In this document: one piece after another, positions 1 to 64,000 of the stretch
Numbering within the stretch: the stretch's first letter is position 1
Layout of the letters: the number at the start of each line of letters is the position of its first letter
Origin: Candidatus Omnitrophota bacterium
Lineage (GTDB): Bacteria; Omnitrophota; Gorgyraeia; Gorgyraeales; Gorgyraeaceae
DNA: 64,000 nucleotides
Direction of reading: 5' to 3'
NCBI GenBank assembly: GCA_043821705.1
Contig: JBDRCN010000045.1
Coordinates: 22,400-86,399, forward strand
Notes under the pieces: model-generated
The model's database searches: none
What the model was told of the DNA's origin: nothing
Seen by the model: the letters and a program-made list of their open reading frames with translations, nothing else
Made by a program: the position numbers and the translations under genes

Positions 1-3000
1 ATCTAACTCTACATTAAATGTACCCATAAAACTGCCGGCTGTATTAAAAACTGAGACTATATATTCTTTAAATATAGTGGAAGGATCCGGAAGAATATCC
101 ACGTTATTAACGTAATCAAGTATTATATCACCCTCTGAAACCTCAAAGTTTGGATCTTTTACTAAGCTTTCCCGAGATAATTTATCATTATCTTTATTCT
201 CCAAAAGCACTTCCTCTAATTTTTCTGCTACTTCCTGATTGCGCTTACCTCTTCCGTGCGGTATATTCCCTATAAAAATAGCACCTCCAAATTTTTCATA
301 ATATGTCCTTATATCCTCCATTTGGTCATTTATAACCTTATTCCCTCCGCAAGAAGCCACCACTACGATCGCTACACTTCTTAGATTCTTTGTATAATTC
401 AGGTAACCTATGCTATTCCCGGTATGTACTCTTGGCATAAATACATCTATAGGGATGCGTTTTTCTTCAGGAACCGGCCTTCCATTATAAGTTATTCCAT
501 TATCAAAATAATACTGAATCGTAGGTACATAATCCGTAAGAACAAAAATCTCTTGGATTCCTCCAACTGTTCTTCTTACAATATACTTTCTTCCTTTTTC
601 TATCTCTACTTTTTCCACATTGTATCTTAAATCTCTATACTTACTAGCGGCGATATCTATCCAAGGTTCCAATGGCCCACGGTCAAATACAATCAGCATC
701 GTCAGCTTCTTATCACTAAATATATCTTCTGTTGGAACCATTTTTTCTTTTATCCCCATATCCTTTATAGCATTAGACATGTCTATAGCATCTTGCGTGA
801 TAAATCTGCCGTCAAACCTTGCAAAAATAGATGCAATCGAAGCTACAGGTATAGGATCGCCTGTTCTTTTATACTCTTTATAGTATTTTTTATATTTAGA
901 AACAATGACCTTTTCTATTTCCCTCTGATAACTATCTGGGACATTATCGCTAAATATAAGATCAAGCGGCCTTTTGAGCCTATTCACATTGGCAGCTATT
1001 TTTTCCATGTCATCTAACGGCCTTTCTATGGGTGAAATAAAATACTCTTCATTCTTATCAAATACTTCTACGAAATGGCCATAGTCCAACAAGCTCATAA
1101 GAAAATCATAAGAGTATGCCCTATTTGGATCAATAGTATTATCTTGGAAAAAGCCCTGATTATCTTTTATGTGTTTTTCGTATACTGCTTCAATGGTTGT
1201 TGGGTAAAGGTGGTCTTTGCCTAGCGCCATTAAATAATACGCAGAATTATTGCTAAGATTTTTTACAAAGGTTTCTCTTATGTTATCGCTTTCATGCTCA
1301 GTTAATGTAAACTGCCTGACATGTAAAACATTCATCCATATAGATATCTTTTCTAAAACCTTTCTTAAATCAATTTCTTTAATATCCTGGGCGTTTTTAG
1401 TGAATTCATTTAGTCTTACAGCAATCTCTTTACCAAGCTGGGCTTCATTTCTGCACTTTTTTAAATCAATACCCAATGTTGCTATTAAATAGTACATATC
1501 AGGAAACGTAAAACGTTCTAACTGAGAGCCCATATAAGACTGTAGTTGGATATTATCAATATCAGTTAAAGTTAAATTGCTGTATTTTACTATCAGGTAA
1601 TGGCCTTTCGTAGGGAAGGACTTTACGTCTTTAAAAAACTCTGGATTGGTCTTATAAAAATCTACTATTAAATTCGATAAATAGTGTTGTGAACGCCTTA
1701 GATCTACTATGGTTTCATCCCCTAAAGTAGCTATACAAGCCTTAAATATATATTTTTTATCTTCTTCTAGTAATCCTTGAATATTATTAATAGATTTCAC
1801 CCTGTGAAATGCAATAACTGATCCATAATCACCTTTTTTAATGTTTGATATTGCTGCCCTGACAAAATCTTCGGCTAAATCATCCTTCTTTAACTCTAAT
1901 GCATATATAATTCCAGATGAATGATCAGGATCATATTTAAAAAGATCTATAGTAGCATTCACAATTATTTCTTTTACTTCTTTATTTAATTCCATATTTT
2001 GTCTTTTAAACTTCTGCAGCACCTCTTTCAATTTAGACAAACTTTTTATATTAGCTATAATGGATTTAAAAACAACTATCTTTTCTTTCTGAGATATTTC
2101 GATATTAGACAAATTTAGGATCAAAAGAGCTGTTTCAGGATCTTTATTATTACATAAGCCCACAACAGTCTTTGTAACCATATTCTTAGTCCTAGAGTCG
2201 AACCCGCCTGATTGAATAGTCTCATTTTCAAAAAGGGCTATTATAGCTTTTGTATCTCCAGTTTTACTTATACCTCTTATGATTTTATTCTTTTCCTCTG
2301 ATGTTATATCTCCTAGATCTATATCAGGCAATATTCCATATATCCAGTAGGATCCCTCAGTAGTCTCTTTCGAAGTATTCAATATATCTATAAAGGTAAA
2401 TAGCAGATCTATTTTTTCTTCTGGGCCAAGTTCATTATAAATCCGCTTCAAGATAAGAAATACGCCTTTTGTTGCTTTATCCGTAGATGTGCTCTTTAAA
2501 AAACGCATAGAAACTGAATAAAGCCTCTTTCTAAGAGGTTCCGGCATTGTGCCTAAATCATATTTTGCGTTAATAGACGATAATGCTAATTCATAAGTTC
2601 CATTAGTTAAATTAGGGGCCTCTAGGATCTCTAGCATAGATAAAACTATTTTTTCTCTATTTGATTTTATATGAGCAATATTCTGCATAATTTTATCAAA
2701 CACGTCTTCATTTAATCCTTCATCACCCTGCCGTACACTAGACAAGGCTGTTAGAATATCTGCATCAAGATTCTCAGAAGCATTTGTTATACGAACATAT
2801 TTTCTTATCTGACTTATGGTATAAAGCTTTCTATTGTCGATCTTCGGATTATTTAACGCAGCTCTAAGATTGGATATAAGATCTCCTTTCATCTGGTTAG
2901 TAATCATATGTTTACTAGCTCCGTAGAAAATCTCTCGCAGGGCAACTATTAAAACACTTCCCAGTGCAGCATACTGAATACTAGAAATATTTGTATTTTC

Positions 3001-6000
3001 AAGGCCCTTGATCATAGTTGATATCATATCCGTATCTATTATTTTCTTATTTTCAATTAGGCTATTTATAAGAAGATTGCCTGCTGTCTTATAGAAATCA
3101 TCGCTTCTTCTTCTATCGCTAGCTAATTCATTTACTATAGCTTTTATCGCGACTTTGTTGTTCTTCAGATTGTCTCTACCAGTAATTTTATTTCCGGTAA
3201 CTATTGCTACGACGCCTACGGTGAGATTTCTGTTAATATCCTCTAAGATAACAACTGTTTGTACGTTACCACGGTCTTCAATAATGCAATTTTTGCCTTC
3301 TTTTAGAATTATTTCTTCTCCAGTTTTACTATCTTTAAGTTCTATTATCTCAGTTTCAATATCAACTGCTCCGTCATTAAGATTTGCTGTAGCATACCCT
3401 ATCACTCCAGAAACAATATAATTCCCAAGCTCATCATCTATTTGAGGCTGTGTTTCGTCAGGGATTAGGGAGCCAGTGTCTTTTTCTTCATCTAGTTCAT
3501 TAAGTTTTTCTTCTATCTCTATCTTTTTCTTCTTAAAAAATTCTTTAGCCGCATCTGAGGATTCATTATCATCAATAGCTTCATTTATTATCTCAAGAGC
3601 TTTATTGTAATTCTCTTTTGTTTCTTCGCTACCAATCTTATTTAGTTTCTCCAGATATTTAGCTCTATGTTTCAATTGTTCTTTAAATACTTCTATAAAG
3701 ACTTTTCCTTTTTCTTCAATTTTACTAATAGCCTCTCTAGTCTCTTCATTGTATAGATCCTTTAATTCTTCAAATTCTTCATGGCCTTCCTGTATTAATA
3801 GATATTCATAACCTAGATCCTTTTGATATAAGCTAAATCCAAAAGCAACTACTTTATTAGTCTTATCTGTTGCAACATAAAAAACACTCTTCTCTCTAAT
3901 GATGTAGTTTACGCCACCACCCTTTTCATCTATCAAATATACCTCTGGGTCACTTAATGGAGCATAACCATCTTCTTCAGAATAAAAATATGCACTATTA
4001 TCTACTCCAACTTTATCCATATCCCATGAAAAGAGATTATCGCTACAATAACGGAATAATCCAAAAAGCGCAGTATAGCTTTCAATTTTTCTATCACCAT
4101 ATAGCCAATGATGATCACCTTTTTCATCTTTTAATGGACTTGATTCTATCAGAACAGGTCCTTTTTCTAATATTTTATCTAATTTTTTCTTTAGAAGTCT
4201 TTCTTCTGGTAATGTTTTGACTCTTTTTATCATCTCGCCTTTAGGCTGCTGTAATTTTTCAATGTCCTCTTTTGTTATTTCTTTATCCAATAATTTTTCT
4301 ACCAACTCTTTGCTTGTGTAATCTTCAACCGGTTTTCCTTCCATAACAGGAACTATCGTATTGTAATATTTTGGATAGTTGACAGGATCTCTGCCTTGCA
4401 AATATAGAATATCTTTAAACTGTTCCAGAGGCAATTTTTTAATATTCTCAGCGCCATCAAGTCCTATGGAATCATAATAAGTGACCTCATTTGTCTCTTT
4501 GCTAAACGATGTGATATGGACTGAATGAGGTCCATGGTTATCAATTATCAGTATCATGCCGTATTTTTGGATATTCGTGTCCGCAAGCCTCTCCTCAAGG
4601 GTCACCCTTCCCTTTTCCTTGTATGAAAGGGTTTCTTCCATTTCGAACCTTACATCACTGCCGTAAAGCTCTGCCTGCTGGTTCATATAATCCCTCAGCT
4701 TATCAAAGGGAAATAAACTTTGATCGGAAGAATAAGTTATATTTGCTGCATAAATATCAATATCTCCATATGTACTTAGCCCGTTGTTTTTTTCAACATC
4801 CTTTAAAATACCAATCTTATCGAACATTGAGAGTGCAGCAAATATTGTGCAAGGTAAAGACAGGTCAAAAGGACCTTGCGCATTATAATGAATATTTGGA
4901 TATTTTGTATCATTTGACGGTTCCGCCTCAGTGGGTGGATCGTATACTGTCGGCCTTGTTTGTTCATCTCCTTTGGTCTGGTGTTGGACTAGGATATTAT
5001 TGATTGCTTCTCCTAGGCGAACTATCTTCACATCATATTTCCCATCCTCATTAAGCGTAAGTTCTAGCCTGTCTTCTTTCTTAAGAGGTTCTTTTTCTCC
5101 TGGTATATAGACTCTGTCTTTTCCGATTTTATATACTAATTTTCCATTTATAGATTCTTTATCTAGTTTTATTACATCATCTCCTATTATAAGCTCTCTG
5201 GCTTCTTCGTTAGAAGCAAGGCTAAGGACTTTTATACCCTTATCTACAGTGCCACTCATATCAGCCAGGCTTATGCCAGAGATAGTGGCAGTGAGATCGT
5301 TAGAAGGCGCAGTAAATGCTATTTTATATATTGACTCTTTATCCGGGGTGATCTCTATGCCATTTCTTGCTTCAAATACCACTTCACCATCTTCATCTAA
5401 TATGTCTTTTTTGACTGTAATAGTCCTCTTGCCTGTCATCTTATCCCACGTAATCTCAGAATTTGATTCATTGAAGCTAACAGTAATGCCATTCATTCTT
5501 AAATTTATCTCTTTATCTGAGATCATCTTCACTTCTCCCACGCCTCCACCACCAAATGTTACAGGCATATAGCCTTCATCAGGAACAGTTTCAGGTGTAT
5601 AATTATCACCTATAGGCACGCCAGACATAATCTCAGTTCCTAACGACGAAGGAGATTGGATGTTTTGATCTAATTCAGGCCTAGACATTATTGACTCAGT
5701 GTCGCGTTGTTCAGGTTCTTTGCTTTCTGCAATACTGCCTTTTCTAACAACTTCTATACTAAACTTCCCATCACCTTTAGGAGTTAGTTCTAACTGATTT
5801 CCACGATAAACCTTGACTTGTCCTAATATATTTATTCCTTCTTCTGGGATGTTTTTGAAGGTAAGTATTATAGACCCATCAGCTTGCGGCTCGCTTAGAT
5901 CTACCTTATCTCCTATAATAAATGCCTGGGCTTCGCCATTAGAAAGGGTAAAGGTAATCTCTTTTACTCCAAAGAAACTCTCTACATCATCTATATCAGC

Positions 6001-9000
6001 AAGGCTTATACCTGATATAGTAGCTGTAATGCCAGTAGGGTAGGAATGTTGAGGAAATGGGAAGGTTTGGCCTGAGTCGGGTTCTGGGATTATTAGACCA
6101 GTGTCGGAGTTTTTCTTAGGCTGGCCTTCTTTTTTATCTGTACTTACAGGGATAAGCTTCATCTTCTTTATATTAATAGTGCAATCTGGTTCATTTAATA
6201 ATATTTCATTTTCCCCATACCTTTTTCCTGTGTACATTTTTATCTTAGTGACACTTGTCAAATCTAAGTTTGAAGGCATATATATCTTTTTAATGCCATC
6301 TGTAGATACATCTATTTTAAAAGACGAGTCAAATATTTCCTTTCCATCAGACGTTACGAAGCTAATAGCAATTTCTTTAAGCCTGCCTTTGGATTTAAAG
6401 TTAGTGCCTGACGGTGTTTTTCTCACATCCAATTGCAATTCACACCCAGTAAGGTCTAAAGGCTTATCAAAAACAAAATCAACATAATTATACTCGCTAT
6501 ATATTCCGCCTGCTGAATAATATTGGCTTACTCCATCAATAAATATATTCATCCTGCCTACTGCTGATACGATAGATCCTATATTTCTCATTGTTGCTTT
6601 TTCAATAAAGATAAGTGGCGCTACATTTTTAATGGTTGATTCACATCTTAAAAGCCATTTATCCTTTTTATCCTTACATTCGTAACTCGCAATCAACGTA
6701 TATCTAAAATCTTTTCCTCCAGCTTTTGCGCGTGTTTTATTAACTAAATCTAGCACACTCTTTTTCATCATAGGATGCGGCAGCTTCTTAACTTGTTCTC
6801 CAATTTCTTTAAGAGAGCCTGTAAATATTTTCTGCTCAGGAATAATAGAGCATTTACTATAAAATCTCCAGGAATAAAAAGTATCTGGATGTTTTTCTAA
6901 CTCTTTCTTTGCTCGCAATGTCAAATCATACTTAAGATTTTCTCTTGAAAATGCAAAACTAATAGAAACGTATCTAAAAAAGTAGTGTCGCAACAATGGG
7001 CTTTTTATTTTCTTAGCCTGCTCTTTTATCTCGGTAATAGTGCCTATAAATCTCTCTTCAGGAATCTCTAACTCATTTAACCATCCTCTTTGCCTTTTCT
7101 TAAAATCCATACCAATTTCTTCTGGTGCTTCTGCTATTTTATATCCTGCATTTCTTAGCTCAAATTTAACCCAACCTTCAGACATACCATAGCTACCATC
7201 ACGACCACTACTCTCTTGAATATTGTTAGGACAACCTTTATCCAGTGTCATGATGCCAAATTCATATTTAATGCCTTCTTCTGCATTGTAAAATAGGCGT
7301 TTACTAACTTTATAATAATCTAAATATTCTTTAGCATATTGTCGCATTCTTGAATCCTCTAATGCCTCTATTTTTACCCTAAGTTCTGCGAGCGTACCTG
7401 TAAGTTTCAGCGGCTTAGGTGGCAATTCTTTCATCTCTACCTGCCAAGATTCTCCTGGCATCTCCTTTACAAATTTCACGGTTAAAATATACTCTACACC
7501 TTCCTGCAGTTTTGGTAGATTTTTCTCAAATTCTTCTTTAGCTACTTTTTTGATTTCTGCATCTTCTGTATTGCCTATTTCATGTTTAATCTCAGAATAT
7601 GAACCTCGAAACTCTGTTTCTATATCTTTTGAACTGCTTAATAAATCCTTTGCCAGTATTTGTTCAGTAAAAATCTCTATCGGGTCCTCTTCTAGCTCCT
7701 CTTCTAGCTCCATTGATATATCTTTAACTAATTTATCTTTCTGCAGTTGCGTGATTGATTTTATTTCTTCCGGCTCTAAAACCCCTTTTCTTGTTTTGCC
7801 TTTACCTTTGCTGGGAAAAAGGCTTATTTTCTCACCAGAGCTATATTCTCGCCCGTCAAGAGTTATGTCTTTTAAGAAAGTAACGATCCTTTCTCCATCT
7901 TCATCTCTATTGCCTATATCTACATCAATACCATTATAGAGCTTTACCTTTGTCATATCTTCTAGCTCTCTTAAAAGGTAAAAAGGTTTTTTATTTTTTA
8001 AGACTGTATTATATATATATTTAATTGGCTCTGGAGGTAAGTATGAATGCTTTGGTTCTTCTTCAGGTTCTGGGGCAGCGTGTTTTTCTAACTTTCTATC
8101 TTTACTTTCTTCTAAAATCTTCTGGGGTTTTTGTGGTTCTTCTTTTTTCTCAGAATCTCCATCGATAATATTATTCCAATAATTATGGTCCATCCAGATC
8201 TTGCCGTTTTCATCCATTGACCACTTGGCGTAATATTCATATCCATCATCATATAACTCCTCTAACTCTTCTTCTGTATAGAGACGCGTAAATCTATATG
8301 TCTCTAAATCTAACTTACAGCTTGTCATTCTTTCTACCTTTGCAAGCAATACTTTACTCTTTTTGCATTTTTCCAAAATTTCCGAAAATAGAGGATATGA
8401 AAAATTGAATAAAGATTCTGCAATAGCTGCTTGATCTTCTTTAAAACTACCTTGTCCATGCCCTCCTGCACAATCCTCAAGCTCTAGGCTCTCCGGCCAG
8501 CTAGAATCATCATTTGTCCATATATAAGGTATATAATCGTCATTAAAGTCCATAATGTGGAAAAGTTCGTGATGAAAATACTGATAATTGGAAAGAGTCA
8601 TTGTTGTAGGCCAAAAACGTGACTTAATATAATTTGTTACTTCTTGATTACTACTATGCCCTACATATTTAGGATTTATTGCTATCTTCTTAAAATTTGA
8701 ATTTTTTAAGAAAATCTTTGGATATCTAAGAAGCTGCTCTTTTACAGCATGAACCTTTTGGTATAAATATTCTAATCTTATCTCATCTCTTCCAGGTGTA
8801 GTACGATCTGTCTTAAGCCATTCATCTATTGCCTCAAAATCTAATTCATCAGAAATACCCAATAGAGAAACTTCTATCCCGAGATTTTCAATATCAAGTA
8901 CCTGAAGATAAATCTCTTCTTTAAAGTAATTCAATCTAGCCTTTTCTTCCTTGTCGCTACCTCTAATCACTTCTACGCTATACTTCCCATCATCTTTAAG

Positions 9001-12000
9001 GGTTAATTTTAGCTGATTTTCAGGATAGAACGTGCCTAAACCTAATATATTTACCCCATTTTCTCTGAAGGTAACTATTATTGTCCCATCAGCTTGCGGC
9101 TCGCTCACATCTACCTTATCTCCTATAATAAATGCCTGGGCTTCGTTGTTATAGGTAAAGGTAATCTCTTTTACTCCAAAGAAACTCTCTACATCATCTA
9201 TATCAGCAAGGCTTATACCTGATATTTCAGCTTCGACGGATGTTAGATCAGTAGAAGGTAAATCTATTCTATCAGCGTCTTTTTCAGGCATTAGTGAGCC
9301 AGTGTCAGGCTGCTCTTTTTTCACAAACTCTTTAAGCTGCCAGATAAGTTTGATAAGTGTCTTCTGCGTTAGACCTTCATCCGAAGAGGCTGCCTTATCA
9401 ATCTTGTCTTGTATAAATCCAAATGCCTCTAAACCAAATGCCTTTATAAATAACTCTCTATTAGTCCAATCATCGCTTAAAATTTCTAACGGATTTGGAG
9501 AAATAAGCATCAGCATTGAAATATAAGCTGGAATATAAACACCTTTATAAACCTTAGAAATTCTATATGGCGAATATCTAATAAGATCTTTAGTCTCATA
9601 ATATTTTGCATCATCTATCTTGCTCTTTTTGACCCAGACCTTTTTTCCTTTTTTCCCATTGACTACTTTATTGGCCGATATATAGCCCTTAGACCACTTG
9701 GCTTTTACAGCTGTATTTGGTACAAGGCTATATTTTTTACCATCAAAAACAATCGTATAATATCTGCTAAGATCAACTTTAATGGGAGATAATGGTTGAG
9801 TAAAATCTTTGTTAGCTGTACGATATTTTACTTTTTTCTCTTTGGCAAACTTTGTATTATCAATACTTTTCTGTATTCTATATTCCTCAAATCTTCTTTT
9901 GATGTCTTTAGGACTAGGTAGTTTACCTTTCATTAATTTTCTTAATTCTTTTAACTCTTTCCTTTCGCTTCCTTTAATTTCTCTATATTCTAAGAGTTTA
10001 TCTATCTTTTTAAGTGCTTCTTGCTTTATTGGGTATCTTTTTCCTAATAACGTATCAAATATACCGAGATCATTGATTTCTTTTATTAAGCCGTTTATCT
10101 TTGCTTTTAATATAGCAATCTCGGCTTTTGTCTTATATTTTTTCAAGTCTTTTTTCTCATCTGCGCTTATCGTTTTATTATTCAACCTTTCTTCTATTAT
10201 CTTAGATGCCCTCTTATACGCATTAGCTGCCTCTTTATAATCCAGACCTGTAGCGTTTAACTTTGCTTCGTTATAACATTTATTAATTTCTTCAATTACT
10301 ATATTTCTTTCTATAATATCTTTTTCTTTTTTCAATTTTACAGCTTCATCTATAGTTATATTTTTGCTATTTAATCTGCGTTTTATTCTCTCAAGAGTTT
10401 TCCTATACGCATCGACTAAGGTTACGGATGAAGTATCCTTTGAAGTCAAATAAGATTTAATGTCTTCGTAATGAGTTTCTGAACTTAGAGAAGACCTCCA
10501 TTCCATACTAATTCCGTTAAACTCACCATTGTCACCTCTTGCAGATATGATACTAAGATCATATTCAGCATCTATAATATTAAGGTGTTTGTAGAAATGT
10601 TCAAAAAATAAGGCTCGTATAAGTGGGCTTTTTATCTTTTTTGCTTTAGCTTTAATTTCTGAGAAGGTCCCAGTAAGCTCTATTTTGTCTGGAATATTTG
10701 TTTCGTTAATCCATCTCAGCTGTGTATATTTAAATCCTATATCACATGGCTCCGTAGGTTCTAAGATCATCGACGGGCTACCATGACTATTAAGCCATTG
10801 GACTTTGCTCCTTTCCCATTCTTCATTACTATACCAAGGGGTAAAATCAGGGCCTGGAGAATCTATTGCTTTTCCTTTTAGATCTAGATTTAATCCTATC
10901 AATATGCCAATAGTGTATGTTACGCCTGCTTCAAGTAGTGGTCTAATCTCTTTAAGACAGTGATCCAATGTTTCCTCAGCATACTCTTTCACTCTCGGGT
11001 CTTGTATATTCTCTATCTTGACCCTAAGTTCGGAAAGTGTACCTGTTAACTTCAATGTCTGCGGCGGGATTTCTTTCATCTCTACTTGCCATTCTTCCCC
11101 CTTCATAGTTTTAGTTAATTTTATATCTAGAACATACTCTACGCCCTTTTGTAGCTTGGGTAGCTTCTTATTAAATACCTTTTCAGCTTCCTTTCTCATT
11201 CTTGCATCTTTTATATTATTTATTTTATCTTTAATACTGGAATAGGAGCCTTGAAATCTCCTATTTATACTTCTTACCTTATATCTTACACCATCTTCTG
11301 AACGGATAAGTTCTAACTGAGTACCAGTTGGGAAGAATTCTTTGCCTTGAGGGGTATCTATATAGGTCTCTTTTGTAAATTCTACTGCGATGATTTCCTC
11401 TCCATCCGGGTTATCAACTTCTTTTATGCAATTTGGATATGATTTACCATCTACCTCAATTCCTGTAGAGCCATATATAGTTAATCCATCAACTGATGCT
11501 AGATCTGTAAAGAAGGTGATGTTTATAAGAGGAAGGATTTGTTTAGTGTCAATGTGAGGGTGAGTTTCATCAGGCATTATCGACCCACTGTCGGATTCTT
11601 TAGATTCTTCTTCTCTTAGTAATCTCTTATATGCCTTTATAAACATAACTCCTAAGTTCTTATGAGGTGCTATATAATTACCAAAGGCTCCATTGTGGCC
11701 GAGTCTATCTTCCGCCTTTTCCCAGAACGCTGGCCATGATATATCCTTACCTTTAAGTATCTCAGTATTTAATAGATATAAAAGCGGATCATTTACATAC
11801 ATTGTCCCTGTTCCTTTAGTAGATATAATATGGGCTTGGGGAGTTTTATCTAATATATCTGATATCTCATTATAACCACCGCAGGATCTAAGGACAACTA
11901 GCTCTGCTTCTGGGTTTATTCTCTTAATAGTCTTATTAACATGATAACTATGCCCCATATGGACTTCTATATGGACCTTTTTCCCTTTTAAAGCCTTATC

Positions 12001-15000
12001 TATAGCAGCCTGCCCTTTATCTTCGAATTCTGGTTTATTGACATATAGTTCAATCCTTTTACCATTAGTAGGTCTTGATATTATAAGGGTATAGCTATCT
12101 TTATCTTTAATCTGCCAAGCTTTTTTACCTTTATATTGATTAAGGAGACTATTGTAAGAGGCCTTGCCATCTTCATCATTATAAGAATAGAATCTCTGGA
12201 TGCTCACTTCGTCTTCATTAAATAGGTTCTTAGTAGGTAGTTTTGTAATATCCTGCAGTTTATATTTTTTTGACATCTTTTTAAACCAATCAGTGCTAAG
12301 TACTGCCTTTTCGCTGAAGAGGCCTGATAATAAGCCGTAAATAACTCTTGCCTCTTTATTGTCTTTCTTGAGGACTTTATGGTATTCTTCCTTTATGGTT
12401 TCTTGGAGGACTTTTAAGACTTCTTTATCCTGTATCATGCTAAAGGTATCAGCTATAATTACAGCCTGTGATAGTAAATCTTTATCATCGGACTTAATCC
12501 TTACAAATCGTTTAAGTAAGTGTATCTTTTCATCCTTTGTTACTGTATTCAAGAATTCATTCAATCTATTGTAGCTGGCACATAGTTTAATCATCACTCT
12601 AAACTTATTGTAATCTACCTTTTTAAACAAAGTCTTAGCAGTCAATCCTTCTTTTTTCATTTTATTAAGCATTCTTGTAAATAGGCCATTAAAGGTGGAA
12701 GTAAAGACTTCGTTTTCGCCATAGACCATAAGAGTATAGAGTGTTTCGGAATCAAAAGTTTCTACTGATCTAAAACGTATTGTGTCGGATGAGTCATGTA
12801 GATAGTTTATGTCCCATATCGCTCTAAGACAAATCATTTTTAGGCCATTGGTTATAGAAAAACTTCCTAAATAATCTGGCTGTCTTTTAATTTCAATAAT
12901 ATTTTTAAGTAATAGACTAGGGTCTTTGGCTATATTATAGGCCTTTTCAAAAGACAGGTTATTCTTTACTATCTTATCTAAAAGTAATGTCGTCCAAAGT
13001 GCATCTTCCTGAGATTTCAACGGTACATTTTTAACACCCCAATCATATAGCCCGCACAATTTTTTAACTATAGGATTTTTACTGCGTTTCAATACTTCAA
13101 TAAAATCTGAATTTCTGGTTAAGGTTGCAAATATAAAATCGGTCAGCTGTCCTCTATCGTTTCCTCCAAAAATTAACTTCGACCCTCCATCAATAGCTTC
13201 AAAAGGAGCAAAAATAACCTTGGATTCAAGAAATTCTAGTCCATAAGGTTGATCAATAAATATCTTATAGTGTCTAGATAAATTCTCATTAAAAACATAA
13301 ATAAGATCTAGTATTTCAGGAGCCCAAGACTTGCTTATCCATTTTGCTAAAAATGGTTTTACTATGAAGGTATCGCCTACTATTTTCCCTTCTATGAGCA
13401 TAACTTTAAATATTTCCTTTGCCCAAGGTTTATCAATATATTTATCCATATCTTCCATTGCCCTCTTAGGATCATCTCTAGCTAACTCCATATAATAAGA
13501 TTTTTCTTTTTCAGTATCACGCTCGCTTAAAGATATTCCAGCAGAAGAAGGGCTTAATATGCCTTCGGTAGATGGACTGACAATAAAATCAAAATCTTCA
13601 TCTACAGGAATATCCGACCTGCCTGTAATATCTTTTGTCTTTTGAGGCTCTTTTTCCTTGGCACTACCTCTATCTATTTTATATTTCATCTCTTTTGAAA
13701 CATAAACCTGATATTTTAATTCTGAAATCTCATATGGTGATTTAGCTATATCTTGTTTTTTGATAAGATCTGTCGCGCTATCTATACTAGATTTCTTTAT
13801 AAGTACTCTTTCCTTTATTTTTCCATTAACCATTCTTACACCAAGGACATAAAGGCTTTTATCCTCACTCCATCCATCTAATTCATATTCAACATCATCT
13901 TTATGAATAAGGCTGTGTTTTTGGCCATCATATACAATAATATAGTCTTTGCTGAGGTCTGATTTTATTAGTTCAGTTACCTTATATCCTATTCCATCTT
14001 CTTGAAGTACGAGTCCTAATTGGGTGTATTTGGGGAAAAATTCAGCTTCTATGGTGGTGTCTTTTGTAAATTCTACTATTGTAATTCTACCCTCTGCTCC
14101 TATTCTTGTTTTAACCTCTTTTATACAGTTTGGATATGGTTTACCATCTACCTCAATACCTGTATAGCTATCTATAGGAGTAAGCTTATCAATGGATGCA
14201 AGGTCTACGAAGGGGATGATGTTGGAGAAGGGGAAGATTTGCTCAGTTTCAGGTTGAGGCTGAATGATCCCATCAGGCACCAGTGAGCCACTGTCAGGTT
14301 CTTTTTCAGGTTCTGGGGTTTTCTTTTCTTGTATTCTTTTTAAAACTTCCAATAGTTTAGTATTTGTAGGGGCGCCTTCACTGTCCAATCCCGACCTTGT
14401 CCAAAAATCAATCATATCTCCTAAATTCCCTACTCCTAACACATTTCTATCTTTATCTAAAAATGTTATAATGGGAGTCATGGCTTTCTTAGCACCAAAA
14501 ATAAAAGGCACTAAAGCTGTAACTAAATTTGTACTTTCGGAAGTAAACTCCTCTCCATCAGAAGATGTTACCTTTATACCATCTTTCGTAACTTGATAGA
14601 AAAACTCCTGGCCACTTCCTTCTGGTATAATATACCCTTCGGAAATTATTTCAGAATCTTCTTCTATGCTGGGTTTATCTATAACGTTATAATCATCAAT
14701 TCTATGTAAATAACTAACATTAATATTATCGGTTGAAATGAGATTATTTAATAAAGATCCTCCTATTAAACCTCCTAATATCTTACCTAATTTCAAAGAA
14801 ATGCCTGCTTCAATACGATCAAGAGTATGGCCATCTCCGTCCGGCTGCCAAAATTCCCCGATTTTCATAAAATTGAAATTTGCTTCACCGTAATCAGTAT
14901 TTAAAGATATGCCTCCACCCCATTGGTACTGATCCTCGGGATCTATGGAATAATTAAGCCCGCTTGATGTAAATGGTGTACGCCCCCATGCATTAGCTTT

Positions 15001-18000
15001 TAGCAAAATATCTTTACTTAAACTAAAATCTATATTCATAGCACCAACACCAAACCACTTTCTGTAGAAACGACTGACATTACCGCTTAATCCAATGCTA
15101 ATATCATCTGCAATTTCAAAATCTGCATTTAGTCCTATCTTGAATTCAGATAAATATCCTGCAGGATCATCAATTATACTAGGATTTATAAATCCATTTA
15201 ACAATGCATAACCCGATATGAAAAGATTATCAATGTAATCCTGCTTAAAACTTTTATAGATCCCAACAGATGGCTTGGCATACCAACTACTTGTCCCTAG
15301 ACTTGGGTTTATAAAGATATTTGTACTAATGCCGGCTCCATAGCTCATATCCTTAATGCCAAACAAACCTGGATAGGCACGATAAGCATCTAACATCATT
15401 CCTAGATAACTATCGCTTCTCAAAGAACTATATTCGTTAGTTTTTATCAAATCATCCACCCAGCTACGATAATTTAATGGTACATAACCCCATAGACTTA
15501 AACCCATATCAGTAGCATATTCACCTTTTTTGTCCATTGTTGATGCTGAACTTGCCATAAACATATTGCTTTCATGGGTTGATAATTGAAAGGTATTAGA
15601 GGATATCTTAATCGGCGACCAGCTATCGCCCAAAGGATTTACAATGCCCACATCTATCTTTGGATATAGATGTTCATAATCAAAGAAACCTTTAATATTA
15701 ATTTCATTGATAAAAGGCTTTTTCTCTGGTTCTACATCTTTGTTTTCCTCAAATATCTTCTGGGGCTTTTGTGGTTCTTCTTTTTTCTCAGAATCTCCAT
15801 GGATAATATTATTCCAATAATTATGGTCCATCCATATTTTGCCCTCTTCATCCATTGACCACTTGGCGTAATATTCATATCCATCATCATATAACTCCTC
15901 TAACTCCTCCTCTGTATAGAGACGCGTAAATCTATATGTCTCTAAATCTAACTTACAGCTTGTAATTCTCTCTACTTTTGCAAGCAATATAGAGCTTTCC
16001 CGACATCTAGTTAAAAGTTCAAAAAAGCTATGTCTTCCAAAAAACGAGTCTGCAATAGTAGCCTGATCTTCTCTAATATTTATCTGGCCATGATCACAAT
16101 CGTAATCTTTAGAACCTAAACTTTCCGGCCAAGAAGAATCATCGTTAGACCATAAATGAAACGGCAGATAATCATCTTTAGAATCTGCGTGATGAAATAT
16201 TTCATGATGGATGCTTGGGGTGCTGGTAATAAATATTCTTGAAAACCATTTTCCAAGACTAAAATTGTATTTATCTGTTTTCATGTTATAAATATAAGGA
16301 TTAACAACTATTTTTACAGTGATGCAATTTTTTAAAAAAGCCTCCGGATATACTGAAAGGGCCTCTTTTATTTCTAAAAGCTTCCTCTCTAATGTTTCCA
16401 GTTTATACCTTCCACTTATAAGCCATCTATTAGAAGAGCCTCTCAAGAAAGTTACTAGCGCATCAAAAAATCTTGGTATATCAACTTCAAATCCAAATTT
16501 ACTACTGATATCGCGCACATGGGAATTAATCTTTTTCTTAATGATTAATACTATATCAGCATCTTCCTGTAACCTTTTGCTTGCAAACTCTATAGCCATG
16601 CTATTCTTTTCAACAGCTTTTGACACAAATTCCTTATCGCCTCTGAACTCCATATGATAAATAATGCTTGGCGCTTGAACGACTATATCTAGAATAAACT
16701 CTTTATCATTTTTCAATCTATCGCTTGCAAACCGTATTGTAAAAGTATTTTTCACAGCCGCAGCAAAAACTATATTCTTATCATCCTTAAAACTATCGCT
16801 TACATATTCTAAGACTTTGGGGTTTTTTTCTATAGCCTTTAATACAAATTTTTTATTATCTATAAATAGAGAACCTACAATAGCTTTTTGGTCAAACTCT
16901 ATCTTGTCAAGCAATTCTTCCCAAGTTACTTTAAAGGTTACTCCATCTTCTGAAATGAGTTCTAATTGGGTGTATTTGGGGAAAAATTCAGCTTCTATGG
17001 TGGTGTCTTTTGTAAATTCTATTACTGTAATTCTACCCTCTGCTCCTATTCTTGTTTTAACCTCTTTTATGCAGTTTGGATATGGTTTACCATCTACCTC
17101 AATACCTGTAGAGCCATATCTAGTTAATTCATCAACTGATGCTAGATCTGTAAAGAGGGTGATGTTTGTAAGAGGGAGGATTTGTTTAGTGTCAATGTGA
17201 GGCTGAGTTTCATCAGGGATTAGTGAGCCAGCGTCTTTTGGTACTATTGATTTCTCTACAGGTACTAATGTTTTTAAAGGTGTTAGTTTGATGTGTGTTA
17301 TATAAATTTGGCCTATTCCTTTATTTGACAATTTCTGGCTTCCATACTTTTTACCACTATAAAAACGTATTTCCTTAACACTTGTCATATCCAAATCATT
17401 AGGTATATATATCTTTTTCCAGCCATCAGCGGATACATTTATTACAAAGGAAGGATGAAATATTTCTTGCCCATCAGATGTTATAAAGCTTATGCCGATT
17501 TCATTGAGCCTTTTATCAAGCTTGTAATGGAAAGAATCAGGCACTTCTTTTACGTATAATTCTAACTTACATCCAGTAAAATCAGCTGGCAAAGATGGGA
17601 AGCTTGTCGAAATATCACAACATACAAAATTATCATCTTTATACCTAGCAAGATCGCTCATATAATGTCCATACTTGCTGCTTTTGTACATTCCGTACTC
17701 CTCCCCAATGAATACGTTCATATTGCCATTTGTACTTATAGCTATTTCTACATCAAAACCGAATGAACGCGCAAGAACTTTCCTCCCGGGATAAGTTTCT
17801 AAGAAACGAATACTCTTCATTGTTTTCTTAAAAGCCATCTTATATATTATCCCTTTTATTTTTTTACCTTTTTTCTCAAATTCAGGAATTACACTAAGTT
17901 TATACTCTTTTACGTTCTGTTTTTTGCCTTCTTTGCGCTCCTTATCTATTAATTCTAAAGCAGCATCTTTCATGCTGGAATATTTAATTTTTTGAACTTG

Positions 18001-21000
18001 AGCAGAAATTCTATCTAATGTGCCATTGAAGTTTATTAGTTCAGGTAATTGAGGAACAATATCGTAGGTTAAACTCCATATTGGTACAACTGTATGTTCA
18101 AACTTTATCTTCCTTATCTTGACAGTAAGAGTATGTATAATATTATCATCATCCGAAGCTACAAAGATGGATCTGTCTTTAATAAGATCTAGCGTCATCT
18201 TTCTTAATAGTGGGCTTTTTATTGAGCGTGCATTTCTTCTTATTCTAGATATCGTACCTGAACGTGTAGCTGTTGCTGACTCGGCTTCATCTATCCAGGC
18301 ATATAATCTCTTTTTATAATCAAATACTATTTCCTGAGGCGTAGAAGCTATTTTATCACCAAAAGTTTGCATGGCACAGTTTACACCAACTTCGCCTTCA
18401 TCCAACAAGAAAGGCACTGTATAACTTATATCCTCATCTGTTACTACAATTCCAAAAGAATATTTTACTCCTTCTTCAAGGCCTATTTTATCTCCCATAC
18501 TAAGCGCATTATTTACAAAATAGTCCAATTTTGCTTTAGCATATTGTTTCATCCTAGGGTCTTCTATATTGTCAATTTGTGTTTTAAGCTCGGAAAGAGT
18601 TCCTGTAAAGCTTATCCTATCAGGCGGCAGTTCTTTCATCTCTACTTGCCAGTATTCCCCTTTCATCTCCTTTACAAATTTCACGCTTAAAATATACTCT
18701 ACGCCCTTTTGTAGTTTAGATAAATTCTTTTCAAACTTCTCTTTGGCAAGTTTCTTTATCTCTGGATCTTTTATGTTAACTATTTCACTATCTATCATAT
18801 GAGACGAGCCCTGAAAGCTCATACCTATACTCTTTACTCTATATCCTGCTCCATCTTCTGAAAGGATAAGTTCTAACTGGGTGCCTGCTTGGAAGACTTC
18901 TCTGCCTTTTGAGGTGTCTATAGTGGTGTCTTTTGTAAATTCTATTACCTTAATCTCTTCTCCATTTGGACCTGCTCTTGTTTCGATTTCTTTTATACAG
19001 TTTGGATATGGTTTACCATCTACCTCAATACCTGTAGAGCCATATATAGTTAATTCATCAACTGATGCTAGATCTGTAAAGAGTCTGATGTTTGTAAGAG
19101 GAAAGAACTGTTCAATGTCAATAATAGGGTGGGTTGGTTCATCTCGAGGCATTATCGACCCACTGTCGGATTCTTTAGGTTCTGGTGTGGTTGTTCCTTT
19201 TTTCTTTTTACTACTAATAATATCTTGATAAATATAGATTGGAACATATACTCCTTCATATAATTCAGAAATCTTAAAGTATGTATCTTCTAGATCTTTC
19301 TTTCTTAGGTACTTAACTGCCGTATCTATACTTGTTTTTTTCACCCATATCGTTCTTTTCTTCTTTCCATTAACGACCTCTCTAACTTTGACATATTTTT
19401 TGCGGTCTATATTTTTGATATTCTTACGCCATATAATATCCTTATTTGCAACAAGACTGTATTTTTTTCCATCAAAAACAATTGTAAAATTCTTGCTAAG
19501 GTCAACTTTATTAATGGGTTCTACTTTGCTCTTAAAAGAATACTCATCTTTCTCTTTCTTAATTTGAACATCTATAGTCAACACCCATCTTAAATCATGT
19601 TTCATCCAATATCTATCGATGGTAGATTCTGCTTCTTTTCGTAATCTTGGATTTTTTAGTTTTTTAACCTTGGCTTCAATCTCTGAAAGTGTACCAGTAA
19701 TTTTTATTGACTCTGGGTATTTCTCGTTAATTTCACCCTTAATACCCTCTCTTGTTGTCCCTACATATAAGGTATACTCTATATCATCTTTAATAAATTT
19801 TGATTCCTTTAATAGTTCTCGGGCAAACTCTTTCAATGCAGTATTTTTTATATTTGCTATTGAAGTTTTTAGTTCTAGGACTGTGCCCATAATTACTATA
19901 GACTCTGCATCTTTTTCTTCAATCATTGATGCCTTGGTATAATCAGTGCCTATCTTCTGCGATTCTGTCTCCTTTATCTTCAATGTAAAATTATAAACCT
20001 TGTCTGATTTAAGGCCTCTGGCATTAATTAATATCTCATGCAAATATTTCTTTACTCTAGGATCTCCTAATTCCTCTATGTCTTTTTTAAATTCCCGAGG
20101 ATACCCTTGATATATAGAGAAATGAGTAAATCTTAAAGGAGGAAATTCTTTTATTTTCCCCTCATATATAGACTCTTTTTCGGTTTCTCTAACATCTATG
20201 GTCAAAATATAAGATACATTTCTCCTCAGTCCTGGAGTATCATTTAATATACGCTCAGCACGTCTTTTCAAATCAGTATCTTTAACATTACGAATTTTAG
20301 TCTTAATCTCTGAAACATCACCTTCGATTCTGAGGAATCCAGGAGATAGCTTTCTAATATCAATCGATGTTGTATATTCACTTCCTATATTTTGGGGTGT
20401 ACTTTCTTCTACATCAAAATAAAGTATATATTTTATATTTTCTTTTTTTGTCAAATCCTTTGCTCTATCTAAAGCTCCCGCTAGATATTCTTTCAAGTCC
20501 TCATCACTTAGTCTGTCAATCTTTCTCCTGATCTCTGAAAAAGTACCGCTAACTTCCATATTTGTTAAATCAATAGATAAATACGCAGTCTTACCTTTAT
20601 AGAGAGAATCTGTTGAAGTTAAGTCTCTAATTATAATTTTATCTTTGTTAGATCCTTTCGAGATCTCCTTAAACTGGACTGTTGGCCTACCGTTAGAATA
20701 AGTTATGCTCAAAACATAGTTCTCTCTTTCACTCCCCGGTGTGTTGTTTTTTAAATACCTTTTAATTCTCGGGTCTTCTATTTTTTCTATCTTATATTTA
20801 AGTTCAGAAAGCGTACCAGTAAGTTTAAGTGGCTTAGGCGGCAGTTCTTTCATCTCTACTTGCCAGTATTCCCCTGGCATCTCCTTTACAAATTTCACGG
20901 TTAAGATATACTCTACACCTTCCTGTAGTTTCGGGAGATTCCTTTCAAATTCCTCTTGAGCAAGTTTTCTAGTTTCAGGATTTTTTGTATTGTTTATTTC

Positions 21001-24000
21001 ATGTTCAATCTTAGAATATGAACCTCGAAACTCTGCTTCTATAGGCTTTGAACGATTTGATAAATCCTTCGTTAGCGTTTGTCCAGTAGAAATTACTGGT
21101 ATATCTTGTATCTTTTTTGGTTTTAGTTTAGCAGTTAATATATCTTTAACTAATTCATCTTCCTGCGGTTGTATGATTGATTCTATTTCCTCTAGCTCTA
21201 AAGTCCCTTCTATTGCCTTGCCTTTACCTTTACTGGGAAAAAGACTTATTTTCTCACCAGAGCTGTATTCTCGTCCGTCAAGGGTTATGTCTTTTAAGAA
21301 AGCAACGATCCTTTCTCCATCTTCATCTCTATTGCCTATATCTACATCAATACCATTATAGAGCTTTACCCTTGTCGTATCTTCTAGCTCTCTTAAAAGG
21401 TAAAAAGGTTTTTTATTTTTTAAGACTGTATTATATACATATTTAATTGGCTCTGGAGGCAGGTATGAACGTCTTGGTTTCTTTAACTTTTTCACAGTAG
21501 AAACAGTTCTTGTCTCCTCCATATCTAACGCCCTTTTTACTTCATAACTTTTCCCATCTTTTTTAAGAGTTAGTATTAACTGATCTCCAGAATAAAACTG
21601 CTCCTGTCCTAATATATTTATCCCTTCTTCTGGGATGTTTTTGAAGGTAACTATTATTGTCCCATCAGCTTGCGGCTCGCTTAGATCTACCTTATCTCCT
21701 ATAATAAATACCTGTGCTTCGTTGTTATACGTAAAGGTAATCTCTTTTACTCCAAAGAAACTCTCTACATCATCTATAGCAGTAATTTCAACTGTGAAGC
21801 CAGGAATAAGAGGTTTTATTTCATCAGGCATCAGTGAACCAGAGTCGGATTCTTCTTCAATAATATCTGTTGGCACAAAAATAATCTTATCCTTCTCATA
21901 TTTAACCTTTACATATTGATTTCTCTCTTTTACAAATCCTATCTCGTTTTCTTCTGGCCACAGAGTCTTTTTATTTATCTTAGCTCCTTCCTTAAATGAC
22001 ACTGCCCAATCTTCATCGATATCCACCTCGGGTTGATTCCATACGTATAGCTTAAATTCCTCACCTTTTCTTACTATACCAGAAGTATTGAGCTTGTTTT
22101 TCTCTTTCTCAATCAATCCTGCTAGAATTATAGCCTTTTTAGCCATAGACTCCATTCCGCTTCTAGGGCCTTCTCCGTAATATGCAAAATTAAAGGCTTT
22201 CTTATAATAAATAGCAGAGTTCTTTAAACATGTAAGAGGATCTAAATCTTCTGGTAGATTTAATATCTTTCCAGCAGAAAAGACGTAACCCATGCTCTCT
22301 GGATCAAGCGGCTGTTTTACAGTCCTATCTCCTAAATAGAGATATATATCTCCTAATTCACTAGATGCTGTTATAAATCCTGGATCCTTCTCTAATGCCT
22401 TTTTGAATAAATCTATTGTTTCTAAAATATAATCGGGTTCCAGATTCTCTCCGTAAATTATATTATGTTTATAAAGTTCTGCCAGATTGGCATAGCCCCA
22501 GACAGAGCCTGGATCTTTTTCAATGGCCTTTTTTAAAAAATCTATTTTCTCTGATTCTTTTTTTAAGCCTACTGATGTGCTTCTTGCATATAAAATATAG
22601 GAAGATAACAGAGCTTCAGGTGTACCTATTCTAATCTTTCTATGTAGTTTCTTTTTAAAATGACTCTCTTTTAACTGCAGATATTGCCCAGGTTCAATTT
22701 TTTTGTATAGCCCGCCAGAACCTTCTAACGGAAAAGGCTCGCTTATGCCTACTCTAGGATTTGATATATCAACTATTATAGATTTGTTATCAGAAAGTTT
22801 GACTAAACTAGCTACATGATATACACCTTCTTGTACTCCACAGGACCATGTAACCTCAATAGGATCTATAGATAAGCCTGCCAATCTACCTAAGATTACA
22901 AAAAGCTGTGTAGAACCTACGCAATTAGCTGAACCAATATAGCCTTTGTCAGCATGTTCTTCATTGAAGACCTTGGTAAGAAGAGCTGGGTAATCACCTC
23001 TATCACTCTTAACTGCATTTTTTATAATTTTCGATAAACTATTAATCCTTTCTAATCTTGGCATATCTTTTATTTTTTCTAACTCATAATTATTATAAAA
23101 ACTAGAAATTTGCTCTACTATTTCCGATTGTTCTTCCAAAGAATATCCTAATTCTTCAATAGCCCCAGAAATTACTTTTTCTATATTAGTTTCAGGTTGA
23201 TTTTCTTCTCCATAACCACCTAAATCCCCCTTGGACCCTTCATTAAGGTCTAATTTCAATCCTTCACCCTTAAGCGCTGCTCTATTGTCTACATCTACAA
23301 TTAGAGATTTAATATATTCACTATCCTCTATAGATAAAAGAAAAATAGGTAATTTAATCCCCTCTTCTTCCAGGTGTTTCTTTATTGCTTCCTTCTGACG
23401 AGAAGGTAACGCTACTATAGCTACTTCATTAGGAGCAAGACGGCTAACAAATTCTTCCTCAAGAAACTCTTCTAGCTCGCCATTCTTCAGTGAATAAAAG
23501 CCTCCTTGAATAAAATGTCTACCATCGAATAAAACCGGAACTTGAATAGGAGCTTTCTGTGAATCTGTTTTGCGAGATTCCTGTTGACTAACTTTTATTA
23601 TATTCCCATCTTTATCAAATGTTACGTCAAAACTTATGTTTGCTAAAAGCATGGCAGTCCCAAATAAAGCCCCTCCTCCACCGCCAAAGGTAAATGTAAA
23701 GGTGTCTTCGCTGAGTCTAGCGGCATCATCTTCAGGTGCATCAATGCTGCTTGTATCCTTAGATTTAGGAGCAGATATTTCTTCAGTAGAAGTCTTGGTT
23801 TTTGGAGCTTGTTTGGAAGGTTCTGGTTCAACATCTATTACAAGCATACCAGTATCATTGTCTTTCTCGATACTAATATCTATCTTTTCTTTTCGAGCTA
23901 CTGAGTTAAATCTCTTTTTAAAATATTTTAATTTATCCTCATCCTTATTAAAATTATGTACGAGTAATATCCTTCCTTTAGGTTTTACTATTCGAAGAAT

Positions 24001-27000
24001 ATCTTTGATGCAGTCATCTATTTCTCTATCTCCTTTCAAGTGTTCAAAAAACCCACTTATGCTCATCTTGGTAATACTGTTGGGCTCTATCTGCTTCATG
24101 CTATCGCCATCATTTTCAATAATATTTACATTATCAGGAATAGCTCCAAGAGTAAGCCCCCAGGCATAAAGCTCTTTTAATAGTTCCGGCACATAGAGTG
24201 GGCTTGCATTTAAAAGAAAATTTTCGTAAGTTGTGTACATAACATCATTAAATTTTCTAAGATTGTTAAAAGCAGAAAAAAGCGCTGTTGTAAATTGAAT
24301 ATTGGTTTCTGATATATCAATATAAAATACCTCTTTTGCATTATAGCTAAAGTAGGCCGCTACTGCATCAGGGCTCATTCCCATCCCAGCGTCACAATAT
24401 GCATCCTCCTTGCTTACATCAAGAAGGTCCATAACATCTGATGCGCAATAATCACGGCTCCATTTAATAAAATTATATCCATTGTCAATACTAGATCTGT
24501 CAAAAGCTTCTACCATAAGATTATCAAACCAGCTAAATTGTCTCATCACGTCTTTTTTAATACGCCCAATATTATCTTCGGTAATTTTTTCATCTCCGAT
24601 TAGATCTGTTACATATGACCACATTTTTTCGGATAATATAGAAGGGCCTGGAGAATTTTTAACTATACGGAGCCGCATAGACATATCCATATCTCTATCT
24701 GACATATCATCTTTAGGAAGTTTATAAGATGCTTTTAGAAAATCATATAGTGAAGCTTCTGGATATAATGATAGGTAGATTAATATAGATGTTAGATATG
24801 CTTCTCTTTCATCAAGACTTGCCATATATCCTAACATTGTATCCGGGATATTCGCTTTATCTCCTCTATTAGACTGCTCAATGTGTGCTAATTCATGGAC
24901 TATTGATGTCATCCTCAAAGAGCTGCCAATAGATACAATAAACGGGACTTTAAAATTTCCTTTAATACCAAGCGCTTCTTTAAATTTATTAAAAGACTGT
25001 TCATTCTCCTTTTCTATAATAAAACCACCTGCAGCATAGCCATGTTCAAGTATCAACCAATCTTTCAGATCAGGATCTTTAAGTGCCTTGTTTTTTTCAT
25101 CATCAGAAATTACTAAAACTTGTGCATTTAAAGATTCGTCGCTTATGTCTAAATTAATAAGAACTTGCTTAGGGATATTTTGTTCATCAATATAATCTCT
25201 CGCAATAAAATCATCTCTTCTAGATTCATCTTCGGAAATAGGTACGGCCTTCTTTAATGCGTCAATAAACTCTCCATCAAATATTTTTAAAAGATCATCA
25301 ATGCTATAAGAATTTTTCACTTTGACCTTACCTTCTAGGTCTTTTCGTATACTCTCATCTTCTTGTTTTAAAAGATCAGATATAGTAAAGATTTTACTTT
25401 CTAAACCTTTAATATGTTTATTTCTCCCAATAATAAATCTCTTAACTCCTTCATCAGCTGCTATAATTAAACTTGCGTTTTCTAAATCACCGCGTACGAT
25501 CGGATAGGCAGATTTTTTATTTTTTAGATCTTCTTTTAAATCATCATCAATTTCAATATATTGAATTATAGATTCTAGCTTGTCTAAGCTAATATCTTCC
25601 CCTTGAGATAATGAGCCAATATCTTCTACTGGCAGATATCCGCGCGAACTTACATTAACACCAGAGATATTATTTTTTGACGCAAGAATAGATAATACTA
25701 TATCCATTTCAGGTCCTCTTAATTGACCGTCACCGCAGATAGTAAGAATATTATATGTATTCGATGAAGGATTTTGTTCAGGTAAATCATTAATGGTATT
25801 CTGTAGTTCTGACTTATCTCCAATTATAGGTATTGTTATCTTAAACGTACTTCCTTTGTCTTTTTCAGACTCTATCCATATCTGGCCATTATGTTCATCT
25901 GTTACATATAGCCTACTTTCAGCTAAGCCAAGGCCTGTCCCACCTTTTCTCTTCGACCAGTTAAGCCCAAACGCCCTTTGGTAAGTCTGGCCTTCTTCCT
26001 GCTCTAGCCCATCTTCAGGGAAGCCTGCTCCATCATTATAGATTTCTAAGACAATACTCTTCTTGTCTTCCGATAGCTTAGTAGTGATAGTAACATTTTT
26101 GATCCCCAGGTCTTCACTTAACTGTTTGTTATTTGTTAAAATATTACTTAAAACACACAATATCATTTTCTGGTTTACCTCTGTCATGGGGATAGAAGAT
26201 AAATTAAGAGTAAGAGTCACGCCTTTTGTTTCAAAATCTTTAAGCATCTTATTGGCTAGATCGTTTACCAATGCATTTAGATCCGTAGGTTCTTTTTTAA
26301 GAGTTCCTCCTAGCCAATCCAATCTTTCATTAAGGACATTTATATTTTCTTGTACAGGAGCTTTGATATCTTTTCGTAATAGGTCAAGGGCTGCTATAAC
26401 ATAGTCAGAACTCTCTTGGGAAACCAGATAATTTTCTAATTCTTCAACTTTATTATAGATAATCTTTGTTTTTTCAAATATATCATTTAAACTATTCTGC
26501 CAAGTATTTTCTACGCCTATCTCTAATTCTTTACTAGCATCTATAGGCGCTGATTTAGCCAGATCGTTATAACTAGAAACTATATCAGTAATGTCTTTAT
26601 TTATCTCATCAAGAGCTGTTATTATCTGATCAGGGTCTTTCCCGTATGTAAATTCGCTAATAGAATTTAAGGCAGGATTAAAATTATTCTTAATGTCGTA
26701 GATCGTTCCATTATGCTCCATGCTTCTTAAGGCAATATATGTCTTCAGGAATTCTTCATTGTCCAACATGGAAGATATTGGCGCAAGAAGACCTACCTTT
26801 TCCTTTATTAAAGATAGGTCATTATTGCTTTTTCTTATTATATTCAGGTAAGTAGCAGCAATGTGCATTCCTGCAGGACAGGCTTCTAAGATCCCAGAGA
26901 CTTCATTAATATCATAATCTTCACCTGACAATAGGATATCTTTAATCAACTTTAGAGATTCTTCGAAGTCTCCGTCTAGAGCAAGGTTCATAGCTTGTTC

Positions 27001-30000
27001 AGTTAAACGAGCTTCTTTAGTCTGAAACTTTTCTTCTACTTCTATAATAAAAGCTGTTTGACGATCTATTGTGCCCTTATTATCTTCTACAATATTTATT
27101 TTTATATTACCCTTTTCTGCTATTGAAATGATCTTATTTTTAAAGTCTTCTACTCCTGAAGGAAAGTCGTATACTACCAGTATTCTGCCGCCTGGCTTAA
27201 CTACTCTAAGCATTTCTCTTATACAGGCATCTATCTTATCCTGGCCACCCTGTTCTTTAAGCCAAGTAAACAACTCTGTTACGCTTAATTTATCTACGCT
27301 GCTAGTCTCTATCTGAGACATATTAGATGCATCACCATGTATAATTTCAGCCTTATCAGAAATAGGATGCATATCGTTAGGCACAAGGCCCCAGGTAAAG
27401 AGCTCTCTTAAAGCTAACGAACCAGAAGCCAAAGACCCTTTCTCATTCAGAAGATTAAAAATTATATCGCTACCTTGAATTTCTTCCAATTGTAAGAAAT
27501 TTTTCCAATTGCTTAAAAAATATTTAGCAAGCATCACATTAGATTCTGAAATATCAAGATAAATTGCTTTTTCAACATTAAACATATTAGCTGCTAATAA
27601 AGTATATAGCCCTGAACCTCCTGCTAGATCAAGATAGACTTCTCCTTCATCGAGTTCCAGCATACTAAATACACTAGCTGCGCTATGAGTACGTGTATCC
27701 CTAACTTGATTTAATGGATTTTCTGTATATAGTTCAAATCTTTTTATCATCAGATCATTGAACCAGCTAAATTTATCAAATACGTCTTGCTTAATATCTA
27801 AAATATTAACTGGGGTAATGTTAGAATAATTTTTAGACTTCATAGTTTTGCCTATTTCAATCCACATGGATTTTTCTACTACTGCAGGGACAACCTCTCC
27901 ATCAACTATTCTATTTTTCATCTTATTTTGTATATAATCATCCGTTAAATCTGGATCGCCTACAGAGATCCTTATAAAATCCTCAAAAGAAATCTCAGGA
28001 TAGAGAGATCTTATTATCAGCATTGGTGTTAAGAATGCTTCTCTTTCTTGTAGATCCCTGACATATCCATCTGCACCAATAACAGATGTAGGCTTTTCAC
28101 CTCTATTACTTTGTTCAACATGGGTCAATTCATGAAATGCTACATTGATATTGTAATCTCCTTCCACAAGAACTGACAGAGGGAGATTAAAATTGCCTTC
28201 TATATTAAGAATAGTTTTTACAGCTTCCCATGTATTAGAAGATTGTTCTGATACAGCAAATGCTCTATGGGTAGGTTCTATAGTCCCTTTTGGAAGCTCT
28301 TTTATCAGTTCTTCTTTTTCTTCTTGAGTAATAATTACGATCTGGGTATTTTGTGTATTATCCATAAAAACAGCGTTCAATAAAGCTTGAGCTTCTGCTG
28401 TTTTTTCTGCTGGGATAATCTCCCCCATAATACCTGGCAAAGAACTTACTCTTCTGGAAGGTTTTGGCGTAAGGGTTTCTTCAACAGCTACTATGCCTGT
28501 ATCAAATTCTTTCTTAGACGAAGAGCTTATTTCCCCGCTTGCGCCATCAATCTTTGCATACTTGGTCTCATTCTTCTCTTTATATTTAAATATAATATCT
28601 CCATTGCTGGAGATGGCTATATCCTTATTGCCTTTCATCTTTTCTGGGCTTGTCTTGACCAACTCAATCATAGTCTTTCTTATACGATTAAACCCATCCG
28701 ATATCTTAAAATCTTTCTCATCTTTTCCATAAAGCTTTGCTAACTGAGGTGCGACCTGCTTATTATACAGAGCTATCATCTCCTTATCAGCTGTTGTAAG
28801 GATGTTCCTTAGCTTATCAGTCATGCTAGATATAAGCTCATCTATAGGCTTACGCTTACCTGAAAGAAGGAATTTATAGTTTTCTTCATCTGTTTCTTGG
28901 GATGAATAAGGAGAGATCACAACATATGAATATCCACTTTCTTTAAGGAGTTTTGTAAGGCCTCTTGTATGAAAACCTCCTGAAACAAGTGCAGCTACTT
29001 TTGCCCTTCTTTTATTTATCTCGCTTGTGGCATTATCATACATCGTATTATCACGCTGATAAGCAAGATCATAGAACTTCTCAAGCGGAGAGAATTTATC
29101 GTCTATAATTGAAGCGTCATAATTTATCGGATAAGTTATGGAGTATTTTTTAAGGCCTTTTTCTATGAATCTCTTAAAAAATGCCATTCTAAACCCATCT
29201 TTATCTGCAAAATATCTATCAAGCTCTTCATTGGATATCTTCAGATTAAAGAAGCCCTCTAAAAATGTGATATTTCGTATGGCCTTTGTAAGGATCAATT
29301 GATCATTATGTGTCGAGATACTGTTCTTAAGATCAAATGAGAGTTCTTCTATTTCACGGAAAAGTTTTAGTGAATCGAGGGAATTGACTTTTGTCAGATA
29401 ATCAACGAAGTGTAAGAGGTTTGGATATTTACTTAACTCTTCCTCTTTTAAGTGTCTCCTGGATAATTCATCTAGATAGCTATAGAAAGAAAATGGGGAG
29501 ATCTTCTTATCTTTAAAGAGAGAAAGCTGAGCAACTAGCTTTTCTATACTAGAATCATCTCTTTTAGACATTAAAGCCCTCTGCAGGCCTTCCAGTATCC
29601 CCTGGGACTCCCCCATCACCTTTTCCCGATCTACTTCTTTTTCTAAAGCCATGCTTTTTCGTAAAAGCGCTATATTTTGGAACTTCTCTTCGTCCAGTGT
29701 TTCATTAAAGTTCCATAGATAATCTAGATATTCATTTGTCTCTATGGAACTATTCTGATAAGAAACTTCTTTTGAATCTAGCTCTAATAACTGTGCAGAA
29801 TATATATGGGTCTTTAATCTATCCAATGCATTTTTAATATTTGAGATCAATGCTAGAGATGGTAGGTTGAACTTCATGACCCTGTTAAATTCGATTATAT
29901 TTTCAAAATATATCTCTTTAGTCTCCACACCCCATATTGCCAGGTCAGGATACTTAGTAATAGAGAGATATTCTTCTCCTGTCAGCTCGCCTGAATCAAT

Positions 30001-30555
30001 AAAAAGACGCGCTGTCTTTTCTCTGATCTGGGCATCCGGAAAACTCGACACACTAGAAGTATCGACCTCACCTTCAGCGCCTTCAGAACAGACTAGATCT
30101 AAATTATAATCTTTTATTAAGATCTCAAGAATGGATGCAAGATTAAGCTCTGCCTCAGGATTAGCATGGAGATCTTGGATATGGACAATAAGAGGTTTTT
30201 TTTCTGCTCCTTCTACCCTAGGAGCTTCATAGACTTCAATTACCTTACCTAAGCTATCTGGGATATATATATTAGATAGATCTTTTAATATATCTTTCTT
30301 TATTTTAGCAGCTATATGGGTCCTATCTGTATTTCTGCTGTCTTGGGGTTTCTTTTTATCAGAAAATATCTCTTTTTTCTGATTTATAGTATCTATCCTT
30401 TCTTTTTGGATAGCTTCATAATTAGGGCGTTTATTTTTAAATAAACTCCTATTGGAGGGTGCAGGATAGCATACACTTGTAAAGAAAAATGTATGCACTA
30501 ATACAAGAGAGATTATCTTCTTATATATATTATTTCCATGCCCAAAGCTTCCCAT
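1..30555 (-). CDS. Giant multidomain surface/secreted protein, at least 10,185 aa, 3' end beyond the window. Mosaic of DUF4157-like zincin + SAM-MTase modules, HATPase_c, transglutaminase-like, HExxH, CHAT-like, papain-like and beta-barrel-like regions, plus many internal repeats.
   Basis: By-eye translation of the reverse complement finds no in-frame stop from ATG 30555..30553 down to base 1; several blocks were spot-checked. ATG is preceded by AAGAGG 8 nt upstream, and an in-frame TGA lies 18 codons further upstream. The N-terminus MGSFGHGNNIYKKIISLVLVHTFFFTSVCYPAPS is signal/anchor-like. The ORF track lists no long ORF on either strand across 30 kb, as expected if one edge-truncated ORF occupies it. 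Confidence 0.85.
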   Translation of the reverse strand, partial: MGSFGHGNNIYKKIISLVLVHTFFFTSVCYPAPSNRSLFKNKRPNYEAIQKERIDTINQKKEIFSDKKKPQDSRNTDRTHIAAKIKKDILKDLSNIYIPDSLGKVIEVYEAPRVEGAEKKPLIVHIQDLHANPEAELNLASILEILIKDYNLDLVCSEGAEGEVDTSSVSSFPDAQIREKTARLFIDSGELTGEEYLSITKYPDLAIWGVETKEIYFENIIEFNRVMKFNLPSLALISNIKNALDRLKTHIYSAQLLELDSKEVSYQNSSIETNEYLDYLWNFNETLDEEKFQNIALLRKSMALEKEVDREKVMGESQGILEGLQRALMSKRDDSSIEKLVAQLSLFKDKKISPFSFYSYLDELSRRHLKEEELSKYPNLLHFVDYLTKVNSLDSLKLFREIEELSFDLKNSISTHNDQLILTKAIRNITFLEGFFNLKISNEELDRYFADKDGFRMAFFKRFIEKGLKKYSITYPINYDASIIDDKFSPLEKFYDLAYQRDNTMYDNATSEINKRRAKVAALVSGGFHTRGLTKLLKESGYSYVVISPYSSQETDEENYKFLLSGKRKPIDELISSMTDKLRNILTTADKEMIALYNKQVAPQLAKLYGKDEKDFKISDGFNRIRKTMIELVKTSPEKMKGNKDIAISSNGDIIFKYKEKNETKYAKIDGASGEISSSSKKEFDTGIVAVEETLTPKPSRRVSSLPGIMGEIIPAEKTAEAQALLNAVFMDNTQNTQIVIITQEEKEELIKELPKGTIEPTHRAFAVSEQSSNTWEAVKTILNIEGNFNLPLSVLVEGDYNINVAFHELTHVEQSNRGEKPTSVIGADGYVRDLQEREAFLTPMLIIRSLYPEISFEDFIRISVGDPDLTDDYIQNKMKNRIVDGEVVPAVVEKSMWIEIGKTMKSKNYSNITPVNILDIKQDVFDKFSWFNDLMIKRFELYTENPLNQVRDTRTHSAASVFSMLELDEGEVYLDLAGGSGLYTLLAANMFNVEKAIYLDISESNVMLAKYFLSNWKNFLQLEEIQGSDIIFNLLNEKGSLASGSLALRELFTWGLVPNDMHPISDKAEIIHGDASNMSQIETSSVDKLSVTELFTWLKEQGGQDKIDACIREMLRVVKPGGRILVVYDFPSGVEDFKNKIISIAEKGNIKINIVEDNKGTIDRQTAFIIEVEEKFQTKEARLTEQAMNLALDGDFEESLKLIKDILLSGEDYDINEVSGILEACPAGMHIAATYLNIIRKSNNDLSLIKEKVGLLAPISSMLDNEEFLKTYIALRSMEHNGTIYDIKNNFNPALNSISEFTYGKDPDQIITALDEINKDITDIVSSYNDLAKSAPIDASKELEIGVENTWQNSLNDIFEKTKIIYNKVEELENYLVSQESSDYVIAALDLLRKDIKAPVQENINVLNERLDWLGGTLKKEPTDLNALVNDLANKMLKDFETKGVTLTLNLSSIPMTEVNQKMILCVLSNILTNNKQLSEDLGIKNVTITTKLSEDKKSIVLEIYNDGAGFPEDGLEQEEGQTYQRAFGLNWSKRKGGTGLGLAESRLYVTDEHNGQIWIESEKDKGSTFKITIPIIGDKSELQNTINDLPEQNPSSNTYNILTICGDGQLRGPEMDIVLSILASKNNISGVNVSSRGYLPVEDIGSLSQGEDISLDKLESIIQYIEIDDDLKEDLKNKKSAYPIVRGDLENASLIIAADEGVKRFIIGRNKHIKGLESKIFTISDLLKQEDESIRKDLEGKVKVKNSYSIDDLLKIFDGEFIDALKKAVPISEDESRRDDFIARDYIDEQNIPKQVLINLDISDESLNAQVLVISDDEKNKALKDPDLKDWLILEHGYAAGGFIIEKENEQSFNKFKEALGIKGNFKVPFIVSIGSSLRMTSIVHELAHIEQSNRGDKANIPDTMLGYMASLDEREAYLTSILIYLSLYPEASLYDFLKASYKLPKDDMSDRDMDMSMRLRIVKNSPGPSILSEKMWSYVTDLIGDEKITEDNIGRIKKDVMRQFSWFDNLMVEAFDRSSIDNGYNFIKWSRDYCASDVMDLLDVSKEDAYCDAGMGMSPDAVAAYFSYNAKEVFYIDISETNIQFTTALFSAFNNLRKFNDVMYTTYENFLLNASPLYVPELLKELYAWGLTLGAIPDNVNIIENDGDSMKQIEPNSITKMSISGFFEHLKGDREIDDCIKDILRIVKPKGRILLVHNFNKDEDKLKYFKKRFNSVARKEKIDISIEKDNDTGMLVIDVEPEPSKQAPKTKTSTEEISAPKSKDTSSIDAPEDDAARLSEDTFTFTFGGGGGALFGTAMLLANISFDVTFDKDGNIIKVSQQESRKTDSQKAPIQVPVLFDGRHFIQGGFYSLKNGELEEFLEEEFVSRLAPNEVAIVALPSRQKEAIKKHLEEEGIKLPIFLLSIEDSEYIKSLIVDVDNRAALKGEGLKLDLNEGSKGDLGGYGEENQPETNIEKVISGAIEELGYSLEEQSEIVEQISSFYNNYELEKIKDMPRLERINSLSKIIKNAVKSDRGDYPALLTKVFNEEHADKGYIGSANCVGSTQLFVILGRLAGLSIDPIEVTWSCGVQEGVYHVASLVKLSDNKSIIVDISNPRVGISEPFPLEGSGGLYKKIEPGQYLQLKESHFKKKLHRKIRIGTPEALLSSYILYARSTSVGLKKESEKIDFLKKAIEKDPGSVWGYANLAELYKHNIIYGENLEPDYILETIDLFKKALEKDPGFITASSELGDIYLYLGDRTVKQPLDPESMGYVFSAGKILNLPEDLDPLTCLKNSAIYYKKAFNFAYYGEGPRSGMESMAKKAIILAGLIEKEKNKLNTSGIVRKGEEFKLYVWNQPEVDIDEDWAVSFKEGAKINKKTLWPEENEIGFVKERNQYVKVKYEKDKIIFVPTDIIEEESDSGSLMPDEIKPLIPGFTVEITAIDDVESFFGVKEITFTYNNEAQVFIIGDKVDLSEPQADGTIIVTFKNIPEEGINILGQEQFYSGDQLILTLKKDGKSYEVKRALDMEETRTVSTVKKLKKPRRSYLPPEPIKYVYNTVLKNKKPFYLLRELEDTTRVKLYNGIDVDIGNRDEDGERIVAFLKDITLDGREYSSGEKISLFPSKGKGKAIEGTLELEEIESIIQPQEDELVKDILTAKLKPKKIQDIPVISTGQTLTKDLSNRSKPIEAEFRGSYSKIEHEINNTKNPETRKLAQEEFERNLPKLQEGVEYILTVKFVKEMPGEYWQVEMKELPPKPLKLTGTLSELKYKIEKIEDPRIKRYLKNNTPGSERENYVLSITYSNGRPTVQFKEISKGSNKDKIIIRDLTSTDSLYKGKTAYLSIDLTNMEVSGTFSEIRRKIDRLSDEDLKEYLAGALDRAKDLTKKENIKYILYFDVEESTPQNIGSEYTTSIDIRKLSPGFLRIEGDVSEIKTKIRNVKDTDLKRRAERILNDTPGLRRNVSYILTIDVRETEKESIYEGKIKEFPPLRFTHFSIYQGYPREFKKDIEELGDPRVKKYLHEILINARGLKSDKVYNFTLKIKETESQKIGTDYTKASMIEEKDAESIVIMGTVLELKTSIANIKNTALKEFARELLKESKFIKDDIEYTLYVGTTREGIKGEINEKYPESIKITGTLSEIEAKVKKLKNPRLRKEAESTIDRYWMKHDLRWVLTIDVQIKKEKDEYSFKSKVEPINKVDLSKNFTIVFDGKKYSLVANKDIIWRKNIKNIDRKKYVKVREVVNGKKKRTIWVKKTSIDTAVKYLRKKDLEDTYFKISELYEGVYVPIYIYQDIISSKKKKGTTTPEPKESDSGSIMPRDEPTHPIIDIEQFFPLTNIRLFTDLASVDELTIYGSTGIEVDGKPYPNCIKEIETRAGPNGEEIKVIEFTKDTTIDTSKGREVFQAGTQLELILSEDGAGYRVKSIGMSFQGSSHMIDSEIVNIKDPEIKKLAKEKFEKNLSKLQKGVEYILSVKFVKEMKGEYWQVEMKELPPDRISFTGTLSELKTQIDNIEDPRMKQYAKAKLDYFVNNALSMGDKIGLEEGVKYSFGIVVTDEDISYTVPFLLDEGEVGVNCAMQTFGDKIASTPQEIVFDYKKRLYAWIDEAESATATRSGTISRIRRNARSIKSPLLRKMTLDLIKDRSIFVASDDDNIIHTLTVKIRKIKFEHTVVPIWSLTYDIVPQLPELINFNGTLDRISAQVQKIKYSSMKDAALELIDKERKEGKKQNVKEYKLSVIPEFEKKGKKIKGIIYKMAFKKTMKSIRFLETYPGRKVLARSFGFDVEIAISTNGNMNVFIGEEYGMYKSSKYGHYMSDLARYKDDNFVCCDISTSFPSLPADFTGCKLELYVKEVPDSFHYKLDKRLNEIGISFITSDGQEIFHPSFVINVSADGWKKIYIPNDLDMTSVKEIRFYSGKKYGSQKLSNKGIGQIYITHIKLTPLKTLVPVEKSIVPKDAGSLIPDETQPHIDTKQILPLTNITLFTDLASVDELTRYGSTGIEVDGKPYPNCIKEVKTRIGAEGRITVIEFTKDTTIEAEFFPKYTQLELISEDGVTFKVTWEELLDKIEFDQKAIVGSLFIDNKKFVLKAIEKNPKVLEYVSDSFKDDKNIVFAAAVKNTFTIRFASDRLKNDKEFILDIVVQAPSIIYHMEFRGDKEFVSKAVEKNSMAIEFASKRLQEDADIVLIIKKKINSHVRDISSKFGFEVDIPRFFDALVTFLRGSSNRWLISGRYKLETLERKLLEIKEALSVYPEAFLKNCITVKIVVNPYIYNMKTDKYNFSLGKWFSRIFITSTPSIHHEIFHHADSKDDYLPFHLWSNDDSSWPESLGSKDYDCDHGQINIREDQATIADSFFGRHSFFELLTRCRESSILLAKVERITSCKLDLETYRFTRLYTEEELEELYDDGYEYYAKWSMDEEGKIWMDHNYWNNIIHGDSEKKEEPQKPQKIFEENKDVEPEKKPFINEINIKGFFDYEHLYPKIDVGIVNPLGDSWSPIKISSNTFQLSTHESNMFMASSASTMDKKGEYATDMGLSLWGYVPLNYRSWVDDLIKTNEYSSLRSDSYLGMMLDAYRAYPGLFGIKDMSYGAGISTNIFINPSLGTSSWYAKPSVGIYKSFKQDYIDNLFISGYALLNGFINPSIIDDPAGYLSEFKIGLNADFEIADDISIGLSGNVSRFYRKWFGVGAMNIDFSLSKDILLKANAWGRTPFTSSGLNYSIDPEDQYQWGGGISLNTDYGEANFNFMKIGEFWQPDGDGHTLDRIEAGISLKLGKILGGLIGGSLLNNLISTDNINVSYLHRIDDYNVIDKPSIEEDSEIISEGYIIPEGSGQEFFYQVTKDGIKVTSSDGEEFTSESTNLVTALVPFIFGAKKAMTPIITFLDKDRNVLGVGNLGDMIDFWTRSGLDSEGAPTNTKLLEVLKRIQEKKTPEPEKEPDSGSLVPDGIIQPQPETEQIFPFSNIIPFVDLASIDKLTPIDSYTGIEVDGKPYPNCIKEVKTRIGAEGRITIVEFTKDTTIEAEFFPKYTQLGLVLQEDGIGYKVTELIKSDLSKDYIIVYDGQKHSLIHKDDVEYELDGWSEDKSLYVLGVRMVNGKIKERVLIKKSSIDSATDLIKKQDIAKSPYEISELKYQVYVSKEMKYKIDRGSAKEKEPQKTKDITGRSDIPVDEDFDFIVSPSTEGILSPSSAGISLSERDTEKEKSYYMELARDDPKRAMEDMDKYIDKPWAKEIFKVMLIEGKIVGDTFIVKPFLAKWISKSWAPEILDLIYVFNENLSRHYKIFIDQPYGLEFLESKVIFAPFEAIDGGSKLIFGGNDRGQLTDFIFATLTRNSDFIEVLKRSKNPIVKKLCGLYDWGVKNVPLKSQEDALWTTLLLDKIVKNNLSFEKAYNIAKDPSLLLKNIIEIKRQPDYLGSFSITNGLKMICLRAIWDINYLHDSSDTIRFRSVETFDSETLYTLMVYGENEVFTSTFNGLFTRMLNKMKKEGLTAKTLFKKVDYNKFRVMIKLCASYNRLNEFLNTVTKDEKIHLLKRFVRIKSDDKDLLSQAVIIADTFSMIQDKEVLKVLQETIKEEYHKVLKKDNKEARVIYGLLSGLFSEKAVLSTDWFKKMSKKYKLQDITKLPTKNLFNEDEVSIQRFYSYNDEDGKASYNSLLNQYKGKKAWQIKDKDSYTLIISRPTNGKRIELYVNKPEFEDKGQAAIDKALKGKKVHIEVHMGHSYHVNKTIKRINPEAELVVLRSCGGYNEISDILDKTPQAHIISTKGTGTMYVNDPLLYLLNTEILKGKDISWPAFWEKAEDRLGHNGAFGNYIAPHKNLGVMFIKAYKRLLREEESKESDSGSIMPDETHPHIDTKQILPLINITFFTDLASVDGLTIYGSTGIEVDGKSYPNCIKEVDNPDGEEIIAVEFTKETYIDTPQGKEFFPTGTQLELIRSEDGVRYKVRSINRRFQGSYSSIKDKINNIKDARMRKEAEKVFNKKLPKLQKGVEYVLDIKLTKTMKGEEWQVEMKEIPPQTLKLTGTLSELRVKIENIQDPRVKEYAEETLDHCLKEIRPLLEAGVTYTIGILIGLNLDLKGKAIDSPGPDFTPWYSNEEWERSKVQWLNSHGSPSMILEPTEPCDIGFKYTQLRWINETNIPDKIELTGTFSEIKAKAKKIKSPLIRALFFEHFYKHLNIIDAEYDLSIISARGDNGEFNGISMEWRSSLSSETHYEDIKSYLTSKDTSSVTLVDAYRKTLERIKRRLNSKNITIDEAVKLKKEKDIIERNIVIEEINKCYNEAKLNATGLDYKEAANAYKRASKIIEERLNNKTISADEKKDLKKYKTKAEIAILKAKINGLIKEINDLGIFDTLLGKRYPIKQEALKKIDKLLEYREIKGSERKELKELRKLMKGKLPSPKDIKRRFEEYRIQKSIDNTKFAKEKKVKYRTANKDFTQPLSPIKVDLSRYYTIVFDGKKYSLVPNTAVKAKWSKGYISANKVVNGKKGKKVWVKKSKIDDAKYYETKDLIRYSPYRISKVYKGVYIPAYISMLMLISPNPLEILSDDWTNRELFIKAFGLEAFGFIQDKIDKAASSDEGLTQKTLIKLIWQLKEFVKKEQPDTGSLMPEKDADRIDLPSTDLTSVEAEISGISLADIDDVESFFGVKEITFTYNNEAQAFIIGDKVDVSEPQADGTIIVTFRENGVNILGLGTFYPENQLKLTLKDDGKYSVEVIRGSDKEEKARLNYFKEEIYLQVLDIENLGIEVSLLGISDELDFEAIDEWLKTDRTTPGRDEIRLEYLYQKVHAVKEQLLRYPKIFLKNSNFKKIAINPKYVGHSSNQEVTNYIKSRFWPTTMTLSNYQYFHHELFHIMDFNDDYIPYIWTNDDSSWPESLELEDCAGGHGQGSFKEDQAAIAESLFNFSYPLFSEILEKCKKSKVLLAKVERMTSCKLDLETYRFTRLYTEEELEELYDDGYEYYAKWSMDENGKIWMDHNYWNNIIDGDSEKKEEPQKPQKILEESKDRKLEKHAAPEPEEEPKHSYLPPEPIKYIYNTVLKNKKPFYLLRELEDMTKVKLYNGIDVDIGNRDEDGERIVTFLKDITLDGREYSSGEKISLFPSKGKGKTRKGVLEPEEIKSITQLQKDKLVKDISMELEEELEEDPIEIFTEQILAKDLLSSSKDIETEFRGSYSEIKHEIGNTEDAEIKKVAKEEFEKNLPKLQEGVEYILTVKFVKEMPGESWQVEMKELPPKPLKLTGTLAELRVKIEALEDSRMRQYAKEYLDYYKVSKRLFYNAEEGIKYEFGIMTLDKGCPNNIQESSGRDGSYGMSEGWVKFELRNAGYKIAEAPEEIGMDFKKRQRGWLNELEIPEERFIGTITEIKEQAKKIKSPLLRHYFFRYVSISFAFSRENLKYDLTLRAKKELEKHPDTFYSWRFYSKCSIIPEQKIFTGSLKEIGEQVKKLPHPMMKKSVLDLVNKTRAKAGGKDFRYTLIASYECKDKKDKWLLRCESTIKNVAPLIFIEKATMRNIGSIVSAVGRMNIFIDGVSQYYSAGGIYSEYNYVDFVFDKPLDLTGCELQLDVRKTPSGTNFKSKGRLKEIAISFVTSDGKEIFDSSFKIDVSTDGIKKIYMPSNLDLTSVTKIKMYTGKRYGENEILLNEPDCTINIKKMKLIPVSTDKKEGQPKKNSDTGLIIPEPDSGQTFPFPQHSYPTGITATISGISLADIDDVESFFGVKEITFTLSNGEAQAFIIGDKVDLSEPQADGSIILTFKNIPEEGINILGQVKVYRGNQLELTPKGDGKFSIEVVRKGSIAESKEPEQRDTESIMSRPELDQNIQSPSSLGTEIMSGVPIGDNYTPETVPDEGYMPVTFGGGGVGEVKMISDKEINLRMNGITVSFNESNSEITWDKMTGKRTITVKKDILDEDGEVVFEARNGIEITPDKESIYKIAFTAPSNDLTATISGISLADMSGTVDKGIKVLSLASNEEARELIIGDDVIKLDKESINGKLVYKIGKDRVYIPGEKEPLKKEDRLELTLNEDGKYDVKIVRLGEAINNILVQHQTKGDEQTRPTVYDPPTEAEPSNDTKYPNIHYNAQGPFDLSLPCTIFAALSMFDKIGILKDVEKNNGLSTYGDIDIYAANITYSSDQSLFPFDKLRDYMNQQAELYGSDVRFEMEETLSYKEKGRVTLEERLADTNIQKYGMILIIDNHGPHSVHITSFSKETNEVTYYDSIGLDGAENIKKLPLEQFKDILYLQGRDPVNYPKYYNTIVPVMEGKPVEDYTSKELVEKLLDKEITKEDIEKLQQPKGEMIKRVKTLPEERLLKKKLDKILEKGPVLIESSPLKDEKGDHHWLYGDRKIESYTALFGLFRYCSDNLFSWDMDKVGVDNSAYFYSEEDGYAPLSDPEVYLIDEKGGGVNYIIREKSVFYVATDKTNKVVAFGFSLYQKDLGYEYLLIQEGHEEFEELKDLYNEETREAISKIEEKGKVFIEVFKEQLKHRAKYLEKLNKIGSEETKENYNKALEIINEAIDDNESSDAAKEFFKKKKIEIEEKLNELDEEKDTGSLIPDETQPQIDDELGNYIVSGVIGYATANLNDGAVDIETEIIELKDSKTGEEIILKEGKNCIIEDRGNVQTVVILEDINRNLTVGVVAIVTGNKITGRDNLKNNKVAIKAIVNELASDRRRSDDFYKTAGNLLINSLIENKKIIDTDMISTMIKGLENTNISSIQYAALGSVLIVALREIFYGASKHMITNQMKGDLISNLRAALNNPKIDNRKLYTISQIRKYVRITNASENLDADILTALSSVRQGDEGLNEDVFDKIMQNIAHIKSNREKIVLSMLEILEAPNLTNGTYELALSSINAKYDLGTMPEPLRKRLYSVSMRFLKSTSTDKATKGVFLILKRIYNELGPEEKIDLLFTFIDILNTSKETTEGSYWIYGILPDIDLGDITSEEKNKIIRGISKTGDTKAIIALFENETIQSGGFDSRTKNMVTKTVVGLCNNKDPETALLILNLSNIEISQKEKIVVFKSIIANIKSLSKLKEVLQKFKRQNMELNKEVKEIIVNATIDLFKYDPDHSSGIIYALELKKDDLAEDFVRAAISNIKKGDYGSVIAFHRVKSINNIQGLLEEDKKYIFKACIATLGDETIVDLRRSQHYLSNLIVDFYKTNPEFFKDVKSFPTKGHYLIVKYSNLTLTDIDNIQLQSYMGSQLERFTFPDMYYLIATLGIDLKKCRNEAQLGKEIAVRLNEFTKNAQDIKEIDLRKVLEKISIWMNVLHVRQFTLTEHESDNIRETFVKNLSNNSAYYLMALGKDHLYPTTIEAVYEKHIKDNQGFFQDNTIDPNRAYSYDFLMSLLDYGHFVEVFDKNEEYFISPIERPLDDMEKIAANVNRLKRPLDLIFSDNVPDSYQREIEKVIVSKYKKYYKEYKRTGDPIPVASIASIFARFDGRFITQDAIDMSNAIKDMGIKEKMVPTEDIFSDKKLTMLIVFDRGPLEPWIDIAASKYRDLRYNVEKVEIEKGRKYIVRRTVGGIQEIFVLTDYVPTIQYYFDNGITYNGRPVPEEKRIPIDVFMPRVHTGNSIGYLNYTKNLRSVAIVVVASCGGNKVINDQMEDIRTYYEKFGGAIFIGNIPHGRGKRNQEVAEKLEEVLLENKDNDKLSRESLVKDPNFEVSEGDIILDYVNNVDILPDPSTIFKEYIVSVFNTAGSFMGTFNVELD
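250..650 (-). other. CHAT / caspase-like His-Cys domain #2 of the giant protein
   Basis: RVHTGNSIGY...AIVVVASCGGNKV (about 340..425) mirrors domain #1. Confidence 0.35.
4380..4860 (-). other. Papain-fold (C39-like) cysteine peptidase-like domain of the giant protein
   Basis: SLPCTIFAALSMF (about 4801..4855), then GPHSVHITSF (about 4503..4527), then VTYYDSIG. Confidence 0.35.
8130..8720 (-). other. HExxH zincin-like module, copy B
   Basis: QYFHHELFHIMDFNDDY...DDSSWPES at about 8488..8577. Its tail at 8125..8340 is about 93% nt-identical to 15735..15960. Confidence 0.45.
11700..12100 (-). other. CHAT / caspase-like His-Cys domain #1 of the giant protein
   Basis: HIEVHMGHSYHVN about 30 aa before ELVVLRSCGGYNE (about 11850..11975). 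Confidence 0.4.
14650..15700 (-). other. Outer-membrane beta-barrel-like segment inside the giant protein
   Basis: Roughly 350 aa of alternating short amphipathic strands rich in G/S/N/Y, with aromatic strand ends (...AMNIDFSLSKDILLKANAW, ...NFNFMKIGEFW). Confidence 0.3.
15750..16330 (-). other. HExxH zincin-like module, copy A (duplicated roughly 200-aa module)
   Basis: IHHEIFHHADSKDDY...DDSSWPES at about 16120..16210. Module ends with a conserved ...YEYYAKWSMDE.GKIWMDHNYWNNII tail. Confidence 0.45.
22150..22650 (-). other. TPR-like repeats following the transglutaminase-like core
   Basis: KAIEKDPGSVWGYANLAELY / KALEKDPGFITASSELGDIYLYLG repeat pattern. Confidence 0.4.
22700..22960 (-). other. 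Transglutaminase-like cysteine peptidase core of the giant protein
   Basis: GSANCVGSTQLFVILGRLAGLSIDPIEV...YHVASLV...IVDISN fits the transglutaminase-like Cys/His/Asp pattern. Encoded about 22806..22935. Confidence 0.5.
23900..24450 (-). other. Class I SAM-dependent methyltransferase-like domain #2 of the giant protein
   Basis: CDAGMGMSPDAV (about 24361..24393) and LRIVKPKGRILLVHNF (about 23951..23995). Confidence 0.45.
24800..24950 (-). other. DUF4157-like HExxH zincin domain #2 of the giant protein
   Basis: Motif SIVHELAHIEQSNRGDKA (about 24850..24900), paralogous to #1. Confidence 0.5.
25850..26200 (-). other. GHKL / HATPase_c-like ATPase domain of the giant protein
   Basis: N-box LSNILTNN, G1 box YNDGAGFP, G2 box GGTGLGLAESRLY, then GSTFKITIP. 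Confidence 0.55.
27100..27700 (-). other. Class I SAM-dependent methyltransferase-like domain #1 of the giant protein
   Basis: Motif I YLDLAGGSGLY (about 27604..27634) and LRVVKPGGRILVVYDF (about 27170..27205). Confidence 0.5.
28050..28250 (-). other. DUF4157-like HExxH zincin domain #1 of the giant protein
   Basis: Motif VAFHELTHVEQSNRGEKP, encoded around 28096..28150 (minus strand). Confidence 0.5.
30455..30555 (-). other. N-terminal signal peptide / membrane anchor of the giant protein
   Basis: Positively charged KK followed by the hydrophobic stretch IISLVLVHTFFFTSV, then CYPAPS. Confidence 0.6.
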
Positions 30556-30667
30556 GCAAACGCCTCTTCTGATAATGATCCGGATATGCCTCCATATTGT
30601 CCTTCGTCATGGGAAAAGGGTTATCCAATAACGGAGGCAATATCCAGAGATCCTTCCTGTTTAAAGC

Positions 30668-30704
30668 AGAAAAGCCAGGCATTGAGATAATCCCTGGCTT
30701 TTCA
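30668..30704. terminator. Stem-loop (9-bp stem) between dcd and the giant gene, with a T-run on the + side; possible bidirectional terminator/attenuator
   Basis: gaaaagccagg-cattgagataatc-cctggcttttc followed by attgtttttatt. Confidence 0.35.
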
Positions 30705-30849
30705 TTGTTTTTATTAGTTTTGTAGAGGCCCATGACTTATTTCCCCTATTATTAAAATCTTTTATAAACTCTAGTTAAAAGTATACACTATAAACAGGGA
30801 AATGTCAATACCGGGCTCTTTTTTTGTTTATAAAATTGTTATAACTTGT

Positions 30850-31425
30850 TTATTTAGATAGGGTTATTGTTTTTTGGGATTGGTACTTTCCTTTGCGGTC
30901 AGAGTAGGTAGTGTCACACTCTTCCTGGGACTCAAAGAATATGATCTGGGCTATGCCTTCATTAGCATATATCTTCACCTGGGAGGCTCCTGTATTGGAG
31001 ATATCCATCGTTAAGTACCCCTCCCAGCCTGGTTCTAGGGGAGTGACATTGACTATGACACCACACCTGGCATAAGTGCTCTTACCAGTACAGAGCGCTA
31101 GTACGTTCTTAGGCATCTTAAAGTACTCTAATGACCTGGCTAATACAAATGAATTCGGGGGAATAATGCAATATTCCCCCGAATGATCTTCAAATAGATC
31201 CTTATTTATATTCTTAGGATCAAGTATGTCTTCTTTCTTGCCTCTAAACAATTTAAACTCATTTGAGAGTCTTATGTCATATCCGAAGCTAGAAGGTCCA
31301 TAAGATATCTTACCATCTCTTACTTGCTTCATCTGGAATGGCTTTATAATATCTTCTTCCAAAGCCATTTTTTTTATCCAGGTATCTGGTTTTATTGACA
31401 TAGTTTTAACACTTTGAATATCCAC
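30850..31425 (-). CDS. dcd: dCTP deaminase
   Basis: [14 protein letters not shown]...[36 protein letters not shown]. The true start is probably the internal Met MSIKPDTW at about 31401, giving an ATGA overlap with nrdJ. Confidence 0.8.
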
Positions 31426-34400
31426 ATGAACGGCATACTACACAGCCTTCTTCATGGCGAAGAGCTGCTCCGCAATCAGGGCATACTCCTACAACATTAC
31501 CAAGTTTATCCTCTATCATTGTATGAGGAGAATGTTTCTCCAGCGCTTCTTCTGTATGGTACATCTTTCCATTGCCCAGTCTTAATTCCAGGACCCTTGC
31601 TATAGCATCAGCACAGGAGAATATTCTTCCACCCTTTTCCCATGACGGAGAAGGACATCTTATGCCTCTTAATTGGTCGACTATCTTTTTATTCTCTACC
31701 CCAGAACGAAGTGCTAATGATACAAGTCTTCCTATGGCTTCTAGCTGGCTTGCTGCGCATCCACCAGCTTTGCCCATCTGGATAAATACTTCGAAAGGTA
31801 AGCTATTGTCATCCACATTTATAGTAATATATAGATTACCGCACCCTGTATTTACCTTGGTAGTCGTACCAGTTGTCACTACAGGTCTTGGCCTAGGAGC
31901 CACGCTATTATCATCCTTAACCTGTTCGTCTTCTTTCTTTGATCTCTTCTTAGAGTCTATGTTAAGTACTTGTTCATCCCTAGAACCATCCCTATAGATA
32001 GTGACACCCTTACAACCTAACTTATACGCAAGCATGTATACTTCTTTCACATCATCTTTTAAAGCCTCATTATGAAAATTCACTGTCTTTGATACTGCAT
32101 TGTCAGTATGTTTTTGGAATGCTGCTTGCATCCTTATGTGCCAAATAGGAGCAATATCATGGCTTGTCACAAATATCTTCTTATATTTTTCAGGCACTTC
32201 ATCAATATCTTTTACAGAACCTTTTTCAGCAATGGACTCCATGAGTTTTCTTGAATAAAATCCTTCTCTTTTAGCTATTTCTTCGAAGAGTGGGTTTACT
32301 TCTATGAGCTTATCATTATCCATTACATTCCTATAATAAGATATCGCGAATATAGGCTCTATGCCGCTTGAGGTATTGGATATAATAGATATAGTACCAG
32401 TAGGAGCAATAGTTGTAAGAGTAGCATTTCTTCTTAAAGGCGTACTGTCTTCAGCAAAGATACTATCATTATAAGTCGGAAAAGCCCCCCGGCTCTCTGC
32501 CAATTCTTCTGACTTTATCTTTGCCTCTTCATCTATAAAACAAGCTATCTTTTCAGCTAGCTCCACTGCCTCATCGCTATTATAAGGTATCTCAAGTTTA
32601 ATAAGCATATCAGCCCAACCCATTACCCCCAGGCCTATCTTACGGTTACTCTTAGTAATTTCTTCTATTTTCTTCAGAGGGAATTTATTCATATCAATTT
32701 CATTATCAAGAAATTGCACGGCGATATTCACGAGCCTTTTTAGCTTCTCATAATCTATTTCTTTTTTTCCGTTTCCACAAACTACTTTGGAAATATTTAT
32801 AGAGCCAAGGTTACACGATTCAAATGGAAGCAAGACCTGTTCCCCGCAAGGATTGGTTGACTCATATTTTCCTAACTTTGGTGTCGGATTAAACTCATTC
32901 ATTTTATCAATAAATATCGCTCCTGGTTCACCATTTTTCCATGAGTATTCAACAATCAAATCAAATACCTCTTTTGCCTTAAGCCTGTTTACAATCTTGT
33001 CTAAATGAGGGTCTATAAGATTATATTCTTTATCCTCTATAACCTTCTCCATAAAATCTTCTGTAATTGCAACAGAGATGTTAAAATTCGTGATCTCTTT
33101 ATCATCCTGCTTACATCTAATAAATTCTAATATATCAGGATGATCCACCCTTAATATCCCCATGTTCGCGCCCCGGCGGGTATTGTGGCTAACAAAACCA
33201 TTAGCAATATATGTATGGCCTTCAGGCACGACTAAATCCAACGTTTGCTCCTGTGAATATGTAATATCCTCTATCTGGTCATAATACTGATTTTTAGTAA
33301 GTATGTCTTCAAGGAAACTTTCCTGTAAAAAATCATACTCTTCTACTAAAGTCTTGGCTCTTGCGCGTGTAAGGTTTCTTTCATTTTTTACGCCATCAAG
33401 ATAATGCCATATTTTCCTATAGAATTTATTCCGCGGCTTTAAAATAAGCTCTTCATAAAACTCCCTGAACTGTCTTGATTGATTAGGGATAATATCATTA
33501 TAGCTGATATCTCTTCTTATAATCTGGCTGAGCCGTTCTCTCTTTTTCTTACTTAAGAAGCCGATCTTTTCTTTGTAGGTTTCTAATCCCTTAGGTGTTG
33601 TAATATTTAAAATATAAAGGGGATTTCTTCCGTAAGAAGATTCCCTTTTTGTATTAACCCTAATTTTGGAAGATATGCCTAAACTTAACAATAAAACCTG
33701 CAATTGATTGATCAATCCCGAAGAAACAGAAGATAGCGCTATATGATAACCTTGTTTATCGATATGGCCATCAGCCTCAAACAAACCTCTTAAAAATCCT
33801 TCAGCGCATTTTTTGTCGCCTTTGAAAATTATGGCCGGGATAAATACCTGTAAAGCGCCATTTTTATCTACACCTATAGACTTAAGCCATTCGACTAACA
33901 TCTGGCTGTGATAAATAAGGTTAATACTTTTATCATTCTGCTTTTGTTCAAATCGGCTGTCGATTCCAAAGTTTTCTCTAACATAACTATCGAAATAATC
34001 TTTAAGTTCCAGGCAATCATGCGGAACCGCCAGCATCATCTTTCCTTTATAGAAACAACCGTCTCCTATAAAATAGCCGAGCAATTCAGCTAAATCAGGA
34101 TTCATTTCAGAAGGTAAATCACAAAGCTTACTATTAAAATGAAAGCTCCTTTCAAATTTTTCAAATTTAACTTTCTCTCCGGAAAAAGTATCCATCTGTA
34201 AGGCAGCCCAGTCGCCTTTCTTGATATCTTTTAATTCTTTCCATACATAGTTACCTTCTTTATCTATAATCCTGATCTTATGATTTAAAGTAGCGGTAAA
34301 TCTATAACCGCCTTTTGTAACTATAGTTTTAACTGGTTTAACGCCATTATTATAAAACTGCTCTGCCATCTTTACGCCTTCATCGCTAAAGACATTTAGA

Positions 34401-36223
34401 TATAAATTTTGGTATCCGCCAGGTAATGCATCAGCAAGTTCCTTGATCGGCATTAAACCTTTTTCTGTAGAAATAACTGTATTCTCTTCTACGCACCCTC
34501 CCTGCTTCACAGCCTGAGTCGCAGCATTAAAGACCTTCATAAATGATACAGGGCCGCTCGAAACGCCACCTGTAGAACGCACTACACTATTCTTAGGACG
34601 AAGCCTGGAAAAACTAAATCCAGTTCCTCCTCCCGTTTTGTGCACCATAGCCGTATTCTTAATAGCATCAAAGATAGATTCCATTGAATCTTCTATAGGC
34701 AGGACAAAGCAATTATGAACAGAGATCATATTTGCGCAATATGAATGATCTTCGTCTACTTCAAGATTATAAACTTTTTCCTGATAGTGCTGTTTTATTA
34801 TTTTAGTAATAGGTGTTAAAAGGGTATCTTCGCGAACTATAGTCCGAATATAACCTATACCTTTATGGGCAATATCGACATTTAAAAGTTCGTTTACCAA
34901 TTTAGTGCCGCTTCTACCACTAACTGCACATCTGTATGGCAAAGCTTTACCGAGTTTAGGCATTGATTCAAAATTAAGCGCAGCAAAATGTCCAGCCCTC
35001 ATAATCAATTGCCATGCTGCATACACTAAATTCATATTACACATAACAAGTTTTGTGCAGAAGTTATTGCCATTTTTGAACGTACAGCTGTCTCCACGAA
35101 ACATTCCTGCAAGCAGGCCCTTTTGTTTTTCTACCGAAAGAAGCGTGATCCAAGAAGGTATCTTTTTTGATGCATAACCTGTTCCAAATAAACCTTCAAT
35201 AAATCCAGCTAATATCTTTGAATGAAACCTTATTGATAACCATCGTCGATCAGGAGAATTCGTTTCCTCGATATAGGAACTAATTCCAAATTTTTCTTTC
35301 ACTATCTTAAGGACATCTTCACAATAATATCTTTCCTTCTCGGAGAAAACAAAACGTAAGGCATTATTATCACTGACACACCCTTCGGATAAGTAGTATC
35401 CGAATAACCTCATTAAATCTGTATCAATCTCTATTATATTTTTGACCGGATTAACCTGTTGCGAAATTTTACCTGACCTATTTCTATCTTGACTATATAC
35501 ACTGCCATCTTTTCTAACCCTGTACCTTACATCAGTATTCTTTTCATATAACATCCCATCTATATCAATAAGGTTGTTATTATTAATAAAATCCGCTATC
35601 TTAATATCCTTAACGTCAACAATCTCCTTAGGAAAACTTATTGCTATATAATCTCCTACGGATAAATCCTTTATCTGAATCCACACAGGATTGCCTCTGT
35701 CTCCTTTTTTAACCGCAAGGATAGGGTGTTCACCGGTTACCTTAAGGGTCTCGGTAGGAAGTTTATAGGCATTGAGGATATAAATTTCATTTGATTTCCT
35801 GGCAAATATTTCAGTTACCTTTCTGAATCTGTTTTTATGTGTTAATACCCATTCTCCCTCTTTTATTTCTGATATTCGCTTTGGTCCAGATCTAGTTATG
35901 ATAATCTGATCCGGTGTAAAACACGCGGATAACTGTCCAAGATCTCTCCCTGCATTCATCAGGGTAGGGCTGTTTGGCATGAAATCAAAACTACTCATAA
36001 TATCGTAAAATGATCTTTCTGTGTTTTCTACTGCTTGGTCGCTCGCTCCGTATAGTTTATCAGCCTGAGCAATATGACTGGCAACCCGCTTAAACATCTC
36101 TTCAGGTGTCTCGATTATCTTTCCTTCTTTATCTTTCTTTAGATATCTACGTTCGAGCACTGTTAAGCAATTAGTAGAGATGTTTATTTTTTTCATGCCA
36201 TTTGTTTCTAACTGCATCTTCAC
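31406..36223 (-). CDS. nrdJ: Class II (adenosylcobalamin-dependent) ribonucleotide reductase interrupted by two inteins, with a C-terminal Zn-ribbon
   Basis: Extein blocks [14 protein letters not shown] | CFVLPIED...[13 protein letters not shown]...AVKQGG | [16 protein letters not shown]-terminus is [25 protein letters not shown]. 1605 aa minus two inteins leaves about 763 aa. Confidence 0.85.
33182..34495 (-). mobile_element. Intein 2 in nrdJ (about 438 aa) with LAGLIDADG homing-endonuclease motifs, inserted in the conserved GG|RRGA site
   Basis: [16 protein letters not shown]...[14 protein letters not shown]. Internal [14 protein letters not shown] and [14 protein letters not shown]. Confidence 0.75.
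34712..35923 (-). mobile_element. Intein 1 in nrdJ (about 404 aa) with LAGLIDADG homing-endonuclease motifs
   Basis: Begins at Cys after LGQLSA ([13 protein letters not shown]), ends ...MISVHN before the C-extein Cys. Internal [11 protein letters not shown] and [20 protein letters not shown]-like motifs. Confidence 0.75.
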
Positions 36224-36313
36224 CCCCTGAATGGTTGGTTTATGGTTGGAAAAACTATCTTTTTAGATAAAAGTAAGTATATCACTTGAGGAATCTATGT
36301 CAAGTGAAAAAAT

Positions 36314-36324
36314 ACAATATATTG
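36314..36324. promoter_or_regulatory. Candidate NrdR-box-like palindrome upstream of nrdJ
   Basis: aCAATATATTGc matches the NrdR box core CwAtATaTwG. A weaker second site AAGTATATCACTT lies at about 36275..36287. Confidence 0.25.
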
Positions 36325-36404
36325 CTAGTGGAGCTTACCTCAATAACTATATGTTGTGTTTACTAGGAAACGTATTTTCCTGGAGGAAGGCCTGGAGATC
36401 TACC

Positions 36405-37235
36405 CTAAATGATCTCTACACTTTCTTTTGGAAGCCACCCTCTTAAGTCCTTTGAAAGATCGATCTCGTACCAATTTTTTATTTCTTTTATTATTCGGAG
36501 CTTTGTTCCTTCGTGCAGTGTGAATTGCTTAAGATAATCTTCATTCGGCCCGCTTCTTACATCAACCTCTTCAGAAATTATAACTGCTTCTTTTGTAAAA
36601 TGCTCTGCTGCGATCTTCGAAAATAAAAACGTCAGAGAAAAGCTCAATAAAGCTCCTAATGATAATATAGTATAAAATATAAATTTCCTTTTTTCAACTA
36701 ATTTTATAGAAAAAATCAGAAGCACCATTATTATAAGATATACGATACTGTTAAAGAACGTCAATTCATTGATATTCATCCTGTCATATAGGTATAGGAC
36801 TGAATTTATTATAAAACCTCTGTCAGGCAGGTCCAATCTATCTACCTGCCTTGTCCTTGCAAGTTTTAGGTTTAATTTTATATCCCTGTCTCTAGGAGAG
36901 ATCCTGGTAGCTCTTTCATAATTTAGAATAGCTTTTCCTATTTCTTCCAATTTAAAATATGTATTGCCAAGATTGTAATAAACTTCAGCATTTACCTTAC
37001 CAGTGTCGACAAGCCTTCCATAAATAGAAGCTGCATTTTTATAATCCTGGTCCTGGTAAGCGCGATTTGCTTTTTCAAATATCTCTTCCGGAGTCTCTGC
37101 AAACAGAACATTTCCTGAAATAAATATACTGATCAGCAATAATATTATTATTTTTATCTTATGCATAACTTTTTTCTTCCTGCCCGCCGAAGCCAGACTT
37201 TCGATTCGCCTTTCGTAAAGGTGCAGGAGGGTCAT
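36405..37235 (-). CDS. batE: BatE-like protein: signal peptide, TPR repeats and a C-terminal SH3b domain
   Basis: TPR pattern AEVYYNLGNTYFKLEEIGKAILNYERA. C-terminal SH3-like VDVRSGPNEDY...NWYEIDL...RGWL. The likely true start is MHKIKIII at about 37168. Confidence 0.6.
   Translation of the reverse strand: MTLLHLYERRIESLASAGRKKKVMHKIKIIILLLISIFISGNVLFAETPEEIFEKANRAYQDQDYKNAASIYGRLVDTGKVNAEVYYNLGNTYFKLEEIGKAILNYERATRISPRDRDIKLNLKLARTRQVDRLDLPDRGFIINSVLYLYDRMNINELTFFNSIVYLIIMVLLIFSIKLVEKRKFIFYTILSLGALLSFSLTFLFSKIAAEHFTKEAVIISEEVDVRSGPNEDYLKQFTLHEGTKLRIIKEIKNWYEIDLSKDLRGWLPKESVEII
37177..37235 (-). promoter_or_regulatory. Copy A of a conserved roughly 57-nt element (CCCTCC...CCTTTACGAA...CTGGCT.CGG.GGGCAG), in the batD-batE junction
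   Basis: About 75% identical to copy B. Lies 10 nt upstream of the probable batE ATG. Confidence 0.45.
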
Positions 37236-39100
37236 AATCTCTTTCTCTCTATCTCGGATATGACCTTTACTGCGTCATCTATCGTCTTAGACATATCATC
37301 CCCTGTGAATCTCCCCAGAGCAAACCTTGCCATATCGCATTCATCAAAAAGCCTTTTTATATCTTCTATCAATTCACCTGAGATATCTTTTTCCTTCAAT
37401 CTCTCTTCCAAGAGTTCCTTTGTAATAGAAGGATGGGGGATATTAAGTTTACTGGCTATATACTCTATAACAGCTTTATATATCTCTCCATAAAATACCT
37501 TTATATCTTGTTTATCCAGGGCATTCTTTGCTTTCTTGAGCCTTTTTGATGCTATACGTTTTGCCGTACGAGAACGAGCATAGCCTATATCGCTCCTTAA
37601 CCTCTCTTCGTGCAAGTAAGATATATAAAAAGCGACGAGTATTAAAAAAGCCAAGATATTGATAAAAATAAACATCTTATCTTTATATAAAAATGAATCT
37701 TTAGATACAAACTTTGAAGGATGTGTCTTTATATAAGCTATGTCTTTCTCTAATATCTTTATCTCTTCTTTTGTAAGACCAGGAATCATGGAAGGCAATA
37801 TAGGCGTAGAAGGCTCTGTCTTTAGCCCTTTTTCTACCTTTATTATAATAGGTGCTACTTCTTCTTTTATATACATCTCCTTAGAAGGGTCAAAGTAATG
37901 ATATTCTATAGGCCCTATTTTAAAATCTCCAGCCTTCTTAGGGACTATGACTTTCTCGAACATCTTTTCTCCATGGACAATATAACCATCTTTACTTATG
38001 TTCTCCGAAGCCCCTGAATCATAGACCTTAGCATCTTCCAGATCTGGGATATTAGGTGATGAGATAGTCTTTATATTTCCCTTTCCCTCTATCTTTATCT
38101 TTAATATGACAGGTTCATTCTCCTTTGTCTCTCCTTTATCAACTTCTCCTGTCATATTATAGGTACCTACGTCTCCTTTAAAGCCTGAAGGCTTGGCTTT
38201 ATCAGGTAGGGATGAGATATTCACTGTGATAGGGTCTGTCTTGAGTAATATTGGTTTTCCACGCCTAAACATGCTGAATGGATCCCTGCCAAATGGACTT
38301 CTTGAAAAAAATCTCTCCAGGTCTTCTACAGTAGCTTCGAGTGTCGCGCTCCCTATTATAAACTCTCCAGGAGATGTGGCAAAGAGCGCTGTCTTTATCT
38401 CATTTACCAGATATCTAGTCCCATTTACGACTGTATAATATTTTTTCTGTGGAGGCATGTCTTCTGCCCAAAAACCAGTTGTATCTGGAGGCGAATACCT
38501 AGGGTTCTCAAACAGATTCACAGATTGATAAAAGGAAAACGTCAGCGTGATCTGTTCATTTACATATGCATTCTTTTTATCTACTGATGCTGTGATAAAA
38601 AGTTCTCTACCTTTATTCTCCTGGACATATTGCTCGTCCTGGCCCTTTTCTGGATAAGTATACGTAGGAGGAGATATTACAGGTGCTTTAGCGTTCCTGG
38701 GTTTTACTCTTACTTCAATAGAGTTTGTAGAATATGAGTTTCCTTTATAATCAATAGTAAATGGCCCGATCTGGAAACTTCCTTCATCATTAGGGACCAA
38801 TACATAATTAAAAGAAACAGAGCTCGAGATCTTGCCGTTTATTATAGAGATATTCTGGGATCTTCCACCAGAATAATAACCAAAGCTAGCCATATTGCTA
38901 AGCTCTGGTTCAGGTATATTAGTTATGCTGCCGTTTATAACTATGGTCAAAATGATCTCTTCGTCTAAAGCTATCTCATTTTTATTTACACTCGCCTCAA
39001 TAGATATATCCTGAGCATAACATGCCATAGTTATAACTAGACTTAAAAGTAATGGAACTATATATTTTATAATTTTACTGTTCATTCCCAATACCTGCAA
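37232..39100 (-). CDS. batD: BatD-like oxygen-tolerance protein (signal peptide, large periplasmic domain, TM, C-terminal cytoplasmic tail)
   Basis: Position in the bat operon, about 620 aa, N-terminal signal, and one TM near residue 480 (FIFINILAFLILVAFYISYL). Confidence 0.6.
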   Translation of the reverse strand: MQVLGMNSKIIKYIVPLLLSLVITMACYAQDISIEASVNKNEIALDEEIILTIVINGSITNIPEPELSNMASFGYYSGGRSQNISIINGKISSSVSFNYVLVPNDEGSFQIGPFTIDYKGNSYSTNSIEVRVKPRNAKAPVISPPTYTYPEKGQDEQYVQENKGRELFITASVDKKNAYVNEQITLTFSFYQSVNLFENPRYSPPDTTGFWAEDMPPQKKYYTVVNGTRYLVNEIKTALFATSPGEFIIGSATLEATVEDLERFFSRSPFGRDPFSMFRRGKPILLKTDPITVNISSLPDKAKPSGFKGDVGTYNMTGEVDKGETKENEPVILKIKIEGKGNIKTISSPNIPDLEDAKVYDSGASENISKDGYIVHGEKMFEKVIVPKKAGDFKIGPIEYHYFDPSKEMYIKEEVAPIIIKVEKGLKTEPSTPILPSMIPGLTKEEIKILEKDIAYIKTHPSKFVSKDSFLYKDKMFIFINILAFLILVAFYISYLHEERLRSDIGYARSRTAKRIASKRLKKAKNALDKQDIKVFYGEIYKAVIEYIASKLNIPHPSITKELLEERLKEKDISGELIEDIKRLFDECDMARFALGRFTGDDMSKTIDDAVKVISEIERKRL

Positions 39101-39136
39101 CTTGTGTCATGTGTCCTGTGACTTGCAACTTGAATA

Positions 39137-39955
39137 TTACCAGTCTTTTTCAACATTATATCTAGTCTCACCTATGCGCCTTCTTAGGTCCTTTTGTACA
39201 TCTTCTTCATCATCTTTTAATGCATCTAAGAGTCTCTTAGCATCTTCTTCTGACATCTCATCTTTTTGCTGGCCCTCTTCTTCCTTTTGGTCCTCTTGGC
39301 CTTGTTGTTTTTCTTGGTCTTCTTGAGATCCTTTATCCTGGTCTTTCTTTTCTTCTTCCTTAGACTTGTCATCTTTAGAATCACTTTTTTGTGACTCTTG
39401 TTTTTGCTGCTTCAGTAATTTTTTTATAAGTTCTATATTATATTTAGCATCTTCATCTTCAGGATCAATAGAAAGTGATTCTTCGTAAGAAGCTATTGCT
39501 TCTTCTAACTTCCCCATCCGAAAGTTAGTGTTTCCTATATTATAATATGTCTTTGCCTTAAGTTCATCATTTTTTGAACCTAATGTCTTTTCATACTCTT
39601 TATAAGCATCTTCATGTCTATCGATCTTATGAAGGGCATTACCGATATTATACTGAAGTTCATTGTTCTCTGGATGATCTATCTGAGCATCTCTCCACTC
39701 TGAAAGAGCTTCATCCATATTTTCCTCTTTATAAAGCTCCCTTGCCTTCTTATCCTTAGAAGACAATGATTCCTTCCACCCCCACCCTGCACTGGAAAAA
39801 GAAAATAATAATAAGAAACATAGTAAGACAACGGGTCCTGTCCGCCGATTCACCCCACAAGTGCTCAGGCAAAGCCTTGCGCGCTTGCGGGGGCCCCAAT
39901 CGCCGGCCACCCGTTGTCTTAAAATTCTTTTAATTTTTAATGCAGTGAAATTCAT
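39137..39955 (-). CDS. batC: BatC-like TPR protein with an acidic low-complexity C-terminus
   Basis: TPR repeats (YNIGNALHKIDRHEDAYKEYEKTL; YYNIGNTNFRMGKLEEAIASYEESL) and an E/K/D/Q-rich tail. Confidence 0.6.
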   Translation of the reverse strand: MNFTALKIKRILRQRVAGDWGPRKRARLCLSTCGVNRRTGPVVLLCFLLLFSFSSAGWGWKESLSSKDKKARELYKEENMDEALSEWRDAQIDHPENNELQYNIGNALHKIDRHEDAYKEYEKTLGSKNDELKAKTYYNIGNTNFRMGKLEEAIASYEESLSIDPEDEDAKYNIELIKKLLKQQKQESQKSDSKDDKSKEEEKKDQDKGSQEDQEKQQGQEDQKEEEGQQKDEMSEEDAKRLLDALKDDEEDVQKDLRRRIGETRYNVEKDW

Positions 39956-41013
39956 ACTCTTTTTCTATCTCCTAACAAGGTTTCGGCTATGATCAGAAGA
40001 ATAGCTATTGCTAAAAAGTATTGGAACCTGTCTTCGTATTGTGTAAAGAGCCTGCTAGAAAGTTCCTTTTTCTCCATTCCTTGAATATCATCATATATCT
40101 TGTCTAGTTCAAATTCACTCGGTGTAGCATTATAATATTTACCGCCTGTGATAATAGCTATCCTCTGCAGGGTTTCTTCATCAAGCTTGGATATTATCAC
40201 CTCTCCAGACTTATCCTTTTTATACCCTGATGCATTCCCTTTCTCGTCCATTACAGGAACTAGTTCTCCATCCCTTGTACCTATCCCAATAGTGTATATT
40301 ATTATTCCTTCTTTTTTAGCTAGTCTAGCTGCATCTATAGCCTTAGAGCCATGGTCCTCTCCATCAGTAAGAAGTATCAGCACTTTATGTTTGGTCTCTT
40401 TCTTTATAAATGCTTCTTCTGCTTTTTTTATTGCCTTTCCTATCTCAGTACCTGGCCGCGGGATTATGCCTACGTCTATTATCTTTAAAAATAATTTTGC
40501 TGCCTGGTAATCAAGTGTAAGAGGACACTGGACAAAGCTGTCACCAGCAAAAGTAATGATACCTATCCTATCCCCTTTTAATCTATCTATAAAAGATGTT
40601 AATTCTAATTTTGCCTTTTCTAATCTATTGGGTTTTATATCCTGGGCCTTCATGCTAAGAGATGTATCTATTGCTACTAAGATATCTATACCTTTTCTCC
40701 TGGTCATAGTAAGGCGCGACCCTATCTGCGGCCTTGAGATAGAAATAATGAGAAAAAATACTGCTAAAATAATAAGTGCTGCTTTTAGATAGTCTCTCGT
40801 AAAGTCTTTGGAAAAAGATATCTTTTCCAGGATGCCTTTATCAGCAAAAAACTCCATTGCCTTTCGCTTGTTCCTATAAGCTATGACAAAAAATACCACT
40901 AGTATAGGAATAATTATTAATAGATTTAAAAATACTGGTGAACCCCAATGCATAAGTCGTAATCCGTAATTCGTAATCCGTAATTCGTGATGCGCAATCG
41001 GTTCACGCATCAC
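39952..41013 (-). CDS. batB: BatB-like von Willebrand factor A protein (TM + VWA)
   Basis: VWA MIDAS DTSLSM...LTDGED. The likely true start is MHWGSPVF at about 40952; the track's N-terminal extension runs through the heptamer repeat. Confidence 0.7.
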   Translation of the reverse strand: MMREPIAHHELRITNYGLRLMHWGSPVFLNLLIIIPILVVFFVIAYRNKRKAMEFFADKGILEKISFSKDFTRDYLKAALIILAVFFLIISISRPQIGSRLTMTRRKGIDILVAIDTSLSMKAQDIKPNRLEKAKLELTSFIDRLKGDRIGIITFAGDSFVQCPLTLDYQAAKLFLKIIDVGIIPRPGTEIGKAIKKAEEAFIKKETKHKVLILLTDGEDHGSKAIDAARLAKKEGIIIYTIGIGTRDGELVPVMDEKGNASGYKKDKSGEVIISKLDEETLQRIAIITGGKYYNATPSEFELDKIYDDIQGMEKKELSSRLFTQYEDRFQYFLAIAILLIIAETLLGDRKRV

Positions 41014-41031
41014 GGTTCACGAATCACGATT
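40955..41031. repeat. Tandem heptanucleotide repeat array arranged as an imperfect palindrome (CGTAATY x4 ... RATCACG x4), batA-batB spacer
   Basis: cgtaatc cgtaatt cgtaatc cgtaatt cgtgatg cgcaatc ggttcac gcatcac ggttcac gaatcac. Confidence 0.8.
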
Positions 41032-42021
41032 CTAGGGGAGTTTTCTGAACAATGTGTTCGAAAGAACTACCCCTGTAATAAAAATCATAAAACCTGGGAA
41101 AATAAAAGAAGTAGCTCCTTCATTATAGTTAGCATACTCCTTGGTCTCTATCTTTGTCTTTTCTAGTTCTCCTATAGTCTTATATATCTCCTTTAACCCC
41201 TCTTCATCCTTTGCCCTAAAATATAAGCCGCCTGTCTCTTCTGCAATTTTACTGAGAAGCTCTTCATCTATCTCAGTATCCATCCTCACATATCTTTTCC
41301 CGAATATCGGGTCAGTCACTGGATAAAGCGCTTTTCCTGGCTTACCAGCGCCGATAGTATATATCTTTATACCTAGTGTCTTTGCTAGCTTTGAAGCAGT
41401 CAATGGGTCTATCTTTCCAGCATTATTCACGCCATCAGTCAAAAGTATTATAATCTTGCTCTTTGCTTCTGAATCCCTGAGCCTATTAGTAGCATTTGCA
41501 ATAGCCAGTCCTATGGCAGTACCATCCTCTATCATCCCGATCTCTATCTTATCCAGAAGATCTAAAAGCACATTATAATCCAGTGTAAGAGGGCACTGTG
41601 TGAAACTCTCTTTTGAAAATACTACTAGTCCTAATCTATCATTGCGCCTTGATCCTATAAAATCCTTTAAGACTTCCTTGGCAGCTCCTAATCTATTCTG
41701 CGGCTGAAAATCTTCTGCCTTCATACTGCTAGAAGTGTCTAGTGTTAAGATAATATCAACTCCTTCTGTTATTATCTCTTCTTCTCTCTGGCCAAATTGA
41801 GGTCTCGAAAACGCGATTATAAATATAAATAGTGCTGTCATCCTTAATATGAACGGAAGATGCTTGTATCTTGCTTTAACCCCAGGAGCAATATCCTTAA
41901 CTAATCCTATATCTGAAAACACAATGCTTGCTTTCTTTTTCTTGAGATTTTTCAGATAATCCCACGTAAGCGCTGGGATAATAAGGATAAGTATTAAGAA
42001 TATCGGGTGTAATAATCTCAT
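41032..42021 (-). CDS. batA: BatA-like von Willebrand factor A protein (TM + VWA)
   Basis: DTSSSMKAED...LLTDGVNNAG MIDAS motif, N- and C-terminal TM segments. Confidence 0.7.
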   Translation of the reverse strand: MRLLHPIFLILILIIPALTWDYLKNLKKKKASIVFSDIGLVKDIAPGVKARYKHLPFILRMTALFIFIIAFSRPQFGQREEEIITEGVDIILTLDTSSSMKAEDFQPQNRLGAAKEVLKDFIGSRRNDRLGLVVFSKESFTQCPLTLDYNVLLDLLDKIEIGMIEDGTAIGLAIANATNRLRDSEAKSKIIILLTDGVNNAGKIDPLTASKLAKTLGIKIYTIGAGKPGKALYPVTDPIFGKRYVRMDTEIDEELLSKIAEETGGLYFRAKDEEGLKEIYKTIGELEKTKIETKEYANYNEGATSFIFPGFMIFITGVVLSNTLFRKLP

Positions 42022-42560
42022 ATTTCGTGATTCGTGATCCGTGATTCGTGATTCGACAACTGATCAAAATTTATGGTAATATCAATTATATCAATAGCTC
42101 TATTGTAGACCTCACTTATTTCCTTCTCACCCGGATTATATTTTGCAAATTTTACAAGGTCGCATTCTTCTAAAAAATCTTTTATCTTAGTAGATACTTC
42201 GAGCTTTATCCCCTTTTCCCTTATATCTTGATAGACTTCCCAAGTAGTCCTATCAAGAGTAGATATAGTAAGTTTCCCTTCGATATATTTACGTATGATG
42301 TCTGATAACCTTATGTAATAAACTTTTACCATACGTTTTCTAGGAAGGTCTTCTCTTAAAAGAGTTGCTAATTCTTCCCTTGCGATCTCTTCTGGGGATC
42401 TAACAGGAACTTGTGGGAGGTTTTCTAAATTTTGTTTATTCTTAAAATATAAAAATATACCTATAGCTATGGCTATTAAAAGAAATAATATTATAACTGG
42501 CCAGATATTAAATCCAGTGTTTATCTCTATGATGTCTTTTAAAGGGCGTATATCTTCCAT
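42018..42560 (-). CDS. Small single-TM protein (DUF4381-like position in the bat operon)
   Basis: One TM (IWPVIILFLLIAIAIGIFLYF). The C-terminal ...SNHESRITNHEI is encoded by the heptamer repeat array. Confidence 0.5.
   Translation of the reverse strand: MEDIRPLKDIIEINTGFNIWPVIILFLLIAIAIGIFLYFKNKQNLENLPQVPVRSPEEIAREELATLLREDLPRKRMVKVYYIRLSDIIRKYIEGKLTISTLDRTTWEVYQDIREKGIKLEVSTKIKDFLEECDLVKFAKYNPGEKEISEVYNRAIDIIDITINFDQLSNHESRITNHEI
42024..42055. repeat. Tandem heptanucleotide repeat (TTCGTGA x4.5) at the batA start / upstream ORF end
   Basis: ttcgtga ttcgtga tccgtga ttcgtga ttcg. Confidence 0.8.
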
Positions 42561-42609
42561 ATTTAGATACTTACTTCTAATACCTTCTTAGTGCTTTTTA
42601 ACCCACTCT

Positions 42610-43542
42610 TTATCTAAATCGCTTAGCTCGCTTTTTAAAAAAAAGTATGAGCGGCTCTATATAAGATGTGCCAGTGGACAGCTCCACTACATCAAGGTTC
42701 ATGGACCTAAAGAGTTTTTTTCTGTCTATTGTTATGCTCTCTTGTCTTTTTTTAAGCTCTTTCCTTAAGATCTCATCCCCAGTATCTATAGATAACATCT
42801 CTCCTGTCTCAGCATCCTCAAATTCTACCAGGCCTATGTCCGGAAGATCCTTTTCTCTCGCATCAGAGATAGATATACCTATAATATCGTGCCTTTTATT
42901 TAAGATCCTCAGGAGCTTTTCATATCCTTTATCCATAAAATCAGATATTAAAAATACTATCGAGCGTTTTTTTAATATCCTTGCCAGATACTCAAGGGCA
43001 TTCTCTATACTAGTCCCTTTTTTTCTGGGTTTATAATATAGGACCTCTCTTATGACCCTAAGCACATGCATCCTGCCTTTTTTAGGAGGAATGAACTTTT
43101 CAACCTCGTCAGTAAAAAGCAAAAGCCCTACCTTATCATTGTTCTTTATTGCGCTAAATGCCAAGATAGAAGCAATCTCAGCCATGATCTCAGATTTTAA
43201 CTTACTCCTGGTGCCAAACTTCCCAGACCCGCTCATATCTGCCATGATGAGGACTGTAAGCTCTCTTTCTTCTATGAACTTTTTTACATATGGATGGCCT
43301 GTGCGAGCAGTGACATTCCAGTCTATAGAACGTATATCATCTCCTGGCACATATTCCCGTACTTCATGGAATTCCATGCCTCTTCCTTTAAACACAGACT
43401 CGTACTGACCTCCGAAAACATCAGTTACAAGTTTCCCAGTCTGTATCTCTATACGTTTTATTTTTTTTAGGATCTCTTTTGGGATCATAAAAACCGTGAA
43501 CCGTGATGCGTGAACCGTGATTCGCGATCTGTTACGAATCAC
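42610..43542 (-). CDS. DUF58-family protein (MoxR partner)
   Basis: Operon position directly after the MoxR ATPase. The likely true start is MIPKEILKK at about 43487. Confidence 0.6.
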   Translation of the reverse strand: MIRNRSRITVHASRFTVFMIPKEILKKIKRIEIQTGKLVTDVFGGQYESVFKGRGMEFHEVREYVPGDDIRSIDWNVTARTGHPYVKKFIEERELTVLIMADMSGSGKFGTRSKLKSEIMAEIASILAFSAIKNNDKVGLLLFTDEVEKFIPPKKGRMHVLRVIREVLYYKPRKKGTSIENALEYLARILKKRSIVFLISDFMDKGYEKLLRILNKRHDIIGISISDAREKDLPDIGLVEFEDAETGEMLSIDTGDEILRKELKKRQESITIDRKKLFRSMNLDVVELSTGTSYIEPLILFFKKRAKRFR

Positions 43543-43566
43543 GAATTACGAATTACGCATTACGAA
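43493..43566. repeat. Tandem heptanucleotide repeat array in two opposed blocks (ACCGTGA x5 / TACGAAT x5), DUF58-moxR spacer
   Basis: accgtga accgtga tgcgtga accgtga ttcgcga tctgt tacgaat cacgaat tacgaat tacgcat tacgaat. Confidence 0.8.
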
Positions 43567-44604
43567 TTATGGGACTTCTATTTCATCGAATATCTTCTTT
43601 ACAATGATCTCGCTGGTCACTTCTTCTGCTTCTGCTTCGTAAGTAGTGAGCACTCTATGACGGAGTACGTCCATGCCTATTATCTTCACATCTTCTGGTA
43701 TAACATAACCTCTGCCTCTTATAAATGCATGCGCCTTGCTAGCAACATTAAGGTATATAGTTGCTCTGGGAGAAGCGCCATAAGCAATAAAATCCTTAAC
43801 ATCTATCTTATATTCCTCAGGGCAGCGCGTAGCATAGACTATGTTGACTATGTAATCTTTTATCTTATCATCCATATAGACATTATTTACAATATCCCTT
43901 GCCTCGAGTATCTCTTCAGGAGATATGACAGGATTTACTTTCTCTACTTTTTTGCCTGCCATCCTTTCCATTATAAGGCGTTCCTCTCTTTTATCAGGAT
44001 AATCTATCTTTATCTTTAGCATAAAGCGATCTACCTGCGCTTCTGGAAGAGGGTAAGTGCCTTCCTGTTCTATTGGATTCTGAGTAGCAAGGACTAAAAA
44101 AGGTTCCTCTAATAGGAATGTATTTTCACCTATTGTGACCTGTCTCTCCTGCATTGCTTCCAGAAGCGCGCTCTGCACCTTGGCAGGAGCTCTATTTATC
44201 TCATCAGCAAGTATGAGATTTGAAAAAATAGGGCCTTTTTTTGTAGTGAATTGCCCGTCTTTAGGGTTGTACACTAGCGTTCCTAGAAGATCTGCTGGTA
44301 AGAGATCTGGTGTAAACTGTATCCTCTGGAATTTAGTCTTTATACAGCTTGAAAGTGTCTTTACAGCTAGGGTCTTGGCGAGGCCTGGCACACCTTCTAT
44401 CAGGATATGACCATCTGCTAAAAGCGCCACTAAAAGCCTTTCAGTAAGATATTTCTGCCCGACTATCACCTTTGAAAGTTCATTGTTCAATTGTTGGATG
44501 ATAATGCTTTTTTCTTTTACTTTCTCATTGATAGCTTTAATGTCCTGACCGTATCTAGATTCTGACATACATACCTCCTTATATGTTTTTAAGTAGATTC
44601 CCAT
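43567..44604 (-). CDS. moxR: MoxR-family AAA+ ATPase
   Basis: Walker A GVPGLAKT, LILADEINRAPAKVQSALLEAMQE, typical MoxR length. Confidence 0.8.
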   Translation of the reverse strand: MGIYLKTYKEVCMSESRYGQDIKAINEKVKEKSIIIQQLNNELSKVIVGQKYLTERLLVALLADGHILIEGVPGLAKTLAVKTLSSCIKTKFQRIQFTPDLLPADLLGTLVYNPKDGQFTTKKGPIFSNLILADEINRAPAKVQSALLEAMQERQVTIGENTFLLEEPFLVLATQNPIEQEGTYPLPEAQVDRFMLKIKIDYPDKREERLIMERMAGKKVEKVNPVISPEEILEARDIVNNVYMDDKIKDYIVNIVYATRCPEEYKIDVKDFIAYGASPRATIYLNVASKAHAFIRGRGYVIPEDVKIIGMDVLRHRVLTTYEAEAEEVTSEIIVKKIFDEIEVP

Positions 44605-44608
44605 TACC

Positions 44609-44645
44609 CGTTATCCATTCCCCGTCTGCCCTCCGTAGCCAGCCT
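44609..44645. repeat. Heptanucleotide repeats (CCRTTAY x3-4) upstream of moxR
   Basis: ccattac ccgttat ccattcc ccgtctg. Confidence 0.55.
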
Positions 44646-44675
44646 TTTGAACTGCAATTCGTAAAGGCGTAGGAG
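44617..44675 (-). promoter_or_regulatory. Copy B of the conserved roughly 57-nt element, in the htpX-moxR spacer
   Basis: ACCCTCCTACGCCTTTACGAATTGCAGTTCAAAAGGCTGGCTACGGAGGGCAGACGG. Internal pairings CCCTCC/GGAGGG and GCCTTT/AAAGGC are possible. Confidence 0.45.
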
Positions 44676-44677
44676 GG

Positions 44678-45523
44678 TTACCCGTTTTTAAGTCTTTTAA
44701 CCCGTTCCTGAATAGGTGGATGTGTGCTAAAGAGATTTGCCAGCATATTCCCACTAAATGGGTTTACTATAAACAGGTGCCTAGTAGCATCGTTCGCATG
44801 CAATGGATAAGCCTTAGCGCCTTTTTCTAATTTCAATAGAGCGCTGGCCAAGCCATCGCTTGAGTGAGCGATCATAGCTCCTCTTTTATCAGCTGCATAT
44901 TCTCTTGAGCGGGATATTGCTAACTGTATCAATAGCGCTGCTATCGGAGCTAATATGATCATAAATAAATATCCCAGCGCATTTCCACTATCTCGGTTTG
45001 ACCTGGATCTCCCGCCAAATCCTCCTAATATCATGGCCCATCTTGCCCAGCTGGCAAGCATGGTAATAGCTCCTGCGATAGTCGCAGTCACAGTCATTAT
45101 AAGAGTGTCTCTGTTTTTTATATGAGAGAGTTCGTGCGCAATGACTCCTTTTAACTCATCTCTATTTAATAGATTCAATATACCTTGCATGACACATACT
45201 GCTGAGTGTTTAGGATTCCTTCCAGTGGCAAATGCATTAGGAGAAGCCTGCGGCGCAATATAGATCTTTGGCATAGGGATGTTCGCTTCTGTCGCAAGTT
45301 CATTTACCATATTATATAATTCAGGCACTTCATTTGGCTCTATTTCCTTCGCGCCATACATCTTTAAGACGATCTTATCGCTAAACCAATATGCGCCCAC
45401 ATTCATAATAATAGCGAACATGAATGCCATGCTCGCTCCTCCTTGTCCGCCAAAATATCCACCTACCCAGACAAAAAGCATTGTCAGTATTACTAATAAA
45501 AACGTGGTCTTTATATAATTCAT
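44678..45523 (-). CDS. htpX: HtpX-like M48 zinc metalloprotease (membrane)
   Basis: HELSHIKNRD HExxH motif, 4 TM segments, conserved C-terminus. Confidence 0.8.
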   Translation of the reverse strand: MNYIKTTFLLVILTMLFVWVGGYFGGQGGASMAFMFAIIMNVGAYWFSDKIVLKMYGAKEIEPNEVPELYNMVNELATEANIPMPKIYIAPQASPNAFATGRNPKHSAVCVMQGILNLLNRDELKGVIAHELSHIKNRDTLIMTVTATIAGAITMLASWARWAMILGGFGGRSRSNRDSGNALGYLFMIILAPIAALLIQLAISRSREYAADKRGAMIAHSSDGLASALLKLEKGAKAYPLHANDATRHLFIVNPFSGNMLANLFSTHPPIQERVKRLKNG

Positions 45524-45527
45524 AATC

Positions 45528-46130
45528 TCACCTCTTCAGATATTTTTCCAGCGCACTCCAGGTCTGTGACCCGACCTTGCCATCCACCTTAAGGCCTTTT
45601 GTCTTCTGAAATTCCATGACAGCTTGTTTTGTGCGCTGTCCCATCTTACCGTCTATTGTCCCTGGGTCAAATCCTGCATTCTTCAGGGCAGTCTGTATAT
45701 CCTTGGTAGTAGGTTGGAATTCGGAAGTCTTATCTTCACTATAAGCGCTCCTCACTTCTACATCATATTCTTTCTTCATGCTTCTTTCTTCATTTGTCCG
45801 CCTTATATCTTCTATCTGTGTAAGAGTAAGCTTATTCACATATCCTGTGGATTTTATCCCGATGGATTCCTGAAATTCTTTAATAGCATCTCTGGTCTTC
45901 TGTCCCATCCTACCGTCTTTATTCCCAGTATCATAGCCAAAACCAGCCAAGACCACCTGTATCTCCTCAACCACTGGATTCACTATATCAGTAGTACCGA
46001 TAAGTTTTTCTTCCTCTTTCTGATACACCACAGATTTTGGCACTATATTGCAGCCAGAGAATGTTAATACCACTATTAAAAGTATAAAAACCTTAAAATT
46101 CTTATTCATGACGCCTCCTATTTCCAGCAT
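45528..46130 (-). CDS. Lipoprotein with two peptidoglycan-binding (PG_binding_1-like) repeats
   Basis: Lipobox LTFSGC; two repeats DGxMGQxTxxAxxEFQ. Confidence 0.55.
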   Translation of the reverse strand: MLEIGGVMNKNFKVFILLIVVLTFSGCNIVPKSVVYQKEEEKLIGTTDIVNPVVEEIQVVLAGFGYDTGNKDGRMGQKTRDAIKEFQESIGIKSTGYVNKLTLTQIEDIRRTNEERSMKKEYDVEVRSAYSEDKTSEFQPTTKDIQTALKNAGFDPGTIDGKMGQRTKQAVMEFQKTKGLKVDGKVGSQTWSALEKYLKR

Positions 46131-49100
46131 ATATGATCAAAATCACACCACCTGCATTTATTCATATCCCTTTCTGGAAGTTTTTCAAAATGTAGTTCCT
46201 GGATCCCTCTCCAGGCATTTTTAATTATCATGACCATCTCAGAGACCATATCTTCATTAAGTTCTACTTTAAATTCTACTGGTTCGCCTTTTTTTATGCC
46301 AAAACTGCGCACCTCGTCTTTCGAAGGCTCTACAAATACCAAGACTCCATGAGAAACTGAAAGATGCTTTTCTTCCCTCATCTTGTCTCTTTCATATAAA
46401 AGTTTATAACATACAAGCTGCCTAAGATAACCGTCACATGATTCATCTTCAAGGCTAGTGCATTTATATATACCTCTTGCATGTTTTTTTGGCTGGCCAG
46501 TCTTATAATCCACCACTCTTACCAGGCCATTTTCTTCATCCTCTAGCTCTAACTTATCATACTTGCCAGTGAATATTATCCCTTCGATATTAATAGGCAT
46601 GCGGTTCTCCAGCCCTATTGGCATGACTGGATCCTTGGATATTCTATTAAAAAATGTTTTCAGGTTATCAAATTGTTCGATAGAGCGCAATTCTATTGCC
46701 TTCTCTGGCCCCTGAAATTTCAATGCCTCCAGGAACCTGTCTTTAAAAAATTGAAAATCAGGGAATCTATTTGTCTTCATATAAGACCTGTATACATGTT
46801 CAAGCCCGCTATGGACAGAATTCCCAAAGATCAGGCTCTGTTTCTTTGAGCCTGGCAACATCAATACATTATCATACAGGAATTTCCTCCTGCATGATAG
46901 GTAATTATTTAAACTTGTAGGATTCAATGTCATATCCGCTACTAGATCCATGAGGATATCCTTAGTGCCAATAAAAGGGTCTAGTTTTTCAGTCATATGT
47001 AAAGATCCCAGAAGTATATCTTCCTCTTTTACGCTTCTTTCCTTTACAGGGAGCTTTAGATGATAGAGATAAGAGCTTGAGATCTGGTTTTCCTTTGGGC
47101 TTGATGAAAATATAATACTGCTTTTAGCCCTGCTTGTAGCTACATAGAACAGCCTGGTCTCGTCATAATATCGGAGGGTCTTTATCTTTTCCTTGCTATC
47201 AACCCTCTCGACTGTCTTTAATAGCTCTGGGGGCAAAGGTATCAAGTTAGGCCTAGGCCTAAGCGGCCAGCTCTTATCCTGGAGGCAGAAAGGTATTATC
47301 ACGCTATGAAATTCTTCCCCTTTCGAGCTATGAGCTGTTATGATCCTCACGCCATCCTGCGTCATTGTCACCAGGTTCCCTCTTACAGGAAGATCATGTT
47401 CATTCCTGGTCCTCAAGTCCTCTATCAGGTCTCTAAGAGAAAGTCCTGGGTTTGAGATGTCAGTTTCTTTTACCATGTTTATAAAAGAGCACAGCCCTCT
47501 AAGTTCTCTGAGCCTGATAATATCTTTTTTATCATACTTTTCTAAAATATATTTAAAAAGCCCTGAATCTTTTACATACTGCATCAATACAGTATGCACT
47601 GGTTTAAAAGGCGCTTCGGTCAAGATCTTCTTTAAAAGTTCTCTTGCCTTTGCCAAGGAAGGAGCAATATCCTTATCGTCAAAAAATTCCGAGACCAAGG
47701 TGACAGCTAGCTTTTGCCTTTTTTTCTTATTGACCTTATTTATAAATGATAAAATATCTTCGTGGGGGATCAAAAGATAATCTGAGACTAAAATATTATA
47801 AAGTATCCTCCCTCTATCTTCATAGTTCTCAGGATCAAGGCTCGCAAATTCCAAGAGATCCAGCATCTGCCTAACTCTAAATTCCCCTCTTATGTCTTCT
47901 TTCCCGTCAGTCGCATAAGGGATCCCGACTTGCAAGAATTTATCAATAAGTTTTAATATCAAAGACCTCTTTCTCACTAGTACTGCGATATTATTATAGG
48001 GGGACTTCTTTTCTTCTTTGGTCAAAGACTTTGAACTCTCGATCTCATCTTTAAGTTCTTTTATCCTTTCTACTAGAAAGATCATCTCTTCCTCTTCAGT
48101 AGTATATTCATAGAACTCTATCCTCTTTTTCTTAAAATCTTTTATAGGGATGAGCTTCTTCTCTCCTGTACGCTCTCCGACAGGGACCTCGCTTATAAGA
48201 TGCTGGGTAAGGTCTATGATCTCCTTTGTTGAACGATAATTATTTTTTAATGAGACTGTCTTTAATCTAGGGAATTTATTTTTAAGTTCTTTAAAATTCC
48301 CGATGCTGGCACCCTGGAATCTATATATAGACTGGTCATCATCTCCCACGCAGCATATATTAGGAGACCTGTCTTTTAATAAAGAGAATAGGAATTTCAA
48401 CTGGGCCCCATTAGTATCCTGGAATTCATCCACCATTATAAACTTAAACTGTTCCTGGTATCTTTTTTTAAGTGTGTCCTCATTGTTGAGCGATGTGGTC
48501 GCTAGCAAGATCATATCATCAAAATCATACCTACCTCGTGCATCGAACATCTCTTTATTATTTCCTTCTTTTATCTTCTCATATTGTTCATAGACCACTG
48601 CCAATGCGATTATCTTAGGGATATGCCTCTCTTCAACATACACCCCATCTGGTTTAAGTGCCTTACAGTATAATAAGAATTCTTCTGGGCTTATACCCTC
48701 TCTCTTCAGTTCCCCTATCCTAGCTTCTATCTCTCTTACATAAGTATATGGCGCCCTAAAAGGCCTTATATCAGACAGTCCTTTTGTATGATCAAGTATA
48801 TGCTCAATGGCCCTTATTTTTTCTATGTCAGTTATCTGTATCCTGTCCTGGAGATAATTAGCTGATTCTTCAGAATCCAGTATTATTGAGTTTGCAAAAC
48901 TATGGAATGTGCCTACTTGGACATCATAGCCCTTCATGCCTATTATTTTTGAAAGGCGTTCTTTCATTGCCTTAGCTGCTGCATTGGTATAGGTAAGTAT
49001 AAGTATATTTTCTGGGAGTGATTTTTTCTGGCGTATGATATTAGAAGCCCTTACAGAAAGAAGCTGGGTCTTGCCTGTGCCAGGACCAGCAAGGACTAAT

Positions 49101-49177
49101 AGAGGCCCCTCTAATGTATCCACTGCCTCTTTCTGTTCAACATTCAACTCGTTGTAGAACTTATCAAAACTAGACAC
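46118..49177 (-). CDS. UvrD/PcrA-family helicase fused to a C-terminal PD-(D/E)XK nuclease with a 4-Cys cluster (AddA/AddB-like helicase-nuclease)
   Basis: Walker A AGPGTGKTQ; the C-terminus has VVDYKTG and Cys residues at CYKLLY and NKCRWCDFDHICW. Confidence 0.7.
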   Translation of the reverse strand: MSSFDKFYNELNVEQKEAVDTLEGPLLVLAGPGTGKTQLLSVRASNIIRQKKSLPENILILTYTNAAAKAMKERLSKIIGMKGYDVQVGTFHSFANSIILDSEESANYLQDRIQITDIEKIRAIEHILDHTKGLSDIRPFRAPYTYVREIEARIGELKREGISPEEFLLYCKALKPDGVYVEERHIPKIIALAVVYEQYEKIKEGNNKEMFDARGRYDFDDMILLATTSLNNEDTLKKRYQEQFKFIMVDEFQDTNGAQLKFLFSLLKDRSPNICCVGDDDQSIYRFQGASIGNFKELKNKFPRLKTVSLKNNYRSTKEIIDLTQHLISEVPVGERTGEKKLIPIKDFKKKRIEFYEYTTEEEEMIFLVERIKELKDEIESSKSLTKEEKKSPYNNIAVLVRKRSLILKLIDKFLQVGIPYATDGKEDIRGEFRVRQMLDLLEFASLDPENYEDRGRILYNILVSDYLLIPHEDILSFINKVNKKKRQKLAVTLVSEFFDDKDIAPSLAKARELLKKILTEAPFKPVHTVLMQYVKDSGLFKYILEKYDKKDIIRLRELRGLCSFINMVKETDISNPGLSLRDLIEDLRTRNEHDLPVRGNLVTMTQDGVRIITAHSSKGEEFHSVIIPFCLQDKSWPLRPRPNLIPLPPELLKTVERVDSKEKIKTLRYYDETRLFYVATSRAKSSIIFSSSPKENQISSSYLYHLKLPVKERSVKEEDILLGSLHMTEKLDPFIGTKDILMDLVADMTLNPTSLNNYLSCRRKFLYDNVLMLPGSKKQSLIFGNSVHSGLEHVYRSYMKTNRFPDFQFFKDRFLEALKFQGPEKAIELRSIEQFDNLKTFFNRISKDPVMPIGLENRMPINIEGIIFTGKYDKLELEDEENGLVRVVDYKTGQPKKHARGIYKCTSLEDESCDGYLRQLVCYKLLYERDKMREEKHLSVSHGVLVFVEPSKDEVRSFGIKKGEPVEFKVELNEDMVSEMVMIIKNAWRGIQELHFEKLPERDMNKCRWCDFDHICWK

Positions 49178-49265
49178 GAAGGCTGTTCTCCTATTATTGA
49201 ATAGTATTTTATAACCTATATAGCCTATATGTCAAGTATAGAGAAATATCTCTTATCTAACGTGT

Positions 49266-49277
49266 TCAACGCGTTGA
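49266..49277. promoter_or_regulatory. Perfect 12-bp palindrome TCAACGCGTTGA in the divergent helicase / pilZ intergenic region
   Basis: Flanked by the AACGTGTT / AACGCGTT half-site repeat. Confidence 0.35.
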
Positions 49278-49323
49278 TTTTACATAAAACATAATGTATA
49301 CTTAGACAGATAAGGAAGACTAT

Positions 49324-49701
49324 ATGACAGAAAGAAGATATTTTAAGAGACATAAACTAAACTTTATTGTCTATTTTAAGGTCGACAGGCCGCTAGACAT
49401 AAAGATGTTGATAGGTGATAAACAAAAAAGCGCTAATATGGTAGACATCAGCGAGATAGGTATGGCTATCTTCAGTATCGATAAGATACCTGCCGGAACT
49501 ACGCTTTCCATCACCTTTACTATAATGGATATGTATGCAAAAAAACAAGAGGATAGGATCAAGACTATCAAGGTGCTGGGAAATATCCAAAATGTTGCAG
49601 CCGTAGGAAAAGGCTATAGGCTAGGGATACTGTTCAAATATATGGGCGAAAAGGATAAAGACCTATTAAAAAATTTTATAGAACTCGCTTCTAGAAAGTA
49701 A
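49324..49701 (+). CDS. PilZ-domain protein
   Basis: RRYFKRHKL (RxxxR) and DISEIGMAI (DxSxxG). Confidence 0.55.
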   Translation: MTERRYFKRHKLNFIVYFKVDRPLDIKMLIGDKQKSANMVDISEIGMAIFSIDKIPAGTTLSITFTIMDMYAKKQEDRIKTIKVLGNIQNVAAVGKGYRLGILFKYMGEKDKDLLKNFIELASRK

Positions 49702-49720
49702 CTAGGTATAATTTTAATAT

Positions 49721-51277
49721 ATGGCTAAAAAACGTGATGCATGGAAATCTAGAGTAGGTATCATAATGGCTGTTGCAGGAAGCGCAGTTGGGCTAGGGAA
49801 TTTCCTGCGTTTTCCAGTGCAGGCTGCACAGAATGGCGGCGGAGCGTTCATGATACCTTATTTTATCTCCCTCCTTCTTTTGGGGATACCTCTCATGTGG
49901 ATAGAATGGACTGTTGGAAGGTTCGGCGGAGGGTTCGGACACGGCACTGCGCCTGGCATGTTCCATACTATGTGGAAAAAGAACAGATTTATAAAATATT
50001 TCGGGGTCATAGGGATATTCGGGCCGCTAGTTATTTTTATTTACTATAATTATATCGCTTCATGGACCCTTGCGTATGCATTTTTCCAAGCTACAGGTAA
50101 ATATGGGCCTGATGTAAACCAGGAAGGGATGATGTCTCTTCTCAGGGGATTCCAGGGAATAGAGAAAAACAGTTTCTTCTCCAGCCTTCAATATGCATAC
50201 TTATTTTTTATTATAACATTTGCAGTAAATATCATCATAATCTATAAGGGCATCTCTGGTGGGATTGAAAAACTTTGTAAGATCGCCATGCCAACGCTTT
50301 TTATATTTGGGATAATAATCGCTATAAGAGTATTTATGCTTGGTACTCCTGACCCAGCAAAGCCAGATTGGAACATCATCAATGGCCTTGGGTTTTTATG
50401 GAACCCTGATTTTAAAGCACTCTGCAATGCCAAGGTATGGTTAGCAGCTGCAGGCCAGATATTCTTTACCCTCAGTGTCGGCATAGGCGTGATATTGACC
50501 TATGCTAGTTATCTTAAAAAGACGGATGACGTCGCGCTTTCTGGGCTCACAGCAGCGTCTGCAAATGAATTCGCAGAGATCATCTTAGGGTCCTCCATCA
50601 TAATCCCAGCAGCATTTGTCTTTTTTGGCCCGAATATGATACAAGATATAGCAGCAGGCGGGGCATTTAATCTGGGGTTCGTGACAATGCCTTTAATATT
50701 CCAAAAGATCGCGCTGAGTGCATTTTTTGGCTGTCTATGGTTTGGGCTTTTATTCTTGGCTGGTATCACTTCAAGCGTGTCACTGGCCCAGCCCACGATC
50801 GCATTCCTGGAGGATGAATTCAATATCTCTAAGAAAAAAGCAGTCCTAATCTTTGGCATAGTATCTTTTATACTCTGCCAGCCAGCAATATTTTTCTTAA
50901 AGAACGGGGTTGTAGATGAACTTGATTTCTGGGGAGGTACATTCTGCCTAGTGCTATTTGCCACAGTCGAGACTATTTTGTTCGGCTGGATATTCGGTAT
51001 TGAAAAAGCATGGGAAGAGATGCATCGTGGGTCTGACCTCAGGATACCAAAAATATATAAATTCATCATCAAATATATTACGCCTCTATTTTTGGTTTCT
51101 ATATTGGGTTTTTGGTTCTATCAGCAGGGTATCCCTACTATTTTAATGGAAGGTGTAAGCGAAGTTAATAAACCATACGTACTCGGGACCAGGATAATGC
51201 TGGTAGTCATGTTTATAACTCTCTCGATCCTAGTCAAGGTAGCATGGAGTAAACGTAAAGTAAGGGCTGAGAAATGA
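49721..51277 (+). CDS. Sodium:solute symporter of the SNF (neurotransmitter:sodium symporter) family
   Basis: N-terminus SRVGIIMAVAGSAVGLGNFLRFP and 11-12 TM segments. Confidence 0.8.
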   Translation: MAKKRDAWKSRVGIIMAVAGSAVGLGNFLRFPVQAAQNGGGAFMIPYFISLLLLGIPLMWIEWTVGRFGGGFGHGTAPGMFHTMWKKNRFIKYFGVIGIFGPLVIFIYYNYIASWTLAYAFFQATGKYGPDVNQEGMMSLLRGFQGIEKNSFFSSLQYAYLFFIITFAVNIIIIYKGISGGIEKLCKIAMPTLFIFGIIIAIRVFMLGTPDPAKPDWNIINGLGFLWNPDFKALCNAKVWLAAAGQIFFTLSVGIGVILTYASYLKKTDDVALSGLTAASANEFAEIILGSSIIIPAAFVFFGPNMIQDIAAGGAFNLGFVTMPLIFQKIALSAFFGCLWFGLLFLAGITSSVSLAQPTIAFLEDEFNISKKKAVLIFGIVSFILCQPAIFFLKNGVVDELDFWGGTFCLVLFATVETILFGWIFGIEKAWEEMHRGSDLRIPKIYKFIIKYITPLFLVSILGFWFYQQGIPTILMEGVSEVNKPYVLGTRIMLVVMFITLSILVKVAWSKRKVRAEK

Positions 51278-51370
51278 ATATATTAGGGTGGTTGATCTTT
51301 ATAATATCCTGGATAAGCATCATATCCTTAACGATATTCTGCTTCAGAAGGATACTCTCCAAGAAATAAA

Positions 51371-51556
51371 CTATTCGAAAGTTATTGCATCGACAGGACA
51401 TTCATCCTTTGCCTGTTTGCAGGTCTCTTCATTCTCAGGTGAAACTGTGCTACCTATTACTATAGCCTTATCTTCTTTCATCTGGAAGACTTCAGGACAT
51501 GTATTTACACATAAACCGCATCCAACACAAAGCTCTTCGTTCATTATTGCCTTCAT
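51371..51556 (-). CDS. Small 4Fe-4S ferredoxin
   Basis: CVGCGLCVNTCP ... C...CP. Confidence 0.7.
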   Translation of the reverse strand: MKAIMNEELCVGCGLCVNTCPEVFQMKEDKAIVIGSTVSPENEETCKQAKDECPVDAITFE

Positions 51557-51578
51557 TTTTTCCTCCTTAAATGAGCAC

Positions 51579-51611
51579 TCTAGTTATGAAAATTAAAAAT
51601 TTTCATAACTA
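51579..51611. promoter_or_regulatory. Perfect 33-nt palindrome/hairpin (15-bp arms) in the ferredoxin 5' leader, just upstream of the AAGGAGG RBS
   Basis: ctagttatgaaaatt aaa aattttcataactag. Confidence 0.5.
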
Positions 51612-51639
51612 GATCTTCTTTGTTCTTCTTCTTTGAACG

Positions 51640-51672
51640 TGCGAATATAGCTTTCTACCCTATAATTGTCAA
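51640..51672 (-). promoter_or_regulatory. Sigma70-like promoter (TTGACA-17-TATATT) upstream of the ferredoxin gene
   Basis: The minus strand reads ttgacaattatagggtagaaagctatatt. Confidence 0.5.
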
Positions 51673-52796
51673 CCAAATTTTAATACATACTCCCTGAACA
51701 TCCTGTCTACGATGCTAAAACTTCCATCAGGGCCCCTTCTTATAAGGCCTTTTTCATTCAAACGATATAGGAAATTCTTTATATTAGCTATAGGGAATTT
51801 CTTTGCATGTTTACCTACTATCATCATATTCCTAAAATCTTTTATGGAAAGCCTTCCTCCTTCTTCAGCAAGTATCTTTAAAAGATATCTTTCCCTGTCA
51901 CTAGCCCTGGCCAAGAGATTACTGAAATAATCTCTGCCCAATTCCCTTAGGGTATTATTAAGCGCAGCATCCCACGTAGCCTCTCCTACGATCCCCTCTA
52001 TCTGGCTATCATAAAGATGGCTTGAAAGAAGCTGTACTTCGTATGGATGGCCATAGGTATAATCATATATCTTCATCTTTATAAAATCATCGAACTGAAC
52101 GCCTGTATCACTAAGCGTGGTATTCACTGTATTTAATACATCGTCCTTTTTTAAAAACTCTACAGTGAGCCTTTTTCTAAAAAACCTGCCTACTGGATCA
52201 TGTTTGTCTATAAATGATGACCAGCCTCCTGGGGTAGACGAAAGGATGAACATAAAATGTGAATTCTCTAAGACATCGTCCCTGCTGAGCACTGCCCTTA
52301 ATATATCTATGGTATTAGAGATGGTCATTAGATTCTGCAGGTCATCCAAAAGTACAACTACTAACTTAGTATCAAGCTTTTTCCATGCCTCGATCAAGAA
52401 TTTGGCAAATTGAGTCTGGGCCTGCGACAGAGAAGACCTCTTGGAAAATGAACTTAGAAGTGCCTCTGAGTCAGGTTTGAGCTGAGGAAAGCTCAGGATC
52501 ATCTCTTCTGCTATCAAATAAAGCGCATCTAATGGCTTATCCTTTTTTGTAAAATTTGAAATCGCACAAAAACACGTTGGATTGCCATTCTCCTGCACCA
52601 TCCTCCTGAACTGTTTTAAAAGAGATGTCTTGCCTATCCCCCACTCTCCTAAAACTACAAGGTGAGTTGGCCTGATAAAACTCTCCTCCAGGTTTGACCT
52701 AAACATAGAGAGCTCTTCTTCTCTTCCGCCAAAGAACTTTGGCTCCCGGCCTGACTGTGGTGTAAAAGGATTAGGTTTTATCATATTATTTACCAA
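51669..52796 (-). CDS. AAA+/P-loop ATPase (Arch_ATPase-like); uses a TTG start
   Basis: Walker A GEWGIGKTSLL and Walker B VVVLLDDLQ. Confidence 0.55.
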   Translation of the reverse strand: MVNNMIKPNPFTPQSGREPKFFGGREEELSMFRSNLEESFIRPTHLVVLGEWGIGKTSLLKQFRRMVQENGNPTCFCAISNFTKKDKPLDALYLIAEEMILSFPQLKPDSEALLSSFSKRSSLSQAQTQFAKFLIEAWKKLDTKLVVVLLDDLQNLMTISNTIDILRAVLSRDDVLENSHFMFILSSTPGGWSSFIDKHDPVGRFFRKRLTVEFLKKDDVLNTVNTTLSDTGVQFDDFIKMKIYDYTYGHPYEVQLLSSHLYDSQIEGIVGEATWDAALNNTLRELGRDYFSNLLARASDRERYLLKILAEEGGRLSIKDFRNMMIVGKHAKKFPIANIKNFLYRLNEKGLIRRGPDGSFSIVDRMFREYVLKFG

Positions 52797-53142
52797 GCAT
52801 CATGTAGATAGATATCATAAAAAGCAATACTCCAAAACATCTTTTAAGGATCAGGCTTGGCATCATATGAGCAAATACTGCTCCTATATAGCCTCCTAAA
52901 AAGAAACCCAGGCTGATAAAGAACGCTACCTTTAGATTCAGGTTGCCTGACTGATAGTACCTGATCGCTGCAAAGATCCCTATTGGCAGTATCAGCGCTC
53001 CCAGCGCTGTACCTTGCGCATAATGCTGGGAAAACTTGAATAAGTATATCAGACAAGGCACTACTACCACAGCTCCTCCAATGCCGAAGAACCCGCTCGC
53101 TACCCCTGCTAATACACCTATTAATATACTCACTATCATCAT
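52786..53142 (-). CDS. Half-size TSUP/TauE-family membrane protein (4 TM)
   Basis: GxGGG motif FGIGGAVVVVP and TM topology. At 118 aa it is about half the usual length. Confidence 0.5.
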   Translation of the reverse strand: MMIVSILIGVLAGVASGFFGIGGAVVVVPCLIYLFKFSQHYAQGTALGALILPIGIFAAIRYYQSGNLNLKVAFFISLGFFLGGYIGAVFAHMMPSLILKRCFGVLLFMISIYMMLGK

Positions 53143-53182
53143 ATTAGTTTACATAAGAAATCTTGTATGTTAGATTATAGCT

Positions 53183-54643
53183 ATGATTATAAAAAGAGAT
53201 CCTGACATAATCAAGTGTTATTTTGAAGATGAGTCCGGGCTGTTAGGGGGTAATGCCAGCGAGGTCATATCTCCAGAGGAAGAAAAAGAAGTAGTTGAGG
53301 TATTAAAAGACCTTGGTTCTAAGAAAACTCCTTCTACTATTTCTGGAGGAGGCACAGGCGTGACTGGCGCAAGAGTACCATTCGGCGGCACGATCCTAGC
53401 AACAGATTCCCTCAATAAGATCCTGGATATCAATAAAAAAGACCTGACTTTAACAGCACAGCCTGGTGCAAGAATATCTGAGATACAAGAAGAAGTCTCA
53501 AAACTTGGGCTTATTTATCCACCTGACCCTACTGAAAAAAGTGCTTTTTTAGGCGGGACTGTCTCGACCAATGCCTCTGGCGCAAGAGGATTTAAACACG
53601 GCTCCACCAGAGATTATATTAAAAGATTAAAGATAGTATTATCGAATGGCGAGATATTAGATATAAAACGCGGGAAATATATCACAAAAAACAGAGACCC
53701 TTTTATCTTGAAACTAAGGGATAAAGAAATAAAGATCCCTATACCTAGGTACAAGATGCCTGATGTAAAAAATGCAAGCGGCTATTATATCGAAAATAAC
53801 ATGGACCTCATAGATATATTTATAGGTTCTGAAGGCACTCTTGGATTTATAACAGAGGTGGCTATAGCGCTCAAGAAAGGGCCTGAGGAAATAATGAGTT
53901 TCTTCAGCTTTTTTTCAAAGGAAAAAGATGCGCTCAGCTTTATAGAAGACGCTAAAAAGTATAATGCTCTTACATTCGAATATATGGATAAGAATTCTCT
54001 AGAACTCCTGCGCGGAAAATTCCCTACTATACCAGAAAATGCTGCGAGCATGGTCTATTTCGAAGAGGATTATGAAAAAAAAGACGAGGAGCGACTAAGT
54101 GAGCAATGGATAAGATTATTAGAAGAACATAATAGCCTAAGTGAAAAGACATTATTTGCTGATACAGAAAAAGAACGGAATAAGTTAAGGGAAATACGCC
54201 ATGCTCTTCCTGAGACAATAAACGAGATCGTAAAAAAGAATAAACTGCCCAAGGTCGGGACAGATATTGCAGTGCCTGGGAATAGGTTCAGCGAGATGTA
54301 TTCATTTTACAAAGAAAGGCTTTCTTCTTCAAAGATAGACCATTTGATATTTGGGCACATTGGTGAAAGCCACATGCATGTGAACATGCTTCCAAAAAAT
54401 GAAGAAGAATATATAAAAAGCCGCTCTGTCTATATGGATTTTGTGAAAAAAGCTGTGTCTTTAGGCGGGACAGTCTCTGCAGAACATGGTATCGGTAAAC
54501 TAAAACATGCGTTTTTAGAAGCGATGTATGGAAAAGATGCTATCATGGAGATGGTAAGACTTAAAAAGTCCCTAGATCCAGCATGCATCCTAGGGCTGGA
54601 CAATATATTCTCCAAGGAGCTACTGATTAAAAATCGTGCATAA
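53183..54643 (+). CDS. FAD-linked oxidase (GlcD / D-lactate dehydrogenase-like)
   Basis: FAD-binding region TISGGGTGVTGARVP and a C-terminal oxidase domain, about 486 aa. Confidence 0.65.
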   Translation: MIIKRDPDIIKCYFEDESGLLGGNASEVISPEEEKEVVEVLKDLGSKKTPSTISGGGTGVTGARVPFGGTILATDSLNKILDINKKDLTLTAQPGARISEIQEEVSKLGLIYPPDPTEKSAFLGGTVSTNASGARGFKHGSTRDYIKRLKIVLSNGEILDIKRGKYITKNRDPFILKLRDKEIKIPIPRYKMPDVKNASGYYIENNMDLIDIFIGSEGTLGFITEVAIALKKGPEEIMSFFSFFSKEKDALSFIEDAKKYNALTFEYMDKNSLELLRGKFPTIPENAASMVYFEEDYEKKDEERLSEQWIRLLEEHNSLSEKTLFADTEKERNKLREIRHALPETINEIVKKNKLPKVGTDIAVPGNRFSEMYSFYKERLSSSKIDHLIFGHIGESHMHVNMLPKNEEEYIKSRSVYMDFVKKAVSLGGTVSAEHGIGKLKHAFLEAMYGKDAIMEMVRLKKSLDPACILGLDNIFSKELLIKNRA

Positions 54644-55325
54644 TACCGATCGCTAGTTCTTCTCCATCAATAAGGGTGGCTTCTATATTTATGCGTGTTG
54701 TATCATTTATCTGATAATCCATCCCAGTGACTAATCCGTAATATTTTTCAGAATGTATTCTCTTTCTGTCCTTCTCATCCTCCCATTTGATGAAGTCAAG
54801 CGAACCGAATCTACCCCCCATATATGGCACGAACCTACCTATATCCTTGGAGATAAGAAAAGTACCGTTCCATTCATCTATTATTGCTTCGTGCTTAATG
54901 CTGTCTTGGTCCTTGGGATCCGGATGTACGCTTATATGCTGAAATCCTAAGATACTTTTTATTCCCCATTCTTCTATTGCAAGGCCTTTTATCCTAAATC
55001 CATACGCTCCTGCAAAATTAGTGTCATAGCTTATATCATTATTACTGTCTGTCCTATTCCACTCTACATCCCCCACGCCTGCCTTCCCATCAAGAGAAAG
55101 CCAAGGAAATACTGCATAGCTAAGAGCAAAGAAATACCTATTGCCTTCTGTACCTCCAGTATCATTATCCAAGTTCCTGTCTACCAGGATGTTCGCTTCT
55201 AAGCCGCATGTCCATTTCTCATCTTCTGGTATGTGAGTTCCATAAGAAGAAGTAGCATAGCTAGGCTTACAAAAAGAAATGAGTATTATTAAGATAGCAA
55301 ATGCATATGTAGTCCTTTTTAACAT
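54627..55325 (-). CDS. Outer-membrane beta-barrel protein
   Basis: Signal peptide, alternating strands and a C-terminal aromatic residue (...IGIMHDF). Confidence 0.5.
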   Translation of the reverse strand: MLKRTTYAFAILIILISFCKPSYATSSYGTHIPEDEKWTCGLEANILVDRNLDNDTGGTEGNRYFFALSYAVFPWLSLDGKAGVGDVEWNRTDSNNDISYDTNFAGAYGFRIKGLAIEEWGIKSILGFQHISVHPDPKDQDSIKHEAIIDEWNGTFLISKDIGRFVPYMGGRFGSLDFIKWEDEKDRKRIHSEKYYGLVTGMDYQINDTTRINIEATLIDGEELAIGIMHDF

Positions 55326-55333
55326 GTTCTCCC

Positions 55334-55368
55334 CCGTTACCCGTAATCCGTTACCCGTTATCCGATAT
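55334..55368. repeat. Tandem heptanucleotide repeat (CCGTWAY x5) immediately upstream of the OMP gene start
   Basis: ccgttac ccgtaat ccgttac ccgttat ccgatat. On the minus strand this reads GGTAACG GATTACG GGTAACG and runs into GGGGGAG before ATG. Confidence 0.75.
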
Positions 55369-56160
55369 TAAACTCTCTGCTAATCGTTCAAGGTCTCCCC
55401 AAAGGCTTTTACTTTTTAAGATCACGACTATTACTTTTTTCCATCTATTATACTCTATAAAACCAGCAAAACAATGTCCTGCTTTCTTAGTCCATCCAGT
55501 CTTACCTAATATCACATAAGGCTTATCCTTCCACAAACTCTTATTATGATTCCTTAATTTTATTGTTCTGCCACTAACAACCTCCTTGATCTCGCCTTCT
55601 TTCATCTTCATGATATCCACCAATGTCTTATTCTTCATTGCCTCTCTTACGATTAAACCTAAGTCATATGTAGTAGCAGATTGGCCTTCTTTAGGAAGTC
55701 CGTTAGGATTTTTAAAAACAGTGTCACGAGCACCTATTTTTTCAGCTAAGATATTCATCATGCTGATAAATCGCTCTTCACTGCCTCCTATGCCTTCAGC
55801 CACAACAACAGAAGCATCGTTCCCAGAATTTAATAACATTGCCTTTATCAGGTCTTCTGCAAGATACTTTTCTCCCTCCTTAACATATATCTTTGAAGGC
55901 TCCATCAAGGTAGCAAGTTTACTTACAGTCATCTCTTCTTTTAAAGACATATTTTTTACTACCACTAGGGAGGTCATGATCTTTACAGTACTTGCGGGAA
56001 GGAGTTTTTTATGGGGTTCCTTTGAATAGATCACCCTTTTGGTCCACGGGCTCATTAAGACTGCTGATTCTGCGCTTATATCTACATCTATGTTTTCTTT
56101 AGAACAACCAAAGATGCTAAAAAAAACAATAAGGCTAAAGAATATAAAAAGTTTTTTCAT
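55351..56160 (-). CDS. D-alanyl-D-alanine carboxypeptidase (S11, PBP5/6-like)
   Basis: Signal peptide, SxxK (ASTVKIM), SGN (LNSGND) and KTG (GKTGWT) motifs. Confidence 0.75.
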   Translation of the reverse strand: MKKLFIFFSLIVFFSIFGCSKENIDVDISAESAVLMSPWTKRVIYSKEPHKKLLPASTVKIMTSLVVVKNMSLKEEMTVSKLATLMEPSKIYVKEGEKYLAEDLIKAMLLNSGNDASVVVAEGIGGSEERFISMMNILAEKIGARDTVFKNPNGLPKEGQSATTYDLGLIVREAMKNKTLVDIMKMKEGEIKEVVSGRTIKLRNHNKSLWKDKPYVILGKTGWTKKAGHCFAGFIEYNRWKKVIVVILKSKSLWGDLERLAESLISDNG

Positions 56161-56439
56161 CTATTCTTTGTTTGCTTCTAGCTTATCTCCCGCTACCTCC
56201 TCCAGGGCCCTTCTTGCGCGCTGAAGTTCGACAACAAGTTTACTGGTAATCGCAAGATGCCTGACAGAGAGAAGTGCAAATGCCATATTTGAAAGTGCTA
56301 AGAAAAATAAAAATATATCTACTTCTGTCTGTAAGAAAAAATATACCAAATAAAAGATCCCCATTAAGATAAAGTAACTATTGATCCTGGCTACTATGGT
56401 GATAAACTCCTCTTCCTTTGTCCTCTTCTTATTTCCCAT
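56161..56439 (-). CDS. Small two-TM membrane protein
   Basis: Two hydrophobic helices followed by a charged C-terminal tail. Confidence 0.35.
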   Translation of the reverse strand: MGNKKRTKEEEFITIVARINSYFILMGIFYLVYFFLQTEVDIFLFFLALSNMAFALLSVRHLAITSKLVVELQRARRALEEVAGDKLEANKE

Positions 56440-58165
56440 ACTCTACCTCCTTATAGCTATTAGTTATTGGCATGCGCCTATCCTTGCCAAAGGCCATCGA
56501 AGTGATCTTGATGCCAGGGGGAGCTTGCCGTCTTTTATATTCAAAATTATCTATCATATGCAGCACTTTTTCTATCATTTTTCTTTTCCCTATCTTTCTA
56601 ACTATATATTTATAATCTTTGTTCTCTTTAATATAAAGCTCTATGATCTCATCCAGTATATCATAGGGAGGCAGTGTATCTTGATCTTTTTGGCCATGCC
56701 TTAATTCAGCAGAAGGCGGCCTGTCAAGTATGCTCGTTGGTATAATATCCATTTTTTCAAGCTTGTTTATATATCTAGCTAACTTATATACTAGGTTCTT
56801 TGAGACATCCTTTATTACTGCAAACCCTCCTGCCATATCCCCGTATAAAGTACAGTACCCGACACTTGTCTCGCTCTTATTGCCTGTGTTTAATACCAGA
56901 TGGCCAAACTTATTAGAAAATGCCATTAATATATTACCTCTTATGCGTGCTTGGATATTTTCTTCTGCAATACTGGGTTCAGTATGCCCAAAATGCTTGG
57001 ACAGTGTCTTTAAGTATGAAGAAAAGATGCTATTGATCGGTATGACTTCATGATCTATCCCGAGTGTCTTTGCTAATCTCAAAGCATCGTTCTGAGTACC
57101 TTTGGACGAATACTTGGAAGGCATCATTAGGCCTAATACATTTTTATTGCCGAGAGCCTCTTTAGCAATGCATGCTACTAATGCTGAATCGATCCCACCG
57201 CTAAGGCCCAGGGCAACCTTGCTAAAATTATTTTTTCTCGCATAATCCTTCACGCCCAGGACAAGTGCTTTAAAGATCTCTTCGGTCTCATCGAGATAGC
57301 GATGCTTTCTTACAGGTAAGGCCTTTTGTTGCTTTGCCTTTCTTTTTTTAGCTCCCATTGATATATCAACTAATAGTAGATCTTCTTTAAATGCATCTGC
57401 TTCTATCTTCTTTTTCCCAGTCTTATCAAATAATGCGCTTCTACCGTCAAATATCAATTCATCCTGTCCTCCTATAAGATTACAGTATAGGATCGGGACA
57501 TTACACCTCTTTGCCTTACTAGTTAATACCCTCTCTCTGTCCTTTACTTTATCCATGTGGTAAGGAGACGCAGATAGATTTACCAGGAAATCAGTCCTGG
57601 ATAAAATATCTCTTTCTTTGGATGTTTCTTCTGCCCAGATATCTTCACAGATACTGACAGCAAAAGAAACTCCTTTTATTTTTATTATTTTGCGGCTTTT
57701 GCCTTTTGTGAAATACCTTCTTTCGTCGAACACTCCATAATTAGGCAGGTGTATCTTATTATATATACCTATTACCCTCTGATCGGACACTATAGCTGCA
57801 CTATTATATATCGAGGCCCCTTCTCTATTCACAAAACCCAAAACTACTGTAATGCCCTTTACTTTATTAGTGATCTTGTTCAGGTATTTAATGTTATCTT
57901 TTACAAAATGAACTTTCAATAAAAGGTCTTCTGGCGGATAGCCAGTTATGGATAATTCCGGGAAGATCACAAGGTCAGCATCACTACATATTGCATCAGA
58001 TATAGAGGATAATATCTTTTCAGTATTACCTTTCATATCTCCAACAGTTGTATTTATCTGGGCTAGGGCTATTCTTATCTTATTCATATAAATTGAATTA
58101 GTGGGTGTTTTAATATATAATATATGTGTTATTGAGATTCTATCATAAATCCAAATAATAAGCAA
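56429..58165 (-). CDS. nadE: Glutamine-dependent NAD+ synthetase (nitrilase domain + NAD synthase domain)
   Basis: N-terminal CN-hydrolase (RIALAQ...ICED) and PP-loop GLSGGIDS. The likely true start is MNKIRIALAQ at about 58087. Confidence 0.8.
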   Translation of the reverse strand: MLIIWIYDRISITHILYIKTPTNSIYMNKIRIALAQINTTVGDMKGNTEKILSSISDAICSDADLVIFPELSITGYPPEDLLLKVHFVKDNIKYLNKITNKVKGITVVLGFVNREGASIYNSAAIVSDQRVIGIYNKIHLPNYGVFDERRYFTKGKSRKIIKIKGVSFAVSICEDIWAEETSKERDILSRTDFLVNLSASPYHMDKVKDRERVLTSKAKRCNVPILYCNLIGGQDELIFDGRSALFDKTGKKKIEADAFKEDLLLVDISMGAKKRKAKQQKALPVRKHRYLDETEEIFKALVLGVKDYARKNNFSKVALGLSGGIDSALVACIAKEALGNKNVLGLMMPSKYSSKGTQNDALRLAKTLGIDHEVIPINSIFSSYLKTLSKHFGHTEPSIAEENIQARIRGNILMAFSNKFGHLVLNTGNKSETSVGYCTLYGDMAGGFAVIKDVSKNLVYKLARYINKLEKMDIIPTSILDRPPSAELRHGQKDQDTLPPYDILDEIIELYIKENKDYKYIVRKIGKRKMIEKVLHMIDNFEYKRRQAPPGIKITSMAFGKDRRMPITNSYKEVEYGK

Positions 58166-58167
58166 AT

Positions 58168-58656
58168 ATGTATAAAATAACTCTTTTTACTTTAATCTTA
58201 ATATTATCTCTCCTATCTTTAGAAGCTTATTCCTTAGAAATAGAAGAAAAAGATACTAATGGGGATGGCGCGATTGATCAGTGGGTATACTTTGAGAATA
58301 AGAGGCCGATCAAGATAGAGAGCGATAGGAACCATGATAAAAAACTAGACCTTTGGATAACCTATAAAGAAAAAGGTGAAAAGATACTAGAAAGTGACTT
58401 GAATTTCGACGGTACAGTAGACATGAGGTCATATTATACGTACGGAGAGCGCAAGAAACTTGAAATAGACAGTGATTACGACGGTAAGTTAAACCAAAGA
58501 AGCGAGTATAGGGACGGGAAATTGATAAAATTAGAAAGAGATACTGATTCTGACGGCACACTCGAGGTACTAATAGACAGGTCAAATCTCCAGACTAATA
58601 TACAAAAAAGGGTTATTGAAAATATCGATTTAAACAAAGAATCATCACCTAAGTAG
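58168..58656 (+). CDS. Secreted/lipoprotein with five DxDxDG-type (Ca-binding-like) repeats
   Basis: DTNGDGAIDQW, DRNHDKKLDLW, DLNFDGTVDMRSYY, DSDYDGKLNQRSEY, DTDSDGTLEVL. Confidence 0.45.
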   Translation: MYKITLFTLILILSLLSLEAYSLEIEEKDTNGDGAIDQWVYFENKRPIKIESDRNHDKKLDLWITYKEKGEKILESDLNFDGTVDMRSYYTYGERKKLEIDSDYDGKLNQRSEYRDGKLIKLERDTDSDGTLEVLIDRSNLQTNIQKRVIENIDLNKESSPK

Positions 58657-59064
58657 GAATACCCCTAGGATAACCAGTACTACTCCTAATCCTTTTGAAA
58701 GCGTAAATGTCTCTCCTAAGAATATAAGCCCTAATAAAAACGAGACCAAAGGATAAGTCCCAGATATAGGAACAACTTTAGATGCCTCCCCAGCCTTAAG
58801 TGCATTGTAAAAAAATATCTGGCCGACTATGCTTGCCAGAAAACCTCCTATCATTATAAATAAGATCGTCCTTAGATCTGCTTTCAAAGCTGCCTTAAAA
58901 GCCTGGGTATTGAATACCCCCAGAATAATCACCCCTAGAAGAACACCAGACACTCTTATAAAAATACCTGGCAAAGGATCTATCTTCGCAAGGCCGATCT
59001 TTTCTAAGATAGGTACACATCCCCATATAAGTGCAGTAAGCACGGCAAAATAAAAAGCTGTCAT
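58645..59064 (-). CDS. EamA/DMT-family small membrane transporter (4 TM)
   Basis: Four hydrophobic helices and an EamA-like GExF motif. Confidence 0.5.
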   Translation of the reverse strand: MTAFYFAVLTALIWGCVPILEKIGLAKIDPLPGIFIRVSGVLLGVIILGVFNTQAFKAALKADLRTILFIMIGGFLASIVGQIFFYNALKAGEASKVVPISGTYPLVSFLLGLIFLGETFTLSKGLGVVLVILGVFLLR

Positions 59065-59207
59065 CTCCCCCTCCTAAGTTTTCACTTAACGTCAATAGAA
59101 TAAGAATAGCATATTTTATATATAAATGGAATAGCACTTAAAGCTTTAGAGACGTCTACCAACCTAATCGGGACAGTGGGTACTTGATTGACAACCTAGG
59201 GTAAGCT

Positions 59208-61391
59208 TTATTGATTTTTTATAGGTAGCTTTATAGTAAATGTAGTGCCTTTTCCATATTCGGAGCTGCAGGTAATAGTGCCTTTATGCATTTCTATGAA
59301 GTCTCTTATGACATATAGGCCTAGGCCAGAGCCTTTATTAGCAGTAGCCTTAGTAGTAAAGTAGGGGGTAAAGAGCTTTCTCATGTTTTCTTTTTTTAGG
59401 CCTATTCCATTATCTTTTATAATGATCTCAAGGAAACTGTCTTTATTTTCCAGGGTTATTTCTAGGTTTCCCTGGTAATCTGAGATATGAGAAAAATCAG
59501 GGTTTTTGTCTTGAATGAGTTTTGCTATCTCATTCATTGCGTCAAATGCATTGTCTATGTGATTATAGAAACAGTCCTGTAAGAGTGCCTCGCTGCCAAA
59601 TATAAGGGGGATTTCATTTAAGAAGGTTAACTTAAAATTAGGGGTTTTAAAACCTGATATACCTGACTTACCTTTACTGATTAATACTAGTTTATGAGCA
59701 TTGCTTATTATGCTTTTTATATCTACTTTCTGGAACTCTACCTTAGCTTTAGCTCTCTTTAGTATGGCTGAAGTGATCTCTTTTCCCTTAAAGACTTCTT
59801 GGGTGATCATGTCCAGGCTTTTTTTGGTATTTTCTATTATCTTTTTTATGTTTTCATCTTTTACTGTATTTAGATCAATATCTTCTAGATTTATAAGTAA
59901 GAGCTCTGATGTAGTGGATATAGCTGCTAAACGGTTATTAAACTGATGACTTGCTCCTGGTGCCATGTCAGCGAGGGCTTCTCTTCTAGACTTCTCAGCT
60001 AAGACGCTACGTTCTTTCTGGTGAAATTGGGCGTTTTCTATGGCTAATGAAGCCTCGTTAGATAAAAGCATAAGTAGATTCAGATCTTCCTGTGAAAATG
60101 TAGTATTGCTTTTTCTGTCAGAAAGAACAAGAAAACCTAAAAGGTCATTTCTGATAAAAGACGGAATAATTGTATTTATCTTTAGGCCTGTTAGAACAGT
60201 TAAAAGATCTTTTGATTCGCTGGATTTATTAAGCCTCATTTCTTCTGTTACTAGAGGGATACGTTTTTTAGTGATTTTTTCTATTAAAATGGATTCATCT
60301 TTAAATTCAGCTGGTAAATCACACTTTTCATGTGGATACCAATAGCTCTTTAAGACATATTTATTATTCTGCTTATCTACTAAGTAAATCGCTGCAAATT
60401 TTAATCTAAATATCTTTACTAAGTAATGGACTATGAGTTTTAATAGATCTTCAAGCCTTGTAAACCTAAGCATATTATGAGAAAGGCTTCTAAGCTGGTT
60501 CTGGGCTTTGAATTCCTCTGCTCTTAGGCGTGCTTCGACTCTTTTCTGGAGTCTCATGTATATAAATGGCCCTGCACTAGCTAAGAGAGCCATTAAGATC
60601 AAAGGTATAAAATGAAAAGTCTTTGGGGTAATCAGTGATACATAAAAAGGAAGTCCTAGAACTAAAGCGTAGACTAAAGTAAATATAACCGCACGTGTAA
60701 AAACAATCTTAATGTCCATAACGCGGTATCTAACAATAGCGTAAGCCATAATAAAAAGATATAAAATTATTATTGAATCTGCAATTGGAATAAGTTTTAT
60801 TCCATAAATCAAAGCAAAATAAATAATAGCTGCAATTGAACCTATAAAAGTTGCTACAAAGAAGTATCTAAGTTGATGCCTTTTATATCCGCTTGTTGAT
60901 TTAAAGGCTGCGAATAACTTTATAAAACCAAAAGAAGCATATGCTGTCCAATATAGCATAAATGGTAAATAGCATATTCCTGGCTCTAAGAAATAATTTG
61001 CAAAATTGAATTTTTTAGATACCCCAATAAAAAATAATTTTGAAAACAATATAATTGTAAAGATAGATGATAAAAACAAAGATAATATAAATAAAGGTTT
61101 AGCTATATGATCTTTCCTTATCTTTTCATTAATTACAGAAAAGATTAATATGAGCCAAATAGGGGGCATAAATATAACTGGTATATGAAACAACCTTCCA
61201 TACCATAATGCTAGATAGGGGCTTTTTGAAGTGCTAACCATGAAAGAGCTAAAACACCAACTCGCAACACTTAAGCTCAATAAAGCAAAAAATAGATTTG
61301 TCTCGTTTTTCCTACTCTTTGAATAGACAAATCCTCCTATGCCAAAGCTTATTACTGCTGCTAAAAGTGTAGAAATCTTATACCAATTCAT
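59208..61391 (-). CDS. Sensor histidine kinase with a multi-TM N-terminal sensor (about 7 TM) and GAF-like region
   Basis: H-box region ADMAPGASHQFNNRLAAI; HATPase motifs DNGIGL and GSGLGLYVI. Confidence 0.65.
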   Translation of the reverse strand: MNWYKISTLLAAVISFGIGGFVYSKSRKNETNLFFALLSLSVASWCFSSFMVSTSKSPYLALWYGRLFHIPVIFMPPIWLILIFSVINEKIRKDHIAKPLFILSLFLSSIFTIILFSKLFFIGVSKKFNFANYFLEPGICYLPFMLYWTAYASFGFIKLFAAFKSTSGYKRHQLRYFFVATFIGSIAAIIYFALIYGIKLIPIADSIIILYLFIMAYAIVRYRVMDIKIVFTRAVIFTLVYALVLGLPFYVSLITPKTFHFIPLILMALLASAGPFIYMRLQKRVEARLRAEEFKAQNQLRSLSHNMLRFTRLEDLLKLIVHYLVKIFRLKFAAIYLVDKQNNKYVLKSYWYPHEKCDLPAEFKDESILIEKITKKRIPLVTEEMRLNKSSESKDLLTVLTGLKINTIIPSFIRNDLLGFLVLSDRKSNTTFSQEDLNLLMLLSNEASLAIENAQFHQKERSVLAEKSRREALADMAPGASHQFNNRLAAISTTSELLLINLEDIDLNTVKDENIKKIIENTKKSLDMITQEVFKGKEITSAILKRAKAKVEFQKVDIKSIISNAHKLVLISKGKSGISGFKTPNFKLTFLNEIPLIFGSEALLQDCFYNHIDNAFDAMNEIAKLIQDKNPDFSHISDYQGNLEITLENKDSFLEIIIKDNGIGLKKENMRKLFTPYFTTKATANKGSGLGLYVIRDFIEMHKGTITCSSEYGKGTTFTIKLPIKNQ

Positions 61392-61393
61392 TT

Positions 61394-62680
61394 TTATACA
61401 TTCTTATAAATATTTTTAAAATGCTGAGTTCTTTTTATGGCAGAATCTTTGCTGTAAACTTTTTTGTAAATTTCAAATAGTCCTTTTTGTAATTCATTTG
61501 GAGTCATATTAGCTGGCATAAAATTTACATCCAAAAATGTATAATTATCCCATGTTTTAGATAATAACCTATTTTCATTTTTTAGTCTATCGCGTAGTCT
61601 AGTTCCAGGTAAAGGGGTTAGAATGGTAATCTGAGCTGCATACAGTTTATTATCAACTATGAAATCAGAAGTTTTTTTAAAAACAGTTTTGTCATCATTA
61701 TCAAATCCTACCATAAAAGCTCCCATAATCCCTATTCCATATGATTGAATTTTTCTTATATGTTCTTTATATTTAAGCACTCTTTTATATTTAAAATTGG
61801 TTTTATCTGTTCCTTCTACATTTTTCTTGTTTATAGTCTCAAACCCTATAAAAAGAATTTTACATCCTGACTTTTTTAACTTTTTTAATAAATTATCATC
61901 TTCCGCTATAGATACATCTGTTTGAGCAAACCATCTTATTTTTAATGGTATTAAGGCGTTTACTAGCTGAACAGCATATTTACGATCCATAAATATATTA
62001 TCATCAGCAAAGCTTATTTGAGGAAATCTCCATATTTTCTTAACTAGCTTTATCTCTTCAATAATTTGTTCAACTTTTCTATGCCTAATTTGCAACCCAA
62101 ATATTTTAGATGCTGAACAAAAATCACAGTCAATTGGACAGCCTCTGGAAGTCTGTATCCAAACTACACTATAATTTTCTTTATTAACTAAATCATACCT
62201 AGGGAGAGGTATTTTAGTTAGATCTACCGGACGATCGCTTTTATAGAATGTTTTAAGGCTGTTATTATTAAAATCTAATAAAATATCTGACCATATATTT
62301 TCTGCTTCTCCTATAACTACGCTATCAGCATGTTCCTTAGCTTCTTCCGGCAATAAAGTAGCATGAACCCCGCCTATTATTACCTTTATATTCTTTTTAC
62401 GGAAAAAATCTCCTATTTCATAGGCTCTTTTAGCCTGTTGAGTCATGCATGTAATAGCTACTAAATCATAATGTTCATCAAAATTTATCTGATCGAAATT
62501 TTCATCTACAAATGTTAGCTTATATGACTGAGGTGTTAATGAAGCAATTATCAGTAGATTAGAACTAAACCCTGTTAAAGACTTTCTATAACTAAATGTC
62601 TCCAAAGATTTATTCCAAAAATTTACTAACTTTTTATTTTTACTTAAAATACCTTTTGGGGATATTAGTCCGATTTTCAT
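61394..62680 (-). CDS. B12-binding radical SAM enzyme
   Basis: N-terminal B12-binding fold and CxxxCxxC (GCPIDCDFCS). Confidence 0.7.
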   Translation of the reverse strand: MKIGLISPKGILSKNKKLVNFWNKSLETFSYRKSLTGFSSNLLIIASLTPQSYKLTFVDENFDQINFDEHYDLVAITCMTQQAKRAYEIGDFFRKKNIKVIIGGVHATLLPEEAKEHADSVVIGEAENIWSDILLDFNNNSLKTFYKSDRPVDLTKIPLPRYDLVNKENYSVVWIQTSRGCPIDCDFCSASKIFGLQIRHRKVEQIIEEIKLVKKIWRFPQISFADDNIFMDRKYAVQLVNALIPLKIRWFAQTDVSIAEDDNLLKKLKKSGCKILFIGFETINKKNVEGTDKTNFKYKRVLKYKEHIRKIQSYGIGIMGAFMVGFDNDDKTVFKKTSDFIVDNKLYAAQITILTPLPGTRLRDRLKNENRLLSKTWDNYTFLDVNFMPANMTPNELQKGLFEIYKKVYSKDSAIKRTQHFKNIYKNV

Positions 62681-62968
62681 TTATTTATTCTCTTTTGGTG
62701 AGGGGTTTTCTTTTACATATTCTGTTACCATATCAATAAGGTCTTTTACAGTAACTATATTAAGCGCTTTTGCTTCATCTAAGACTATGTCTAAACGAGT
62801 CTCTACGGCAGCTAATATCTCTACAGAAGCCAAAGAATCAAAGCCTAAGTCATTTCTTATATCTACGCTTTCTTCAACTTCATTAGGATTTACATTAGCT
62901 ACTTCTGCTATTAATTCTTTAACATACTTTCTTATATCAGTTTTTCTGTTACTCTTTTTATTAGCCAC
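62681..62968 (-). CDS. Acyl carrier protein (GTG start)
   Basis: LGFDSLASVEI phosphopantetheine-attachment motif. Confidence 0.7.
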   Translation of the reverse strand: MANKKSNRKTDIRKYVKELIAEVANVNPNEVEESVDIRNDLGFDSLASVEILAAVETRLDIVLDEAKALNIVTVKDLIDMVTEYVKENPSPKENK

Positions 62969-63079
62969 AGTTGCGCCCTTTCTATATATAAATTACATAG
63001 CTCCTATTAATATATATGTATTATGAAGTTTACCCTATAATCCCTAAAAATACAACACTAACCCCTTTTGGGCACCACT

Positions 63080-63109
63080 CTAGCTCCGGGTTCTAGAACC
63101 CGGAGCTAG
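63080..63109. promoter_or_regulatory. Perfect 30-nt palindrome in the divergent ACP-operon / era intergenic region
   Basis: ctagctccgggttct|agaacccggagctag, followed by a second small hairpin ggggacaggttcccc at 63127..63141. Confidence 0.45.
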
Positions 63110-63168
63110 GTAGGCCGCTGCTAGATGGGGACAGGTTCCCCCTTGCGAGGTAGACGGTCCCAAATAGA

Positions 63169-63197
63169 TTGATAAAATCCTTCACTACCTATATAAT
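63169..63197 (+). promoter_or_regulatory. Sigma70-like promoter TTGATA-17-TATAAT ending 7 nt before the era ATG (leaderless transcript predicted)
   Basis: ttgataaaatccttcactacctatataat agggct ATG; no SD sequence. Confidence 0.45.
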
Positions 63198-63204
63198 AGG
63201 GCTA

Positions 63205-64000
63205 TGTATAAAGCTGGGAAAGTTAGTATAGTCGGCAGGCCGAATGTCGGAAAATCAACGCTACTAAATGCATTGGTCAAGGAAAAGGTCTGCATAGTCT
63301 CTAGTAAACCTGAGACTACTAGAGATAACATACAGGGCATAATATCAGGGAAAGAATTTCAGGTAGTCTTTATTGACACGCCTGGTATGCATAAACCTAA
63401 GACCCTTCTGGGTAAATCAATGGTCAGAAGAGCCTCTTCCACTTTTCTCGAAGCTGACATAATACTTTTACTGATCGATGCCCACTCTGGAATAAATCAA
63501 GAAGATAGAAGGATCATCCAAGAGCTTTCTGAAAAACCAGTCTTTTTAATAATAAATAAAATAGACAGGATCGAGACACGCTTCATATTGCCTATCATTG
63601 AAGAAGCGTCTAAATATTCTTTTAAGGAGATAATACCTATATCAGCTTCCAAACAAAACGGCACTGATCTTGTATTTAAAACCATATTAAAATATCTGCC
63701 TGAGGGTTACCCTATATTCCCAGAAGATCAATTAAGCGATAAGAGCGAACGGTTCTTCGTACAAGAATTGATAAGGGAAAAAATATTAGGGCTCACGCAT
63801 CAGGAAGTCCCTCATTCTATTGCAGTGCTCACAGAAGAGATGGAAGAAAGAAAAAATAGAGCAAATAAAGACATCTATTATATAAGAACCACTATATATG
63901 TGGAAAAAGACAGCCAAAAATCCATTATCATAGGTAAAAAAGGTGATATGCTTAAAAGAATAGGTGAACTTTCTAGAAAAGAGATAGAAGATTTACTGCA
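63205..64000 (+). CDS. era: GTPase Era (3' end beyond the window)
   Basis: IVGRPNVGKSTLLN (G1), DTPG (G3), NKID (G4), SA (G5). The ORF is open to the window end. Confidence 0.85.

Follow-up and report, generated by a model that had tools for sequence, protein, structure and literature searches.

A gene of more than 10,000 codons in Omnitrophota DNA, with a predicted hydrolase-fold head and candidate peptidase domains

Proteins of at least 10,000 amino acids are encoded in 94% of complete Omnitrophota genomes, and 5,761 of them have been catalogued (West-Roberts et al. 2023, bioRxiv 10.1101/2023.11.21.568195; Nielsen & Lui 2026, bioRxiv 10.64898/2026.06.07.730766). According to the same two papers, 80% of the sequence clusters in the catalogue are singletons, 94% of its entries have a signal peptide and/or transmembrane helices, 8.6–13% being of the signal peptide-only ('SP-only') type, and the commonest co-occurrence module ('module 1') consists of PF08241 plus PF02518. 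In the literature these giants are proposed to act at the envelope or cell surface while a host cell is being attached to or attacked, a surface or predatory function being a hypothesis. Archaeovorin-type giants carry glycosyl transferases, glycosyl hydrolases, peptidases, SAM methylases and NUDIX domains on one chain, together with SecA_DEAD and numerous transmembrane regions (West-Roberts et al. 2023).

A more distant comparison is with the MARTX toxins, which the protein described here resembles in being very large, modular and probably exported, and in combining a TIKI-superfamily domain (RRSP in MARTX) with a candidate clan CD cysteine peptidase (CPD in MARTX). The MARTX CPD cuts linkers between domains, and effectors are released. 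Unlike MARTX, the present protein is devoid of RTX glycine-rich repeats (zero GGxGxD). Its sequence is not similar to that of CPD or RRSP, and where MARTX have a type I signal at the C-terminus, it has a Sec-type signal at the N-terminus (its own C-terminus lies beyond the window).

The gene runs into one edge of the 64-kb window, i.e. the whole stretch of DNA analysed, which contains neither rRNA nor tRNA genes. Positions are those of the window, and all features given are on its minus strand. A machine six-frame scan found the minus-strand frame free of stop codons from 30606 down to position 1, the edge of the window, a span of 30,606 nt or 10,202 codons; the runner-up open stretch in any frame of the window is 4,854 nt. 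Base composition predicts one stop per ~13 codons, amounting to ~794 in the span, and log10 of the probability of encountering none is about −359. The first ATG is at 30555, so that the giant ORF (1..30555) has 10,185 codons to the window edge. The preliminary description had reported this 30.5-kb minus-strand frame as lacking stops and as beyond chance, and it holds, start codon included, with no in-frame stop anywhere in 1–30555. The frame was missing from the ORF track for the reason that had been offered, ORFs running off the edge being omitted there. The visible protein has a mass of 1,161,539 Da, a lower bound since the frame is still open at the edge, in agreement with an earlier figure of more than 1.1 MDa. 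Just 5′ of the start codon, at a distance of 7 nt, is GAAGAGG. The promoter-like TTGACA-17-TATACT at 30780..30808 (sigma-70-like, 11/12 consensus, ~225 nt 5′ of the start codon) is a consensus match alone, the region having two such matches against a shuffle mean of 1.9.

Codon usage is even along the frame, with relative synonymous values that correlate with those of neighbouring genes (r=0.91) and GC3 of 0.26–0.29 in each 1,000-codon block, and 10 pairs of internal paralogous modules yield dN/dS of 0.19–0.49. Because of this uniform usage matching that of the neighbours, and the dN/dS of the modules, the frame is judged to be coding. It is a genuine single gene, coding-like and under purifying selection over its whole visible length.

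Several features place it among the Omnitrophota giants: AT-rich DNA with one ORF that exceeds 10,000 codons, an N-terminal signal, a mostly Pfam-dark chain with scattered enzyme domains, a content of Methyltransf_11 and HATPase_c corresponding to 'module 1', internal domain repeats without nucleotide tandem arrays, and a sequence as unique as those of the 80% of catalogue clusters that are singletons. The assertion that giant genes are rare has to be dropped within this phylum, given their prevalence there. It also departs from the majority. One hydrophobic segment in 10,185 visible aa assigns it to the minority SP-only class, and, in contrast to most published giants, its visible flank is free of genes for secretion, pili or glycoside hydrolases, the 33 kb upstream containing neither secretion nor pilus genes. 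Pfam hits to SecA_DEAD, C39, S8, glycosyl-transferase, glycosyl-hydrolase, NUDIX, dockerin and TSP3 are absent from the visible 10,185 aa. Dockerin-type giants therefore have no counterpart here at the level of Pfam, and set against the Archaeovorin type the visible protein offers methyltransferase hits only, besides its one hydrophobic segment, a contrast that the unseen C-terminal part could alter. TraB, esterase and caspase are not mentioned by name in 10.1101/2023.11.21.568195 or 10.64898/2026.06.07.730766, and because of this the TIKI-like head and separase/CHAT-like domains dealt with below appear to be undescribed in those two papers.

The first 32 residues (30460..30555) are, in a Kyte-Doolittle scan, signal-peptide-like or an anchor, with aa 14–32 being the hydrophobic segment just mentioned; a signal or anchor at the N-terminus had been noted at the outset, rightly. 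Behind it is a domain, aa 95–575 (28831..30273), referred to here as the Omnitrophota head, with a TIKI/erythromycin-esterase/ChaN-like alpha/beta core and a ~300-aa helical insertion at aa 213–516. The model has a core of parallel beta-sheet flanked by helices, as in the TIKI fold. Conserved residues are D128-x-H130, E158, R501 and G526-G-F-H529-T, of which D128-x-H130, E158 and H529 vary little or not at all in 30–43 homologues and appear to correspond to the 2His/2acid constellation of the superfamily, in which E-x-H is followed by an E about 28 residues on and by a distal H; the spacing is that of RRSP and Bcr135. The signal-like segment and head together make up the first ~600 aa, and the head is predicted to have the hydrolase fold of TIKI, erythromycin esterase and ChaN, with its active-site residues intact.

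Relative to the superfamily that includes TIKI, the Ere enzymes (EreA-C, Bcr135/136), ChaN, TraB-PrgY, GumN, RRSP and HopBA1, the head is nevertheless divergent. By sequence profile, none of the members in Pfam or the PDB is matched: the head has no Pfam hit at E<=1, its counterparts in 30 homologues have none at 1e-5, and comparison of its profile with PDB sequences brought up coiled-coil noise only, from misaligned variable tails. The first acidic position is occupied by Asp in place of Glu, the helical insertion splits the core, and the domain is always N-terminal, behind a signal peptide, in very large multi-domain proteins.

Relatives of the head are numerous. With a 1,200-aa query, a word-index search retrieved homologues in at least 42 protein clusters among the matches listed, the longest of 2,038 aa. 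The 36 best have 31–56% identity over 30–55% of the query, and all names given for them are Omnitrophota or Omnitrophica; six weaker ones have 23–25% identity, one being named Endomicrobiaceae. That search is non-exhaustive, as its 42 homologues of no more than 2,038 aa contrast with the 266 confirmed stretches, several paralogues per genome, that a genome scan revealed in species-representative genomes. These stretches are 46–56% identical to the head. The ORFs bearing them are from ~500 aa to over 3,900 aa long and their bodies all differ. Homologues at 44–56% identity come from genomes labelled Candidatus Omnitrophota, with some metagenome-assembled genomes labelled uncultured Planctomycetia. 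That all strong homologues are from Candidatus Omnitrophota, a phylum with documented giant genes, accords with the uncultivated lineages to which such a gene had been ascribed. Judged from these comparisons, the Omnitrophota-labelled genomes found have the head as a family in multiple copies, placed in front of unrelated bodies, and it is from this family that the phylum was assigned.

The body begins with module A1, aa 717–1159 (27079..28407), in which an HExxH at aa 808 is followed by a SAM methyltransferase (Pfam Methyltransf_11, aa ~1069–1126). Its paralogue A2, aa 1791–2233 (23857..25185), is recognizable as a 443-aa diagonal, with 34% amino acid identity and dN/dS of 0.42, and has its own HExxH (aa 1887) and a weak Methyltransf_11 match. 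Between them is a GHKL or histidine-kinase-type ATPase, aa 1405–1580 (25816..26343; HATPase_c 2.4e-14), with N, G1 and G2 boxes and matches to histidine kinases in the PDB down to 2.7e-10. The idea of a canonical two-component sensor kinase was abandoned, as the HATPase_c boxes are present but there is no H-box. Pfam gives no HisKA/DHp hit, a DHp-like stretch is without His, and the sole histidines of aa 1160–1405, H1231 and H1281, are in neither case in an H-box context. The adjoining region, aa 1590–1790 (25186..25788), has a C-x5-R motif (C1607) which presumably resembles that of low-molecular-weight phosphatases. The phosphatase reading of this segment, and a transglutaminase-like reading of a second one, found no support in Pfam or the PDB, and both are kept as motifs only.

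Further along are TPR repeats at aa 2668–2743 (22327..22554; TPR_17 1.3e-8) and a first repeat-rich block, aa 2896–4600 (16756..21870), of small beta domains following junction motifs and other duplicated cassettes, including a unit that begins G-T-[LF]-S-E-[LI]-K and occurs at least eight times. For aa 2890–4089 the word-index search yielded no external homologue. DUF4116 repeats occupy aa ~4560–4680 (16516..16878; Pfam 5.2e-25, three stretches). A second repeat-rich block, aa 6282–8515 (5011..11712), is paralogous to the first. Module B1, aa 4673–4945 (15721..16539), features HHEIFHH with an HExxH at aa 4784, and its paralogue B2, aa 7212–7491 (8083..8922), features HHELFH with an HExxH at aa 7329 (dN/dS 0.21–0.28 for the pair); the assignment of all four HExxH motifs in the protein is at motif level only. 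The 'many' enzymatic-looking domains of the preliminary description are thus partly upheld: several enzyme-type domains are present, and 'many' is generous, most of the 10,185 aa being without a detectable family. When the body was compared by tblastn with 76 head-bearing loci, generic methyltransferase and kinase similarity was all that emerged, with no body orthologue. The body is lineage-specific and almost an orphan, half of it having arisen via intragenic cassette duplication.

Two copies of a helical plus alpha/beta domain with a conserved His and Cys merit separate consideration. Copy 1 is at aa 5904–6285 (11701..12846; H6202, C6225) and copy 2 at aa 9690–10185 (1..1488; H10044, C10069), where the window ends ~115 aa past the Cys. 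Though a word-index search with aa 9026–10185 returned no homologue, an exhaustive search with the same segment found 14 distant and weak relatives among 1.84 billion representatives, and across 15 sequences of the domain the His and Cys are each at least 90% conserved. In the model both are preceded by a strand (307–311 and 330–333), a placement at the C-terminal ends of adjacent strands that is of clan CD type. In structure the domain is matched best by separase and CHAT peptidases, with Foldseek weakly preferring small GTPase folds, and neither copy, nor any of seven homologues, has a Pfam hit to Peptidase_C14, C50, C80, C11, C13 or CHAT. Compared with separase (C50) and CHAT, the domain has G-H-S in place of H-G, a His–Cys spacing of only ~23–25 residues, and a very restricted occurrence (14 representative clusters among the 1.84 billion). 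The two are candidate separase/CHAT-like (clan CD) peptidases, the call of a caspase-hemoglobinase alpha/beta/alpha fold not being decisive.

The favored reading, with a probability of roughly 0.7, is that of a genuine single giant gene of the known Omnitrophota class of at least 10,000 aa, of SP-only topology and in the methyltransferase/HATPase_c group, whose product is probably an exported, protease-rich multi-enzyme platform. The N-terminal signal would take the protein through the inner membrane and it would act at the envelope or cell surface; more speculatively, its own peptidase-like domains may cut it into smaller pieces. An artefact of assembly, with repeated modules of shorter genes chimerically joined or collapsed, is barely credible. 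Some ~49% of residues are in internally duplicated modules, DNA repeats of 91–95% identity over 144–300 nt could mislead short-read assemblers, and the collections searched held no independent copy of the contig (the first 60 nt of the window had no exact match in genome and metagenome collections, the last 506 aa of the visible protein no match in a protein-level metagenome scan, and two proteins neighbouring the ORF no exact match on look-up). However, the dispersed repeats are no longer than 300 nt and 61–95% identical overall, with no identical pair among the copies, and the tandem arrays number just five, all trivial, which contradicts the chimeric assembly of repeats envisaged in the preliminary description as a potential refutation. 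Random mis-joins would not leave every junction in frame over 30.6 kb without a stop; composition and GC skew, like codon usage, are even throughout; the unique half (aa 1–716, 1160–1790, 2234–2895, 4946–5394, 5621–6281 and 8516–10185) alternates with the repeats; and complete genomes from long reads independently verify genes of such size in Omnitrophota. Counting against export, domains dependent on ATP and SAM would be unusual in a protein that leaves the cytoplasm. With the hydrophobic segment as an uncleaved reverse anchor (N-out, C-in), the protein would instead be a membrane-tethered multi-enzyme scaffold whose body stays in the cytoplasm with ATP and SAM. Such a location would suit the GHKL domain and the methyltransferases, and also the PGK, FBP aldolase, PGM/UGPase and GlcN6P isomerase (glycolytic and sugar-nucleotide enzymes) carried by paralogous head-bearing proteins. 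Charge is more basic after the segment (R36, K40, K42, R43) than before it (K12, K13), and the putative cleavage site, CYP|AP, is atypical in having Pro at −1, so the protein may stay anchored. Yet N-termini in the head family show the usual n-h-c arrangement and a ...Y-A|A-P site, and in most homologues an h-region of 11–14 residues leads to a c-region that is polar and has a small residue (A/T/G/S) at −1, which is characteristic of Sec signals that are cleaved and not of a membrane anchor. The TIKI-fold relatives ChaN, TIKI and RRSP, moreover, work outside the cytoplasm of the cell that produces them. A cytoplasmic scaffold is on balance unlikely, and export through the inner membrane via the N-terminal signal is what the homologues point to.

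If the protein is exported as favored, a further issue is whether it stays whole. A motif, D[ST]GS[LI][MIV]P[DE], recurs in charged linkers, before three different kinds of downstream sequence, at aa 2904 (21820..21846), 3797 (19141–19167), 4441 (17209–17235), 5421 (14269–14295), 6322 (11566–11592), 7084 (9280–9306), 8285 (5677–5703, degenerate) and 9026 (3454–3480). Strict matches number six against 0.0005 in shuffles (six to eight overall), and one occurrence is ~35 aa past the end of the first His/Cys domain. Readings of the motif as a sortase, exosortase, SEA-type or Asp-Pro self-cleavage site were set aside, the defining residues being absent (respectively LPxTG, PEP plus a C-terminal helix, G|SVVV in a folded SEA domain, and D-P). 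Self-cleavage has already been proposed for Omnitrophota giants, with no cleavage points known (West-Roberts et al. 2023, bioRxiv 10.1101/2023.11.21.568195). One can envisage an autoprocessing effector polyprotein in the manner of MARTX, exported and then cut at these linkers by its own clan CD-like and/or TIKI-like domains, with modules released onto or into a host cell. Consistent with this are the TIKI-fold domain with its catalytic constellation apparently intact and the two separase/CHAT-like domains, the same two peptidase superfamilies being present in MARTX as RRSP and CPD. Nevertheless, large ORFs from the 76 related loci, 273,000 aa in all, contain no copy of the motif, and neither do the 42 head homologues, so its recurrence may just reflect recent duplication of cassettes made up of a linker and a domain. 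The absence of RTX repeats and of Pfam hits to C80, CHAT and C50, and the indecisive clan CD call, also tell against it, and such a toxin-like polyprotein is considered very unlikely. A broader proposal is distinctly unlikely too: that signal and TIKI-fold head are a phylum-wide export and processing module on interchangeable bodies, which here, along with the two separase/CHAT-like peptidases, would cut the D[ST]GS[LI][MIV]P[DE] linkers of a self-processing polyprotein so that a dozen or more enzymes are released outside the cell. If true, it would be a parallel in function to MARTX, independently evolved, and the linkers would be the first candidate sites of cleavage in an Omnitrophota giant.

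As a giant gene, the present case is one more sequence-unique example in a class of thousands and by itself would not surprise a specialist. It is the domains of its product that offer new hints as to the way such proteins are put together. A rare His/Cys family with separase/CHAT-like structure, present twice in one chain, is worth keeping in view, and the junction motif is a concrete and testable candidate for the cleavage points that the literature says are lacking. The head family provides a handle with which to find and classify Omnitrophota giants, and perhaps to explain their export or processing. Were autoprocessing to be shown, one could test directly whether such megadalton chains work as a whole or in pieces.

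On the minus strand the frame running from 30606 to 1 contains no stop codon in 30,606 nt (10,202 codons), as the preliminary description had held for a single giant gene, and the second-longest open stretch in any frame of the window, by six-frame scan, is 4,854 nt. At a GC content of 0.36, with a stop about every 13 codons, some 794 would be expected (log10 chance probability about -359). Taking the earliest ATG, at 30555, gives 10,185 codons up to the window edge, past which the C-terminus lies, and the visible product, at 1.16 MDa (pI 5.35), bears out the earlier estimate of more than 1.1 MDa. GAAGAGG is present 7 nt 5′ of this ATG, and a promoter-like TTGACA-17-TATACT, with 11 of 12 positions matching consensus, is at 30808-30780 (minus strand). 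The leader of ~295 nt between the dCTP deaminase gene and the giant gene contains a 67-codon upstream ORF (30530-30733, minus strand) that has a good ribosome-binding site, AGGGGA, and ends 25 nt within the giant ORF in a different frame. Inside it is a stable hairpin (30669-30703, minus strand; -23 kcal/mol, z -3.8), followed by UUUUCUGCUUU. Hairpin and upstream ORF could serve as a dcd terminator, as an attenuator or in translational coupling.

The entire giant frame is even in GC, GC skew and codon usage, with relative synonymous codon usage correlating with that of the window's 19 other genes (r=0.91) and GC3 staying at 0.26-0.29 in each 1,000-codon block. (The overall GC3 of 0.27 is lower than the 0.35 of the neighbours.) Chunk-wise self-comparison places 49% of residues in dispersed, internally duplicated modules. 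That the long frame is an artefact, such as the chimera of repeats against which the preliminary description had cautioned, is hardly credible: meaningful tandem arrays are absent from it, none of the dispersed DNA-level repeat copies exceeds 300 nt, their identities run from 61 to 95% with no two the same, and a chimeric assembly is not expected to hold one frame open over all its joins. Across ten paralogous module pairs dN/dS is 0.19-0.49, so that the duplicates have been evolving as protein sequences. The giant is a single ORF under selection.

The sole hydrophobic segment of the whole visible chain, aa 14-32, is where the proposed signal or anchor had been put, at the N-terminus. A word-index protein search with aa 1-1,200 matched 42 protein clusters, the best 36 of which align to the first ~600 aa (the head) at 31-56% identity and, wherever the source gives a name, derive from Candidatus Omnitrophota or Omnitrophica; the remaining six are weaker (23-25%), one being named Endomicrobiaceae. 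What follows the head differs among homologues (phosphoglycerate kinase, FBP aldolase, UGPase/phosphoglucomutase, GlcN6P isomerase, GNAT, HTH, HATPase with receiver domain), each such Pfam family occurring in just one of them, and the head itself has no Pfam family in giant or homologues. Scanning one genome per species confirmed 266 head stretches, in genomes that bear the label Candidatus Omnitrophota and in metagenome-assembled genomes labelled uncultured bacterium or uncultured Planctomycetia, which in several cases may be a mislabel. The family is multi-copy and paralogous within a genome, with at least five members in UBA10183 (loci L018, L020, L025, L034 and L048), at least four in KR13_S3.mb.80 and at least three in OS_PC_MetaG.mb.108. 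Head-bearing ORFs span ~500 to more than 3,900 aa, the lengths of ten that extend past the fetched 10-kb flank being lower bounds, and some are likewise Pfam-dark with a hydrophobic segment at the N-terminus only. All 42 word-index homologues are of 2,038 aa or less, with nine at 1,951-2,038, and head-bearing ORFs at the DNA loci measure from 2,585 to over 3,900 aa; long proteins are either missed by the index or broken up in gene calling. The head, a signal plus probable hydrolase, is conserved and recurs among Omnitrophota-labelled genomes.

The match figures listed for the head are 10.0 for 2rad, 9.9 for both HopBA1 and a TraB protein, 9.1 for 2qgm, 9.0 for EreC, 8.6 for ChaN, 8.1 for RRSP and 7.5 for PMT. 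A helical insertion of ~300 aa (aa 213-516) divides its alpha/beta core, and D128-x-H130, E158, R501 and G526-G-F-H529-T show little or no variation among homologues. The His-to-Glu spacing of 28 residues is that of RRSP (H3902/E3930) and Bcr135 (H85/E113), in which a 2His/2Glu site is catalytic (PMC6254334). Because of these conserved residues and the shared spacing, the head is probably, on predicted fold and motif, an active TIKI-superfamily hydrolase, though sequence-profile searches of giant head and homologues (Pfam, PDB) failed to place it in that superfamily. Word searches of the Omnitrophota giant-gene preprints (West-Roberts et al. 2023, 10.1101/2023.11.21.568195; Nielsen & Lui 2026, 10.64898/2026.06.07.730766) found neither TraB nor esterase, and so the domain appears undescribed there.

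With regard to the remainder, or body, the 'many enzymatic-looking domains' of the preliminary description survive in part, as a GHKL/histidine-kinase ATPase domain (aa 1405-1580; N, G1 and G2 boxes present, H-box absent) and two Methyltransf_11 matches within the paralogous modules A1 and A2 (aa 717-1159 and 1791-2233); profile searches otherwise yield little, namely TPR repeats (aa 2668-2743) and three DUF4116 repeats (aa ~4560-4680). By motif only, there are four HExxH sites in two paralogous pairs (aa 808/1887 and 4784/7329) and one C-x5-R (aa 1607). No PDB sequence matches the final 5,000 aa, tblastn of the body against 76 head-bearing loci gave only generic methyltransferase and kinase similarity, and the word-index search, whose negatives for the body are to be read with possible loss of long proteins in mind, found no homologues of aa 2890-4089 or 9026-10185. 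The body is duplicated and orphan, with ATPase, methyltransferase and peptidase-like modules, and, as judged from sequence comparison, lineage-specific. A unique stretch without Pfam hit (14296-15558, minus strand; aa ~5000-5420) is Gly/Ser/aromatic-rich with an alternating hydrophobic pattern, suggestive of a beta-rich or barrel-like structure.

An exhaustive HMMER search of 1.84 billion representatives with aa 9026-10185 gave 14 weak hits (best 2e-25), which delimit a ~380-aa His/Cys domain present twice in the giant (aa ~5904-6285 and ~9690-10100), with motifs INxLHD, D.IR, LYTSTF, IDP and H-R-G-H-S followed after ~22 aa by L-G-S-C-G-S. Neither copy, nor any of seven homologues, has a Pfam family over it; the listed match figures are 10.7, 10.1 and 8.3 for separases, 9.7 and 7.9 for CHAT proteins, 7.7 for gingipains and 7.2-7.4 for C11 peptidases. 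Another very large protein (P0045, 5,611 aa) has the domain at its aa 4724-5141, followed by a helical region (aa 5329-5610) homologous to giant aa 5670-5953; since the latter precedes the domain, the same pieces occur in different order.

The upstream 33 kb are ordinary bacterial chromosome: dCTP deaminase (30850-31425, its start overlapped for 20 nt by the next ORF); an intein-interrupted ribonucleotide reductase (31406-36223, minus strand; 1,605 aa, Ribonuc_red_lgN/lgC plus TSCPD domain; intein parts Hint_2 at aa 101-144, Intein_splicing at aa 591-1014 and two LAGLIDADG homing-endonuclease domains); immediately upstream of it a complete BatA-D-type operon (36405-44604, minus strand; TPR/SH3 protein, BatD, TPR protein, two VWA/BatA, a 180-aa unknown, DUF58, MoxR AAA ATPase); an M48 peptidase, peptidoglycan-binding protein, AddA-like helicase-nuclease, SNF-family symporter, STAND/AAA_16-type NTPase (51669-52796, minus strand; 375 aa), FAD oxidase, DD-carboxypeptidase and NAD synthase; and a 7TM-GAF-HATPase sensor histidine kinase (59208-61391, minus strand), with an ATPase domain bearing no detailed relationship to that of the giant. 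Type II/type IV secretion, pilus and glycoside-hydrolase genes are absent from this visible side, and the 64-kb window has no tRNA genes or Rfam matches. Plus-strand GC skew is steadily negative (-0.09 to -0.22) over 1-48000, where nearly all genes are minus-strand, and flattens past ~48 kb, where orientation turns mixed.

The reading preferred, with a probability of about 0.7, is of a genuine single Omnitrophota-type giant gene whose product would be exported by the Sec pathway through its N-terminal signal and would serve as a multi-enzyme platform, rich in proteases, at the envelope or cell surface. The rival of a cytoplasmic scaffold, tethered through an anchor that stays uncleaved, is unlikely. 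It would accord better with domains that depend on ATP and SAM and with the glycolytic enzymes carried by head paralogues. The N-termini of head homologues, for their part, resemble cleavable Sec signals (basic n-region, 11-14-residue h-region, polar c-region ending in Y-A↓A-P), the giant's own putative site, CYP↓AP, being atypical in comparison. A MARTX-like self-processing polyprotein is quite improbable. Pertinent here is that a linker motif, D[ST]GS[LI][MIV]P[DE], recurs at aa 2904, 3797, 4441, 5421, 6322, 7084 and 9026 (degenerate at 8285), always preceded by a Lys/Glu-rich linker (strict form, 6 observed, 0.0005 expected). Three different kinds of sequence follow its copies, that at aa 9026 resembles the others only over the 17 residues around the motif, and one is ~35 residues past the first His/Cys domain. 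It is a candidate processing site in a class of giants for which the literature knows no cleavage points (West-Roberts et al. 2023); since none of the 42 head homologues has it, nor do the large ORFs of related loci (273,000 aa), it may mark no more than recently duplicated cassettes.

Giant genes are an Omnitrophota hallmark, with 46 genes above 90 kb in 1,873 genomes, longest proteins of 85,804 and later 147,155 aa, 94% of complete genomes encoding proteins of 10,000 aa or more (5,761 such proteins catalogued), singletons making up 80% of sequence clusters at 30% identity, methyltransferase plus HATPase_c the commonest co-occurring content, SP-only topology in 8.6-13%, and a proposed role in host attachment or predation (West-Roberts et al. 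2023; Nielsen & Lui 2026). The present giant fits this class, though neither its Archaeovorin nor its Dockerin sub-type, the visible part having one hydrophobic segment only and no GT, GH, NUDIX, SecA_DEAD, dockerin or TSP3 hits. With the class already known, the leads lie less in size alone than in the head family, the His/Cys family and the linker motif, which offer testable entries to the export, and possible cutting, of giant proteins.

Follow-up and report, generated by a model that had tools for sequence, protein, structure and literature searches.

A conserved His/Cys domain in a giant Omnitrophota protein, belonging to a widespread but unnamed exported protein family and predicted to be a thiol-dependent enzyme

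Giant multi-enzyme proteins are known from the Omnitrophota as Archaeovorin-type and 'Module 1' long proteins, and a combination of PF08241 methyltransferase and PF02518 HATPase_c domains has been described for these giants (10.64898/2026.06.07.730766). The literature leaves it unsettled whether giant bacterial proteins are cleaved, and the peptidases discussed for the Omnitrophota giants are C39 and S8 (10.1101/2023.11.21.568195). Among other Cys/His systems, the MARTX and large clostridial toxins carry a protease domain (Peptidase_C80) within a giant exported multi-module protein, where it cuts the linkers between modules. Clan CD, including the caspases (Peptidase_C14) and CHAT domains, places a His and then a Cys after hydrophobic strands that are consecutive and parallel in an alpha/beta/alpha sandwich, the Cys being flanked by small residues, and CHAT-type domains are found inside very large proteins as well. 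In nucleophile-elbow thiol hydrolases, such as dienelactone hydrolase and the class I glutamine amidotransferases (G-x-C-x-G), the Cys sits at the centre of a sharp strand-to-helix turn.

The protein described here is encoded on the minus strand of the window, the whole 64,000-nucleotide stretch of DNA that was analysed. One frame stays open through positions 1-30606, 10,202 codons without a stop, and continues past the window start; the likely start is an ATG at 30555, giving an open reading frame (1..30555, minus strand) of at least 10,185 aa that leaves the window before its C-terminus is reached. A hydrophobic signal or anchor segment (KKIISLVLVHTFFFTSVCYPA) lies at the N-terminus, and a Pfam search assigned Methyltransf_11, HATPase_c, TPR and DUF4116 to the N-terminal half. 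With more than 10,000 aa, an N-terminal anchor and the same PF08241 and PF02518 combination, the protein resembles the described Omnitrophota giants. Like the MARTX and clostridial toxins, it is built of modules joined by a recurrent linker, here recognised in the sequence as D-[ST]-G-S-[LI]-x-P, which occurs eight times in this protein and in none of the other proteins compared.

The initial annotation proposed two CHAT/caspase-like His...Cys dyad domains in this protein, and re-checked translations confirmed both pairs of motifs (all on the minus strand). Copy 1 comprises HIEVHMGHSYH (aa 6212-6222, window 11973-11941) and LVVLRSCGGYN (aa 6236-6246, window 11901-11869), and copy 2 comprises RVHTGNSIGY (aa 10059-10068, window 432-403) and IVVVASCGGNK (aa 10080-10090, window 369-337). 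The order of His and Cys stood as proposed, while the spacing, put at about 30 aa, is somewhat shorter. In copy 1 it measures 23 aa from H6219 or 26 aa from H6216 to C6242, and in copy 2 H10061 and C10086 lie 25 aa apart. In a protein with 0.47% Cys and 1.15% His, SCGG is expected 0.012 times and was seen twice, each time behind a hydrophobic strand. The pattern VH.G.S-x(12-30)-[VILMA]3-x(0-1)-SCGG, chosen post hoc, occurs twice in the giant protein and in none of 2000 shuffles. The agreement of the two motifs thus exceeds chance.

Copy 1 closes a module of about 695 aa (aa ~5640-6334; 11605..13689, minus strand), whose limits come from a BLAST comparison of the giant with 161 family proteins and from conservation over the full length. 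The whole module is collinear with exported proteins of 700-1000 aa that stand alone, and its nearest relative, P0047, shares 53% identity over aa 5665-6360. It is flanked by two linker motifs, DSGSLVP upstream (aa 5438-5444; 14275..14295, minus strand) and DSGSIMP (aa 6339-6345; 11572..11592, minus strand), the latter beginning 5 residues past the point where the stand-alone homologues end. The same His/Cys module was found in L038, an Omnitrophota open reading frame of at least 4,219 aa, and is the only part that the two giants have in common. Copy 1 itself, an alpha/beta domain, takes up the C-terminal part (aa 6111-6334; 11605..12276, minus strand), as bounded by homologues, the family HMM and an AlphaFold2 model. 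It has 15 homologues at 37-54% identity (E 8e-72 to 9e-34) and matches the family HMM in full length (417 bits, E 1.7e-129, HMM positions 2-305). These comparisons establish copy 1 as a genuine domain under strong conservation that clearly belongs to a widespread, as yet unnamed family.

This family, marked by H-R-G-H-S and G-S-C-G-G and defined in this analysis by alignments A1 and A2, had no sequence match in Pfam, NCBIfam, PADLOC or PDB. A profile search returned 942 representatives of 50% identity clusters, 602 of them at E<1e-30, with relatives in at least 596 genomes of Patescibacteria, Chitinophagales and Omnitrophota; the cultured Chitinophagales among them include Thermoflavifilum (Thermoflavifilum thermophilum) and Niastella. 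Members are mostly stand-alone proteins of 700-1000 aa that end together with the domain, and most begin with a Sec signal peptide or are anchored at the N-terminus. No conserved gene neighbourhood pointing to a function was found around them.

Across 156 sequences, C6242, G6243, G6147, G6267, Y6311 and P6314 are conserved at 100%, H6219, D6144, D6146, N6190 and N6272 at 99%, and H6216 at 95%. The motifs follow the C-terminal ends of the strands: D-x-D-G after strand 1 (D-E-D-G in copy 1, aa 6144-6147; 12166..12177, minus strand), A-N-x-P after strand 4, H-R-G-H-S after strand 5 (H-M-G-H-S, aa 6216-6220; 11947..11961, minus strand; G6218 99%, S6220 97%), G-S-C-G-G after strand 6 (R-S-C-G-G, aa 6240-6244; 11875..11889, minus strand) and S-T-K-G-x-G-T..V-N-D after strand 7. 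The invariant residues therefore cluster at the edge where alpha/beta enzymes usually have their active site. Four of the 156 sequences lack R6217, and three of these four have Arg at 6240, a position that is Gly in 152 of the 156; none has Arg at both. From this swap it follows that the His and Cys loops touch and that the Arg is needed. The swap also accounts for two of the three departures of copy 1 from positions conserved at 97% or more (R6217M and G6240R), leaving F6141S outside it; every other invariant family position is retained.

The AlphaFold2 model of copy 1 (pLDDT 93.4) has the order b-a-b-b-b-a-b(His)-a-b(Cys)-a-b-a, followed by more helices. H6216 ends a beta-strand (model residues 103-106), and C6242 falls two residues past the next strand (126-129), right before a helix (134-144), so that the proposed placement of a His after a strand and a Cys in a strand-SCGG turn proved correct for this copy. 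The model thus puts His and Cys at the C-terminal ends of two consecutive strands, a predicted geometry of active-site type that draws on the secondary structure of the model and one covarying pair.

Taken as a whole, we consider it about an even bet (probability roughly 0.5) that copy 1, the C-terminal domain of an embedded member of the exported family, is a thiol-dependent enzyme, with copy 2 as its degenerate duplicate. The domain of this exported family would be a hydrolase or transferase. Cys6242 would serve as nucleophile in the Gly-rich strand-to-helix turn, which resembles a G-x-Nu-x-G nucleophile elbow or an anion hole, and His6219 on the adjoining loop may act as general base. One Arg (6217 in most members, 6240 in copy 1) together with Lys6264 could bind an anionic group on a substrate in the cell envelope. 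The G-S-C-G-G turn is like that of the nucleophile-elbow thiol hydrolases, but there the His comes after the Cys in sequence, whereas the conserved His of the family precedes it, and copy 1 had no HMM or fold match to these enzymes (Pfam, Foldseek PDB).

Copy 2 lies in the last visible module of the giant, which is opened by the linker DTGSLIP (aa 9043-9049; 3460..3480, minus strand). The whole putative domain begins near aa 9969 (window ~700), and its core, where it aligns with the family profile, runs from RVHTGNS through IVVVASCGG to AIFIGN (aa 10059-10139; 190..432, minus strand). That the two copies are unrelated, and share VH.G.S...SCGG by convergence or chance, is doubtful but carries appreciable weight. 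The family HMM match extends over 39 residues at 9.2 bits, and homology searches returned no homologues of copy 2 with which the conservation of its His and Cys could be compared. Copy 2 keeps VH-G-S and S-C-G-G, and most other family invariants are missing: the second His (H6219 is replaced by Asn), the Arg at both positions, D-x-D-G, K6264 and the C-terminal W..FW and F..Y..P..N motifs. Against a chance resemblance stand the rarity of SCGG, noted above, and the profile scores. The maximum among 300 shuffles was 4.3 bits, and copy 2 is the best non-self match of the family profile inside the giant (E ~1e-3). By hhalign it matches the family profile over 74 columns that include the next strand and helix (41% probability, E 2.8e-4), and its score of 33.9 is a clear outlier, the highest among 37 other natural segments of the giant being 19.7. 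The AlphaFold2 model of copy 2 (pLDDT 34) is unusable as a structure, and its strand and helix order, the same as in copy 1, counts as weak evidence. The likeness of the two copies claimed by the initial annotation is therefore probably one of descent; the CHAT/caspase label assigned to them found no support. On the ~75 aligned residues that carry the homology, copy 2 most likely arose by duplication of the copy-1 core within the protein and then diverged strongly, and it is probably inactive or repurposed.

A different use of the same residues, in which the two His, the Cys and the Asp form a catalytic or structural metal (Zn) site with no thiol nucleophile, is unlikely. H-x-x-H with an invariant Cys on the neighbouring loop and two Asp at 99% would suit such a site, and in an exported family an exposed free thiol would be unusual, as it is in exported proteins generally. 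The pattern of substitution argues the other way: 8 of the 156 sequences have Tyr, Leu or Gln in place of H6216, and none has lost the Cys. The Gly-rich turn and the obligatory Arg would also be better suited to an anion hole or substrate site, and no metalloenzyme appeared among the Foldseek matches in PDB and BFVD.

Those matches bear on a further possibility, that of a nucleotide- or phosphate-binding alpha/beta domain, G-domain-like or nucleotidyltransferase-like, in which the Cys is secondary; this is improbable. The best matches in both libraries were the G domains of Ras, Ran, MglA and FeoB, and the secondary-structure order of copy 1 is similar to that of the Ras-like small GTPases, but the matches are weak, with TM-scores of just 0.3-0.45. 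In contrast to Ras-like GTPases, copy 1 has no P-loop (GxxxxGK[ST]), DxxG or NKxD, and the family consensus after strand 1, F-F-Y-x-D-x-D-G-x-x-S, is not a Walker A motif. H-R-G-H fits H-x-G-H and, together with I-S-T-K, could be read as HIGH plus KMSKS/ISTT-type motifs. In a Pfam scan of 23 members, one matched CTP_transf_like (E 0.011) and one NTP_transf_4 (E 0.035); some 0.25 chance matches are expected at E 0.011 over 23 scans. Membership in the nucleotidyltransferases (CTP_transf_like) was rejected, as H-R-G-H follows the fifth strand and not the first and no HMM match was significant. By hhalign, the family profile gave 0.19% probability against H-Ras and 0.17% against TagD, with the motifs unaligned in both cases, and a nucleotide-binding role offers no account of a Cys conserved at 100%.

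Equally hard to sustain is the reading as CHAT/caspase-like clan-CD proteases, the label of the initial annotation, that would cut the giant into modules at the D-[ST]-G-S-[LI]-x-P linkers. Copy 1 does have the clan-CD feature of a His and then a Cys ending consecutive hydrophobic strands (from the model, the conservation and the Arg swap), along with the parallel strands of an alpha/beta/alpha sandwich and the small residues next to the Cys, and the weak Ras-like matches would imply a 2-1-3-4-5 core, which is common to caspases. The eight linkers are limited to this protein, one of them just past copy 1, and the literature leaves room for cleavage of giant bacterial proteins (10.1101/2023.11.21.568195). 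The searches pointed elsewhere. CHAT (PF12770), Peptidase_C14 (PF00656) and other clan-CD Pfam models gave no match to either copy at E<=1, and clan-CD families were found neither in the whole giant at E<=0.01 nor in 23 family members at E<=10 (hmmscan); no other peptidase model matched the two copies or these relatives. Foldseek of the copy-1 model against PDB returned no caspase, metacaspase, gingipain, legumain or CPD in the top 50. The hhalign comparison of the 156-sequence family profile with human caspase-3 gave 0.24% probability over 20 columns around the Cys strand. Copy 1 was therefore set aside as a detectable CHAT/caspase member, there being no HMM, profile-profile or Foldseek similarity and no caspase-like fold prediction, within the limits of these tools. 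Differences in detail agree with this: the motifs are G-H-S and S-C-G-G, as against H-G and (Q/A)-A-C in clan CD; the His-Cys spacing is 23-26 aa, compared with roughly 33-56 aa; a three-stranded beta-meander lies ahead of the catalytic half (AlphaFold2); and the D-x-D-G, Arg, Lys and Asn are extra invariants. The domain likewise differs from the C39 and S8 peptidases discussed for Omnitrophota giants. It is also unlike Peptidase_C80, which had no HMM match in either copy or the giant, while members of the family are mainly stand-alone.

The stand-alone habit weighs on the self-processing polyprotein hypothesis as well, to which the initial annotation had added the two copies. Copy 1 brings it no gain, since its relatives are overwhelmingly single-module exported proteins without linkers and with nothing to process, and the linker motif is not present in the other module-bearing giants, L038 and P0111. 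The analysis lends no support to self-processing of the giant, which is improbable rather than refuted. It is a long shot that the H-R-G-H-S/G-S-C-G-G domain represents a new clan of exported cysteine peptidases, distinct from caspases in fold and motifs, that cuts the eight linkers and frees modules of ~640-1070 aa; if it did, the gene would be a true bacterial polyprotein.

What began as a guess at the level of motifs becomes a defined, testable domain family of about 940 clusters at 50% identity, spanning the reduced genomes of Patescibacteria, cultured Chitinophagales and giant Omnitrophota-type proteins. The family is without a Pfam, NCBIfam or PDB counterpart, and its putative active-site signature is clear: the Cys never varies, the His is conserved, and the Arg is obligatory but can change position. 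A conserved, exported, predicted enzyme common to these lineages is a plausible candidate for a role in the chemistry of the cell envelope, and through its cultured hosts it is open to experiment. The giant itself contains at least one fused-in copy of a protein that is elsewhere exported on its own, and a recurrent linker cassette ties this module to its neighbours; this bears on the question of whether giant proteins act whole or in pieces.

Two His...Cys motifs in the giant protein had been read in the initial annotation as CHAT/caspase-like proteases, with a bearing on a self-processing polyprotein. Both motifs are present as it placed them: HIEVHMGHSYH...LVVLRSCGGYN at aa 6212-6246 (window 11973-11869), within copy 1, the C-terminal alpha/beta domain of a ~700-aa module (aa 6111-6334; window 11605-12276), and RVHTGNSIGY...IVVVASCGGNK at aa 10059-10090 (window 432-337), within copy 2 (core aa 10059-10139; window 190-432). 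Cysteine is scarce in the giant (48 of 10,202 residues), and SCGG occurs twice against an expectation of 0.012, each time inside a His...Cys context; the composite His...SCGG pattern also occurs twice and was seen in none of 2,000 shuffles. A third His/Cys copy near aa 3230-3450, briefly hinted at by BLAST, was rejected, the region consisting of ~65-aa repeats that carry neither a His nor a Cys motif. The repeat run covers window ~20047-21009 (aa ~3200-3520) with the pattern '...SE[IL]K.KI....D...K.[YR]L.....PG......Y[IV]L.I...'.

Judged by its sequence relatives, copy 1 is a member of a domain family that is widespread but undescribed and whose active-site signature is convincing. With aa 6111-6332 as query, 15 proteins matched at 37-54% identity (E 8e-72 to 9e-34); in all 15, Pfam domains are absent and the names uninformative. 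The invariant core of the copy-1 alignment reads V-H-R-G-H-S-Y-H ... L-G-S-C-G-G-Y-N ... P-x-A-H-I-I-S-T-K-G-x-G-T-x-x-V-N-D-P ... W..F-W ... F..Y-x-P-P-x-K-N. Searching 1.84 billion cluster representatives with the profile extended the family to 942 proteins at E<=1e-3, with 602 at E<=1e-30; most of the 942 are 700-1000 aa long and have the ~300-residue domain at their extreme C-terminus. With each species represented by one genome, a scan found relatives in at least 596 genomes. Among the hosts are many Patescibacteria (Paceibacterota, Moraniibacteriota, Peribacteria, Gracilibacteria and Saccharibacteria) and many Chitinophagales, including the cultured Thermoflavifilum thermophilum and Niastella. 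One family protein, P0107, has Trp in place of the family-invariant Gly (HRWHSYH, LWSCGWYNN, TKWTGT), a pattern that fits a genome with UGA=Gly (code 25; Gracilibacteria/Absconditabacteria) translated with a UGA=Trp table.

By ORF calling, the family loci hold stand-alone genes of ~690-1070 aa, and many of these members begin with a Sec signal peptide or a single hydrophobic anchor, which indicates that the family is exported or anchored outside the cytoplasm. No conserved gene partner was found across 80 family loci, where the neighbours are housekeeping genes that vary from locus to locus. Chitinophagales often carry tandem paralogue pairs. In these pairs a protein of ~1000-1200 aa is followed directly on the same strand by a shorter one (~700-720 aa), and the stop codon of the first gene often overlaps the start codon of the second (loci L017, L018, L020, L022, L024, L027, L030, L046, L048, L052, L056, L058 and L060). 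The family proteins are collinear with the giant over aa ~5640-6334 by BLAST, so a whole family protein is embedded in the giant as one module. The closest relative of this module, P0047 (53% identical), is a stand-alone 769-aa gene product with a signal peptide, and its gene adjoins a toxin-antitoxin pair. Another strongly conserved region of the family, rich in conserved polar residues, precedes the alpha/beta domain at aa ~5930-5985 (window ~12660-12830), with the pattern 'N.LH...D..RF ... LY.LMVYGE.E.FTS.FNG.F.R', and farther upstream short 'D.PYA.E' repeats occur at aa ~5720-5800. One further host is an Omnitrophota MAG (JBAZUE010000002.1), where the His/Cys module sits inside an ORF that is stop-free across the whole 12,660-base locus (L038; at least 4,219 aa) and probably corresponds to the 7,391-aa protein P0111. 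The module is the only thing this giant has in common with the giant of the window.

Conservation was measured in an alignment of 156 diverse family sequences. Cys6242, Gly6243, Gly6147, Gly6267, Tyr6311 and Pro6314 are conserved in 100% of them, and His6219, Asp6144, Asp6146, Asn6190 and Asn6272 in 99%; His6216 is conserved in 95%, with Tyr, Leu or Gln taking its place in eight sequences. A confident AlphaFold2 model of copy 1 built from the alignment (pLDDT 93.4, pTM 0.90) gives the element order b-a-b-b-b-a-b-a-b-a-b-a plus helices. His6216 ends one strand and His6219 starts the next helix, while Cys6242 lies two residues past the next strand and two before the helix that follows. Successive strands carry all the conserved polar residues at their C-terminal ends, the usual active-site edge in alpha/beta enzymes. 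Only four of the 156 lack the Arg of H-R-G-H-S, and three of these four (the giant, P0047 and another family protein, P0109) have an Arg two positions before the Cys, where 152 sequences have Gly. No sequence has Arg at both positions. Exactly these three therefore show H-R-G-H-S / G-S-C-G-G changed to H-[MVC]-G-H-S / R-S-C-G-G (window 11947-11961 and 11875-11889 in the giant). Relocation of the Arg between the His and Cys loops implies that the loops are in contact and that the Arg matters; the swap suggests that the giant's copy 1, with H-M-G-H-S / R-S-C-G-G, has not decayed but is a functional variant.

The CHAT/caspase label fails under the refuting condition that the initial annotation itself set, and it is wrong, or at least unsupported: HMM and profile searches returned no clan-CD match, and the structure search had none among its 50 best. 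Neither copy matched the CHAT or Peptidase_C14 HMM or any other Pfam-A peptidase model at E<=1, and 23 family members scanned singly at E<=10 gave scattered noise and no peptidase model of this kind. Nothing relevant came from scanning both copies against NCBIfam and PADLOC, searching PDB sequences with profiles from two alignments gave nothing or HigB at E 0.18, and a literature search with family motif strings found nothing relevant. Using hhalign, the 156-sequence profile was compared with human caspase-3, resulting in a probability of 0.24% and an alignment of 20 residues around the Cys strand only. Foldseek comparison of the copy-1 model with 350,542 PDB chains placed no clan-CD structure among the best 50 matches; the best were small GTPases (MglA, RhoA/B, FeoB, GIMAP) and uridine phosphorylases, with TM-scores of 0.23-0.44, and BFVD gave the same pattern (Ran, Rab and Ras at TM 0.3-0.46). 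With no P-loop in the family and a negative hhalign comparison to H-Ras, the G-domain likeness is topological only. The Ras-like matches would imply a 2-1-3-4-5 strand order for the modelled copy 1. Caspases have this flavodoxin-like order in their core too, with the His following core strand 3 and the Cys core strand 4. A very remote kinship of copy 1 to that fold is conceivable, but none of the results obtained here speaks for it.

The best reading of copy 1, at a probability of roughly 0.5, is an exported thiol enzyme. Cys6242 would act as the nucleophile in a G-x-C-x-G-like elbow, where the Gly-rich turn and the helix N-terminus could stabilise an anion, and His6219 would be the general base. 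Binding of an anionic group on the envelope substrate would fall to an Arg (6217 or 6240) together with Lys6264, and the aspartates of D-x-D-G may orient the His or else bind a cation. A metal site formed by His, His, Cys and Asp is an unlikely alternative reading of the same residues, weakened by the tolerated loss of His6216. Still less probable is a nucleotide-binding domain in which H-x-G-H and I-S-T-K are HIGH/KMSKS-like motifs; a single sub-threshold CTP_transf_like match is the one point in its favour, and hhalign against TagD contradicts it. Nucleotidyltransferase and G-domain readings of copy 1 were both weighed and ranked low after the hhalign comparisons.

Copy 2 is an orphan and, to judge by its sequence, probably arose from the copy-1 family. 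Searches with the last 262 and the last 1,143 visible residues found no homologue among 5.8 billion proteins, a metagenome scan found no copy-2 relative, and a single-sequence AlphaFold2 model was unusable (pLDDT 34). Pairwise BLAST against copy 1 was weak (36% identity over 39 residues, E ~0.1). Against the 156-sequence HMM, copy 2 scored 9.2 bits, reached by none of 300 shuffles, and was the top non-self match among 51 windows of the giant (E ~1e-3). With hhalign, the match to the family spans 74 columns, from the His strand through the Cys strand to the strand and helix that come next (41% probability, E 2.8e-4), with a score of 33.9 versus 19.7 for the best of 37 other natural windows of the giant. 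Copy 2 retains the first His, Gly, Ser and S-C-G-G; its second His, 99% conserved in the family, has become Asn, and it has no Arg at either swap position, no D-x-D-G and neither of the C-terminal motifs W..FW and F..Y..P..N. Copy 2 is read as a probable degenerate duplicate of the copy-1 core, with doubtful activity.

The giant is a single stop-free frame of 10,202 codons on the minus strand (window 1-30606) that runs off the window start. Its first ATG, at 30555, is followed by the hydrophobic segment KKIISLVLVHTFFFTSVCYPA, a signal peptide or membrane anchor. The only Pfam matches, Methyltransf_11, HATPase_c, TPR and DUF4116, fall within the first ~4,700 residues; the PF08241 and PF02518 pairing matches 'Module 1' of long Omnitrophota proteins (10.64898/2026.06.07.730766). 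Onward in the window, the neighbours on the same minus strand are ordinary bacterial chromosome genes: a 1,605-aa ribonucleotide reductase large subunit (31406-36223) interrupted by intein sequence with Intein_splicing and Hint_2 matches and LAGLIDADG homing-endonuclease domains, a complete Bat-type aerotolerance cluster (36405-44604; TPR/SH3, BatD, TPR, two VWA/BatA, DUF58 and a MoxR AAA_3 ATPase) and, next, a UvrD/PD-(D/E)XK (UvrD/AddA-type) helicase-nuclease (46118-49177).

From aa ~2900 to 10202, the giant consists of modules of about 640-1070 aa split by eight linkers with the motif D-[STA]-G-[SL]-[ILV]-[IMVL]-P, often with D-E-T-x-P-x-I-D after it (minus strand, 21826-21846, 19147-19167, 17215-17235, 14275-14295, 11572-11592, 9286-9306, 6085-6105 and 3460-3480). 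Every linker leads into a small conserved domain of one of two kinds, 'LFTDLASVD.LTIYGSTGIEVDGK.YPNCIKE' or 'ISLADIDDVESFFGVKEITFTYNNEAQ'. One linker begins five residues past the end point of stand-alone copy-1 homologues, which indicates that the giant is a chain of otherwise independent units. The linker motif was found in none of 161 family proteins, nor in the Omnitrophota giant that shares the module. Cleavage of giant bacterial proteins is an open question in the literature, where C39 and S8 peptidase domains are the proposed agents (10.1101/2023.11.21.568195). No result here demonstrates cleavage, and self-processing of the giant by its His/Cys domains is improbable: the copy-1 relatives are mostly single-module proteins, so their conserved role cannot be polyprotein processing. 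Copy 1 would represent an alpha/beta enzyme domain of the Cys/His kind that falls outside the known clans.

Follow-up and report, generated by a model that had tools for sequence, protein, structure and literature searches.

A short peptide at the junctions between shuffled modules of a giant Omnitrophota protein, a putative processing site

Does a short peptide that recurs through a giant Omnitrophota protein mark the places where the chain is cut, the places where it docks, or only the way in which its gene was put together? Behind it lies the wider question of cleavage in giant proteins. West-Roberts et al. (2023; bioRxiv 10.1101/2023.11.21.568195) state that the cleavage points of the Omnitrophota giant proteins are unknown, and a conserved inter-module peptide is absent both from that study and from Nielsen & Lui 2026 (10.64898/2026.06.07.730766).

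The window, that is, the whole 64,000-nucleotide stretch of DNA that was analysed, contains a minus-strand frame that is free of stops from 30606 to 1, or 10,202 codons in an ORF scan. The ORF runs off the window, its C-terminal part lying beyond the window start. It is a gene of a cellular chromosome, with a dCTP deaminase, ribonucleotide reductase and a BatA-D operon as neighbors. The ORF has Pfam, NCBIfam and PHROG matches, with Methyltransf_11, HATPase_c, TPR and DUF4116 among its Pfam domains, and an N-terminus with Omnitrophota homologs. Its N-terminal part includes the only hydrophobic segment found by a hydropathy scan across all 10,202 residues, and homologs of this signal-like segment have A-x-A-type ends, such as ...NISYAAPS. 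The features in question are as follows.

1..30555, minus strand: giant ORF, more than 10,185 codons from the likely start ATG at 30555, the only stop-free stretch of such size
30451..30555, minus strand: N-terminal segment resembling a signal peptide or anchor (hydropathy scan)
28687..30264, minus strand: conserved N-domain of about 560 aa, a TIKI/TraB/EreA/ChaN-like hydrolase fold with a large helical insert
25807..26301, minus strand: histidine-kinase catalytic core (HATPase_c, from domain matches)
16462..16878, minus strand: three DUF4116 repeats (domain matches)

The N-terminal 570 aa identify a family of Omnitrophota proteins with a TIKI/TraB/EreA-like hydrolase fold, and all named homologs of the N-terminal 700 aa (at least 28% identity) belong to Candidatus Omnitrophica/Omnitrophota, which is indirect evidence of an Omnitrophota genome. 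Judged from its sequence, the giant ORF is a member of the Omnitrophota “multi-enzyme” giant proteins. Relatives combine a constant N-terminal module with a variable cargo, which consists of central-metabolism enzymes, and the smaller, single-gene relatives belong to the Omnitrophota proS-rimP gene family.

The original prediction described at least nine copies of a strictly conserved linker, 2-3 kb apart, each followed by one of two recurring beta-rich domains. In a motif scan, all nine are in frame with the giant ORF, within about 15 nt of where they had been placed, with their Asp codons at 21846, 19167, 17235, 14295, 11592, 9306, 6105, 5703 and 3480. Eight are robust and are exactly those recovered by an HMM of the core; the ninth, at 5703 (RDTESIMSRPE), is degenerate and is missed.

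21820..21855, minus strand: linker copy 1, EESDSGSLMPDE (aa 2918-2929), followed by an A-type domain
19141..19176, minus strand: linker copy 2, KESDSGSIMPRD (aa 3811-3822), inside a low-confidence coil and followed by a B-type domain
17209..17244, minus strand: linker copy 3, VPKDAGSLIPDE (aa 4455-4466), followed by a B-type domain; upstream module in common with copy 7
14269..14304, minus strand: linker copy 4, KEPDSGSLVPDG (aa 5435-5446), followed by a B-type domain
11566..11601, minus strand: linker copy 5, KESDSGSIMPDE (aa 6336-6347), followed by a B-type and then C domains
9280..9315, minus strand: linker copy 6, EQPDTGSLMPEK (aa 7098-7109), followed by an A-type domain; upstream module in common with copy 2
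6079..6114, minus strand: linker copy 7, KNSDTGLIIPEP (aa 8165-8176), followed by an A-type domain
5677..5712, minus strand: degenerate copy, EQRDTESIMSRP (aa 8299-8310), found by the loose pattern only
3454..3489, minus strand: linker copy 8, EEKDTGSLIPDE (aa 9040-9051), followed by unrelated sequence

The spacing is mostly 1.9-3.2 kb, but only 0.4 kb separates 6105 from 5703. The rule of two recurring domains holds for seven of the nine: an A-type domain follows 21846, 9306 and 6105, and a B-type domain follows 19167, 17235, 14295 and 11592, but 5703 and 3480 precede other sequence. The B domain is indeed beta-rich in an AlphaFold model. The linker zone, in the middle and distal part of the protein, spans aa 2,921-9,051; on either side of it, up to residue 2,920 and past residue 9,051, the part of the protein within the window is free of copies.

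The robust copies have the consensus [EK]-x-[SPK]-D-[STA]-G-[SL]-[LI]-[MIV]-P-[DE], about 10-12 residues long, around the core D-[STA]-G-[SL]-[LI]-[MIV]-P-[DE]. A six-frame scan for D[STA]G[SL][LIVM][LIVM]P gave eight matches in the whole 64 kb, every one in the frame of the giant ORF. Such a pattern is not expected by chance: the strict motif D[ST]GS[LI][MVI]P occurs six times, compared with none in 2,000 protein shuffles, and the loose motif nine times against a mean of 0.02. A degenerate DNA version was found three times and never in 100 shuffles. The copies are about 70% identical across contexts, but to call their conservation strict was an overstatement, as D, G and P alone are invariant in all eight. 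The residue after the invariant Asp is Ser, Thr or Ala and the one after Gly is Ser in 7/8 copies, while the [LI] position is Ile in three.

The hydroxyl residues might suggest that D-[ST]-G-S is a site of post-translational modification, for instance by O-glycosylation or phosphorylation, with one site per module. The site appears exposed in the model described below, and the protein has a kinase-type ATPase domain. However, Ala takes the first of these positions in one copy and Leu the second in one, modification would not account for the conserved hydrophobic pair and the Pro, and no evidence of a glycosyltransferase or Ser/Thr kinase was found within the window. Modification is thus a very improbable explanation.

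The proposal that the linker partitions the giant protein into modules was supported by comparison of the copies, which fall where independently shuffled blocks of homology meet. At aa 4458/8168 and 3814/7101, the two members of each pair have the upstream module and the linker in common and differ in the domain downstream (B vs A). Conversely, the sites at aa 3814, 4458, 5438 and 6339 share a downstream B domain and have different sequences upstream. Similarity falls to random directly on the non-homologous side of each junction, and the 10-12 residue core persists in three contexts or more (A, B and the copy at aa 9043). With the linker left out, the A and B domains are not demonstrably homologous (hhalign probability 5%). 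Spacers rich in K, E and P precede several copies, and in some the upstream spacer is just 6-8 residues. We are highly confident that the motif genuinely marks the junctions between these shuffled modules. It is well supported that these modules, 130-1,070 aa in size, were made by intragenic duplication and reshuffling, with the peptide kept at every joint.

In the one junction that was modeled with AlphaFold, that of copy 2, the motif lies midway in a 49-residue coil between two folded domains (19072-19218, model residues 113-161, pLDDT <50), in a model made from a shallow alignment and with a mean pLDDT of 65. This setting bears on two other explanations. The first is autoproteolysis by the surrounding fold, either of the SEA-domain type (G|SVVV) or through an intein/Hint-like N-S acyl shift at Gly-Ser. 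The cleavage site of SEA domains is GSVVV, which the G-S and two aliphatic residues of the linker superficially resemble. However, the sequence upstream is non-homologous between copies, three or more kinds of domain lie downstream, the site is modeled as coil outside any fold, and the giant ORF has no SEA or Hint match in Pfam. Such a mechanism is disfavored on these grounds and is extremely improbable.

The second explanation is that the motif is an uncleaved docking or recognition peptide, displayed in flexible inter-module segments, to which a partner domain would bind. A place in a low-confidence coil with folded domains on both sides, together with conservation over about ten residues that include a hydrophobic pair flanked by G and P, is typical of a binding motif. 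The protein has TPR repeats of its own (aa 2690-2760), which might be the partner; other possible partners are a PDZ-like protein or some different peptide-binding protein, an envelope component, or a component of a host cell. Through such binding the giant chain could be folded back on itself or anchored, or each module could recruit a factor. A conserved C-terminal tail of similar composition in the relatives could likewise serve as a binding tag. Against this, the motif is undocked on the neighboring domains in the AlphaFold model, although the shallow alignment would miss docking, and the codon statistics considered next limit what its conservation can say for docking as well. Docking is possible, but we consider it unlikely.

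How far the peptide itself has been conserved can be judged from its codons. They vary synonymously within the motif (TCT/AGT, GGT/GGG/GGC, TCA/TCG/TCC and CTG/CTA), and the identity is therefore kept at the peptide level. However, the synonymous divergence of the core between contexts is modest (pS ~0.38) and similar to that within the B-type copies (0.33), with a pN/pS of ~0.5, so that the conservation may be due in part to recent shared descent. The Asp of the motif is GAC in 9/9 copies, although GAC makes up just 17% of the Asp codons; the codon after it has T as its last base in 9/9, and Pro is CCT in 7/8. This bias suggests shared ancestry at the DNA level, and the similarity of the linkers could be young.

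These data are also an argument that the motif is a functionless by-product of recent intragenic duplication or recombination, either the edge of the duplicated unit or a short stretch of recombination homology, with copies that are young or homogenized. The B-type modules are recent duplicates, with identical codons in 31/50 columns of invariant residues, and the copies sit exactly at the shuffling breakpoints. The motif is also private to one protein in all collections searched, and neither the linker nor the A, B and C domains had homologs among the billions of public proteins searched; as far as these collections reach, the linker motif is new and confined to one protein. Yet the core is retained across at least three contexts though the similarity of the flanks drops to random, and 36 nt with several synonymous differences would be a poor substrate for homologous recombination. 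In addition, a relative (P0054) whose N-domain is only 37% identical to that of the giant protein has the peptide DDGSLVPEY about 130 residues past its N-domain, where ~0.001 chance matches to D.GS[LI][MVI]P[DE] would be expected in its protein set (our own estimate, from typical residue frequencies). An origin as a by-product is conceivable, but we regard it as unlikely.

If the chain were cut, the enzyme might be part of it. Apart from the N-domain, the following modules are candidates.

27079..28407, minus strand: HExxH and SAM-methyltransferase module, copy 1 (HELTH at aa 825; Methyltransf_11)
23857..25185, minus strand: HExxH and methyltransferase module, copy 2, a paralog of copy 1
15721..16404, minus strand: D domain copy 1, zincin-like putative metallopeptidase with HHEIFH (homology and HExxH motif)
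8083..8793, minus strand: D domain copy 2, with HHELFH (homology and HExxH motif)

The giant protein has four HExxH motifs (aa 825, 1904, 4801 and 7346), which together with the TIKI/TraB-like N-domain are its candidate hydrolases in cis. The two HExxH-methyltransferase paralogs align over aa 734-1176 and 1808-2250 in a self-BLAST. In the D-domain family H-E-x-x-H is invariant, and the family matches a zinc metallohydrolase weakly in the PDB (E = 4e-4) and Peptidase_Mx1 below threshold; within aa 6330-7529, homologs elsewhere exist for D domain copy 2 alone. The N-domain shares its parallel beta-sheet core fold with ChaN, EreA/B, HopBA1 and RRSP, and H130 (QDLH), E158 (SEG) and H529 (GGFH) are invariant across 31 N-domain sequences, although the first motif differs from the GxxH motifs that go with the 2His/2Glu catalytic residues of the superfamily. 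The TIKI superfamily takes in RRSP, a site-specific endopeptidase (PMC6254334).

Our favored reading, held tentatively, is that the linker copies are putative recognition and cleavage sites of a site-specific endopeptidase. Cuts at the linkers would divide the giant translation product into pieces the size of modules, much as happens to MARTX toxins and viral polyproteins. The enzyme might be the N-domain, either of the two D domains or either of the two HExxH-methyltransferase modules, or it might be encoded elsewhere. A cut just after [LI] would leave ends such as ...DSGSL or ...DTGL, which resemble the C-terminal tails of the smaller single-gene relatives. Such [ST][GS][ILV]-COOH ends (DSGV, DSSL, NTGL, RTGL, ASGI and others) are found in 9/10 complete relatives of at least 1,000 aa and in 0/55 other ORFs of the same loci. 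The resemblance is shifted by one residue in 7/8 linker copies (D-S-G-S-L vs D-S-G-V).

A stronger form of the cleavage reading, and a rather doubtful one, is that the giant ORF is a true bacterial polyprotein, in which a putative dedicated endopeptidase, either the TIKI/TraB-like N-domain of the family or a zincin-like domain in the chain, cuts each D-[ST]-G-S-[LI]. The freed modules would then share the tail signal of the relatives, with the [ST][GS][ILV]-COOH-like end acting in sorting or assembly. Against cleavage in either form, no relative was found with the modules as separate genes that begin or end at the motif. If the polyprotein reading is true, a cleavage code would be defined for the first time in an Omnitrophota giant protein, and the giant genes would be linked mechanistically to the multigene arrays of the relatives. 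The joints are concrete candidate places of cutting or docking in giant proteins.

Among known systems, viral and phage polyproteins are alike in having one long ORF, a repeated consensus at the boundaries and peptidase-like domains in cis, but the giant ORF is a cellular gene without capsid or replicase content. The polymorphic toxins also have demarcation motifs, VENN in CdiA and PxxxxDPxGL in Rhs, and there, too, a short conserved peptide lies exactly where interchangeable modules join. However, their motif occurs once, before the C-terminal toxin, whereas the linker occurs eight times inside one protein; no toxin/immunity pair was seen, and the variable cargo that accompanies the constant N-terminal module of the relatives, a further likeness to these toxins, is metabolic.

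The large clostridial and MARTX toxins, which are processed by their cysteine protease domain (CPD), are likewise large multi-module proteins with a short recognizable site in unstructured segments, and the CPD sites lie in unstructured inter-effector segments (GGSL|SED, EGSL|GED and LESL|SAV; PMC2900308). The TcdA and TcdB sites share G-S-L with the linker, and the modules of MARTX include the TIKI-family endopeptidase RRSP, just as the giant protein has a TIKI-like N-domain. In contrast to these toxins, no Peptidase_C80 or other cysteine-protease domain was detected in aa 18-10,202 (Pfam, E <= 0.01), nor any RTX/HemolysinCabind match in the giant ORF (Pfam), and there are no T1SS genes within the window. 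The CPD sites have Leu at P1 and a small P1' residue, whereas the linker has Ile in some copies, followed by [MIV]-Pro.

The tails of the proS-rimP family are true C-termini and the linkers are internal, but the two are alike in the composition and order of their residues, with small ones leading up to an aliphatic one and D or N frequently in front (DSGV, DSSL and NTGL compared with DSGSL and DTGL). A last comparison is with the Omnitrophota giant proteins themselves (bioRxiv 10.1101/2023.11.21.568195; 10.64898/2026.06.07.730766). Those in the catalog have about 22 TM helices on average, whereas the protein in the window has a single hydrophobic segment. It is like them in its length of more than 10,000 aa, its Omnitrophota genome, its N-terminal signal or anchor, the presence of PF08241 and PF02518, internal repeats with diverged DNA sequences, and long Pfam-dark stretches.

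The giant ORF runs on the minus strand without a stop for 10,202 codons, from window position 30606 to 1, and continues past the window edge; its first ATG is at 30555. The encoded protein carries a short, repeated junction peptide, the linker. All nine copies of the original prediction are in the frame of the ORF, at most about 15 nt from where they had been placed, and a six-frame scan of the window for D[STA]G[SL][LIVM][LIVM]P gave eight matches, every one in that frame. The strict motif was observed six times and never appeared in 2,000 shuffles, while a looser form was observed nine times, with 0.02 occurrences expected from shuffling. A core profile picks up exactly eight copies, at residues 2921, 3814, 4458, 5438, 6339, 7101, 8168 and 9043. 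The "at least nine" repeats are thus eight by the profile, plus a ninth at residue 8302 (RDTESIMSRPE) that is decayed. The conservation also needs some tempering: a consensus [EK]-x-[SPK]-D-[STA]-G-[SL]-[LI]-[MIV]-P-[DE] does exist, but no positions other than D, G and P are invariant. Each copy was thought to precede a recurring domain of about 100 aa, of type A or type B, which is the case for seven of the nine and not for the other two. Since the copies are in frame, exceed chance, are recovered by a profile and are mostly followed by these domains, the observation is upheld with small corrections.

Linker copies on the minus strand:
A-type domain downstream: residues 2921, 7101, 8168
B-type domain downstream: residues 3814, 4458, 5438, 6339
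Codons of the linker Asp, window positions: 3480, 5703, 6105, 9306, 11592, 14295, 17235, 19167, 21846

Self-comparison shows that the giant protein is a mosaic of repeated blocks, and motif-centred pairwise local alignments agree with the idea that the linker partitions it. Sites 4458 and 8168 have about 250 upstream residues and the linker in common and then continue as a B domain at 4458 and an A domain at 8168. Sites 3814 and 7101 share a different upstream block and the linker and likewise diverge downstream. The four B-type sites, conversely, share the downstream domain, and their upstream sequences are unrelated. Without the linker, homology between the A and B profiles cannot be demonstrated (hhalign probability 5%). 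Because upstream and downstream blocks are shared in different combinations around it, the motif is a fixed joint at which modules have recombined. Tandem DNA repeats were rejected as the origin of the pattern, as only a trivial 21-bp repeat is present. Within the first linker-bounded module, at about 19500-21070 on the minus strand (residues 3178-3700), the C-type alpha/beta domain is repeated in tandem as a run of diverged copies (25-37% identity), which is invisible as a DNA tandem repeat.

Residues 3685-4060 were modelled with AlphaFold from aligned internal paralogues, and the model has a mean pLDDT of 65. It puts the motif mid-way in a stretch of 49 residues that lack secondary structure and have a pLDDT below 50. 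On one side of this stretch is a folded alpha/beta domain and on the other the beta-rich B domain, with the alpha/beta C domain after it. At this one junction, the linker is modelled as an accessible coil. Some copies have a K/E/P-rich spacer in front of them, and in others the spacer is just 6-8 residues. A Foldseek search of the PDB with the linker-region model found no solved structure better than E = 0.05. Fold-dependent self-cleavage of the SEA or Hint type is unlikely for such a segment, given its non-homologous flanks, the modelled coil and the lack of any SEA or Hint match in the giant ORF.

The identity between copies is kept at the peptide level, since codons inside the motif differ synonymously. 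The copies are nonetheless probably not ancient, judging from their codons. By Nei-Gojobori counts, the seven core codons have pS of about 0.38 and pN of about 0.18 between contexts, and 0.33 and 0.17 within type B, and in the B-type modules 31 of the 50 invariant columns have the same codon throughout. All nine copies encode the invariant Asp by GAC, although GAC accounts for only 17% of the 730 Asp codons of the ORF, and in all nine T is the last base of the next codon, although the residue differs (S, T or A). The linker Pro is CCT in seven of eight copies, and the codons next to these biased positions do vary synonymously. The bias may reflect shared recent ancestry or a constraint at the nucleotide level. 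Given the low pS, the identical B-type codons and the preference for GAC, part of the similarity would be explained by a recent shared origin or by exchange via the joints, and the argument from conservation alone is thereby weakened. The linker could then be a scar of young duplication or recombination, a reading that comes close in probability to the leading one, namely processing.

The linker with the B and C domains (residues 3795-4060) has no homologue among 5.8 billion proteins, and a linker profile of 44 residues found no match. B-domain patterns matched only KEPYPNCIKE in a Bacilli MAG among 185,579 GTDB species genomes, by chance. A degenerate linker DNA pattern had one match in the JGI metagenomes, also judged to be chance because its ORF overlaps others and the translations of the contig look GC-rich. 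In the collections searched, the strict linker appears to be private to one protein.

The N-terminus of the giant ORF lies at window positions 28687-30555. The N-terminal 700 residues have 63 homologues, of which those with a name are all from Omnitrophota, except for one weak match annotated as Endomicrobium. The majority are stand-alone proteins of about 570 aa; the rest add 500-2,400 residues of varied cargo. The N-domain models well (pLDDT 80) and has three invariant residues, H130, E158 and H529. Its profile had no match among PDB sequences, and its identity as a TIKI/TraB/EreA/ChaN-like hydrolase fold came solely from a fold search.

Relatives of the giant protein are encoded directly downstream of proS in five loci of different Omnitrophota (L002, L006, L007, L008 and L009), in arrays of one to four genes that end at rimP-nusA where the contig extends that far (L007 and L009). 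Every array gene has the same signal-peptide-like start and some have the N-domain, while the cargo varies by gene and includes PGK, phosphoglucomutase, transaldolase, FBPase, PGI, PPDK, nucleotide kinases and methyltransferases. Among the ten complete relatives that reach 1,000 aa or more, nine terminate in [ST][GS][ILV]-COOH (the tails are ASGI, ASGV, DSGV, GSGI, GSSV, NTGL, RTGL and DSSL); the 55 other ORFs of these loci and the window include no such ending. The C-terminal tail motif is undescribed. Similar to these tails are the internal linkers (DSGSL, DTGSL, DTGL and so on), with the register off by one residue in seven of eight copies.

Looser counterparts of the linker occur among the relatives. 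P0054, a complete relative of 1,228 aa (L002, 10001-13687) that ends in ...RTGL and has an N-domain 37% identical to that of the giant protein, carries a near match, DDGSLVPEY, about 130 residues past the N-domain (residue 713). P0008, another relative, contains an internal repeat whose ends carry RPDESD[TA]G. Several relatives also have a second motif of the junction type, LASNxG[LI]:

P0008, residues 824-960, preceded by ESD[TA]G
P0019, residue 591
P0057, residues 472 and 778
L007, product of 13702-19548, residue 72, as LASNEGLIPRK

This motif may be a lineage-specific counterpart of the linker. A further type of linker was sought in the first 2,900 residues of the window protein; LASNxGL is absent from the protein.

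Downstream of the N-domain, the giant protein includes a histidine-kinase ATPase core, TPR repeats, DUF4116 repeats and the following paired modules:

27079-28407, minus strand: HExxH plus SAM-methyltransferase module, paralogous copy
23857-25185, minus strand: HExxH plus SAM-methyltransferase module, paralogous copy
15721-16404, minus strand: D domain, zincin-like, HHE[IL]FH
8083-8793, minus strand: D domain, zincin-like, HHE[IL]FH

The first pair joins HEL[TA]H[VI]EQSNRG to a class I SAM methyltransferase, and the two copies are about 30-40% identical. The HExxH part matches nothing in the databases, and the whole module has no significant match among PDB sequences. No match was found for residues 5001-10000 in Pfam, NCBIfam or PHROGs. 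In a 1,200-aa stretch with two linkers (residues 6330-7529), the D domain alone has relatives among 1.84 billion representatives, a family of 60 representative proteins (E <= 0.001) with no family name. The profile of the D domain has a weak match to the structure of a zinc metallohydrolase (E = 4e-4), and the domain is probably a zincin-like metallohydrolase. It also carries EDQATIAE and a Cys/Trp-rich C-terminal part (...YYAKWS...MD..YWN).

A hydropathy scan found the sole hydrophobic segment of the giant chain after the start, resembling a signal peptide or anchor. The flank behind this segment (30451-30555, minus strand; SNRSLFKNKRPNYEAIQKER) is more positively charged than that ahead of it. 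With this distribution of charge, the chain may be either exported or tethered on the cytoplasmic face. The cargo of the relatives consists of ATP-dependent, cytoplasmic-type enzymes. The giant gene has a GC content of about 34%, with a negative GC skew that is uniform along the gene. Upstream are ordinary chromosomal genes, including those for a dCTP deaminase, an intein-containing ribonucleotide reductase, a BatA-D/MoxR operon, an AddA-like helicase and NAD synthase. The ribonucleotide reductase large subunit (1,605 aa, 31406-36223, minus strand) is split by the intein sequence and matches Intein_splicing, Hint_2, two LAGLIDADG_3 and a TSCPD domain. The aerotolerance-type operon (BatD-TPR-BatB/BatA (VWA)-DUF58-MoxR; 37232-44604, minus strand) is complete and is upstream of the surroundings of the giant gene.

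For the function of the linker, which we infer only, site-specific processing is tentatively ranked first. The proposal is based on an extended, position-specific consensus in what is modelled as an accessible inter-module coil, and on the presence of several hydrolase-like domains in the chain. Moreover, a cut after the aliphatic residue would leave ends like the natural C-terminal tails of the family. There is also precedent in large toxins of the MARTX/CGT type, whose processing sites are short and lie in unstructured segments between the effectors; some of these sites are GGSL|SED or EGSL|GED (PMC2900308). However, the linker has Ile in three copies and [MIV]-Pro behind the aliphatic residue, unlike those sites, and there is no C80 protease in the window part of the giant protein. 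Both points count against processing and disfavour a cysteine protease domain (CPD) site as the identity of the linker. The lack of comparative support and the apparent youth of the copies weigh against processing as well. A docking motif that remains uncleaved is nearly as likely, and a modification site is unlikely.

The longest proteins known come from Omnitrophota, and it is explicitly an open question if they act as single chains or as cut pieces. According to West-Roberts et al. (bioRxiv 10.1101/2023.11.21.568195), the cleavage points of the giant proteins are unknown. The literature holds no description of a conserved junction peptide in these proteins. The recurrence of the linker in frame at eight module junctions provides exact positions for cleavage tests, made sharper by relatives that combine a constant TIKI/TraB-like N-domain, variable cargo and a common C-terminal tail. 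This family context suggests a link between giant genes and the multigene arrays of related genomes. Even if the linker is merely a young duplication scar, it still records gene growth by module reshuffling at fixed joints. That Omnitrophota have giant proteins, rich in repeats and multi-enzyme in composition, was already known; PF08241 and PF02518 are the commonest domains of the "multi-enzyme" class, and the domain content of the giant protein fits that class.

Follow-up and report, generated by a model that had tools for sequence, protein, structure and literature searches.

The closest described systems to the two modules reported here are the MEROPS family M93, represented by 4L7A/BACCAC_01431, which has been tabulated among the MA(E) gluzincin families (PMC3890501), and LIC13305 of Leptospira (NF047804), a free-standing lipoprotein of approximately 31 kDa for which no activity is known (PMC7683387). 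Our literature searches found no proven peptidase activity or substrate for M93, for the LIC13305 family, or for the family of the modules themselves. Regarding the genomic setting, PF08241 and PF02518 have been described as the core of the long-protein 'Module 1' in Omnitrophota, and the peptidases named in the same papers are C39, S8, and M36 (10.64898/2026.06.07.730766; 10.1101/2023.11.21.568195). The terms 'HExxH' and 'zincin' are absent from both papers, and 'metallopeptidase' is absent from the former (10.64898/2026.06.07.730766).

The window analyzed in the present study is a 64,000-nt stretch of a Candidatus Omnitrophota contig (JBDRCN010000045.1) with a G+C content of approximately 34%. 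A minus-strand frame at window positions 1-30606 is stop-free over 10,202 codons and continues past the window edge, and both modules are parts of this one giant ORF, whose product exceeds 10,000 aa, and not separate genes (Table 1). The modules are best explained as catalytic cassettes that were shuffled to separate places in this single protein, a context that is the main one here and that the original prediction had lacked. Pfam domains in the giant protein include the PF08241 methyltransferase and PF02518 HATPase_c domains together with peptidase-like domains. Four HExxH motifs occur in the giant frame against a chance expectation of approximately 0.1, calculated from its composition (H 1.1%, E 9.0%). 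The explanation that the motifs arose by chance in a spurious or non-coding frame has a negligible probability and is refuted by the length of the open frame at this G+C content, the Pfam domains in the same frame, and the conservation of the motifs in 77 homologous clusters. Among the window ORFs scanned, Pfam gave no SusC/D-like or TonB-dependent-receptor match, and no tRNA or Rfam family was found in the window. A Bat operon is also present in the window, its BatC match scoring 30 bits against a cut-off of 175 bits.

Modules 1 and 2 share 53% identity over 285 aa (aa 4690-4962 and 7229-7508, respectively) and 72% over their C-terminal 164 aa. Each carries an HExxH motif with DDSSWPES downstream, at the sites originally predicted, and each ends in the near-identical tail that had been quoted for both copies. 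The predicted size of approximately 200 aa for the paralogous module was too short; it measures approximately 215 aa by the HMM envelope and approximately 265 aa with the N-terminal helix and strand, and module 1 reaches window 16539, past the end of the predicted span of 8130-16330. All of the family-invariant residues (H, E, H, W, E, D, A, and N) are present in both window modules.

Table 1. Features of the giant ORF and its two modules (window positions; aa numbering of the giant frame).
Feature	Position	Strand	Basis or remark
Giant ORF, which from its first ATG (first Met, aa 18, at window 30555) spans at least 10,185 codons	1..30555	(-)	3' part beyond the left window end; both modules within
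Sole hydrophobic segment in the visible protein, IISLVLVHTFFFTSVCYPA, aa 31-49, preceded by KK	30460..30516	(-)	Kyte-Doolittle scan, 19-aa window
Best-scoring DUF4116 repeat, aa 4584-4619, of the run adjoining module 1 N-terminally	16750..16857	(-)	Pfam PF13475, E 7e-24, 3 stretches
Module 1, aa 4690-4945; HMM envelope aa 4733-4945	15772..16539	(-)	Paralogue alignment; family-profile domain match, 183.9 bits
Module 1 HExxH, HHEIFHH at aa 4801 (H4801, E4802, H4805)	16192..16206	(-)	Columns invariant, 73/73 domains
Module 1 E-D-Q-A, E4846 as proposed third zinc ligand	16060..16071	(-)	Column 70 E + 3 D of 73; opposite S-E-D-I-A-E in the 4L7A alignment
High-identity tract copy A, aa 4873-4963	15719..15989	(-)	DNA identity; blastn; dS/dN
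Upstream half of repeat unit broken by module 2, aa 7133-7208	8984..9209	(-)	84.7% DNA identity to window 21551-21785 (aa 2941-3019)
Module 2, aa 7229-7491; HMM envelope aa 7275-7491	8134..8922	(-)	Paralogue alignment; family-profile match, 178.3 bits; AlphaFold model pLDDT 81
Module 2 HExxH, HHELFHI at aa 7346 (H7346, E7347, H7350)	8557..8571	(-)	Columns invariant, 73/73 domains
Module 2 E-D-Q-A, E7390 as proposed third zinc ligand	8428..8439	(-)	Column 70 E + 3 D of 73
High-identity tract copy B, aa 7419-7508: C-terminal subdomain LLAKVER…YWNNII and start of the EKKEEPQKPQKI linker	8083..8351	(-)	blastn 91.9% over 271 nt; dS/dN
Downstream half of repeat unit broken by module 2, aa 7517-7743	7380..8057	(-)	85.1% DNA identity to window 20799-21479 (aa 3043-3270)

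An exhaustive HMM search over 1.84 billion representatives recovered 77 clusters of relatives, and E was below 1e-10 for 48 of these. Nothing matched when module 2 was used as a single query against Pfam, the PDB sequences, or a 5.8-billion-cluster word-indexed database, a cleaner 44-sequence profile used via the word index returned 3 matches only, and peptide patterns taken from both modules likewise had no match in an initial scan of GTDB genomes. An Ignavibacteria locus (L002) was rejected as a family member; a DNA pattern matched there by chance, and no module is encoded. Members recovered from genome assemblies come mainly from Gracilibacteria and Peregrinibacteria, in which the relatives have tandem repeats besides an anchor and carry the module at the C terminus, and nearly all members other than those in the window carry the module as the C-terminal domain of ordinary proteins of 300-930 aa.

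The original prediction had pointed to the conservation of HExxH plus a third ligand as a check of the zincin-like assignment. In an alignment of 73 domains, H118, E119, H122, A165, and N250 are each invariant (73/73) and W142 is present in 72, while an acidic E-D-x-A motif is universal 40-75 residues downstream of HExxH, with E162 being E in 70 domains and D in 3, and D163 being D in 70 and N in 3. D125 and D128, which are less conserved and located just after HExxH, may be alternative metal or second-shell residues. Assignment to the metzincins or Asp-zincins (HExxHxxGxx(H/D), with Gly at +3) was rejected, as the +3 position is Asp in 59/73 domains (D125), Gly is not among its six commonest residues, and the +6 position is Asp in 38/73 (D128). 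Inactive copies do arise in this family, the second tandem copy of the closest relative (P0001) having lost both HExxH and E-D-x-A, and the window modules may by analogy be pseudo-enzymes, namely, non-catalytic binding or structural domains that keep a zincin-like scaffold. We regard this as very improbable because every invariant residue is kept in both window copies and columns invariant over 73 domains are unexpected for a scaffold-only role.

When Pfam was applied to the window modules, no relevant match was obtained at E<=10, PF15890 (gathering threshold 25.6 bits) included, and the best NCBIfam score was 16 bits against a cut-off of 250 bits, with no match to TIGR04549. The NF047804 model gave 16 bits (E 0.006) for module 1 and no match for module 2. 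Among 41 relatives, 38 matched NF047804 over profile positions of approximately 120-247 of 274 (E down to 4e-14), those inspected scoring 47 bits or less against the equivalog cut-off of 250; nine matched PF15890 (best E 6e-8), the three with inspected scores being sub-threshold at 16-20 bits; and ten matched TIGR04549, those inspected scoring 19 bits or less against a threshold of 75 bits. The family profile matched 4L7A (E 3.8e-5) and 9URD (E 1.5e-3) in the PDB by hmmsearch, with HHExxH and E-D-x-A aligned, and hhalign of the family against fragments of these two structures gave a probability of 94.5% (E 8e-8, 135 columns); the M93 link rests on profiles built from the relatives, not on the window modules themselves. 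Judged from these profile comparisons, the modules form an unnamed and remote sister group to M93 and to the LIC13305 lipoproteins, and represent a predicted new branch of the known gluzincin group, not a new kind of enzyme. The earlier suggestion of an undescribed zincin-like family was, therefore, borne out in that the modules appear zincin-like and have neither a name nor a curated model above its cut-off, whereas the idea of an isolated new family did not survive the profile ties to M93/PF15890/TIGR04549 and NF047804.

An AlphaFold model of module 2 built from 27 sequences reached a pLDDT of 81 and a pTM of 0.81 (pLDDT 46 with the two paralogues alone), and contains a strand (107-110), a helix with HExxH (113-126), and a further helix (160-172) starting at E162. 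All nine PDB matches to this model by Foldseek, which were all weak, are zincin metallopeptidases, with 4L7A first (probability 0.80), followed by PPEP-3 and anthrax lethal factor, and a non-enzymatic fold, which had been named as a possible refutation, was not seen among them. The conserved residues and the model together suggest that the modules are zincin-like and probably of the gluzincin type.

Our main reading, to which we assign a probability of approximately 0.65, is that each module is a zinc-dependent hydrolase, most likely a peptidase, with a zincin fold of the gluzincin type, in an unnamed family distant to M93, zinc binding and catalysis both being predicted properties. One Zn2+ would be bound jointly by the two His residues of HHE[IL]FH, which lie on the active-site helix, and by the E-D-Q-A Glu, with which a further helix begins approximately 44 residues past HExxH; the water bound to the zinc would be activated by the HExxH Glu, acting as general base. 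The beta-strand directly before the HExxH helix may align the substrate, similar to other zincins. The family-specific C-terminal alpha/beta subdomain (KVExxTGCxFD…F.R…YYAKWS…MDxxYWN) is expected to pack onto this core, where its probable role is to cap the substrate cleft or give it its shape. Regarding the bond that is cleaved, the nearest named relatives (TIGR04549) are termed 'metallohydrolase', not peptidase, by NCBI, M93 has no documented peptidase activity, and cell-wall degradation has been proposed for the giant proteins of predatory Omnitrophota (10.1101/2023.11.21.568195), each of which would suit metallohydrolases that share the fold but, unlike classical endopeptidases, hydrolyze a non-protein amide or ester, for instance in the cross-links or stem peptides of peptidoglycan or in glycan or lipid head-groups. 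This alternative is considered unlikely because the PDB fold matches are all peptidases, of families M93 and M34, and no peptidoglycan- or carbohydrate-binding domain was detected beside either module.

The modules probably act outside the cytoplasm, as suggested by the single N-terminal hydrophobic segment of the giant protein, a putative signal peptide or N-in signal anchor with a topology predicted from its sequence, together with the Sec/TAT signals of many relatives. They may target either the giant protein itself or proteins on the surface of other cells. Against a general extracytoplasmic site for the family, most relatives lack an obvious signal peptide, signal or anchor segments, TAT motifs included, being found in approximately one-fifth to one-third of them. 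Also on the opposing side, many Omnitrophota giant proteins have been read as cytoplasmic-facing (preprint 10.64898/2026.06.07.730766). If the giant protein is its own substrate, the modules may be cis- or trans-acting processing proteases that cut it into functional fragments after export, and their positions in linkers between repeat blocks, followed in both cases by low-complexity E/K/P-rich linkers, are consistent with such a role; however, nearly all of the other members reside in ordinary proteins of 300-930 aa, in which there is nothing large to process, and there is no evidence for cleavage sites, which makes self-processing improbable. A bolder scheme, which we put forward only tentatively and consider doubtful as a whole, is that of a new MEROPS-level gluzincin family (approximately 77 clusters, with its genome-assembly members mostly of the Gracilibacteria and Peregrinibacteria type) with a unique aromatic-rich C-terminal beta-hairpin subdomain, a family that may have been recruited twice in this organism as a mobile, gene-converted catalytic 'warhead' within a giant protein (more than 10,000 aa) that is exported and either attacks other cells at their surface or is itself cut into pieces by the modules.

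The history of the two modules is recorded in part in their DNA. The tail copies at window 15739-15990 and 8101-8352 are 93.3% identical over 252 nt, in agreement with the value of approximately 93% given in the original prediction, and the corresponding blastn tract is the most similar internal repeat in the giant gene. Between the modules, the tail has a dS of 0.29 and a dN of 0.034, the resulting dN/dS of approximately 0.12 implying purifying selection, whereas the module core is saturated; this difference is best explained by a recent homogenization of the C-terminal subdomains by gene conversion. The two halves of the repeat unit around module 2 are separated by 308 aa, compared with 23 aa in the uninterrupted copy and, on the basis of this spacing, module 2 is an insertion in the linker of a repeat unit. 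No sequence relatives of the regions flanking the modules were found in the PDB.

A remote new zincin family is by itself unsurprising. If the modules are active, they would provide a biochemical handle on the M93/LIC13305 branch of zinc peptidases, which has two solved structures and a MEROPS number and no known activity, as well as on a family whose members, in the genome assemblies searched, came almost exclusively from ultra-small episymbiotic bacteria. They would also offer a handle on giant bacterial proteins, whose function is best deduced from those catalytic cassettes that can be recognized. The insertion of module 2 and the gene-converted tail together represent a clear example of how a giant gene may be assembled and its homogeneity maintained.

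In comparisons with known systems, the modules share with M93, PF15890 (Peptidase_Mx1), and TIGR04549 ('substrate import-associated zinc metallohydrolase lipoprotein') a beta-strand followed by the HHExxH active-site helix (HHEFAH in 4L7A and 9URD) and a GF..Y(G/A)…(S/x)E-D-x-A pattern on the next helix. The M93 structures 4L7A and 9URD are alignable from the N-terminal YP motif to the helix after the Glu, and 9URD also has a Y-W-N motif following the Glu helix; however, identity to M93 is only approximately 11-12%, and the M93 alignment has no counterpart of an extra insert of approximately 35 aa in the family, TGCxFD…YYAKWS. The C-terminal TGCxFD…YYAKWS…MDxxYWN subdomain is, from these alignments, the family's own feature. 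TIGR04549 proteins are free-standing lipoproteins of approximately 270-330 aa encoded beside SusC/TonB-dependent transporter genes, whereas the window modules have no lipoprotein signal or SusC/TonB neighborhood and are internal to a giant protein. The stretch shared with NF047804 runs from HExxH to the Glu helix. M34 (anthrax lethal factor and PPEP-1/-3), M90 MtfA, and M91 NleD have the same minimal gluzincin layout of HExxH and a Glu on a later helix, but their matches are not significant (E >=3; TM approximately 0.3), the weak Pfam matches to M90 and M91 coming from single relatives, and no sequence-level kinship of the window modules to these families was detected. SecA-like and TM features have been reported at the C termini of Omnitrophota long proteins, a part that in the present gene lies beyond the window. 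In its length of more than 10,000 aa and its combination of PF08241, PF02518, and peptidase-like domains, the protein that carries both modules resembles the giant multi-enzyme proteins of Omnitrophota ('Archaeovorins').

The two paralogous HExxH modules are best regarded as a putative gluzincin-type zinc hydrolase domain, an unnamed sister family of M93 (the MEROPS family of BACCAC_01431) and the LIC13305 family lipoproteins; the best-supported reading is of a zinc hydrolase cassette used twice in one giant protein. The stop-free frame encoding it, in DNA of approximately 34% G+C, continues past the left end of the window, and because of this truncation the ORF listing contained no long ORF at 8-16 kb. 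Internal repeats with mutual identities of 25-92% make up most of the protein, and four HExxH motifs are present against a chance expectation of approximately 0.1, calculated from composition (H 1.1%, E 9.0%). The paired motifs of the original prediction were recovered in modules sharing 53% identity across 285 aa and 72% across the final 164 aa, and the near-identical tail that it quoted was found in both. Its module length of approximately 200 aa was corrected to 215-265 aa, and its end at 16330 was extended, since module 1 reaches 16539. A family-profile search detected only these two copies in the visible 10,202 aa.

Coordinates of features in the window (amino acids are counted along the giant frame).
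Feature	Amino acids	Window	Strand	Remark
Giant stop-free frame		1-30606	-	at least 10,202 codons
Earliest Met		30555	-	
Hydrophobic segment	31-49		-	N-terminal
Duplicated block, copy 1	734-1223		-	
HExxH in copy 1	825	28120-28134	-	
HATPase_c	1485-1593	25828-26154	-	PF02518
Duplicated block, copy 2	1808-2301		-	
HExxH in copy 2	1904	24883-24897	-	
Uninterrupted repeat unit	2941-3019, 3043-3270	20799-21785	-	
Module 1 HExxH	4801	16192-16206	-	
Repeat unit split by module 2	7133-7208, 7517-7743	7380-9209	-	
Module 2 HExxH	7346	8557-8571	-	
First repeat half, third copy	8197-8288		-	
dCTP deaminase gene		30850-31425		
Ribonucleotide reductase large subunit		31406-36223	-	1605 aa
Bat/MoxR-type operon		36405-44604	-	

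The other two HExxH motifs (HEL[TA]H[VI]EQSNRG … EREA[FY]L) lie in a duplicated block of approximately 500 aa with 30-35% identity between copies. Their motif spacing looks like that of another small gluzincin, and no Pfam peptidase match was found for this block. The motif of the first copy, the one with Pfam matches listed, precedes a PF08241 methyltransferase region.

Single-sequence searches of Pfam, PDB sequences, and a word-indexed protein database returned no relatives. Searching the full set of 1.84 billion cluster representatives with a two-module profile retrieved 77 proteins at E<=1e-3 (48 at E<=1e-10), and HExxH was present in 75 of these, the remaining two being fragments of 75 and 123 aa. 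The clusters looked up were singletons or almost so, none with an informative name. Among 73 aligned domains, numbered along module 2 from aa 7229 as residue 1, H118, E119, H122, A165, and N250 were invariant and W142 was present in 72; E162, the proposed third zinc ligand in the acidic E-D-x-A motif, was Glu in 70 and Asp in three, while D163 was Asp in 70 and Asn in three. The family consensus is …YP…(H)HExFHxLD…W…GFAxxYG…EDQAT[IV]AE…KVExxTGCxFD…F.R…YYAKWS…MDxxYWN, and all invariant residues are kept in both window modules. A non-catalytic role is the sole main rival that the data disfavour. Metzincins and Asp-zincins were rejected as candidates because the residue at +3 after the second His was Asp in 59/73 domains, with Gly not among the commonest, and that at +6 was Asp in just 38/73.

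The closest relative (P0001, locus L001 10001-11641; GCA_964546385.1; 33-45% identity) carries two modules in tandem, the second of which has lost HExxH (…SNSFFEIS…) and E-D-x-A (DDRQAIG) and kept the C-terminal subdomain; from its sequence, it is likely a pseudo-enzyme partner. A subgroup of proteins of approximately 320 aa (P0079-P0097 in the alignment of relatives, A3) retains HExxH, EDQAT, and the final MDExxW and lacks an insert of approximately 35 aa, TGCxFD…YYAKWS, which therefore defines the subfamily containing the window modules. Trp replaces conserved Gly residues (MTWCYFD and WFARNYWKEN are examples) in P0035, P0043, P0052, P0063, P0069, P0070, P0078, and many of P0079-P0097; these relatives probably belong to organisms in which UGA encodes Gly (genetic code 25), translated in the database with UGA as Trp.

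Regarding the catalytic core, the family profile matched PDB sequences 4L7A (E 3.8e-5; entry "uncharacterized protein", titled putative zinc-binding metallo-peptidase, BACCAC_01431, in the fold library) and 9URD ([quoted passage not shown]; E 1.5e-3), both of which align HHExxH and E-D-x-A in register. An hhalign comparison of the trimmed 44-sequence family alignment with 4L7A/9URD fragments gave a probability of 94.5% (E 8e-8, 135 columns). The zincin-like reading of the original prediction stood on both points proposed for its refutation: HExxH is conserved in homologues, and the family matches a putative metallo-peptidase group rather than a non-enzymatic fold. Among 41 relatives, PF15890 (Peptidase_Mx1) matched nine (best E 6e-8; three inspected scores below the gathering score), TIGR04549 ten, and NF047804 (LIC13305 family lipoprotein) 38, every inspected score of the latter two being far under the cut-off; with NCBIfam, module 1 scored 16 bits and module 2 had no match. 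BACCAC_01431 is assigned to M93, which is tabulated with the MA(E) families (PMC3890501). No published activity was found in the literature for M93 or LIC13305, and activity on a non-peptide substrate is a main rival. By these sequence comparisons, the core is demonstrably related to this known, biochemically uncharacterised group. The proposal of a previously undescribed family holds insofar as no curated model recognises the window modules and the C-terminal subdomain had no Pfam match in the 41 relatives, but not for the core.

AlphaFold failed with two sequences (pLDDT 46) and reached pLDDT 81 and pTM 0.81 with 27. In this model, N-terminal helices and strands come first; strand 107-110 runs straight into helix 113-126, which bears HExxH; the loop around W142 is predicted poorly; helix 160-172 starts at E162 and precedes two further helices; and the C-terminal subdomain comprises a beta-hairpin (202-205 and 210-214) and short helices.

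Module 1 immediately follows DUF4116 repeats. Module 2 splits a repeat unit, each half of which shares approximately 85% DNA identity with an uninterrupted copy where just 23 aa separate the halves; therefore, it behaves as a cassette of approximately 300 aa set into a linker. The first half has a third copy. The module cores are an old duplication with saturated synonymous sites (pS 0.75, dN 0.56), whereas the final 84 or so codons have a dS of 0.29 and dN of 0.034. The tail DNA, previously put at approximately 93% identical, measured 93.3% over 252 nt, and by blastn no other internal repeat of the gene is as similar (91.9% across 271 nt). The abrupt change in divergence between core and tail points to recent gene conversion or recombination limited to the C-terminal subdomain and linker start, and the dN/dS of approximately 0.12 indicates purifying selection on the tails. 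Self-processing of the giant protein is the other main rival.

In GTDB representative genomes, six loci matched a degenerate DNA pattern for YYAKW…MDxxYWN. Five of them encode the module: two are from Gracilibacteria, one each from Peribacteria and Peregrinibacteria, and one from a MAG labelled only "bacterium" and unclassified, where the contig is 1.02 Mb long. The remaining locus, in Ignavibacteria, was a chance match encoding no module. Metagenomes yielded seven loci, two duplicating genome loci, and a viral collection gave no match to the pattern. At all the genome and metagenome loci that encode it, the module sits at the C-terminal end of an ordinary ORF (approximately 340-930 aa when complete). 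The Gracilibacteria/Peregrinibacteria homologues (L006 3550-6336, L007 1215-3212, and L004 2-1594) begin with an anchor or signal, followed by tandem repeats of approximately 115 aa (…DLDxxSPAxKLAxxQxxRAQKxALAxxLxPxLEEAxxRxLSW…EVPxEPxVxFADGKF…) and then the HExxH module; at L007, two genes of this kind lie in tandem. An N-terminal hydrophobic or TAT-type segment is present in approximately a fifth to a third of relatives and absent from the others.

The ribonucleotide reductase large subunit is broken by intein sequences (an intein splicing domain accompanied by a LAGLIDADG endonuclease, and a Hint domain close to the N-terminus) and ends in a TSCPD domain; the dCTP deaminase gene lies just downstream of it. 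The Bat/MoxR-type operon encodes a MoxR AAA+ ATPase, DUF58, a pair of VWA proteins of which one has a BatA N-terminus, and TPR, BatD, and TPR-SH3 proteins, with M48 peptidase and peptidoglycan-binding-domain genes just upstream.

The sole hydrophobic segment of the visible giant protein, N-in and after the first Met, together with the secreted relatives, weakly suggests that the protein is probably exported, whereas many giant proteins of Omnitrophota have been read as cytoplasm-facing (10.64898/2026.06.07.730766). Giant proteins with peptidase domains have been tied to predation (10.1101/2023.11.21.568195). PF08241 and PF02518 occur together in the N-terminal part of the giant protein, and the same pair is reported to form the core of one Pfam module of very long Omnitrophota proteins (bioRxiv 10.64898/2026.06.07.730766), a match that we regard as a resemblance.
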